From Paraspadella gotoi (Eukaryota; Animalia; Chaetognatha): a stretch of 64,000 nucleotides of DNA. Below, piece by piece: positions 1 to 64,000 of this stretch. The notes beneath the pieces are model-generated. The model saw nothing but the letters and a program-made list of their open reading frames with translations. It had not been told where the DNA came from and did not search any database. A program made the translations under genes and the position numbers. The stretch spans positions 13,013,117-13,077,116 of the forward strand of contig CM119270.1 in the NCBI GenBank assembly GCA_051294375.1, written 5' to 3'. Positions within the stretch are counted from its first letter, which is position 1; the number at the start of each line of letters is the position of its first letter.

Positions 1-102
1 GTTAAAAATGTTAGTTTTAACGGTTAAGCGAATTTCCTAAAAAATTAACGGTTATCGGAACTCTACTCAAACCAAATCAACCTTTCCTGCGTATTAATTC
101 AG

Positions 103-780
103 GCGGATCTGTGACGGCCGGCCTCGCGATTTACGACACGATGCAGTACGTCTTGCCTCCAGTGGCTACCTGGTGCGTCGGTCAAGCGTGCAGCATGGGA
201 TCCTTGCTACTTTGCGCTGGCACTTCGGGGATGAGATACAGGTTAAATTCAAGTTTCACTCATCACTATAAAACTTACATACTGTATAATAATATAATAA
301 TTTCTCTCTTATGCTTTGAAATCTTCGATTGCCTCTAGTCTTCCAAACGCGCGAATCATGATGCACCAACCCAGCGGTGGGGTTCAGGGTCAGGCCACTG
401 ATATCAAGATTCAGGCCGAGGAAATTATCAAGATGCGGTCTCAGCTTAATGACATATACCATAAGCATACAGGTTCGAGTCTTCACATGTAACTTCTAGT
501 AAAGAAAATGTAAACAGGCGCATCCTTTTTTGTAGTTTTTTGTTTCCCCTGTTGTCAGTAACAAACCGAAAATTTCAAAACACTGAAGTTATTGGTTTAA
601 ACTTTTCTTTTATTAGGTCAGCCGCTATCCATCCTGGAACCGGTCATGGAGCGCGATCGATTCATGAGTCCAGATCAGGCAAAAGAGTTTGGCCTGATCG
701 ACGTTGTTTTGCAGAGCCCCCCTAAAGTAGTGAACCCGCAGCAGGCGGAGGAGAAAGCAGGAGTTTCCTCCGGTCAATGA
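103..780 (+). CDS. CLPP: Mitochondrial ATP-dependent Clp protease proteolytic subunit, 3' part (spliced; 5' exons lie upstream of the window)
   Basis: Exons translate to [82 protein letters not shown], carrying the ClpP Ser/His motifs. GT-AG introns; stop TGA at 778-780. Confidence 0.95.
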
Positions 781-992
781 CTGTGATATTAAGGATGCCT
801 GTACGATCACCATGCCTCCTTACTGTTTTGCATTGGACACCGTGAATTACGTGGTTTTCGCACGGTTCCATGTTTTATTTCTTATTTTTTCATTTTAGTC
901 AGTTAACACAAGACAACCTTTGTTTGGACTTCTGTGCCTATTGTGTTATATTCACTATTCGGGGGGAAAACATTTTTAAAAAAACGTAAAAA

Positions 993-3308
993 ATGGGCAT
1001 GGCGACCAACGGCGAGTCGGGCAACGCGGCAGGGGAACCTGCCATCACTCCTGACCGTGCCCTCAAACTCAACGGACACGTCGGCTTCGATAGCCTTCCC
1101 GATCAACTCGTCAACAAATCTGTCGGCCAGGTTCTTTACTCGGCATTTGAGTGAGGAAGGATTACGGCAACAGCCGGGTTGCCTATGATGCCCATTGGGA
1201 TTGGGCATCTCACTGTTGGCTCTAGGGGCTTCCGACCCTCAGTGGCGCCGCCTGCCATTGGCGCAGTTACCCGAGGGCGGTCTCGCTTTGCGTCGTAAGG
1301 ACTGTGAATGGAACGTAACGCTTGGGATGGTGCGTTCCCCATCTGAGTCATTGGAATTGTCTTAACGATGTTGCATCTGAGGCGGTGTAAATATACCGCC
1401 GCAGGATCTTCATTCATCGCTGGTTTGTTTGCCTTCTAGGGATTCTCATTTAACATCCTCTGCATCGGAGAAACTGGGATTGGAAAATCGACCATGATGG
1501 ATACGTTGTAAGTTCATCCAAAAATTCCCTTCACTCTGAAATTTCCAACCAAATAGTAAACTCTTGTCGTAGCGTAATTCATTTCCATTTTTTTAATCCT
1601 CACATAGGTTCAACACGCAATTCGACTCAACTCCTTCCCAACACACTTTACCGGGAGTGGAGTTGAGGGTAAGTTATCCTTCCAATTCTTTGAAATTGTA
1701 TTGCAGAGTCAGTTTTACAAGAGAGCCTCATTTTCCACAGCCCCACACTTACGAACTTCGCGAAAGCAACGTTCGCCTTCGTTTAACCGTCGTCGATACA
1801 ATTGGCTACGGTGACCAGATCAACAAAGAGGATTGCTGGAAGCCGATCGTCGACTACATCGACGCCCAGTTCGAAGGTCTGTGGCTCTGCCGTGGCGGAA
1901 AATTTCTTTTCGACCCCTAGAGTTTCATCTTTGACATTTTTACATCTCCCTGCCAACAGCTTTCCTTCAAGAGGAGCTGAAGATCAAAAGGAGCCTCGAC
2001 ACTTACCACGACGGACGCATCCATGCTTGCCTCTACTTCATAGCGCCCACGGGTCATTCCCTCAAATCCTTGGATCTGATGACCATGAAAAAACTGGATT
2101 CCAAGGTAGGACAGTAGATTTTTTGTGACTGGAAACTGAAATAGATTATTCTCTTTTTTTTTTTGTAGGTCAACATCATTCCTGTAATTGCCAAAGCGGA
2201 CACCATTTCCAAATCCGAGTTGCATAATTTTAAACTAAAAGTGCGTATCGATGGGGGGGGAATACTATTAAAAGCTTTTAAACGCTGCTAAAGACTAATG
2301 GCGTTTCTTAATTTTAGATTATGAGCGAATTGAAATCAAACGGCGTCCAAATTTATCAATTCCCTACCGACGACGAGACCGTTGCCGATCTTAATGGCTC
2401 CATGAACAAGTAGGAAAAATAAGATTTGTTAAATTATGTATTATACATTACTATTTTGACGTAATCTTTTTTGCTATGAAGCCATTTGCCTTTTGCTGTG
2501 GTGGGCAGCACGGAAGAAGTTAAAATGGGCAACAAAATGGTCAAAGCCCGTCAATATCCTTGGGGAACCGTCCAAGGTAATTTTTTTTAAACATGAGGTT
2601 GAAATATATCTTTCTCATTTCTCTTAACCATCGCTGCATACTTCTGTCATCCCCTTTTCCAGTGGAAAATGAGAACCACTGCGACTTCGTCAAACTCCGC
2701 GAAATGCTCATCCGCACAAACATGGAGGATCTTCGAGAGCAGACGCATCAGAGACACTTCGAGCTCTACCGGCGCGACCGGCTGCAGGAGATGGGCTTCA
2801 GTGACTTGACTAACGAGGGAAGAGCCATTGGCTTGGGCGAGACGTTTGAGCAAAAGAGGAACGAGCACCTTCAAGTGAGCCCCTTTGAGAGTTTACAGGA
2901 AAGGGACACTTGTCTAATGTCTAGTTATATCTTGTGTATCGATCATTATTACAGGGACTTCAAAAAAAAGAGGATGAGATGAGACAGATGTTCGTCCAGA
3001 GGGTCAAAGAGAAAGAGTCTGAGTTAAAGGAGTCGGAGAAGGAACTGCACCAACGATTCGAAAGTCTCAAGAAGATGCACGCTGATGACAAGAAGAAGAT
3101 CGAGGTGAGTCGGTCGCGTCTTTCGATCCGAGTGACGTCAAACATCAAACGAAGACGTCCTTTTTTGTGGCAGGAAAAGAAAAAGTTGTTGGAGGAAGAG
3201 ATGCAGGCCTTTTACCGCAAGAGGGAGAATGAGAAGATGGCGCAGGAGGCGCAACGCCTGGCGATGCTGCAGGCGCAAACCATGACCGGAAAGAACAAGA
3301 AAAAATAA
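993..3308 (+). CDS. Septin, SEPT6/8/10/11 group (multi-exon)
   Basis: [35 protein letters not shown] (P-loop), [53 protein letters not shown], and a coiled coil [14 protein letters not shown]. Confidence 0.93.
1163..1403 (-). mobile_element. 241-bp twister-ribozyme-containing element, copy 1 (septin intron 1, antisense to host)
   Basis: Homologous to 21615-21812 and 25875-26115. Flanked by direct repeat GGAT (1159-1162, 1404-1407). Minus-strand ends are TGCGGC...GCCGTA. Removing it shrinks the 309-bp intron (1131-1439) to a typical 64 bp. Confidence 0.88.
1214..1292 (-). ncRNA. Twister ribozyme fold, type-P5 permutation (copy 1)
   Basis: Minus strand reads AAA GCGA GA CCG CCCUCGGG U^AA CUGC GC CAAUGGC-loop-GCCACUG AGGG UCGGAAGC CCCU AGA GCCAACA. 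Core UAA, GC/AAGC (T2), CGG/CCG (T1) and the GA with the general-base G (1282) are present. P5 is degenerate in this copy. Predicted cleavage between 1269 and 1268. Confidence 0.75.
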
Positions 3309-4093
3309 AAACGAACGTTTTCAGGGACGTTTTAGGGGTTTGCCAAAAAAATATGCCGTCGCACGAATATATTTGCCAACGTATCAATCAGTCGTTTGAT
3401 AATGAGATACGTTTGGATGTTGAGGGGTGAAAAAAGCGCGAGATTTTTGTTACTTAAACATATTATTTTAATTCCAAATTATTAATTACTTTATTAAGTT
3501 TATTCTAACTTATTTAATTATTTAGCTCTGCTATGAAAGACATCTTAGACCATAAGTATTTTTACGAAATTAGCAAGATCTGAAAAAATTTAGTCGTCAA
3601 AATCTCTGATTTACTAAATAATTAATTGTTTATCTTTTTGCATGTCACCATAGTTCTATATTTATACAGAGTTCCGCATGTAGATGATTTTAATAAATAT
3701 CTAGTCGAAATTTTGATAGGATTAGGTGTCAACGGTACTCCTATTTTAACAGCCCGCCTTAGTTATTGTGATTTTACGTTTAGTTAATATCCGTCTCTCG
3801 TACATGGTATGTATACTTAGATTTTAGGTTTGTCATGATGTTAAAAACAATAAAAATAGTTTTTTGTCAAAAAACGTTACGGTATCTCTTCTAATTCGAG
3901 TCTTTGTTTAAATAAAGCAATTTAAAACGTTCTTTGTTCAAGTGTTCAGTTTAGATTGAAATTTGTTTAACATTGCCAAAAACTGTCCTTTTTTCCTTTA
4001 CTATTTAACATTTTTTACACGTTTTAAAGTTTTCAGCGTTCTATTTTCGATATATTTTTGTAGATTAGTGATAATTTGACAATACTCTCGGCG

Positions 4094-6206
4094 ATGCGGC
4101 GAAAGCGCGGAAAAGCGGCAAAGAAGGCGAGGCAGGCGATGACGGTGGCTGAGCCCGAGGACCTCGTGAAAGCTCCTCACTCATTCGTGTTTCATCGCGG
4201 TATCTTTTGTTAAAATATAATACCTTATAGCTATGTACGTATGTATGATATGAACTTAACCAACACTTTCGTTTTTTTGACAGGACAAGTTTCGACGAAC
4301 TTGAAAAACCTCATCACTGATTTCAGAAAAGTATTGGAGCCCTTTACGGCTGCGAATTTGAGAGCGAGCGAGAAGAACAGTCTTAAGGTTCGGAATTTAC
4401 CACTTGCCATTTGCCAGACTCTCACTGTGGCGTTGGTTTTTCGGATAACGAAATTTTAAGATTAATTCCGCCACTCTCATTTATTTTCCCTCATCAGGAT
4501 TTCGTTTCTATTGCTGGTCCTCTGAACGTTAGTCACTTTCTCATGGTGAGCTCATCCTCTTCCTCTGCTAACATGCGGATCATGCGACTGGCAAGGGGCC
4601 CCACCATGTCGTTCCGGATAGTCAATTACACTTTATCAAAGGTTAAATCTTAGTGGCGTCGCTTCACTTATACTGCTTTTAAATTGTTACTCATAGACTT
4701 GCATTTTCTTTTCAGGATGTGATCTCAGCCCAGAAACGTCCGAACGTCAACACCAAGCTCTTTGCTCATCACCCTCTTCTTGTCCTCAATGGATTTGGCG
4801 AGCAGAATGGTCAACCTCCGCCTAATCATTTGAAGCTCATGGCTACTATGTTTCAAAATATGTTTCCTGCTATCAACATTAACAAGTAAAGCTAATTGCT
4901 ATTTACCAACCGAAAGGCAAGCTTTCTACTTTAACTTTTTTTCTTTCTCAGAATGAGAGTGGCCAACGTTCGTCGATGTCTATTGATTCGCTACGATCCG
5001 GAATCAGAAAAGATCTACCTCCGCCATTATTCCATCAAAGCCGTTCCCGTTGGTAAGTTACGAAAAAAGTAATTAGAGTAGTTGCTTTTGTTTTTTTCTT
5101 TTTCCCGTGCATTTTTTTTTTTCAGGGGTATCTCGTCGCGTCCGAAGGATGATCCAAACTCGTCTTCCAGACATGTCGGGTTTCAACGACATCGGGGATT
5201 ATCTTCTGAACAAGGGTTGGTCATGTTATAAATATGTTGTTTCTTGATAATATTTGGTACTTCGTTAAAACGGCCAATTTGAATTACCTTTTCTTTAAAG
5301 GCGCGATCAGTTCTGAGTCGGAAGGAGAGATGGACGGAGAACACAACCAAATCCAACTCCCAGACAACATGCCCGGACGGGGAAACATGAAAGAACACCA
5401 GTCGGCCATCCGTCTGCACGAGTTGGGTCCGCGACTCACGTTGCAGCTCGTCAAAGTAAGGGGCAGTCTTTTACTTCGTCAGATATAGCGAAAAGCGAGA
5501 CGATAATACGTACATCTTTCATGATAGGTGGAAGAAGGCCTCTGCGACGGCCGCGTCGTCTATCACTCGTTTATCTCAAAGTCTCCCGAAGAATTGGCCA
5601 CCTTGGAGTCGAGACTGAAGGAACGGCAGAAGCTAAAGGAGACGCGGCAGAAGCAGCAAAAGGCGAATGTCGGTAGGTCTTGCTTATTTAATTATATAAT
5701 TAATTACTCCTATTTAGTTTTAATTCTACACCCATTGAAAAGCGGAAAAGAAGAAGCGGCGAGAGGAACACAAGACTAAATGCTTGGAAGGCATGAAGTC
5801 TAACGAGAACGACATGGGCGTCGCGAACGACGAGGTGGAAGAAGAGAAGGACGAGGACCTGACTAGCGACGAAGACGACGCGGAATACTACAGGTTAATC
5901 GTATGGAAGATCTTCGGCGCAAAGCAGCACGTAAACCAAAAATATATTTTCAGGAATGAGATTGGCGAGGAACCGGAAGCTGGTTCTTTCTCGGCTCCTG
6001 GCGCGAAACGGCGGAGAAAGAAGAGCGCCTCCTCTCTCGAGATTCCTAAGCGGTTCAAAAAGTCGAAGCCGGTCGGCGACAGACAGGCCGGAAAGGCGGG
6101 ACGCCCCGCCGATGGCCGAGCCGGAAGAACTGTCAGATTCGCTGGAGACGCTCGGAAAAAAAATATGAAAAAGCCGGGATTCAAAAAATATCCCGGTCGG
6201 ACGTAA
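4094..6206 (+). CDS. PPAN: Peter pan / suppressor of SWI4 1 (Brix-domain ribosome biogenesis protein)
   Basis: KAPHSFVFHRG, DFRKVLEPFTAANL, DFVSIAGPLNVSHF, RLARGPTMSF, PLLVLNGF, MFQNMFPAIN, QSAIRLHELGPRLTLQLVKVEEGLCDG, and an acidic DDAEYYR tail. Confidence 0.93.
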
Positions 6207-6312
6207 AAAAATATATAGTTTTGCGTCATTGTTGTTGTTTGTGTGCCTTTAAATCGAAAATCGTTTTTACTGTTTTTCCAGAGGAAAAATAATTTAAAGA
6301 AAGAAGGGGAAA

Positions 6313-7339
6313 ATGACTGAAGACGACGACTGGAGCGTGAATCTGCGGAGGAAAGGCGGGTTTTATCAAGACGCCGATTGGTGACCAAATTCTTGTTTGA
6401 ACTCGAAATACGGTTTTTCCCTATTATTATCTTTCCGAGAAACCGGGTTCTTTAGGTACGCACTACAATTGACGCGAAAAATGCCGCTGGTGACTAAGAT
6501 GCTGAAGGAGCTAACGTTCGCCCTTCCTCCTTTGAAGGAGGGTAGAGTCTGCGACTTGGCCGCCGGAAACGGCAACGCCGCCGTTCAAGTGAAAACTGCT
6601 TATCCGAGGTTGCCTTTCATCGTGTCTTGCCTTATAGAGGATGTAAAAACATGATCTGAAAGCGATAAGTTTGTTGTCGTCTTGGCAGAGTGGCGGTCAG
6701 CGTCGTGGAGCAGTGTCCCTATCGAATCGAACAGTGCAGGAAAAGATTGGAGGAAGCGGGATTTAGCTTATTTGCCGAATATCAGCATAAAATCGTCTTG
6801 AATACGGGAGGTGCCATTGGAGAAGTGGCTGACAAAGCTATACCGGGTATTCGTTGATGGCCTCTGTTATTGCCCTACTTGTTGGTTTATATTTAATAAT
6901 AAATCGAAACACTTATTTCTTTTGTTTTAATATTTTTCACGCTTTTTACGGAATTTTGTTGTCATTGGTACGCGATGGTATCGCAGGTTCTCCATATGAC
7001 GCCGTCGTGGGTTCTTTGGCCCTTCACACCCTCGTTGGACATGACGCTGATCAGTCTCTTATTAGAGACAGATATTGCAAAGTCTTTTCGCTGGTTTTTG
7101 ATTCTCTCAAACCCGGGGGGCATTTTATTTTCGGAGATCACGTAGAGCTTCTTCCACTTTACAGGTCCTTTACTTTCCTTTTTGATACTGAGGGATAGAA
7201 ACTATTTTGTTTTTTAGCCTAATATAAAAAATCCAGACAACTCCGCCTCATGGAAGATGTTGGCTTTATGTCCATTGACGTCGCTTGGCGCGAAGATGCA
7301 TATTTCGTGGCGGGAGGCCGAAAACCCAAGGCTGTTTAG
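6313..7339 (+). CDS. Class I SAM-dependent methyltransferase of unknown substrate (multi-exon)
   Basis: Motif I RVCDLAAGNG, YDAVVGSLALHTL and VFDSLKPGGHFIFGD. GT-AG introns; ends ...YFVAGGRKPKAV-stop. Confidence 0.78.
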
Positions 7340-7688
7340 TCCTGGCGCTGATTGGTTTTGATGTGGTTAATTCGTCCGGTTCTTTGCATTTTTTAATTTC
7401 TTAATTTCTTTCTTTGATATACTCAATGGAAAGTTCGATGTTTCGATAAATTTGATAAACACAATTATACAATTTAGTCATGACATTTTTATACAATTTT
7501 TTATCCCTTTGCGGAATTATCGATCGCGAAATAGTCAATATATTGACTGAAACGAAAATAAGTGATTCAAATTTACACAAATATGTACAATTGTACATAT
7601 TCAGGAAATTTGATCCTAGGTCTCTCCGACCCGTAGTGCCCCGCGTCTCTCAATAAAAATTGAACTTGAAACTCAAAAAACAGTTGAA

Positions 7689-10600
7689 ATGAGCGAAGTT
7701 CAACCAGAGGATCCCAAATTAGATGTCGTCAGGGCGCTTTTAAAGGAGGACGATATAAAGGTGAATCGGTAGTGCACAACAAAAATTTAAATGCTTTTTT
7801 TTTACCGTAAGTAAACCGTAAATTTAAGCCACTCAAATTGACGTAGTTATGGCTCCCGCCTTACACGAATGAAGAAACGAATGAGGGCCACTTTCCGCCG
7901 GAACTGGTGGAGAAAATTTCGAAGGGCATCAATCTTCCCCCAAACGAAGTAAGAAAATGAGAAGATTAAAATTGCCTTAACGAGGACCGCGACAATCCAA
8001 CAATAAAAATATGAAATTGTTTTAATTCGCCAAACCCTCTGTGAATGTTTCAGGTCATTGCGCGACTTGAGTATCTTCGTCAAAACGCCCTCGAACGTCT
8101 CACGGCCCAATCGGTTTTTAAAGAAACCGGTAGGTTGTCCGATTATTACAGCGGCAAAAAAAAAAAAAAAAAAAAACCCGATTAATTTCGATCGTCCCTT
8201 ATCCGCTTTGACCGTTAGGCGTCGCTACGTTCAAGGTCAAAGTAGGCGGGAAAAGGAGGTCCGACGACGACCGACCAAAAACCTTCAAGTAGGAACTATG
8301 ATAACTTAAAAAGTACGTATCTCGAGCGATGCCTGAGCAATTTTTCTTCGACGCAGCGTAAACCTCTCTCTATCCGAGACCGGGCGCGCCCTCCGGCAAA
8401 AAGTCATCGAGGGCCTTCATACGGCGCCGTCCACATCTTCTGCGTCTTCCTCCTCCGTCCGCGTCATTTGTCGAGGTAAAGTTATCAACGACGAGGATCC
8501 CATTCAAGCGCAAGGCTTGAGAAACGGCGCCGTGCTCATGGTTCTAGTCTCCGTTGGGGAGGAGGTAAGACTTCCAAAGATTTGTAAACGAACGAAAGCC
8601 CCCATGATTTGTTGCAATGTTTTTTTGTCCGCTGCGGCGCTGTAGGGAATATCTCAAGAAGAAAAGAAACAAATAGGCGTTCGACAAGTGACGCGGGCGG
8701 CGGAGATTTTGTCCTCAGTCAACGATTTCGATGACCTCGACCTCCAAGCCTCCAACCTCAGCATCACCGATCAGAATGGGAAGCCTCTCAACCTCCCGCA
8801 TCAGGAGAAAAAGAGTTTGATTCAAGGTCACTAGAAAATAATTTAAAATATTTGTGGCGAATCGATGGATTCGCCAACTTCTTCCAAACGGCGCCAAGGC
8901 CCACATATTTAAGGAAACTAAAATAAAATTAGACAAAGATATTTTTATTATCATATTTTTTAGAGATTATATATTTTTTATTATTAGGTATTCAGTAAAA
9001 ATAAGTACGTAAATAGTAAATTATTTAATCAACGATTGCAAAAGTAATACAAAAGTAAACTTTATGATAATCAACGAAGACGTAGTGAACGGGCACGATC
9101 GACGATAAAACGATTACTGAATATTCCCAGTCAACGATGGGTCTTCACACTCAGACATCACTAGTCTCTAGATATTTCATTTGCAAAAATACGAAAATAA
9201 TTGAATGCACCCTTGCCGTCAGGGATGGCGTTAAACGACAAGGCGAAGCAATTTTTGAAAAGACGCGACTACGAACTCGCTCTGCCTCTGCTCATCGAAG
9301 CGGACAGATGCTTCTCTCGCTGCTCCGAGGGGATTCTCAAACGTGTCGACAATTATGCCCTATTGCATCTTGACGTGGCTTGGTGCTATCTGTGTTTAAG
9401 GTGAGCAGAGTCCTTTGAGTTAAGCTTAACTAGATTTTTTAACAAACATTCGGTCCATTCAGTAACATCGGCGATTTGCCCGACGCGGAGCAACGGCTGG
9501 AGAAATGTGAAGAATGCTTCCTTCAGAGTTATGGTGATACACCCCTTTCCAATTCCCCAATTTCTCAATCTTCTCCACAATTTTCCCCTTTGCTCTCGGT
9601 CAGGCAGAGACCTCTCCAGGGCGGCGAACCTAAAAGGCGAAGTGCTCACCACCAAAGTGCTCATTGGCCGACTCCATCTCCTCCAAGGCATTCTCGCTTT
9701 CCACCGAGGCAAACTTCATCGTTCCAAGGAGCTCTTGGCCAGCGCCGAGGAAGAGGTGATGATAGAGAGGCAGCCTGATCTTGCTAATTTGTTTTTGTAA
9801 ATGTTTATTAATTTATATGCAGCTCAATTCCCTCATCGTGACCCCGGATTTAATTGGCAAGTTGTTGATGATGGGATTTAGCGAACAGGTTGAACATTAT
9901 TTCAAACATTTTTAAGCTATCTTTAAGTACATTTTTGAATTGTCAAACGAAATTGCTGTTTGTGGTTGTTCAGGAAGCGCGCCTTGGTCTCCGTGCCTGC
10001 AGCAATAACGAGAATGCTGCCATTGATTGGATCATGAGACGTCGAGAAGAGAGGAAGAAAACGCGAGATAACGAGAAGAGGCGAAAGCGGATTGGAAAAA
10101 CAATTAGCGGAAAGGACGTCAATATCAGGTCCGATTAAAAATACTTTATGGACTCAACTGACTTAACAATCTTTGTTTCTCATTCTGGTACAGCATGTTG
10201 GATCAATTGTTGGAGATGGGATTTCCGGAGCAGCTCGCGGAGGCGGCGCTTCGGCAAACCGACAATAGCCTGGTAAATGGGATTGATGAAGGCTGGAGTT
10301 AAAGTTGAAGAGTTTGAAGAGAGTACAAATTCAAACCACGCTGTCGTTTTGTTGTTTTTTTTCATATACATTATGTATATGTATGTATATATGTATATAT
10401 ATTGTATATGTATTATGTAGTTTATCTTTCTCGCTCTGTCCTCCCAGATCCAAGCCATCCACCTGATCGAAACTGAGCCGGAACTCCTTATCGAAAGCAC
10501 GGCGACAAACGACCCGACCGAACACGAATCTGGTCCGGATTATGAAGTCACCGATGAGGTATAATAATGTAATGTGTGGTCTTCTTCTTTCCCTCGAACT

Positions 10601-11037
10601 GACTTTTGTCTTCTTTCAGATGGTGCACCAGGTTTCAGCTCTGGGCTTTGACTGGGACCAGGCTCTTTCTGTGCTTAACGATTGTCGAGGAAACGTGGAA
10701 AGAGCCGTACAGGTGAGCACTGAGCAGCCGCCAATCCTCAATGAAGTTGTCCTTTCTGGACGTCATCCTCATCTTTCCTCGCTGACAGGTCCTTCTCGGT
10801 AACGCCAGCCCACCTTCGACGTCGTCTTCCTCTTCGTCTTCTTCCCCTCCTTCTTCAACCAATGAGGCCCCCTTGCGGCGGAAGAAAAAGAAGAAAAAAA
10901 TCAGCGAAGACGAGCGCGACGCCCTCAACGATCTCGTTAACGATCTCGAGTTCGACGACGACAAAATTGACGACCACCTCGATTTGGCTCTCGACGAAGA
11001 GATGGAATTTCTAGGAAAATACAAAAGCCTATTTTGA
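7689..11037 (+). CDS. NUB1: NEDD8 ultimate buster 1 (Ubl + UBA domains)
   Basis: IKLWLPPYT N-terminus, Ubl-like VRVICRGKVI, LSITDQNGKPLNLP, ILKRVDNYALLHLDVAWCYLCL, RLHLLQGILAFH, UBA repeats (LLMMGFSEQEARLGLRAC, LLEMGF), and a C-terminal DDHLDLALDEEMEFLGKYKSL. Confidence 0.9.
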
Positions 11038-11249
11038 ACAAATCACCAGTAGAATTTGTTTCTTTTTCGTTTCCTGAATTATGCGCATTTTAGACGGAAT
11101 GTTAATTTATTTCTATATACCTATTTAGCTTAATACTAATACGTACTAGCTTAGTTTGTAAATAAAGCAGTTCTTAGTCTAACTTTTTTCTATATCCAAT
11201 TCTATGTCCAACTTTATACGGGTGTCTGTATATCGCTCAGAATTTTATC

Positions 11250-11549
11250 ATGTCCATTTTGTCCGATTCTTACGAACCCTCCGTCCTCGATTTCGAACGC
11301 CATCTTTTCCGCTGCCAGTCTCTGCACGGAAGATTCAATCAAATCTACGTTTACGGCGAATTTTTGGACTGCTCCGGCTTGAGGCGATGCTTGGGCATCT
11401 ACCGAGCAGAGACACCTCGCGACGAGACTATCGTGGCCGACTGTCGTCGCCAACTTCGTCCGAAGATCCCCTTAGAGATGGAGGGGAAACGCAATGTAGA
11501 GCCGGTGTGGAGGCCGCGCGATAGCCCTCCTGATAATTGGCCGAGGTGA
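11250..11549 (+). CDS. C22orf39/UPF0545 (DUF3128)-like small protein
   Basis: Single ORF of 99 aa with CQSLHGRFNQIYVYGEFLDC and a C-terminal VWRPRDSPPDNW, both motifs typical of this family. Confidence 0.72.
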   Translation: MSILSDSYEPSVLDFERHLFRCQSLHGRFNQIYVYGEFLDCSGLRRCLGIYRAETPRDETIVADCRRQLRPKIPLEMEGKRNVEPVWRPRDSPPDNWPR

Positions 11550-11762
11550 AGCGAAGGGTCAGGAGTGTTCGAAAGATATAAATGTCTGTTCGGTGTTGTA
11601 TTTGTATGCAATATATTCATTGGCTAAGGGGTTGAAACTGTTTTCGAAACACTTGTCAAATTGCCATTTCGTAGTCTTTTTTCTTTACTATCATTTTGTA
11701 CGCCTTTTCGTCAACATAGTAGAAGCCTTGTGCGTAAAAGAGAAACTAATAAAAGCGGGAAA

Positions 11763-14700
11763 ATGTCGACGGAACAGTATGAGGATGACGTGATCATCGA
11801 AGACAGCGTCACGGACGACGAATACGTCGACGGGTTGGACGAAGGTGAGGTTTAATGAAAACTAAAACTAACGTTGGTAACGTGTTGCTTTATATCGATT
11901 TTGTTTATCGTTAAAATTAATTTATTCTGTTTCTTGATCTGCTGGTACCGTGAGCACTGAGCATTGAGCAAGTGAGCATTTTTATCATCATTTCTCAGAA
12001 TTCCCGAAATCTACGGATGAACAGATCGTCTCCGATCTCCTCCTCGAAATGACGGACCGTTTGGCCCGAGGTTCTAACGGTTCTCATCCATCAACCCCGT
12101 CCCATGACCGCCTGAAAGCGTCGCCTATGCCGGATCGGCTCGACCACCCTCTCTCTTCGTCCAATTCTTCTCCCAAAAACTCCCCTTGTCCCGCCGGTTC
12201 TTCCGCTTCCCTGCCGCCCCCGCTTCGGGCTTCGCCGGAAAGCGCACGCCTCCACCGCCTCGCATCTCACGAGGGCAGGAAAAATGGCAGCGTCGCCGAG
12301 ATCTTGAAGAGGAACTCTGCCGAGAGCGCGAGGGCCGCAGCTGCGATGGAGAGCGCCCGACCCTCTAGCGTGGGCGAGATGTCGAAAACGGCGAAGCACT
12401 TCGAGGCGGAGGGCGCGCGGGTCGGAGAAGTCGGCAGACCCTCCAGCGTGACCGGCACCGCTGACACGAAGAAGACTTCGTCCCCGTGCGATTTGGAATC
12501 GGCGGCCGCTTCATTGGCTAAACTAGCCAGGGATTTAAAGCCCCAGGTTTTGAAAACCTCTTGGTTAAATAAGCAATGTATGTGTGGACAATTTATTGTT
12601 CACAAAAGCGTCAATTGATTCGTACTGCAGACGAGCAGCAGTAGCGTCTCCATCGCGAGCAGCGGAAGGGGCGGATTTCCGGCTCCGCCGCCGATTCCCG
12701 ATCCGGTCTCCATCGAACCGAGGTCGGTTCCTCCCTTCGACGTTTCCAAACTTAATCAGGTCCTCCAACTCAACGAAGCCCTGCTGTCGACTGATTCCGG
12801 GGAAGATTCCTCAGGTTCGTCGTTCTTCGGTCCCGGGGGTTTATTGTTTGACATATGTTTCGTAAGGGACTGTAGTTACAATATTTAATTGTAGTGTGTT
12901 TCGAATATCCCGCCTAAACAGACTTTCACGACGCCGACGATTCCGACGAGTTCCAACCACCGAGCGACATGGAATCTGGAGCGACAAAGCCTTTCAAAAT
13001 GCACGAAAGAATCAAGGAGAGCGCCTTCCAGGTGAGTCAGGTGAAACGACGACGAAGAAAAAAAAAGATGATCCCTATGTATTTGCGTCTTCAGAGTTCC
13101 ACGAGTCCCTTGTTTCTATCGAGTCGGTTGGCCAGATTCGCCGGAGAAAGACAAACGAACGAAGGTAAAGCGAATCCTCAAATCGAGCGCGATCAACTTT
13201 CAACCAAACCTCGTCTCTGTTTCTAGCCGTCGCCCTCGACGCGGACCGCGCCTCCGCCGAATTTCAGTCTTCCAACTCTTCTCCAAACTTTCCTCCGGTT
13301 CTTCCTTCCGAACGAGAATTCAATCCCGTCCCCATCTCCGTCGTCGAAGCCTCTTACGCTCGTTCTCCGCCTTCTATCGGTTACGACGGAGAGGGTCTCC
13401 GTCATTCTCATCATTTTCTTCCTCCTCCTCCGCTGTCTCAGCATCATCATCCTCAACATCCCCATACTCATCCTCAGCGTCTTCGGACTCACGAATTTCT
13501 TCAGAAATTTCAAAACCGCGTCGACGCCGTGCTCGCCGAAGCCGCTCGCGCCAAACTCACGGCCGACACTTGCGCCGAAAGAGTCAGCTCTGTGATAAGA
13601 AGCTTTCCGGTAGAATTAAAAGCGTACGAAGGTGAATAGATAGGAGATTAATCCATTTACCACTTGGTAGATATTTTCTAATTACTTTTTTTAACAACGA
13701 TTAAGGTCAAGACGGCCACTACAACGTATTTTCATACATGATAAAGCAGTGGACAGAAAAGGAAACCAATGACTACTCCAGCGTAGAGACCTTGTTCTCG
13801 TCTTCCGCCATCTTACGGTGCTTTCCTCAGGGGGACTCCAAAATTATTATGGGTAAGTAAAAAATTAATAGTAAATCTTTTTTATCGTAAAATAAACGCA
13901 CAATCCTTAAACCTTCTATCCCAGTGGCCATAGAAGAGGCTGACCGAATCTACTCGTCGGAGGCGGGATACACCCCGGCCCGCGCCTCCCGTTTGTATTC
14001 GCTCCTTGGGCGCCTCACTTCGTCCGTCTTCGACTCCATATTCTTCGCGAATCATCTTCAGTTCTTCTGCATCGATCTCCTCTCGCGTTGTCTCGGGGAC
14101 GGAGGGGAATACGGGTGAGAGCTCGTCAATGATTTGTATTTTGCTGTTTTGGTATTATGTTGTTCACGTTGTGGAAATTTTTCGTAGACTTTTTTACACA
14201 TTTTTAGAATTTTAATGTCTGAAACATTTAAAACATTCGGAAACGTTCGTCGATGTCTTTTTAAGTTCCTAATTTCCCCATCTTTCCTCGTCCCCCTTCA
14301 GATATTCCGCGACTCGCCTCTACCGCGGTCCCTTGTGGGCCCGCCTCTCCATCCTCGAAAGTTTTTTGCCTTTCGCCGCTCACGCCCTCTATTTGCGCCT
14401 TCCTAGCGCCGTCGCGGCCTTCGAGCGTCAAGCCGTCGCCGCCATCACGATTTGGACTGACGATCAGGTGAGCACGAACATGGATATGCATGTCGTTGTT
14501 GTTTATTTGAATTGATATTGTTTGATTGAGTTAGTGTTTTTGTTTTTGGTACAAAAGGGGGAAAAATTTGTCTAAGCTTTGAGACGCTCTTTTAAACCCC
14601 AGGCCAATCTCGAAGAGCGCCAATTCCTTCTTCGAATTTTGGTGAACTTACGTGACTGGCGATCGCCGTCTAAGAGATCACAAGCTACCCAGACGGAGTC

Positions 14701-16212
14701 CGCGGGCGAAAATCACCCGCAAAATGTGAGTCGGGTGTGTGTGTTCTCATTGATCTTTTTACGTAGCTTCTTATTTCTTCACTTTTAGCCTCAAAAAGTA
14801 ATCAACGATCGAAGACAAATTAACGCCAAGGCGCATAACAAACCCTCGACAAAGCAAACCCAACAGAATCGTTTTCGAGTTAGTCAATATAAATTTTCTT
14901 CACCAAATTAATTTTCTAATTGCGGCTTTTCCTCTCAGCGGCCACCGCCGGCCGAAGCCGATTCAAACTCCAGCGCCACCTTTTGGGATTCTTCCGACGA
15001 CGAGTCCATAAAATCAGGATCTTCGTCGAGCGGTGGCGGTGGTGGTGGTGGTCGAGCTGTAGGAGGCGGCGGCGTAGGAAGCGGTGGGGGTAAAGGGAGA
15101 GGTAACAAACCTCTTCCAAGAAACAGGTTATGGAGACATCTTGGTTTTTCTTGCCGAAAATGTTGGATACATGATGATCGTGAACTAGATATTTTGTTTT
15201 ATCAGAGGTCGCCGCGAAAACGTACGATCGGCTCGCGTGACTCAGCGCGATTCTCGTCGCGGAAAAGAAAGTCAAGGGAGTCTTGACACACCTGCCGCCA
15301 CCGCCGCCGCCGCCGTTCCTCAAGGAGAGGACATGGCGGAGGCGCATCTGCAGCAGATTTCATGGGGCGATCAGGTACATAGACGCTGTTATTCCTTAAG
15401 TCATAGCGTTCAACCTCTCCGTGATTGCTACGTCCCTCTTCTTTTCTAGGTTTACAATCCAAAGGATTATAACCTCGTACCTCAAAACGCACGATTTTTC
15501 ATCATCAAGAGTTACTCGGAAATGGACGTTCAAAAATCGATCAAATACGGTTTGTATTCTTGAGGAAAATTGTCAATACGAAGTGGTTTATTCGTAAGAT
15601 CGTCTTCGTCAATAGGCATTTGGTGCTCCACCGAACACGGCAACCGGAAATTGGATCAAGCCTTCCGCTCACAGAACGACAGAGGACCCGTCCTACTCTT
15701 TTTCAGCGTCAACGGAAGCGGAGAGTTTTGCGGAATGGCAGAAATGATTGGCCACGTGAATTTTAGGACGTACGCGGGTATGTTGTTCTCGTTTGATATG
15801 TTCATTGTTTTTGAAGAATCATTCGCCGATATTTTTTCTCTTTTCCTTCTCTTTTAGGCATATGGAGTGATCCAAAATGGAAGGGAAAGTTCGACGTGAA
15901 GTGGATTTACGTCAAGAACGTTCCGAACCATCAGTTGAAACACATCCGATTAGAGAACAACGATTACAAACCGGTCACTAGTTCCAGAGACACTCAAGAG
16001 GTCCCGCCCGTTCAGGTAACGATATTTTCCGCTGGCATGGACCATCGAATCTTTCAAAAATCCATTTCGGTGACATTTCCCGCGTTTTTTAGGCTAAAAG
16101 GATGCTTTATATTTTGGACCACTTTAAAAGCACTTGTTCGATGCTCGATAATCTGGACAATTCTTACCCGAATTCCAACCACCAAAGCGGCGGAAGCAAT
16201 CGTCAACGGTGA
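11763..16212 (+). CDS. YTH-domain (m6A reader, YTHDF-like) protein with a long low-complexity N-terminus and an unidentified helical mid-region
   Basis: C-terminal exons read [117 protein letters not shown]. Upstream exons join by GT-AG introns; continuity was judged by eye. Confidence 0.85.
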
Positions 16213-17888
16213 ACCCGTATCGCGACGAACGAGAATAGAAAATCGAAACTATTTCTCATTAACTGCGGAAAAAACGCTTTCTGTGGAGCCGCCCGAATAA
16301 AAACTAATTTAGGAAACCACGAACGCTAAAAATTAAGCTGACGTTGCACACCTTCGAGTAGCGAGCGCACCGAGTGTACCATGTAGGTGCTTTCCTCAGT
16401 GCTTCAAACTTTCGTTTTCATGGAAATATAAACCTTCGCTCGACGAAGCAAACAAACAAACATTGCAAGAACTTATTATGCGACAAACTGTAAAAAAGAA
16501 CAATGTATGTATATCAGCGAACGACGAACTGCGAACGAAGTCGATTTTTTTTTGTGCGGCGGATGTGAAACGCGTTTACTGGATCTTGTGATAATCGGTG
16601 CCCAACTGATAAGAGGCATTTTTTCCTTTTAGTTTTCCATAAGTACGATTGCGTAATTCGTAGAAGTAAATTCGTTAGTTGTTTTCTAAATATTAAATGA
16701 CTGAGCGTTTTTGAAAACGTACACGTTTTTCCATTTAAAATTATTATCGTAAAAAAAAAGAGCTTTTTTCGTTTATTTGGAACTTCACATTGTTAATAGG
16801 ATAGTTTTTTCAAATAAAATATATCTAAAAATATTTGTTTTGAAGGGATTTTCAAGTATATCTTTGCCTATATCATTGAACATTTTTTTTTAAGTTTCCT
16901 TGTTTAGTTTGAGAATAAAACCATTAACATCCACGATTTTTCTACTGTTAAATTTATATTTTTTTTTCATGTTAAACTCCTCGTTATGCTGCTTGCTAAA
17001 ATGTAGCAAGTATCTTTAAATTAAAATATACTCACGATTTTGAGTAAATTTTGATATTAGTAGACCTAGTCTTTGAAATTCATCGAAAATTGTATCTTTC
17101 TGCGCATAATTTTTTGTAGGTATATTTTTTTAATGAAATAGTGTTTCAAGGTCTTTTTTCTTTCAAAACTATGTAGCCTATTCTGCTTTTTGTTTTGAAT
17201 GTAATCATTTTTTTATGCCATCTGAAATGCTCGCATTTAATAGTTGTCTTTTGCAAAATATAGTTATCGCCATTGGCATACATTTTTCATAGTTTCTTAA
17301 CAATGTCCTTGCTTTTTTGGGGATCTTATTTTATATATAAGCACCATCACCATGCCTCCAATTAATTGGTTTAGCTTAAGTTATAATTTCTTTAATTAAG
17401 CAAAATAAAAAATAAATTTTAATACCTGAATATTGAATAACTGTAGTTAAAATTTCTATTTTAATCATTTTAGTGACTTTTTCGTTTCATCTTCTTATTT
17501 TTGCCAAAAAATAATCATTTGAGAGTCTCCACACCCCTTTTTATAATTCTTAATACCTAATCTAAAAATTACTTTCGAATCCTCCGTTCAATTAATTATA
17601 TTGTATTGATCCTCTCTCGATTTGTTCCGGTTTAACTTAATTCGGGCTAGAGCTCAACTTTTTCCTTGTTTTTTTTTATTTCATTTGGCTCGTCGAGGTT
17701 TCATATGCCAGAATAAAAAATATAGCAATGGATTTCAACGCATTGAGCAGTCAATAAAACGGAAACTATTAACAGTATTCGTTTCATAGCTTGGAGACTT
17801 GGAAATAAATATAAAACTGAAAACTTAACAACCAAAAAAAATGCTCGGACACATCTAAGGTTTTTGGCTTAAATTAACTGGCGTATTC

Positions 17889-20800
17889 ATGCTTCCAACG
17901 CATCTGGAGGAAGTGAATCGCGCGAGTTTCAAGGAGGCTCGCCCGGTCGCATCCTCGGACCGAGGCAGAAACCACGAAACCCTCTGTGGCCGCCTTCGCA
18001 GTAGCGTCGACAGCATTCGCGGCCGCTTCGCCAGCAGCGTCAACAGTATTTGTAGCGTCGTCTCGCCTCGACGCTGGCGGTTCCGCCCCTGGGGAAACAC
18101 CATGCTCCATCTTCGAACTATCTCGAGCTGGAAACAAACCTTGCGATATGTACTTGGTGAGTCTTACGCTTCCAGAACATTCGCTATTAATCATTTCTCT
18201 AACTCGAGCTCGACATTTATCGGTCGTCTTATTGTCTTCAATTAGCCACGTTGGTCGGCTGTTCGTTCAAAACGAATTTGGAGCTGACTGCATCACAAGC
18301 TTTACTCTCGGGTTGGCTGGTTCTTCAGTTGTTGGGGGGCTGGCGCTTCACGAAAGTAGTTTTCTTAACCCTGAAAAGGGACGCCATTGGATTGTACGTC
18401 TTGTTAAAGGTGAGACAAAATGGGTCTCCCCATTAATCTGCCTTTTATAATAAAATTTGTACATAATCTTTTAGGTCAAATACATGTTAAACAAGAACAT
18501 CAAAGAAAAACAAAATATTCCCAGTCTATTCCGCCAAAACGTTTTAAAGCATCCACACAAAAGTTGTTTCCTGTTCGAAGATCAAGTCTGGACATTCCAA
18601 GATGTTTATCATTTTTCGAACAGAGTTTCCAACTATTTTCAAAAAGAGGTAATTTTTAAAAGGTGCAAGCCTAAGGAAATTTGTGACTTAAGAATATTAT
18701 TTTGTCACCAGGGGTTTTCCAAAGGAGACGTTGTCGCTCTCTTCATGGAGTCTCGTCCGGAGTTCGTGGGTTTCTGGTTGGGCCTGGCCGCCATCGGCGT
18801 CGAAACAGCCCTCATTAACTACAATCTGCGCACAGGTCAGGCTTGTGATTAGTCGCTTTTTTATTAGTTGTTAGTGATTTTTTGTCTTATTTTTTTCAAA
18901 ATTCTGCATATTCTTTCATACAGACTCATTGGCACATGCGGCCAATGTGGTCTCCTCTAAGGCGCTCATCTTCTCTTCCAACTTGTCTTCGGCGGTGGAC
19001 GAGGCGCTCCGCGGGGCCCACCTTCCACACTCCATGCGACTTTATTCCTACTCGACGAAGCCGCAGGCAGGCAGCAACGTGCCGTCGTCGTCTTCGACTG
19101 AATCCCCGGAATCGACGGAGACCCTCCGCTTCGTCACTGAAAGTCACGTGACGCCGTTGGAAGAAGCCCTCAGGAAAAGCTCTACTTTACCACCTTTGAA
19201 TCCACCCTCGGTGAGAAATAGGCACTTGAGAATCTTCAGCATAAGAAGGATGGTATTAATATGGTAAATTCGATATTATGCAATTATGATATGATATATA
19301 TATATATATTATGATATTATACTATTATGCTGTGATGTTTTTATATTGAACAATGCGAATGTCCTATCAAACACAATTAAGTCGGAAAAATTAAATTGAC
19401 AAAACGAAATATAGTATTAATTTAATGAGCATTGAGTGACACTCAAAAGTAGTCATTAACCAACATTAAACAATAAAACGTTTCCAGTATTTAATTTATT
19501 ACTACCATATAATTAAATTGTACTTTTGTTTAGGTCGAGTTTACTGATGTTATGTTGTACATTTTTACGTCGGGTACAACGGGACTCCCAAAAGCGGCTG
19601 TGATAAAGCATCAACGTTATTTCTTGTTTGCTTATGGAATAACTATTTCATTCAGGTAAAAACTAAATATCTAATAAAAAGGGTTGTAAGTCACGATACA
19701 TTGGGTTCTACACTACATATTTTTTTAGTATCTTACCTGAAGATATTGTCTACGGATGTTTACCTCTGTACCATACGGCGGGAAATAACTTAGGAGTAGG
19801 CACCGCCCTGATTCAAGTTAGTAGCCATTTGTTCAAAGAGCTTCTGGTGAGAGAACTTACTTACTAAACATCACAATTCATTACAGGGTTGCACTGTAGT
19901 TCTTCGTAAAAAATTTTCCGCCAGCCAATTTTGGAAAGATTGCTGTAGATACCGTGTCACTGTGATACAATACATCGGAGAAATTTGCAGATATCTGCTT
20001 GCGCAACCTTCATCACCGTATGAGAGTGAGCACAAAGTACGGTAAGTTTTTTGGAAGAAACTTTTGTTTTAGGTGGGAACTGTGAGTTGCACAACGTAAA
20101 TGGTTTAAAAAAAAGAAAAGAAATTAAAAAAAAAAAAAAAATTAAGCGCCCCGTCCCTCTTAACGGCTAGGCGAACACGGGGCTAGAACCTTTGGGTTGG
20201 GAGGCGAATGACTTGCCTCGTGCACCAATGGCCGCTGATAAACAGTTGGTGGATTTTAGTCCTCCATAATTCTTCGAAATATTATACCACTTCATTGATA
20301 GGGAAGCTCGGGACTCAGGGAGTGAATAAACGAGACTGTGAGAGAGTCCTGATTGAAATCTAGCAGGGACCTGTTATGTCATTATCTTGTAAGAGTGATG
20401 GAGGCCTTAAACCATCAAAGCCTGTCCACAATCAGGGGCAAGATAGCTTATTTATTAAATTAATGGATAATTTTCATATTGGTTGTACCAATTTCATAAT
20501 TTATAAAGTAAAATAATTTTAGGTTGGCAATCGGTAACGGACTCCGTCCTCAAATTTGGAAGAATTTTCAAACACGTTTCCACGTGGATCTCATCGGAGA
20601 ATTTTACGGATCCACTGAGGGCAACACCAACATCGGTGAAAATATTTAAAATTTATTTAAAATCCAAAAGGAGTCCCAACTTGTCGCTAATTTGTTTAAT
20701 TTGCGATTCAGTCAACATGACGTTTCGCCAAGGATGCGTGGGGTTCACGACGAGGATCATGCCCGCGCTCCATCCTGTTTCGCTCGTCAAAGTCGACGAG

Positions 20801-22640
20801 GAGACGGAATCTGTCGTCCGAGGTCCCGACGGGCTCTGCATGCATTGTCAGCCGGGTGAGCCGGGTCAATTGGTCGGCAGAATACCGCCCAAGGATCGGT
20901 TCTTGCAATTCGACGGATACGCCAATCAACAGGTTAGCCTTTCATGGGTAATGGGGTCAGAAAACCCTTGTTACAAGGTTTTTAACATCGTTGATGGACA
21001 AAATAGGCGACGAAGAAGAAAATCGTCTTCGACGTTTGGAAGAAAGGCGACATGGCGTTTTTGAGCGGTGACATTCTCGTCATGGACGAACTCGGATTCA
21101 TGTACTTCAAGGACAGGACTGGAGATACATTCAGGTCCGCGACGTCGCGTATTTAGAGACTTTTCCTTTTCGTTATCTTTGTTTTCATTTCTTTGTTTAT
21201 TGATTAAAGATGGAAAGGGGAAAACGTTTCCACGGCCGAAGTCGAGGGAATCATCATGCAGATTCTCGGCTTGCGCGACGTCGTCGTTTACGGAGTCGCC
21301 GTTCCGGGTGAGACGCTTTTCTTCGTTACGATCCACTTGACGAGAGGGGTTTCGCTTCCAGGCCTCGGGACGCTCTCTTTTTCTCAGGAGAAAATAACAT
21401 TTATTGACAATAGTGGCCTCTGTTATCTATTACAAATTGCTCGATTAAGGCGGGCGTTATGGGTAAGAAATCATGTTTTTTTACATTTTCAACAGATTTC
21501 ATATATTCGATGAAAGTTTTGTTTACCGGTTATTAAATCACCGTAACTTACGGCGCAATTTAAAATATTCGCGGTTCAACGGCGCTCGGCTATGCTCACA
21601 GAAAAATATCCCACTGTGGCGGTATATTCACCATCCCAGGCGTAGTGTTCCATACCCAGTCCTAACGACTTCCCTCTGCTTTGGCAAAGCGAAACCGTCT
21701 TAGGGTAACCGCGCCAGTGACTGCATGCGTCACTGAGGGTCGGAAGCCCTCAAAGCCAGCAGTGAGATGCCCCATCCCAATGGGCATTACAGGCAACCCG
21801 GCTGTTGCCATACCACTTTATTTTAATTTTAGCTATAGTTTCTTTACCCCTTTTTGCACTACAAGCCCTTCCTGACGGATAAAGATTACCGAAACGCTTA
21901 ATCGAGTTCCACTCTTGTATTGGCAAATGGAGGCTGGGGAGTTAAAAATTGTTTAAAAAAGATAAACATTACCGAAAACATTTTCTATCTTACTCTAGAA
22001 AAACAAGAATTCCTCCGGAAAAACAATGGTATAAGCTTTCCAAAAATTCTTATCTCCCCTTATCTGCCATCCTCGCTCCAGGAACTGAAGGCAAGGCGGG
22101 AATGGCGGCCATACATGTCGATCTCTCCGGGGGCGGGGCCAGCGGCGACGCGGGGGTTGGTGGCTGCGGAGATGTTTCTTACCCCGACCTCGATAATTTG
22201 GTAAGTAGTTGTCGAATTGGCCTGCATGGTGCATATATTTTTTCGTGCGTTCACTAGTAAATCTAACATGAATTTCGACCCCGAAATCAGGTGAACGAAA
22301 TGAAGACCAAGTTGCCGTCCTACGCGCAACCTCTTTTCATTCGTTTTGCTTCCGCCATCGACGCCACTGGAACCTTCAAGTTCAAGAAAAACTCCCTGCG
22401 GGAAGAAGGGTAAGTCCTATCAGTTATTATGCTTACTTATATGATTGCTTTTGTTTTGGTATGAATCGTCTAATTTTATTAGCATTTTTAAACCCACACA
22501 CCAGAATATTGTCTCCTATTAGGTACAATCCAGACAAGATCTCTGACTCGATTTTCGTGTTCGACGCCAATTCCAGCAAATACATTCCCCTGGACAGAAG
22601 GATTTACGATCAAATACTGAGCGGCGTCGTGAGGCTTTGA
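17889..22640 (+). CDS. Long-chain fatty acid transport protein / very-long-chain acyl-CoA synthetase (SLC27A1/4-like)
   Basis: [35 protein letters not shown] (AMP-binding motif), [68 protein letters not shown]. Start codon uncertain. Confidence 0.93.
20107..20235 (-). mobile_element. Short tRNA-derived SINE-like fragment in FATP intron
   Basis: Minus strand reads GCGGCCATTGGTGCACGAGG (A-box-like), TTCGCCTCCCAA (Gly-like anticodon loop), a truncated B-box, a GCCCCGT...ACGGGGC hairpin and a long T-run. Confidence 0.4.
21615..21812 (+). mobile_element. Twister-ribozyme-containing element, copy 2 (FATP intron, sense to host; internally deleted, catalytic G mutated)
   Basis: Ends TGTGGC...GCCATA, TSD CCAC (21611-21614, 21813-21816), 198 bp with part of the 5' half missing. 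Twister core spans 21677-21761 and has GCGA-AA-CCG instead of GCGA-GA-CCG. Confidence 0.87.
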
Positions 22641-24576
22641 AGACTGACGCCAGTTTTTATCCGGTGCCATCTTCTCTGCCGATTCTCATTGAAAAAAAAA
22701 TGCCGGCGCGGAAATGAATTCATGTTTTTATATATATTTGTTTTAGAATAACCTTAATTTTACGTCGTTCGCCAGATATTTTGTTCAGTGATTTATAAAT
22801 AATGAAAAAGAGAAAAAACGCGGGCAAAAAATTCAACAAAAAACGGGACACGCTTCTTTTTCTCGGCTAATCAAAATTCTTCCCGCGATCAGCGTTTGTG
22901 TAAAAACAAATGGTTGTCGACGCGTTCGGGTGTCTTGGTTGAAATAAACATAGGATTGTATTGGTCAATGGTCTTAATGCTCTCCCCCTCTCCTTTAATC
23001 TTTTCCCGGTTACCGGGTCCACTTAGTCACCAAATCATATTCCATCGCTAGCACAAAGTTGACCTGCGAGAGAAGACTTAAAACAAATGAAAAACCAATA
23101 TAAGTAACCATTGTTCGTGATTTGTCAGTGTATTGTGAATTAGGGTAACAATATGTCATTCTCATATTTAAAGATGTAAAAAAATTATTATAACATAGTC
23201 TGTCGCATTTTGCGACAGATTTATATTTTTAATTGTTTTCACCTCGCTCTACTTTTCTTTTTTTTTTTTTTATTTCTTTCTTTTCATTTATAGCTCGCTA
23301 TCTTTCTCTCTATCCCTCTCTCCGACTTTCTCCCTCCACTCTTTCGAACTCTTTCACTCTCCCGGACCCATGAAAACTGCCCGTGCCATGCGGATTCGGT
23401 TCACAACAGGATCTTGTCCTGTTGTGATCCCTGCCCCTCATCTCTCTTTCTCACACTCGACTTTAATTTCTCTTCTTAATTCTCGCCACAATTTGGTTTT
23501 GCCCGAAGCGCATCTCGCTTTTTCTTTTTTTTCCGGGCTTTGCTTTTTAGAACATCATGCGTTGACTTGTGTCATTGTTCATGATCTTTCTAATGTGTTT
23601 ACATCACTTTGTGTGATTTAATGTTTTTGTTTACGAAACGTTTCTTTTTATTGTTAATTACGTATAGATTTCAATGTTCATTATACATTTCTTGGTTATG
23701 TTAGTTTGAAACTAAAAGGTGCCTTTGGTAGTACGTTTCTATGCAAATTTCCCAACGAGTGTAAATTTTAGATTTTTTTTTCTATTAGTTCAAAGTATAG
23801 AAGGTAATCTGTACCTAAGTTTTCACTGATTTTATCTAGTAATAATTTTTTTACATTATTTCTTTTATTTGCATGAGTGTTTATTTTAAGTACCAATTTA
23901 TGGGAATAAGTTTCGACCTACTAATAATTATAAACTTATTGTATCTAGCCTAATGATTTTTGACACTTAATAGGTGTTCTATTTTATTCATTTGGTATTA
24001 TTTGAGAGCCATGCAAGGTTATTTTCGATTGATGAGAAACTTCCAAATAAGAGAACAATGTGGGAAAAAGAAGAATACGAGCTTATGAGCAAATTAGTCG
24101 AACGTCCATTTTATTTTTGTGATTTTTAAGTCCTTGAGGTATACAATACATGTATTTTATGCCCAAACCTTAAAAACGTATTTATGGGATTTAAAATTGC
24201 TATTTCCTTAGTGCTAAACACTACTTTGATACAAATATTAATGATTGCCAGTGAAGGTAATTGGAGAAGGCAATTATTTTGTATTAGACGCCTGCAATTT
24301 GCAAATGCTTTTTTGGCTTAGATGGCTGGCATACTTAGCGAACGCCTTTTATTTAAATGCTTATATAAATTTTTTATATTAAATTTGTATTCTTTGTTTT
24401 GCATTATTTCAAGGGGTTTTCATTATCTTTACAGTATGGTTTTTCTCGTTTGTAACATTTCTTGTGGCGATATCTCAGAGTCCCTTCACACTAGAGACTT
24501 AAATTGTGACTCATTTTGTAGCCCGCCGTCTGGAATTTAGGAATATATTCATTTTTATATAATTCTATAAGTCTTA

Positions 24577-24777
24577 AGGGCTAAATTTTACTTTCGCCGA
24601 CCGCGGTTATGGCGGCTTTTGAAAAATAATTGCAAAAATATATATATATTTTTCAAATTTAAAAAAAAATATTACTTAATTACCCTAAACCCTCTTAACC
24701 CTAATTACCCCTAACCTTAAACCACCCCTAAATTACTTTTAACCCTAACCCCGGTCGGCGAATGTAAAAGTAACCCT
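24577..24777. mobile_element. MITE with ~30-bp imperfect TIRs and internal telomere-like (TAACCC) repeats
   Basis: AGGGCTAAATTTTACTTTCGCCGACCGCGGTTA ... TAACCCCGGTCGGCGAATGTAAAAGTAACCCT, flanked by TA/TWA. Degenerate CCCTAA repeats at about 24681-24750. Confidence 0.65.
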
Positions 24778-25379
24778 TATATTATGTATCATACACAATG
24801 CCAAAACCTTCAAAACCGACTATCATTAATCTTTTTAAATTTTAAGGTTGGTAATATAAACAGTCGCGAAATGTTACAAACGAGAAAAATCATACTGTAT
24901 ATGGTTCTTCTTTAAATTTTTTTTCCTGGTTTTAAAATCATTTTTCAAATACCGTTTAGTTAATACTCGTTATACATTATTTCAATAATAAACCAAATAA
25001 AAATCAGTACCAAATACAAGAAAATATTCAATAGCTTTAAGTTTAAATTTTATGTTCGTATGTCGCGTTTAATACTCATAACTTGAGTTGCGAGTTGAAG
25101 CGATTGGTCAACACTAAAACAATAGTACAACGCTAATACTAAGTCGCCAAAAAGTATTTGGTTTTGGCCCGAAATAAAAACGGTTTCATGTATTTTTCGT
25201 ATTAGGTATATAATCCCCGGCAGCTACGAAAATTTGTTTTGCTCTCGCTTTTTTCTCCAATCATGGAAAAAAAATCGAATTTGTTAATTTACACAAAAAA
25301 GATTATCGTGAAATGTTTTGGTCCTACTCATCTTTTTCCAGATGAATTACAATTAAAAAAAAAGTATTTGAGAAAAAGA

Positions 25380-28300
25380 ATGGGGGTGGCCTCGTCGGGC
25401 AAAGGAGTTTCGGTGTTCGTCCCGCGTCGTTGCCTGGACAGCCCCTCCGGCCTTTTGTTCGGCTTTCTCTTTCCCGCGGAAACCGGGAACGTCGTCGCTT
25501 GTGCCGTCCTGTTGTTGCCACACTCAGCGTCTCATGGTAAGTCAAAAAATACATATACTTAGATTAATATTTACAGAAGGCTTTATATTAGAAAATGCTC
25601 TTTCGTTTTTTCGAACTGAGAATCGGTTCCGATGAAACTACTAGGCCGACCTCGGTGAAATTTTGCACGAATTAATTTTAGGGCAATAGAAATGGGACTA
25701 TCTGGTGGATTTTTTAAATTTGACTTATGACCCAGAATAGCAATTATCTTTCAGGTAAGCTCAGCCTATTCAATGACATAATAAATAGCCACGCATATAG
25801 ATTATAGAATAACATATGAGTTTATGTCCTCCAAGTGATTTGTTCAGAACCGATTCTCGGTCAGAAAAACGAAGTATGGCAACAGCCGGGTTGCCTGTGA
25901 TGCCCATTAGGATGGGGCATCTCACTGTTGGCTTAGGGGGCTTCCGACCCTCAGTGACACCTCCAGTCACTGGCGCGGTTACATAAGGACGGTCTCGCTT
26001 TGCCAACACAGAGGACTGGATGGAACACAACGCCTGGGATAGTGTGTTCCCCCTTTGAGCCAATGGGATTGGTTGAACGATGATGGACGTGAGGCGGTGT
26101 GAATATACCGCCACAGAAGAGCATTTTCTTATATGAAGACTTCTGTATATGTTTGTAGAGTCTAAAAATATTTTTTTACTGCTGTTTTAGTTAGCTTATC
26201 ACCCCTTTAATATCTGCATCATTATATAAAACTGGTACAACCAATATATTTATTAGTGGTCTAATTCTGGTCGGTGAGTGTTAAAATGTGAAAAAAAAAT
26301 GTTTTCATATCGTTTTTCTAAGACGACTCCGCCTATACGAAGGAAACGAATAAAGTTCCAGACAAAGACTTAACTCTTTTGGGCGTGTGGATAAACGAAG
26401 ACGGTCAACAACGGTTCGAAAATCTCGTCTCTGTAAACGAAAATATCCACTCTCAAGTTTTCTTCATTTTTGACGCAGTAGTAAGTTGTGCTTTGTGCAA
26501 TGTAAATATGAAATTGAAAGTTTGCATGTCAGTGTGGGGGCGCGTTATGCTTATCGCTTTGCTCGCAATTTTCGGTTATTTTGTTATATTTGTTTTATTG
26601 ACCGAAAAGAATTGTGTATTACATTGAACCAAATTTAAAAACTGTTTCATAAGATTTTTAAATAATATGATGTTAAGAAAAGGTTCCTTAATCCTTAACA
26701 TCACTAGCGATACTAATAAATTTCGCAACCATCTGTGCCAATGAAACAAAAGAACAGTCCTTTTCAAATTCTGATGATGCAGTCAAGAAAAAACACATAC
26801 ACCCACTAGATCCTCCTCTCTCTTATTTGGCCATAAGGAGAACTTATTTTTTCCTTTCCATTCTTTTTTTATTTGTTAAGATTTTCTTTCTGTTGTCTAA
26901 AACGACTCTTGATTAGGGTTTTTCTTGATTATAAGAAGGAACGAGTTATCATGCGAGATCCCGTCTTGACTTTAAAGAAAAAGAAATTTAAAAAAATGGG
27001 CGGATCCCGCCCAAAAAAAGAGTCGGGGAAATGATTCATGTTCGTAATTTGAGTGAGTAAAGAGTAAACAAATTATTTAAATTAATTCCTTATTTTGTAA
27101 ATGTTGACGAATTTCTGGGAATTGGTTACACGAGTGGTGTCTGAGAAAATGTTTGAAACGACATTCAAGTTATTTGGCGGAAGAATGAGTGACGAATTCC
27201 ACATTCAATTAATTTTGTTTTGCCTCAGGCACTTTCTCGCTCAATAATCCTGTCGTCCGACGAAACGGAAGACGTGACGACCAGAAGCGAAACGGTTTCT
27301 CGGTTGTACAAATTGGTTCGATCGCCACAAATAACTACGACTGCGTTTCGGGATGCTCACAGCCTGCTCCCCTCTAAAAACGCTTATTCGCCGGATCCCA
27401 TTGAGACGACTAAGTCGACTTCCTGCTCCGTGCAAAAACCCACTAATAATCAATGGATTCGCCCTTTTTTCTGGCTGCTCACGAGCTCGGCCCTGTGTCG
27501 CCAAGTACGTCTCAAGCTTGCCTGTCTCAGCTTTTCTTTTGGGAGGCTGAACGCCGTTACATCGGAAACATCAATTTCCCCGCGGCCTCGTGGAAACGTT
27601 TTTATTCGTCCCAACCTCGCGGCCATTCTCGCGCTTGACCTCCTTTTTGGCGTCGTCGCCTGTCACCTTCTGTGGATGCGAAAGGACTGGATATGTCGCC
27701 AGCGCGTCGTCGAATTGTCTCAGGGGGTCGCCTTCGAATTGAGGAGGCTCATTATTTGGTTGCAGGTGAAGAGGCGACTTTCACTTCACCGCGTCACATC
27801 GTCCTAACTTAACTTTACTTACCTTTTTTTGTAGGGAGCGCCGGCCGGTCTCAAGTTGAACGAGGAACTGTCTCTTTTCATGGGCAACTTTTTTTTCTAC
27901 CATATTCATCTATGGCTTGGGTCAGTTTAGACGCTTTTTTATGCAGCGAGTCTCTTTTCTTCTTTACCAAAGGCGTAATTTTTTTCATTTTTTAGTTATC
28001 TGAGTTTTCTGGAGCCAGTTCTCGAATTCTCTCTTCAAATTCTTCCATGGCTGGGCTGCGTCTTCGGTTTGTCGAGTCAGTTGGCGCTGGTTAACGACCT
28101 TCTCTCTTGTCTTGGGTAAATCTCTTAATACGTGAACTTCAAATGTCTCCACTCTAATTGAAAAGATGTGATTTAACACTTTAGCTAACCAATTTGCCAA
28201 GATATATTAGAAATATGTGTAGGCTATGAAGTTATTAGTAAGGTTTTATAATTTTATTCATTAACAAAAAGGGGCGAGATAATCATAATCTTCAAGTTGA

Positions 28301-29216
28301 TAATACTCCTACTTTCAGTCTCCACATTTACTGCTTCTACGTTTACGCCTCCCGCGTCTACTTTTTCCTCGTCCACGGCCTCGCATCTCTCTTCCGCCTC
28401 TTTCGCGGAAAAAAATGGAACCCCCTGCGCCGCAGGGTCGACTCATTTCAGTTTGATTTCGCCCAACTCTTTCTCGGTAAATCCTTGAGTTACTTTTATT
28501 TTTTTCCTTTTACCTTTAAGGTAATTTAAAAATTTGGGCATTACAGGAACGCTGACATTTACGGTGCTACTTTTTCTATTCCCAACCGGTTTCCTCTACT
28601 ACATCTTTTTTACCTTCCTTCGATTGGCGACGATGGGTAAGGCTCTAGTTTCGTCGAGTTTCTGAAAATATCACCGACGCTGCGACCCTCTTTTTTCCCC
28701 AGGGATTCAATCTTTGCTGACGCTCATCGTAAACGCCATCAATTCCTTTCCGGTTTATTCCCTCCTGCTGCGCTTCGCCGGTTTTCAGCAAACGGCCAAC
28801 AAGGTATAAAATACTATTTAAATAGGATGGTCATTTTTGACCTCTCTCCACATAGTACTTAAAATATGCACTTCTACATCGTGTATGAATTCGCTTCCCA
28901 GCCTTTTTTTGCCGTCCTTCCTATGGAATCAATCTCTTATAAATTGGATTCAAAACCTGGACCCGTGTTTGAACTCAAATTAGAACAGGTGACTAGAATG
29001 GGGGATTGGAGAAAAAAGGGTGAAAATAATCTTAATCCTTATTTTGATTATAAACTTTTTTCTCATCAGGCTAATTACCAGGAGGTATGGGAGGTCAGTC
29101 GCAAAGAGCTTCAACGATTTTGTCATTTTGGGGAGCAAACTAAAAACACCTTTGGCTGGCTAAAAACGCTTGCGAAAAAACTGGCCAATGGACAGCTGAT
29201 AAAATCAACTGATTAA
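25380..29216 (+). CDS. PIGQ: Phosphatidylinositol N-acetylglucosaminyltransferase subunit Q (Gpi1)
   Basis: [74 protein letters not shown]. Confidence 0.9.
25875..26115 (-). mobile_element. 241-bp twister-ribozyme-containing element, copy 3 (PIGQ intron, antisense to host)
   Basis: Minus-strand ends TGTGGC...GCCATA, TSD GAAG (25871-25874, 26116-26119), same length as copy 1. Confidence 0.88.
25926..26008 (-). ncRNA. Twister ribozyme fold, type-P5 permutation (copy 3)
   Basis: Minus strand reads UGUUGGC AAA GCGA GA CCG UCCUUAUG U^AA CCGC GC CAGUGAC-UGGAGGU-GUCACUG AGGG UCGGAAGC CCCC UAA GCCAACA. P5 and P3 are perfect, P1 is weak, catalytic G at 25994. Predicted cleavage between 25981 and 25980. 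Confidence 0.78.
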
Positions 29217-29373
29217 TATGTGATAATTGCCCGTTATTACTCTATTATTTTATACTTTACAAAGATTTTTCTGACAATTACCTCAGGATTCTTTATTAGA
29301 CATACAATTCGTTCTTTAAACTTGCTGCCTTATCTAAACCCAGTTTCAGCTAAATGTGATATGTTTATCATTA

Positions 29374-30239
29374 ATGATGGCTCCTCCCAAAGCAAGGAAA
29401 CTCCTCGTCATGGGATTTCGTGCTGTAGGTAAGCAACTTTACTGCATTTTTATTCTTATTCTCTCCATCATTCCAAAAAAGGATACGATAGAATAGAGAA
29501 CCCTTAACCTATTTTGCCTTTCAAATCTCAAGGGAAGTCGAGTTTGACGATTCAATTTGTGGAAAACCAGTTCGTAGACTCTTACGATCCGACAATAGAG
29601 AACACCTTTCAGAAGCAGCTCAAATATAACGGTCAAGTTTACGACCTTATGATAGTAGACACGGCTGGCCAGGACGAATACTCTATTTTTCCTCAGGTAT
29701 TATGATTCCCATATAATGTAAAATTTTGGGTTTACTTTTTTTATAATTTTCCAGTCGTATTGTATGGACATTCACGGTTATATTTTGGTTTATTCCATCA
29801 ATAACGCCCAATCGTTCGAAGTCTGTAAAGTCATTTATGATAAACTTATGGATCTCGTAGGAAAGGTTCAGGTTCCAATCGTGTTGGTCGGTAAGTCCTT
29901 TATCTCGAATGAATAATTTGAGAAAGTATTGAATTGCCATTTACAATTTAAAGGCAACAAATCCGATCTTAATATGGAGCGCGTCGTTGAGGAGTCCGAA
30001 GCCAAGAAGACCGCGGCTTCCTGGAACGCCTCCTTCATCGAAGCCTCAGCCAAAGTCCCGGGTGCGTGGGACATTAAAATATTTGAAGATAAGAGGAGAA
30101 GTTATTGATTACCTTTACCTCGGCTCTTTCTTTCTTCTTTTCATCAGAATCTGCCAAGGATGTTTTTACCGCCGCTATCCGGGAGATTGAAAAGGCTGAA
30201 GGAATCGCTCCGAAAGAATCCTCGTGTAATATCTCCTAA
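29374..30239 (+). CDS. RHEB: GTP-binding protein Rheb
   Basis: [37 protein letters not shown] (Rheb-specific Arg in G1), [13 protein letters not shown], and a CAAX end CNIS. Confidence 0.95.
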
Positions 30240-30868
30240 TCGCAGAGATGCGTTTGCGGCTGGTCAAACTTTTCCCTTCGCCCACCCCTCTCCAGTTTTC
30301 CCCTCTTTCAAGCTTCCATCACCCATCTCCCAATGTCCTTCATCATTTGATGAGAGAGTATTTTGACATGTACATTGTACAATTGTTATTACTAGATCTT
30401 ATGTTCTGTTTTTCTTTTTGGCGAAATTTCACATCGTGGCGTAATTTGCATCAAATTAGTCGAGTATTTTTTTTTCTTGCTACCGATTTTTAATTTATTT
30501 CTTGAAGGGTCAGTATTTTTATTTTTCTCTTGTGTTTTTTGCCGAAATGATTTGGTCATGATTTAGGCAACACAAAGAAGTTCGGTAAATATCTGCCTTT
30601 CATAGATTAATTATGTACTAATATACGAATTATCGTATGCATTTGTTAGTATAATTTTAGAAATGTTACTGCATACGGCATCCTTATTTCTAAATAAGCA
30701 TTGCTTTCCAGTATCATTTTACAATTCGTTATTTGTATACATTCCCTTCAAGAAGGGTTTTATTTGCAAGAGTTTTTATTTAAATAACGTTCGAAATCCT
30801 TAGTCATTGTTAAACACAAACAGTCATGATTGAAAAACTGGTTCGTTCAACTTGAAACAAAATTAAAA

Positions 30869-31182
30869 ATGGTTTGTGTTCCTTGCATCGTGGTACCACT
30901 GCTGCTTTGGGTTTGGCACAAGTTCATTCAACCGTACGTGCTCATGATCTGGAATCCGTGGGGAAGCAAGAAAGTAGAGGGTGAGTACCGAGTACCTTTT
31001 CCTACTGCGGTTTATTACTTAAACAAGATTCTCGGAATCATCGGTCTTTGCTTTCAGGGGATAAATCGAATGAAAAGACGGAAGCGTCACTCGTGACGGA
31101 AAAGGGTGATCCGTCCTTTGTCAAAAACGACGTCAACGGCATTTCTTGTCCCCTCAAGGGAGAGACTAAAAAGGCGCAGTGA
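30869..31182 (+). CDS. UPF0729 / C18orf32-like small membrane protein (2 exons)
   Basis: Signature N-terminus MVCVPCIVVPLLLWVWHKFIQPYVLMIWNPW. Confidence 0.85.
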
Positions 31183-31527
31183 CCCGGAATGGCGCCATTG
31201 GTGCTTCGACAGAAAAAAAAAACTGATGAATTCTATCCTGTGTACTGAAACTCATTATCAGTAGTTAATCGATGGGCTCTTGTCTTTAACTTTATTTCAA
31301 TGTCAATCTAACTTGTTCATTGCTTATTTATGTCTCATCCACGTCATCGGTTTTCCATTCGGTTATTCTAGTCACTGCACCTTTACTTTTTTTCTTTTCT
31401 ATAGAGAAATCGAAATAAACAGTGATTAAAAATACGATTGTAAAGTTTTTTAAAAATTAGCGTTGCCTTGAAATAACTTATAAAGAGACAAGTTTCCCAA
31501 GAAGTTGGATAATTACGAAACAGCAAA

Positions 31528-43310
<11,783 letters not shown>

Positions 43311-44903
43311 CGACGTTGACGCCGCATTCGACGCCGGTCGTTGCTCCGGCGTGAGTCGAGTCGACGCTTTCACGTTCCTCAAACAAGTCGCGGGAATCGC
43401 TTTTCGAGTTTAAAATGTAAAAAAAATCATCGTCCAGGATTTCTTCATTTCACAAAACCACCGCCGCCAACGACGCAGACGACCACAAAAAACTATTATA
43501 ATCTTTTTTTTTATCGGAATTTTAAAGGACAAAAAAGGGGAATTTGTGCTCTCTCACTTTTTCTCTCGGCGCGCTAAATTTTATTTTTCCCCCTTCCATC
43601 GCCCCTTTCGCTTTTTCATCGTCTTCACTGCCCGACATATCTTTTATTGTCGGGCGATCATGCTTGGCGCCAAAAGCTGCTTCGTTGGTTTAATAATGTA
43701 ATGTTTTTTAATGAATAGTCGTCCAGGTGTATTTTTTAATCTAGTATTTTTGGATGGGGTTCTTCGGCAGTTAATGTGACAGTTTTTAACATTCAGAAAA
43801 CGAGGTTTTTCCATCCGTAAAGCGGTGTGGGCGAATTCGCTCTGAGAGACTCCCACTAGTTTTCTTTTCTATTTTGTCGCCATATTCTAGTCGATATTTT
43901 TCTTTTCTTATTTTGTATTGACGCGGTCATGAATGGCACTGTTTGTAAAGCTAAACGTATATTAATTACCCTTTTAAGAAATCAATTATGTTGTCTTCGG
44001 TTGAAGGTTCATCGATTTTTAGTGTTTCTCACTAAGAAAAGAATTGTTTCGCATTTTCGTCGGACAAAGGCGGAAGACATGTGACCCATAGATGTTGTAT
44101 GTTGCACGTAATTGATAGCACACTCTCTCATTCTTTTTCATTCGATAAGAGTAATTTTTTTCGCATCCCTATTATTAATAACGAAATTTATAATTCGAAA
44201 TTTTTTTTTTAGGGGGAGGATAGAGTCACATGAAGTATTAGACGTTTATTTCGCTCATGTTTATGTAGCAACTAACGTTTTAATTTTATTGTGGCTTCGT
44301 TTATAAGTGTTAGTACTTTTCGATATAATTAGTTAGTAAAATTTTGTAATTGCCATGCGTTATTCTGTAGGGTTGTTGTTAAACTCTGGCCGACATAGTT
44401 TTCGGCAGAATATACATTTGTTAAACGACGATTAAATTTCTCCTTGATCCTTACTGCTATCCTGTACACAAAAAGACTAGACATCGTCGGGTGATCTTAA
44501 AGAATGAGAAATATACAAAAAAAATCTTCACCCCAAAAAAAAACAGTTCTGTTGTTTTCGAGAAAGGTTGAAATTTTGCGAGCAACGCTGTTGTATATTT
44601 TTCATTCTGTATGAATATGTCACCCTCAAAGCGAAAGAAAAACGACAACTAAAAACTTAAATGTTCATGCGATTATTTCCCCTTATACCTATACATATAT
44701 CCTAATACGATCTTACAAGTTCAATTACAAAGGACTTAAAATCTTGGTACGCACTTTTACAAGATTCCTCTCTCATATTTTAGTGCGTTCGCGTCAATAA
44801 GATCTGGTTGTATAGAGATTTTAAAAAAAGAAATTCTGCGACGCTTGAAACCCACACACAAAAAAGAAAAAACTGGAATTTGTTCGTGGTTTCCTCCATT
44901 TCG

Positions 44904-44947
44904 GAAGACGGAGCCGACTCCTCAAGAAGACGGAGCCGACTCCTCAA
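44904..44947 (+). repeat. Perfect 22-bp tandem duplication upstream of the LSM4 ATG
   Basis: GAAGACGGAGCCGACTCCTCAA repeated twice. Confidence 0.85.
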
Positions 44948-44993
44948 GGTCGACAAACTCTCTCATCCCGCTGCCGACATTCGCGTCGAGGCG

Positions 44994-45720
44994 ATGGTGC
45001 TGCCGCTTTCCCTACTGCGGACGGCCGTCAACCATCCCATGCTCGTCGAGTTGAAAAATGGAGAGACATATAACGGTCACCTGGTCTCCTGCGATAACTG
45101 GATGAATATCAATTTGAGGTAACGCGGTTCAAGAGTTAACTTTTTGTTCATTTTCATGTATTCCCGATTTTTGCGCCATTTACCCCGGTTTTACTTTTTT
45201 GTTAGGGAAGTAATCTGCACGTCGCGCGATGGCGACCGATTTTGGCGAATGCCAGAATGCTATGTTAGGGGTGAGTATTTGCATCTCAATGGTGGTAAGG
45301 TTTTTTTGTTTGTTTTTTTTTCCGAAATTTATATGTGGATCATTCTTTAAACTTAGTTTTTTCTGTTCACTGGATTTTTTTTTAATTATCCCATTTCCAG
45401 GATCTACCATTAAGTATCTCCGCATTCCTGACGAAGTTATTGACATGGTTAAGGAAGACGTCATTTCGAAAGGTGTGATATGGACTCGTTTAATCAATTA
45501 CATTAGAACCCCAATTGAAGCTTTAAGTTGGTGCAGGCGGACGCGGCGGTCGTGGTGGAGCCGGGGACAACCCTGGCGGACGCCGAGGAGGATCGATCGG
45601 TCGTGGCGGTTCACGCGGCGGCGGTGCTGGCCGCGGAGGTGGCTCCGGTGGTGGACGCGGGGGTGGCGGGGAGGACGTGGCGGTGGAAGAGGTGGAAGAG
45701 GAGGACAGAGACAAACGTGA
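44994..45720 (+). CDS. LSM4: U6 snRNA-associated Sm-like protein LSm4
   Basis: [78 protein letters not shown] followed by an RGG tail. Confidence 0.96.
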
Positions 45721-46197
45721 TTTTGTGATATTCATATCTCGTTGTTTTGATTTTTCGGTATTCTTTACCAGGTTGTTTTCTTTTTATTTCATAATTCATA
45801 ACAAAAACAATTTCATTTTTCGACTCCATTCTTTGACATAAAAAAGTTTTGTCATGTTCTTCGAATTACATTTTCGACCTTATGCTGGCATATTGATTGA
45901 CTTAGAAAAAGCACAAGCTAGGCGAGATTAATTTAAAATTGCCTAAATCAACAAAACTGCCCACTCTTTTTGTCTTGTTGTTTTAGGCCAGTTTGCTATG
46001 TCTGAAAATGTGTTGCTTTTTATTGAAGTAATGTTTGAGCACAATGCTCGTTTTTGAATAACCGAATGAAAGCTATAACCTCTGGAATTTAAGGAAAATT
46101 TCTAAAAAAGTGCAATTCATGATATTCGGCCATCACACATGACGTCCCTCCAAATTTATTTCATGTTTACAAGGATTTTTAAGAGACCGAAAAACCT

Positions 46198-49016
46198 ATG
46201 GAGGTTCCATTGCGTGGAATCATCTTTAGCGAGTTCCATCCGACCGCGGGACCAAAAATTACTTTTATGGCCCCAGAAAACTGCATGGAGAAGGAAGTAT
46301 TTGACACGGTCTCCTCCTACATCATCCCCAAGCCAGAATTGAAAGACAGGCTTATTACCATCACCACTTTGGATTACAAGATCCTTGGTTGCCCCGTTTG
46401 CATTCAGGTAGCTAAGCTAAGAATTATCGGGAAAAAAATGAAAGCGTTACGTTTGGTGATTATTTACTGTAGGATAAGAAGTACGAAAGAAATGCACTTA
46501 TATTTAACCTCTGTTTCGTTTGTACGGCTCAGTCAAGAACGAAACCTATTGAACCTGTGGTAAGTTAATGAGTTAATAATGACTGAGGAAACGTTCATTG
46601 AAATTTTTATTTTACGGTAAACTCACTTTGTATTTCCATTGAAGGTAAAAAAACTAGCGGATTATTTGACCACGTTGGAGACCGAATCTGATTTTGTGTC
46701 GAACGAGAATAAAAAAATGCAAATACAACCATTAATAGAACAAATTCTGAGAGATTTAAATGAAACCAGGAGGTAAAAAATTTATAATTCTAAAGATAAG
46801 GACGATTACTAATTTGCGGGTTGCTTGTTACAATTTTAAGAGTTTCCCGAGTGCTTTTGCGATGGTTTTTTTTTTCTCGTAGATGTTCCATTACCGTCAA
46901 CGACTCAGTAACTATCTATTTAAAAGTGATTGACCGTCTTCCTCTTGGAGATTCAGGTTTTTGCTTGGCTTTTTTATCCAATGGTGGGGAAGAAACCCCA
47001 TAGTATTTTAATTATGTTAAGAGGAGATATTTCCCCAATAAGAAATCAGTTGTGCCACTTTATTCTAGCTAAAATGTTATTCGGTTGGGAACAAGTCCCC
47101 CCTCCCAGCTGTCCCGTCTCTTTCCCTCCATCCCAATATGCAAAAGAGGCTCCTGACACTGAGGAACCGATGCTTTCTTCAGGTTGTCAACATGAGAAAA
47201 AATTATTAAAGACAATGTGGTGTTTTGTTTAGTATCTGTTTAAAATTTGGTGAAAGAGACTTGTTTGTTTTAAAGAAATTCGTTTCAGAATACGGTTGGG
47301 AAAATCGGGTGCTTGCTTGTGTTCAATGGACGATGTTTTCATTTGAATAGCATGGTTTCCCTTCACTTGGGTATTTTTCATAACCGACGAATGCATTTTC
47401 CGCACATTTTCTTTCTGGGAAAGGTTTTTTTTTTCATAATTTTACTTTCACCGACCACCCAAAAGCTTTTACCGGATTTTTATCTCGCACAAGCAGATAT
47501 GTAGTTTTATTTTTTTAGGCCAACAAATTTCGCAATAATGCCCTGCCTCTGATTGTCTTCGTGTCAAAGGAACTCCTTTCACCGGGTATTTCTTCCTTCC
47601 CCAGATCCTTTCGTGTCTTCCTCCGCCCTGCCCCTCGTGGTCCGCGAGCACGATGTTCCCATCTTTAAGGCGGAGTTGGCGGCGATGTCTCGCGGCGGCA
47701 GCGGCGGCGTCAGCGGCGTCGGCATCGGCCTCTCCGTCGACGAGGACGAGTTTGTCAAGATCAAGAGTCACCTAGACATGACCACGCAGCAGATCCTTCC
47801 TTTTATCGACGGTTTCAGGTGAGACTAATACAAAAAAAACTTACTATCGATGTTCCATTGTTCCAAGTTCACAAAAGCGGTTGGATTTGAGGAATGATAA
47901 CTGGGATAACTGCCTCATGCCCGAATTCGTTCCGCCAAACCCCCCAGGCACGTAAAACGGATCTCTCTCGAGGCGGATGTTGATATAAATCTCGTAAAAA
48001 TCTGTTTGCAAAATTTGCTCCAGTTCGGCTACATACTGATCATACCCATATTTTTGTATAGGTGAATACTGACGACTGATATTTTTGACATGCGTACTAT
48101 TGTAAGTGGAAATAATGTTTTTGTTGAACTCCTAGCAACGTTTACGTGGCCACCGAAGATTTAGACCGGTTGGTTTCGGAGAAAGCGCTCTGGGATCAGT
48201 GTCGCCATTTTGTCAAGAAAAGAACGACCGAAGGAAGGAAGGAATCGGTACAGTATATCATAAAAGATTAAAAATAATGATAGTTGCTTATCATGTTTTT
48301 TTTTTTAATAAGTTTTATTCAGCCTTTTCTCTTTCTGCCCTTCTTTTTCCTGACCCCAGTCCACAGTTCGCCCGAAAACATCGCCTCTATTTCTGAGTCA
48401 TGAATCCGTCGATCTCCTCCCTTCTTTCACCGACGTCTTCACCATTCTCTGTGGAATGAACATGGGCACTCGGATCAAGGATCTTTGCAACAGGTTTTGT
48501 TTTTTCTCGTTTTAAATGAGTATTTTCTATTTTCTTGGAGCCAGACGTCAAGATGTCACGCTATTGGAAGAACAAAGTCAATGGAACTTCGCTCTTTTCC
48601 AGACACGCGCGACATTTTTCGCGAATCGACGTGAAGCGTTTGGTCCAGTTCGGACTCATTCACAAGCTTATCTACTGCGTGCGAAAATACCCCGTGGTGG
48701 TCAATAGCGATTGTCTTTCCAAAAGGCGAGACTCTTGTCCCGATCTCCGATTGCGTTTTATCGCTGTCTGCTCTTCGTTAATTAAAATAGTGACGACTAA
48801 ATACTAAGATGTGCTTGATGTTGATGCGTGATGCTTCTTAAATTTTAAGGTATCGGGATCATATTAAGCTCTTATTTGTACAGGCTACGTCCCTTGGCGC
48901 GCCTGCTAAACGGCGAACGCTCTCTGGACGAAATTGCCTGCCGCGCGGGATTCGACTTTCAAGAGCTGGAGGAGCTCGTGGAGGAAGATCCTGGCGTCGT
49001 AACTGTCATCCGGTGA
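46198..49016 (+). CDS. NPRL2: GATOR1 complex subunit NPRL2
   Basis: [95 protein letters not shown]. Confidence 0.93.
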
Positions 49017-49531
49017 AAGAACTATTCGAAAAGGAAGCGTGAGATAAAATTAAATCATCGACCACGGATTTAAAGATGGGGGGGGGGAAAGAGGCTATCG
49101 CTTGGCTTCAGACGCGACGCCCCGTTTCGCAGGGAATACGTTGCGCTTAAGAGACTGCGTTAAAGGTCGAACCGGTCATTGCTCTTTGAAGTAGCATCGT
49201 GAGCTGGTTTTCTTCGTGATCTGAACTATTTTCGAAAAGATGACTCGATAATATCGATGAACCTTCCGCATTTTTTTTCGGGTTTATCGTTTATTACAAC
49301 TATTTTATTTTTAAATCTTTACAGGAATTTTGGGAATTAAGTTGAAAAAAAGTTTTATTTCCTGGCCATGAATTTTGTCTGGCTCGCAAATCAAAAACTT
49401 TAAAAACGAACCCTAAGCCCAGGCTAATCCTTTTCCATTGCAATAAAAAACTCGACTTCCGCGCGATTCGCCGACATTAACCAAGCAAGCGAGCGAGCTT
49501 CTCTCGGTCCGAGAAGCTCGTGGTGCCCGAG

Positions 49532-50463
49532 ATGGCGCGCGAGTACGATCATCTCTTCAAGCTGCTTATCATTGGCGACAGCGGGTGGGTTTTTGGGTTC
49601 GGGGTGCGGGAGACGTACTGACTGGGAAGTGAAGACGTATGAAATTTCTCTTACATCTTACATTCTTGAACTATCCATGGTAATTCTTAAACAGTTTGTT
49701 TTACTCGCCCCTTTTATCTCTAGCGTCGGTAAGAGCAGTCTTCTGCTCCGATTCGCCGACAACACCTTCACCGGATCTTACATCACGACGATCGGCGTCG
49801 ACTTTAAGATCAAAACTGTCGAGATAAACGGCGAACGCGTCAAACTGCAAATATGGGATACGGCAGGCCAGGAACGATTCAGGACCATCACTTCTACCTA
49901 CTACAGAGGAACACACGGCGTCATCGTTGGTAATCCTAAGACATAAAAAAAAATTATTTCTTGATTTCCTCGTAACTTCTATGTAACAATATTTTGATTG
50001 CGTTTTTTCATCAGTGTACGACGTCACTTCCGGCGACTCCTTCGCCAACGTCAAGCGTTGGCTTCACGAAATCGACCAAAACTGTGATAGCGTCTCCCGC
50101 GTCCTCGTCGGCAACAAGGACGACTGTCCCGACCGAAAAGTAGTCCTCACCCAAGGTAAGAAGAAGAAGAGGCTTTGAACGGAATCACTCGATCAACCGC
50201 GGACCAATCAATCGTACTTTTATTATTTCCCATCCTTAGACGCCCAGCGCTTCGCGGATCAAATGAGCATTCGCATGTTCGAGACGTCGGCAAAGGAGAA
50301 CAAAAACGTGGAGGACATGTTTAACTGCATAACTAAACAAGTGTTGGACAGTAAAAAGAGGCGGCAAGAGCGCGAGGCGGAGCAGGCCAAGAACGACACT
50401 GTGCATTTAGGAAGACACAAAGGAGGAATGGGAACGAGAATCAAAAACAAAAAATGCTGTTGA
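49532..50463 (+). CDS. RAB35: Ras-related protein Rab-35
   Basis: [81 protein letters not shown], with a polybasic KNKKCC end. Confidence 0.94.
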
Positions 50464-52167
50464 GAGTGTGAAGGAAAAGAAGAAAAAAAAAGTTTGTACA
50501 AAAATTTTATAAAAGTGTTTTGCCCGTGTTCTTTTTTCTGTTATTTGAGTCTACATGATAATCTCATGATAGTATTTGTGTTGGGATACACCGAGTTGCG
50601 ATGTTAGACGTAAAAATTAATAACGACATTTCTTGAAATTCATATTTTGGCAAGTTTTTTTTTTTCACAAATTCTGTTGCGCACGTTTGTTGACTCTCCT
50701 TTTTTCAACTCGGTATAAATTAACGGGTAACACCAATTTCGAATGATCATTTCAACAGTCTTTTATATTAGTCCTAAATATAATGTCTTCAGTCGTGTCT
50801 GATCGAAAATTAGTTTAAATATTTCATACCTATTCATTAGCAATTATTTCATAGTTAAATTTTTTCTCTGTCACAGAGTTGAGAAACTGGTAATTGCACT
50901 TCTTGTTATCGGTACGTAGTTTGAAACTTCAGTTCTAGCTTTAAATTTCATTTGTAGAATTTCACTGCCATTATTAAACGAACTGCATGTCTTTCAGAAT
51001 AAGGACATAAAATTTAATTTTAATGCCTCTATGTTCGGACGTCAACTTTTCAGAAAGAGTTAAGAATATTGAATGTCCTATTTGGCGGGCACTGTGCCTT
51101 GACTAATGTTGATGTTGACGTCCTCAAAATACGCTACATTGGAATAAAAACGCATAGAATTAGGTGCTATTTAAAAAAACAAGAGTGACCCGAAAACAAA
51201 GCTTTAGTAATTTTACATAAAATACGAGACTGTTGTTATACGTAGTTCAAAAATTTTATTAGCATTGTAACAACTTAAATAATTCTACGGTTCATTTGCA
51301 TTTCGCGAACGTGCATGATACTACCGGCTTCTTGAAAACTCGGTTCTGAGGCCTTTTCTCCTCAACTTCGTATTAATTTGGTTTTGGCCTTAAAAAAATA
51401 TTCAGCTAAATCTTGATAAATAATCCATATTTTATTCCGAAAACCCTGTGATAAAAATTGTCTTACTCCCCGATCTTTTTCCTCGTTTTTCTTGTTGGTT
51501 GTTTTCTTATTTTTCCCCATTCTTGCGATGACCACCGTCCCATAATTAATAAGTTTATAACACCGCGTTTGGGACTTCGCCCCGAAAATGGTTAAAAGTC
51601 TTAGTTAAGATATTTTTTTGTGGATGTAATTGTTTGTTGGGGTGAAGGGTACTCGTTAGAGCCAACTATTTATGCTTTTGATAAAAAAAAATCAAAATAA
51701 TTTTTTTCGGGGATTAACTGTATCCTTATACCTTTCTGTTATTTATGAGGTATTCGTAGAGAAAATCTGTACTTTATACTTTGTAAATACGCGAGTAGTT
51801 AGGCCTTTTAACAACTCGTCTCTAATACTACGCTTTTTTATAGGCCGCATATATAAATTGTATGACGCCCGTTTTTCATTTTCGCGCTAACGTGGCGAAC
51901 AAAAAAATTGACAATTTGGTTTTAAAAGATCAAATTATTTGAAACAAAACTCGAAACTCGATCGTCTCTTTCGAACAAAAGAGAGACGCTGCTCTTCGTC
52001 CGCCAAGACCTCCTACGGCCGCGCGAAGAATCTCGTTTTATCTCGCGCGCACGAGCAAAAGACGATGATCAGGAGTCGGACGAGTCCGACCGTGGGCGTG
52101 ACGTCCGCGCGAAGCTGACGACGTCAACGTCCGGGTGAAGCCGACGACTCGTGAAGAAAAGAAAGCC

Positions 52168-57579
<5,412 letters not shown>

Positions 57580-59458
57580 CAATTTTTTTTTCTTAGTTTA
57601 TTATCGTTTAGGGAATTTTTAAAATTTGTCTTTTTGGACAGCGTATCTTTTTCGATGTTTCGGGTAATATTTTTTTTTGTCCTTGTTAGTTCTTTATTTT
57701 GAAGTTTACGTTAGAGTCTAACGACGCGGCGTTAGAAGTAAACAGTGTAAGCTCCGTCAGGATCTGTCGATTTGAAAACTAGATTAAATATAACGATATA
57801 TTAATAATGAAGTCATTGGAACAATGCTGGAATCATACGTATTTTGTAATCGCATCAAATTGAGGTTTCACTGTTGTTCCTAATGTAAAAGCGTGGAAGC
57901 AGAAGGGAAACGTTTTATTATTCCTATTGATATAAAATATATGTAACAGAATACAAACTACATGAGGATTTAGTTACGAATTCACTTAAATGTTGTTCTC
58001 GTCAAATCATCTATTTCCGGTGTGGGAAGGTTAAAATAATTGTTCTTTAACCTGGAAGGAATCGGGTTGTTGGGTACCCTTTAATTTTTCAATCAAACCC
58101 AGAATCTAGTCCCCGACCCCCACCCTTTCATCACTGCCATCAAGTACCCTCTTATCCCGTTTTACTCGTCCTTTTTTCGGCCCAAAGCTGTTTTATTTCC
58201 CTCGGTTTGACGTGAGCCTTTTATATAATACAGAGCTTATAATAATATTGTTATAATTATGCTTTATTTATTAATAACTTATTAAGATAGAGATAACTTT
58301 CACGGATTTATTTTTTTAAAGGTGAGTATGTAGGTCACTTTTGTCATAAATCCTTTGATATAAAGATAAATTATTCTAAGCTGCATTTAATAAGTTTCTT
58401 TGGTCTATGAAATATAGTTATTTCATTTAAATTTCACTACTCCCTTTAATACAAACTGCTTCGCACTGGGATCGATGTATAGTATTTGTTTTGCTTTCCG
58501 GTTTTGAGGATGTTAAAGCTAATTTTCACTCGCCTTTAGGCTATTGCATTTTGAACTACGATGAAATGTGTGAATTTTATATACCAGGATTTAAAGAATA
58601 ATTGCCCATCACTATTAAATTGTCCAAGTTTTCAGATAAGTTAACCTATTAACGTCCCAAATTATATTCTTCCCTATAACTGTGATAATTGTGAAATCCC
58701 ATTTTCCAGAGGCCATTTAATAACATTTAATAATTCTTTTACGTATATTAGATGTAAAATCATTCCCGTTATCTACATGCCTTAAATAGCTTTAAAAATC
58801 GTATTCCACAGTGCACCCTCAATTACCAAGTCTTTTTGGATCGTACTGTTTTGAGTCATAAGTAGTATTTGTTGACTACCCTGTTCGAGAAATATATTGT
58901 TAAGTTTATATTACGTAATTCGCATGGCTTTTTGATACCAAAATAAAAATATAGACCGAGAAATAGCATTCATTTACGGTCGTTTTTCCTAGAAAGCCGT
59001 GACGGCGATTCAAGTCAATTTCATCCTACAAAACCCTCCCGGCAAACCCTAGTTATTTATTTAAACAGTTTACTGACGCAAAAACTTTATTTACAGTTAA
59101 AAGCTAATTATAAATGCAACAGATTTACCGTGCGGCATGAACGTTCTGGTTTTTATGTTTATATTTTGCTTCTGTTTTGTATTAATTTTTTTTTCCTGTT
59201 AGTGCTTAAAACCACTTGAATTTAAAAAATTTCGACATGGAACTTTTTTATACTCGTTTTGGAAATTGACATAATAAAAAAAATGGGGACCACCTATCTC
59301 CCTTATCCATCAGGCGAGTGTTTACTTCGTAGTTTCAATACTCAATAGGCGTGACAGATTATCTACTTTTGAAACGCTTGTCGGTAGAGGATTGAATTAT
59401 TTTGATCTTCTCGCCATTAGGAGCTCGATCAAATTTTGCGTACAGTACGACGACTTCT

Positions 59459-60876
59459 ATGACAAACGCATTGCCCGGCGCTTTGTCTCTGGAGCTCGTT
59501 CTGGCCCGGTCGAGCGCCGCGGATCTCCGAAGCGTCCGTCGGCTCAATGCTTGGCACCAAAGTATCTGCGACATTTCTGTCCTCCGAAGATTACCTAACC
59601 TGGAGATCCTTAACTTAAGTAGCAACTTGATCAATGATCTCAGGTTTGCAGAACAAATGACGAGGAATGTTAGAATGTTAGATTAATTCTACTCTAAGGA
59701 AAAAAATGTAGAATGAAAAGCGGGGGGAAAAACGGGGCGATGCATTTCACCCTATTATGTTTGCTACTTTCTGATTTCTAAATCAAAACAATAACAAGAA
59801 AACCTGAGCTTCCACATCTTCACTCCCTCTCAGTCCGTTGCAGTTTTGTCCGTCATTGAAAGAAGTGTATCTTCGCCGTAATGAGATCGGCGCCATCTGC
59901 GAATTGAAACGCCTTCAGGGCGCGAGGGATCTGCGGGCCTTGTGGTTGTCGGGAAATCCGTTATGTCGTCGATTCGACTCTGTGGACGAGTATAGGAAGG
60001 CGGTTATTCGCTTTTTGCCGCAGGTTCGGGAGAAGAGGTGGGAAGTATTTTATTTTAATTCTTGTATTAATGTTATAAAAGTGTACTGATCCACTCCCAT
60101 TTTTTTCCCAGCTAACATCTCTCGACAACGTAGAGGTCAGCGAAGAAGAAAGGAGCCTCGCAATGTCCATCGACATCGGAGATGAGGCCACTGGCTATAA
60201 GCTCGACCGCGCCATAACCGACGACGGTGAGTGTGCGTCAAATGTGCCTCGATCCCAAAACGAGGACGCGAAGATTGAAGACGTCGGAGTGACTCTTGCT
60301 GCCGTCGAAGTTGTTCCTTGCGCCGACGATGACGGAGGCGAGTTGGCGTCAACGACGCCCACCGACGAAACGGAGGAGTTGCTTGTCGCCTCGCTCCGAT
60401 TCTCTCTCGTCGAGACTAACGCCATTCGAGAATTTCTCGAGTTGAAACCGATCGAGACTGGAGGGGAGGAGGAAGAGGAGGATCAGGAAGAGGAGAAGGA
60501 GGTAGAAAATAAGCAAGAGGAAGAGGATTTGGATTCGTCCTCGACGATTCATTCCGAGGCAACGGAGGATGGAGACTTTGGAGACGGCTGCGATCTCGAA
60601 GATCGAGGGTCGATGGAACAAAACTTGTTCGTTGGCGGTCGTCACGACGACGACTATTCAGACGACGCGGATTCGTTAAAATTACAGAGCGAGTCGGGGA
60701 ATGTCTCCGTAGAAACTGAATTTAAATCCGATGCTCTGAATGACAAAACGGATCGCAATAAGACGTCGCTGTTGAAGGCGACGCTGTTGCTGCTCAAAAA
60801 TCTCTCGGCTGACGAGTTGCGGATGGTCGAGGAAGAGTGCAGGCTCTTGAGGAGGGAAGAGGACGACTGGGTTTAG
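59459..60876 (+). CDS. CFAP410: Cilia- and flagella-associated protein 410 (C21orf2)-like LRR protein
   Basis: LRSVRRLNAW, LPNLEILNLSSNLINDL, LKEVYLRRNEI, LRALWLSGNPLC, LRRcap YRKAVIRFLPQLTSLDN, an acidic linker and a C-terminal LLKATLLLLKNL helix. Confidence 0.8.
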
Positions 60877-61521
60877 CCTTTCCAACTCCTTTACTTTACT
60901 TTTACTTTTACTTTTCATTGCTTTCTATTCTTTTATATACTCAGTTTGTTCGAGGCGATTTTTACCTGCATTCTTTTCGCATCTTTTGGCTAATTCTGAT
61001 GAGCGGGGTTTTCCGTCTCTTTCTCACCCTTTTTAGAGTATCTGTAAGAGATAACCAACGATGCAAGTAACAAATAATATATAATTCATAACCTGAGTCC
61101 CACTCCTACATATCAATAACGCTGATTTTATGTCCTACAATTCATTTCTCCCCGAAACGATTGTAGATTTTTCTGCTTCTGAACGAAGTCGCCTAAGCCT
61201 GAACCTTCCAAGTTTTATTCCTTGGCAAAAGTGCCGTATGTATTTGCTTACTACAGTACTAGTAGGTATTTTATACATTGAATTAGACATCACGGTTCTC
61301 CAGTTATCTGTCCAATTGATTACTTGATAATACGTACTTAATCCGTCCGAATATTTTTAATTTTACTATCGTTGATTATTAATTATTGATTTACATCGCA
61401 CTTTAAATTACACTTTTTAGCGACGAACCTCACTTGATGCAATGGCCACGCACAAACAAGTCCCAACTTTATAAAAAGGAAATAAAAAAATAAGTGTCTA
61501 ATTAAAAAAAACTGACCGACG

Positions 61522-64000
61522 ATGGCGGATTCGTCGCCTAACTTGGATCCTCAAGACTTTGAAAAAGACTCGGTGACTCTGTCGCTGAAGGCCGTTTACT
61601 TCGACGAGCTTAACATACCCGAGACTGCCTCTTTTTACTACGTGGAGGCAGCGGAAGCGCTTCTCAGCGCCATCAAACATGGCTCGAAAAAGCCGGGGCT
61701 CGCCCAGGTACTTCGTTTATTTTTCTTTTTTTTTTGGAGCGGTTGTTATAATTTCGTAAACAAAAGATAATCGATGGAAAGATGATGTGATGATATCGGC
61801 TAAGTTGAGTTTAGTTGTCCAAAGTCGACTACAAAATTGATGAAATCGACATTACTTTCTTTGCCCCCCGACCTATATTTTCCTAATAAGTGTCATGTTC
61901 TCGTTATTGGATAAAAACGACAACAAAAAATTCTTCAATCCCTTTCCAGAAAGCGACAGAATACATCAGTCGCGCAGAGAACCTGAAGAAGCTCGAGTCT
62001 CGACCCGAGAGCGCGCGGAGGAAGACTCTTGTTCGAAGGTAAGTCTTCTTTGATAGACTTCTTACCTCAACTTACCAAACGACAATTCAGAGCGTCGCTG
62101 GATGAGCAGTCTGAGGGGCGAGCGCAATTCCTCATGAGTCAGGCGCTCGATGAAGACGAAGCGGGCAACGTGGACGAAGCCTGCGAGCTCTATATGCAGG
62201 CCGCCGAGCTGTGCCTTAAAATGAGCAAGAGCCTGGGAGGTCCAGAATCGTCTACTGGGGGTGAGATTAGTCGGAAAACCTTGCCTTCACTCATTTCTCT
62301 CACAATTGTAAATTTATTTTATTTTACAATGAATTTATCCGATTTCGGGATTGATCAGTTTTTATTTTTTGCGAAGGTTCGCCGTCGCGATTGGGTGGAA
62401 GCCTCAAGTCGCCGACCCAATCTCGAAGCCAGAAAGAAAAAATTTCGCAATCTGGCGACTCAGGCCATCGAGCGAGTCGAGCTTCTCAAGAAGAAGCTCA
62501 AGGAAATCGAAAACATCCCCGCCCCACCCGTCGACGACCCTGTCGGTGCGAGACTCTGCTCCGGTAGAGTCTGCGTCGAAACCTTCCTCGGACTCCAACC
62601 TCAGCAGAAGGTAAAAAAGCTGATATAACAAATTGTGGCTTTTCCCTCTATATGGATCCTAAGATAATGTTTGTTTCTTCGACGATTCAGTCGCCATTCA
62701 GCGCACTCGACTCCGCCACCAGGCGGCGGAGGTGGCGGTGCCGGAGGAATTGGCGGCCCCGGGAGAGGGCGGCTCCCTCCCAGTGCCGGTGGATATTCTA
62801 AGGAGGAGATCGAAGTCTTGCGGAAAACCTCCATCATCAACGGGCGAGAATATTTGCCTTTCATGTCGGTCGACCTGAAGGAAAAGTTCGCCTATTCTAT
62901 TCCCTTCACGGACAAGCACGGAAAGCTGGAACTCAGTCCCAAACAAAAAGTTAGTGGCCTTTTGTTTTTGTGCGTTTTAGTTAAAAACTTTGTTGTACAA
63001 GATCATTCAGTTATTATTAAGTTTTTTTTTCGCCGTTAGGAACGCTTCGATCGTTGGGTTCGACCCGATGAGATCTGCGAAACTCCCACGATGATCATGG
63101 CCGTGTCGTCGTTCTCCATTCGACAGGTTTAAGTTGTATTTAATTAGCGACCGCCTCCGTTGCCTTCCTTCCTTTTAAAATAATTTGTATTGTTTGTCCA
63201 GACGATCGTTTCGGATTGTTCTTTTGTCGCTTCGTTGGCGATCAGCGCCGCCTACGAGCGACGGTTCCGCAAAAAACTTATCACCAGCATCATCTATCCT
63301 CGAAACAAGGCCGGAGAACCCATGTACAATCCCTGCGGAAAATACATGATCAAACTCAACCTTAATGGGATATCTAGGTTCTCTTGATAGACGCTTCGTA
63401 ATTTTAGAAATTATTAAATTTGTTATTTAATAATAGAATTGTTTTTTTTTTCGTCTAGAAAAGTGATTATCGACGATTACCTCCCCATGTCGAAAGACGG
63501 GGAACTCCTTTGCTCTTACTCCAACAATCGAAGCGAACTTTGGGTCTCCCTCATGGAAAAGGCTTACATGAAGGTTTGCCAACCCCGGATCTAGAGAAAT
63601 ATTGCTTTATTATGTAGGTTTGTGTCATATAACACAGCTGAATTATTTTACTCTTTTCTAACAGGTAATGGGCGGTTACGACTTTCCTGGATCAAACTCC
63701 AACATCGATCTCCACGCCCTCACCGGATGGATTCCCGAAAGAATTTCCACTCGGAACGACTTCGACAAGGACGCCGTCTTCAACAAAATTTACAAACGGT
63801 TCGTCATTTAAAAAAAAAAGAGCGTGGCCCGACTAATTTTTTTGTGATGTCGCCTGTTAAAATCTCTCTTTTCACTCAAGATTCAACAAAGGGGACGTTC
63901 TCGTGACGACGTCGACATGGAGAGTTGACGGATGACGAAGCCGACCGCGCCGGTCTCGTCACGAGCCACGCCTACGCCATGCTCGACGCCCGGGAAGTCA
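61522..64000 (+). CDS. CAPN7: Calpain-7 (PalB homologue; MIT domains + cysteine protease), 5' part, truncated by the window end
   Basis: Two MIT-like repeats, [43 protein letters not shown] (catalytic Cys), [43 protein letters not shown]. Confidence 0.95.

Follow-up and report, generated by a model that had tools for sequence, protein, structure and literature searches.

The literature covered here, as far as the relevant accounts extend, describes retrozymes either as plant LTR elements with a type III hammerhead or as animal, Penelope-derived tandem repeats with a type I hammerhead, and ties animal twister ribozymes to non-LTR elements. Plant LTR retrozymes are characterized as having duplications of 4 bp at the target site (TSDs), a ribozyme inside the LTR, and copies that are solo LTRs (Cervera et al., 2016, PMC4918200), and animal TRIMs mobilised by Gypsy are reported to produce 4-bp TSDs (PMC10886601). 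A preprint places LTR retrozymes primarily in plants and nowhere uses the word 'twister' (bioRxiv 10.64898/2026.07.22.740005). Among annotated twisters, the P5 permutation makes up only ~1% (PMC6154101). Our own search of published papers did not find an animal twister in an integrase-inserted LTR-like element.

Here we describe a ~250-bp repeat with four copies in the window, i.e. the whole 64,000-nucleotide stretch of Paraspadella gotoi DNA that was analysed (Table 1). Because it combines LTR-retrotransposon ends and insertion scars with a predicted twister, this repeat likely corresponds, in an animal, to the LTR retrozymes of plants, with a different ribozyme. We put at roughly one in two the probability that the four copies, each with a predicted type-P5 twister, are solo LTRs from a non-autonomous element that a Gypsy-type integrase inserted. 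What is established for the family is its boundaries and TSDs, its abundance, and the sequence and covariation of the twister; 'LTR retrozyme' is the label that we infer suits it best.

Table 1. Copies of the repeat, their predicted twisters and an enclosing element (window positions).
Feature	Position	Strand	Details
Copy 1, subfamily A	1163-1403	-	241 bp; ends TGCGGC..GCCGTA
TSD GGAT of copy 1	1159-1162	+	again at 1404-1407
Predicted P5-type twister, copy 1	1214-1296	-	cut 1269/1268; catalytic G 1282
Copy 2, subfamily A	21615-21812	+	198 bp; TSD CCAC 21611-21614, 21813-21816
Predicted twister, copy 2	21679-21761	+	cut 21706/21707; A at the catalytic-G position (21693)
Host MITE of copy 3	25572-26149		~60-80-bp inverted arms, TA-flanked; separate from the element
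Copy 3, subfamily A	25875-26115	-	241 bp; ends TGTGGC..GCCATA; TSD GAAG 25871-25874, 26116-26119
Predicted twister, copy 3	25926-26008	-	cut 25981/25980; catalytic G 25994; P5 7 bp, P3 7 bp
Copy 4, subfamily B	32178-32433	-	256 bp; ends TGTTGC..GTCACA; TSD ATAC 32174-32177, 32434-32437
Predicted twister, copy 4	32231-32310	-	cut 32284/32283; catalytic G 32297; T1 CCA/UGG

Copies 1-3 lie where the earlier note on this DNA had placed them, are 78-86% identical to one another over ungapped columns, lack a tail and carry the TSDs it had given. That note counted three copies and overlooked the fourth, a more distant one found by a structure-only scan (54-58% identity to copies 1-3); the two subfamilies are ~40% apart. 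Exact 4-bp TSDs flank all four, for which the joint chance from base composition is ~1e-10. The unit length of ~241 bp given earlier does not hold: different short segments are absent from copies 1 and 3, copy 2 has lost ~57 bp of its 5' half, and copy 4 is longer. Likewise, the termini previously assigned to the family are those of copy 3 but not of copy 1. Three of the four copies end in TG..TA, a recorded non-canonical LTR motif, and copy 4 in TG..CA; three begin with TGTNR, also described as the 5'-end pattern of Ginger2 (PMC2836005). TG..CA ends and a 5' TGTNR are expected of a Ty3/Gypsy LTR or a dependent TRIM; the TGTNR starts speak for such an origin, the predominance of TG..TA against it. 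The inverted ends are short (6-7 bp) and imperfect. As RNA the termini pair in a 7-bp helix, where a G-U wobble accounts for the TG/TA asymmetry and one pair is altered on both sides in copy 1. Coding capacity is absent, the longest ATG-initiated ORFs being 36-63 aa.

Copy 1 is antisense within a septin intron (1131-1439) that consists of 64 bp once the element and one TSD are subtracted; the septin shares 64-76% identity with named septins of arthropods and deuterostomes and 87-89% with two further proteins. Copy 2 is in sense orientation within an intron of a FATP-like gene, and copy 4 is antisense within a clathrin heavy chain intron. Copy 3 is nested in the right arm of a MITE and is antisense to the enclosing plus-strand gene, for the first exon of which a protein search gave no match. 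The opposite MITE arm offers an empty-site comparison and contains a single TSD-like core; alignments under one-TSD and two-TSD models tie (83 vs 83, with 4 vs 6 gap columns). Paralogues differ by a 1-nt indel, and this comparison is supportive only. Contigs of sequencing run X9 join exons 26481-27230 and about 31992-32474, so this run includes spliced RNA. Depth over the 3' half of the element is higher in X9, with a similar trend in DNA runs, and the X9 contigs are uninformative on strand, ends and level. No primer-binding site (PBS) or polypurine tract (PPT) adjoins any of the four copies, neither reverse transcriptase nor integrase was found among 28 scanned ORFs selected from the 113 in the window, and no two-LTR copy or helper element was seen there.

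Contigs from public sequencing runs indicate that the copy number is high, likely in the thousands. In three DNA runs, contig loose ends accumulate at 25875 and 26115, the exact boundaries of copy 3, and hundreds of contig ends pass from the element into unrelated flanks. Depth in the two terminal bins is equal (1.09 and 1.03 million, vs 97 in unique flank), a summed contig depth that is inflated by overlapping short contigs and is not a copy number. The ends are sharp, with no 5' truncation seen in the contigs, and the majority flank letters give, at low agreement, a target motif T-ATAT-A on both sides. A matching low-information motif is known from the 412/mdg1 clade of Gypsy (PMC3276498); among the window copies, only the TSD of copy 4 is close to ATAT. 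Sharp ends, the absence of 5' truncation and the target motif argue for insertion by an integrase rather than target-primed reverse transcription, and integrase-type insertion is thus supported by the target-site and end signatures. The loose ends show no dominant internal sequence (agreement 0.42-0.47 among the best 24 of 842 rows), although collapsed contigs would mask any common internal region. Among the 15 joints listed of 75, no head-to-tail or two-LTR join occurs; subfamily B has one single-copy joint that goes back on itself. Runs X10 and X11, from other organisms, yielded no contig record of copy 4, which does not prove its absence there.

The motif order P5-P2'-GA-T1'-P1-UAA-P2-GC-P4-L4-P5', that of the type-P5 permutation opening at P5, is kept in all four copies. 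The order and the cut sites that the earlier note had given for copies 1 and 3 were reproduced, and a cut was also placed in copy 2. In every copy the cut is predicted at 106 nt from the 3' end, well inside the element, with 92-150 nt between it and the 5' end. All four copies have the UAA cleavage loop; the GA, described earlier as conserved, is retained in three and is AA in copy 2, the twister of which is predicted to be impaired because its catalytic-G position is A. Both pseudoknots from loop L4, T1 and T2, are paired throughout, and P2 and P4 are paired in 81% and 88% of cells. P5 spans 7 bp in copy 3, is partial in copies 2 and 4 and hardly pairs in copy 1. P1 does not exceed 2 bp and is a single pair in copy 3. 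In place of the P2 pair that adjoins the cleavage loop, copies 1-3 have a C-A mismatch. Published mutational scans found T1 pairs exchangeable, P1 dispensable and P2 mismatches tolerated (PMC5113685, PMC11662667). T1 reads CGG/CCG in subfamily A and CCA/UGG in subfamily B, the Rfam consensus having CcC/GgG; two of its three pairs are altered on both sides between the subfamilies. The compensatory changes of copy 4 in T1, P2 and P4, together with a weak full-length match to Rfam Twister-P5, support the type-P5 twister fold that had been proposed from the first three copies.

Of the 12 core positions, 11 are invariant across the four copies, compared with 69 of the remaining 169 ungapped columns (Fisher p 0.0006). 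Two-sided changes affect ten pairs, whereas shuffles give 3.5 and slid controls 0-4, a comparison drawn from four related sequences with the structure taken from copy 3. When each copy was dinucleotide-shuffled 20,000 times, a twister descriptor, composed after the copies were known, matched none of the shuffles; it matched one of 150 whole-window shuffles. At the gathering threshold Rfam finds nothing in the whole window; the covariance-model check proposed earlier gave a full-length but weak Twister-P5 match for copy 4 (RF02684, a model that contains no P3; 20.6 bits against a gathering score of 37.6, E 0.056, model positions 1-58 of 58), and RF03160 scores 15-15.9 bits against 67.2. Such sub-gathering scores lower the standing of the family as an Rfam member, not the case that it folds like a twister. 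Minimum-free-energy folds of the copies do not display the full twister scaffold, and whole-element folding z-scores are weak (-1.45, -1.58, -1.68 and +1.22). No hammerhead was matched in the elements in Rfam scans, and neither a tRNA nor a Pol III B box was found in the copies. Matches to UAA..AAGC at 2236, 12519, 18863 and 26224 lack T1/P2 pairing and are chance.

A pattern built on both subfamilies had no match in a genome-contig collection or in a viral-contig collection. Pattern matches in four viral and 20 metagenome loci were judged to be chance because they lack the upstream GA/T1/P5 context and BLAST similarity, and because the best profile-HMM matches among them (E 0.03-0.8) are confined to the seed motif.

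The plant LTR retrozymes suggest, by analogy, the following cycle. A parent element with two twister-bearing LTRs would be transcribed, and in each LTR the twister would cleave at a point 106 nt upstream of that LTR's 3' end. The freed RNA would comprise a U5-like part of ~106 nt, the internal region and a U3-like part of ~150 nt, with no R repeat. It would then be ligated into a circle and reverse-transcribed, the cDNA being integrated by a helper Gypsy, and single-LTR copies could arise from LTR-LTR recombination or directly from short cDNAs.

It is possible, if unlikely, that the copies are instead solo LTRs of an autonomous Gypsy element whose LTR twister forms its RNA ends. Such an element would share the TSD, end and target evidence, and subfamilies ~40% apart imply an old lineage; however, no coding relative appeared among the 28 of 113 ORFs scanned, the extensive hairpins and very high copy number resemble TRIMs and retrozymes more, and cleavage within both LTRs would presumably strip a coding RNA of its cap, R repeat and poly(A). 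More doubtful is that the 250-nt unit is itself a replicating, viroid-sized RNA circle with no internal region, freed by the P5 twister from rare tandem dimers and inserted as single units by a Gypsy-type integrase. That all four window copies are single, that hundreds of contig ends meet unrelated flanks, and that the terminal helix has a G-U wobble and a two-sided change in copy 1 would all suit such a cycle, which, if real, would define a class of integrase-dependent retrozymes in animals that uses a new ribozyme and replicates through a minimal cycle. Against it, the 15 joints of 75 include no subfamily A tandem junction, a common internal region would be hidden in the collapsed contigs, and without a PBS and PPT there is no known way of priming and defining the cDNA ends.

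The earlier note had left insertion open between a Gypsy-type integrase and a Ginger transposase; the integrase-type part stands on the TSDs, sharp ends and ATAT motif, but Ginger is disfavoured because long terminal inverted repeats (TIRs) are absent. We therefore regard as improbable a non-autonomous DNA transposon, Ginger2-like or of another DDE type, with an incidental twister. Ginger2, as described in PMC2836005, does combine TGTNR ends with TSDs of 4 bp and AT-rich targets, and has a non-autonomous member of 252 bp, but the same account gives Ginger TIRs of 40-270 bp vs the 6-7 imperfect bp here and a Ginger2 target of RTATAY (CCGG or RTATAY for the Ginger1/Ginger2 MITE) vs T-ATAT-A, and cut-and-paste transposition gives no reason for a ribozyme and a spacing kept over 40% divergence. 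Hardest to credit is a SINE, a fragment of the RTE/Perere-3 type or a non-LTR retrozyme dependent on Penelope, even though the animal twisters described are from non-LTR elements (PMC8501958, PMC7761336). The TSDs at all four copies already largely refute it. Equal depth at both ends and the lack of a tail, tandem units and, in the window copies, a Pol III B box also speak against it; moreover, the cut is internal here, whereas Perere-3 TSDs are described as abutting it (PMC8501958). The earlier rejection of a target-primed non-LTR fragment thus survives.

If the animal LTR-retrozyme reading is correct, a twister in an integrase-inserted LTR-like element breaks both known ribozyme-element pairings, the ribozyme class would be interchangeable within the LTR-retrozyme strategy, that strategy would have originated independently in animals, and the rare P5 permutation would gain a biological function along with natural variants in their thousands. 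As Rfam at its gathering score misses the family, similar families may go overlooked elsewhere.

Among known systems, plant LTR retrozymes as described in PMC4918200 share with this family a non-coding, 250-350-bp LTR-like unit with an internal self-cleaving ribozyme (here a predicted twister), 4-bp TSDs, solo copies and a proposed Gypsy helper. They differ in carrying a type III hammerhead, in contrast to the predicted type-P5 twister with P3 in an animal host, and in having a two-LTR form, PBS, PPT and circles, none of which was seen here in the window or the listed contig rows. The account of the animal TRIMs Helenus and Ajax likewise has short non-coding LTRs with a structured-RNA module and possibly thousands of LTR copies, Helenus also being Gypsy-dependent with 4-bp TSDs, but that module is tRNA- or 5S-derived (a Pol III promoter) rather than a predicted ribozyme (PMC10886601). 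Small non-coding ribozyme repeats also occur in animals as non-LTR retrozymes, which are presented as tandem, Penelope-derived and type I hammerhead-bearing, with long TSDs, unlike the single units, predicted twister and 4-bp TSDs here (bioRxiv 10.64898/2026.07.22.740005). Ginger2 resembles the family in 5' end, TSD length, AT-rich target and the size of one member, and departs from it in its long TIRs and RTATAY target, as far as PMC2836005 describes them. Perere-3/RTE variants place a twister core in an animal mobile element, but there the ribozyme occupies the 5' end of a TPRT element, the TSD lies at the cut and RT/APE are downstream (PMC8501958, PMC7761336); here the twister is internal and P5-permuted, and the element around it has fixed ends and TSDs of 4 bp. 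The type-P5 twister model itself (RF02684) shares the order P2'-GA-T1'-P1-UAA-P2-GC-P4-L4 and is matched over its whole length by copy 4; the present family is set apart from that model by a sub-gathering score, an inserted P3, a 2-bp P1 and exchanged T1 pairs.

The three copies described in the earlier note (copies 1–3, subfamily A) are mutually homologous (78–86% identity over ungapped columns), and both alignment and flank repeats agree with the boundaries given there, each copy being enclosed by its own exact 4-bp target-site duplication (TSD): GGAT in copy 1, CCAC in copy 2 and GAAG in copy 3. The 241-bp unit length was measured for copies 1 and 3 but is partly a coincidence, each lacking different short segments that are kept in copy 2, itself without ~57 bp of the 5' half. 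The ends TGTGGC/GCCATA had been assigned to all three, whereas copy 1 reads TGCGGC/GCCGTA, and of the three supposedly intronic positions that of copy 3 rests on predicted splice sites. BLAST found no further copies within the 64-kb window; copy 4 (subfamily B), recovered with the descriptor discussed below, aligns end to end with the others at 54–58% identity, scoring 161 against copy 3 versus a maximum of 85 among 200 shuffles. No tail (as claimed previously), Pol III B box, tRNA or long ORF was found in the copies. In all four, the RNA of the 5' end pairs with that of the 3' end over 7 bp, G-U wobbles included, and copy 1 has one of these pairs changed on both sides; each end can instead fold into its own local hairpin.

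Element copies and other repeats of the window. Coordinates are window positions.
Feature	Position	Strand	Catalytic-G position	Remarks
Copy 1	1163-1403	-	1282	antisense in septin intron (64 bp without copy 1)
Copy 2	21615-21812	+	21693	sense in intron of FATP-like gene (E 0.007)
Copy 3	25875-26115	-	25994	right arm of TA-flanked MITE; antisense to + strand gene
Copy 4	32178-32433	-	32297	256 bp; TG..CA ends; own exact 4-bp TSD
MITE hosting copy 3	25572-26149			TA-flanked; long inverted arms; depth tens to hundreds x single-copy
MITE-like element	24430-24899			32-bp arms (97%)
MITE-like element	54958-55214			31-bp arms, 94% complementary
Short interspersed repeats	26214-26306 + 47419-47457; 20461-20505 + 37289-37333; 32068-32157			depth peaks, pairs
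CT-rich low-complexity tract	34267-34723			long

Abundance and mode of insertion were read from contigs of nine public sequencing runs (three studies) covering the region. In run X1, summed contig depth is 79,000–1,285,000 across copy 3, with equal values at its two ends (1.09 and 1.03 million), compared with 97 in unique flank; such sums are inflated by overlaps and are not copy numbers. Subfamily B reaches 341,000 versus 94–97. The 6,380 contig records on the 1-kb stretch around copy 3 make a family copy number in the thousands likely. Loose contig ends fall exactly at 25875 (149, 117 and 80 contigs in DNA runs X1, X5 and X7) and at 26115 (114, 94 and 69), beyond which lie unrelated flanks (agreement 0.42–0.46). 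In each of the three DNA runs, which share a species and are not independent, the majority letters give T-ATAT-A beside both ends; subfamily-B contigs stop at 32433, mostly with the TA 3' end of subfamily A and with ATAT adjoining. According to the accessible text of the sources, insertions of the 412/mdg1 Gypsy clade in Drosophila have TSDs fixed at 4 bp and an ATAT motif of low information content between T and A (PMC3276498), Gypsy-dependent animal TRIMs have 4-bp TSDs (PMC10886601), and TG..TA has been recorded in plants as a non-canonical LTR motif (10.1101/137141). Because of the TSDs, the ATAT motif and the sharp ends, without tail, B box, tRNA or long ORF, target-primed insertion is very unlikely and integrase-type insertion, as first proposed, highly probable.

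Rfam yielded no match in the window at gathering score; permissive thresholds gave weak twister-P1 matches to copies 1 and 3 (15–15.9 bits, E 1.5–2.3), and copy 4 covers the whole Twister-P5 model at 20.6 bits (E 0.056; gathering 37.6). A P5-order descriptor, built from Rfam consensus core letters and pairing rules for P2, P4 and T1, matches copies 1 and 3, and copy 2 only with the catalytic G relaxed; when each copy was shuffled 20,000 times it never matched, and shuffling the window 150 times gave one match. In the window itself it also matches a fourth site, at 32284 within copy 4, unseen by BLAST; copy 4, having been found blind, is thus an independent test of the twister reading. T1 and T2 are 100% paired in the four copies; at T1, subfamily A has CGG/CCG, subfamily B CCA/UGG and the Rfam consensus CcC/GgG. 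Two-sided changes between copies also occur in P2, P4 and P1. Covarying pairs number 10 versus 3.5 in shuffles and 0–4 in slid controls, a count that comes from four related sequences on a structure taken from copy 3 and is not a probability. Invariant columns make up 11/12 of the core versus 69/169 elsewhere, and in every copy the distance between the predicted cut and the 3' end is 106 nt. P5 is broken in copy 1, pairing in P3, P4 and P5 is fuller in subfamily-B contigs than in copy 4, pseudoknot-free folding did not return the twister scaffold as best fold, and whole-element folding z-scores are weak. Mutational scans show that twisters tolerate mismatches in P1 and P2, and deep scanning of T1 that single changes kill activity while swapped pairs retain it (PMC5113685; accessible text of PMC9901934 and PMC11662667); a P1 of 2 bp and a C-A mismatch within P2 therefore do not disqualify the copies. 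The type-P5 core recognized earlier is thus upheld by the descriptor, the blind copy 4, the covariation in T1, P2, P4 and P1 and the weak Twister-P5 match, and on this sequence evidence the family very probably carries a real, once-active twister. The GA said to be conserved keeps its G in copies 1 and 3, whereas copy 2 has A at this general-base position. The catalytic G is kept in the three copies antisense to host genes and lost in the only sense copy; anecdotally (n = 4), this would be the expected outcome of selection against pre-mRNA cutting.

By analogy with plant LTR retrozymes, we suggest, with a probability of about 0.5, that each copy is a solo LTR derived from a non-autonomous element with two LTRs. 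The putative parent would be transcribed by read-through or from its LTR, the twister would cut both LTRs at the identical point, and the released RNA, without an R repeat, would be circularized, reverse transcribed and integrated by a Gypsy helper. Solo LTRs of plant LTR retrozymes are ascribed to recombination or directly to short cDNAs (PMC4918200, accessible text). What has been observed is the ends and TSDs, the abundance, and the twister sequence with its covariation; cleavage, circles, helper and two-LTR parent are inferred.

No PBS or PPT was found adjoining any window copy, nor any shared internal region among the loose-end rows (24 of 842) and joints (15 of 75) listed for copy-3 contigs, or among those listed for subfamily B (12 of 251 and 15 of 17); the latter absence is weak evidence, as such a region would collapse into few contigs. 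One single-copy X1 contig passes from 32413 to 32218, joining the 5' part of a subfamily-B copy back to a 3' part in direct orientation, with intervening sequence between; it may represent a two-LTR or tandem locus at another genomic site. Run X9 includes spliced RNA and element-bearing contigs, the latter uninformative on strand, ends and circles. Searches for relatives in viral, metagenome and prokaryote collections gave chance matches or nothing.

An autonomous Gypsy element with the twister in its own LTR is an unlikely source of the copies; scanning 28 of the 113 window ORFs revealed no RT or integrase. Somewhat less likely again is an RNA circle made of the LTR only, which the pairing of the termini favours. 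A Ginger2-like MITE is quite improbable: Ginger elements resemble the copies in having TGTNR and 4-bp TSDs, but their TIRs are 40–270 bp long and their targets differ (PMC2836005, accessible text). Least credible, and by far, is a non-LTR origin, given the insertion features.

The window is very gene-dense animal DNA, with compact genes and many short introns, and includes septin, PANTS-like, YTH, FATP-like, clathrin heavy chain, NPR2, Ras-family and MIT-domain genes, and presumably also ClpP, PIG-Q-like, Rheb, LSm4 and calpain-7. X9 contig depth is 363.5 at both 26384-26451 and 32482-32560, exons of two different genes; this is possibly one spliced contig from a polycistronic or read-through transcript, though a contig is no proof of a single transcript. 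Within the MITE-like element with 32-bp arms, a further inverted pair (24579-24776) encloses degenerate CCCTAA-like repeats.

No twister-bearing LTR element was found in the accessible full-text literature, which consists largely of open-access papers. In their accessible text, reviews and primary papers place LTR retrozymes mainly in plants and animal retrozymes with Penelope elements, tie animal twisters to RTE/Perere-3 non-LTR elements (PMC7761336, PMC8501958) and put the P5 type at 1% of twisters (PMC6154101); that of PMC10085705 and PMC12542633 holds nothing on LTR elements. Plant LTR retrozymes resemble this family in proposed working but are defined by a hammerhead that it does not have (PMC4918200, accessible text), and type-P5 twisters resemble it in fold, although its Rfam score is below gathering. 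The feature is real, and differs from retrozymes and animal twisters, as described in the accessible literature, in pairing a probable twister with an LTR-like element in an animal.
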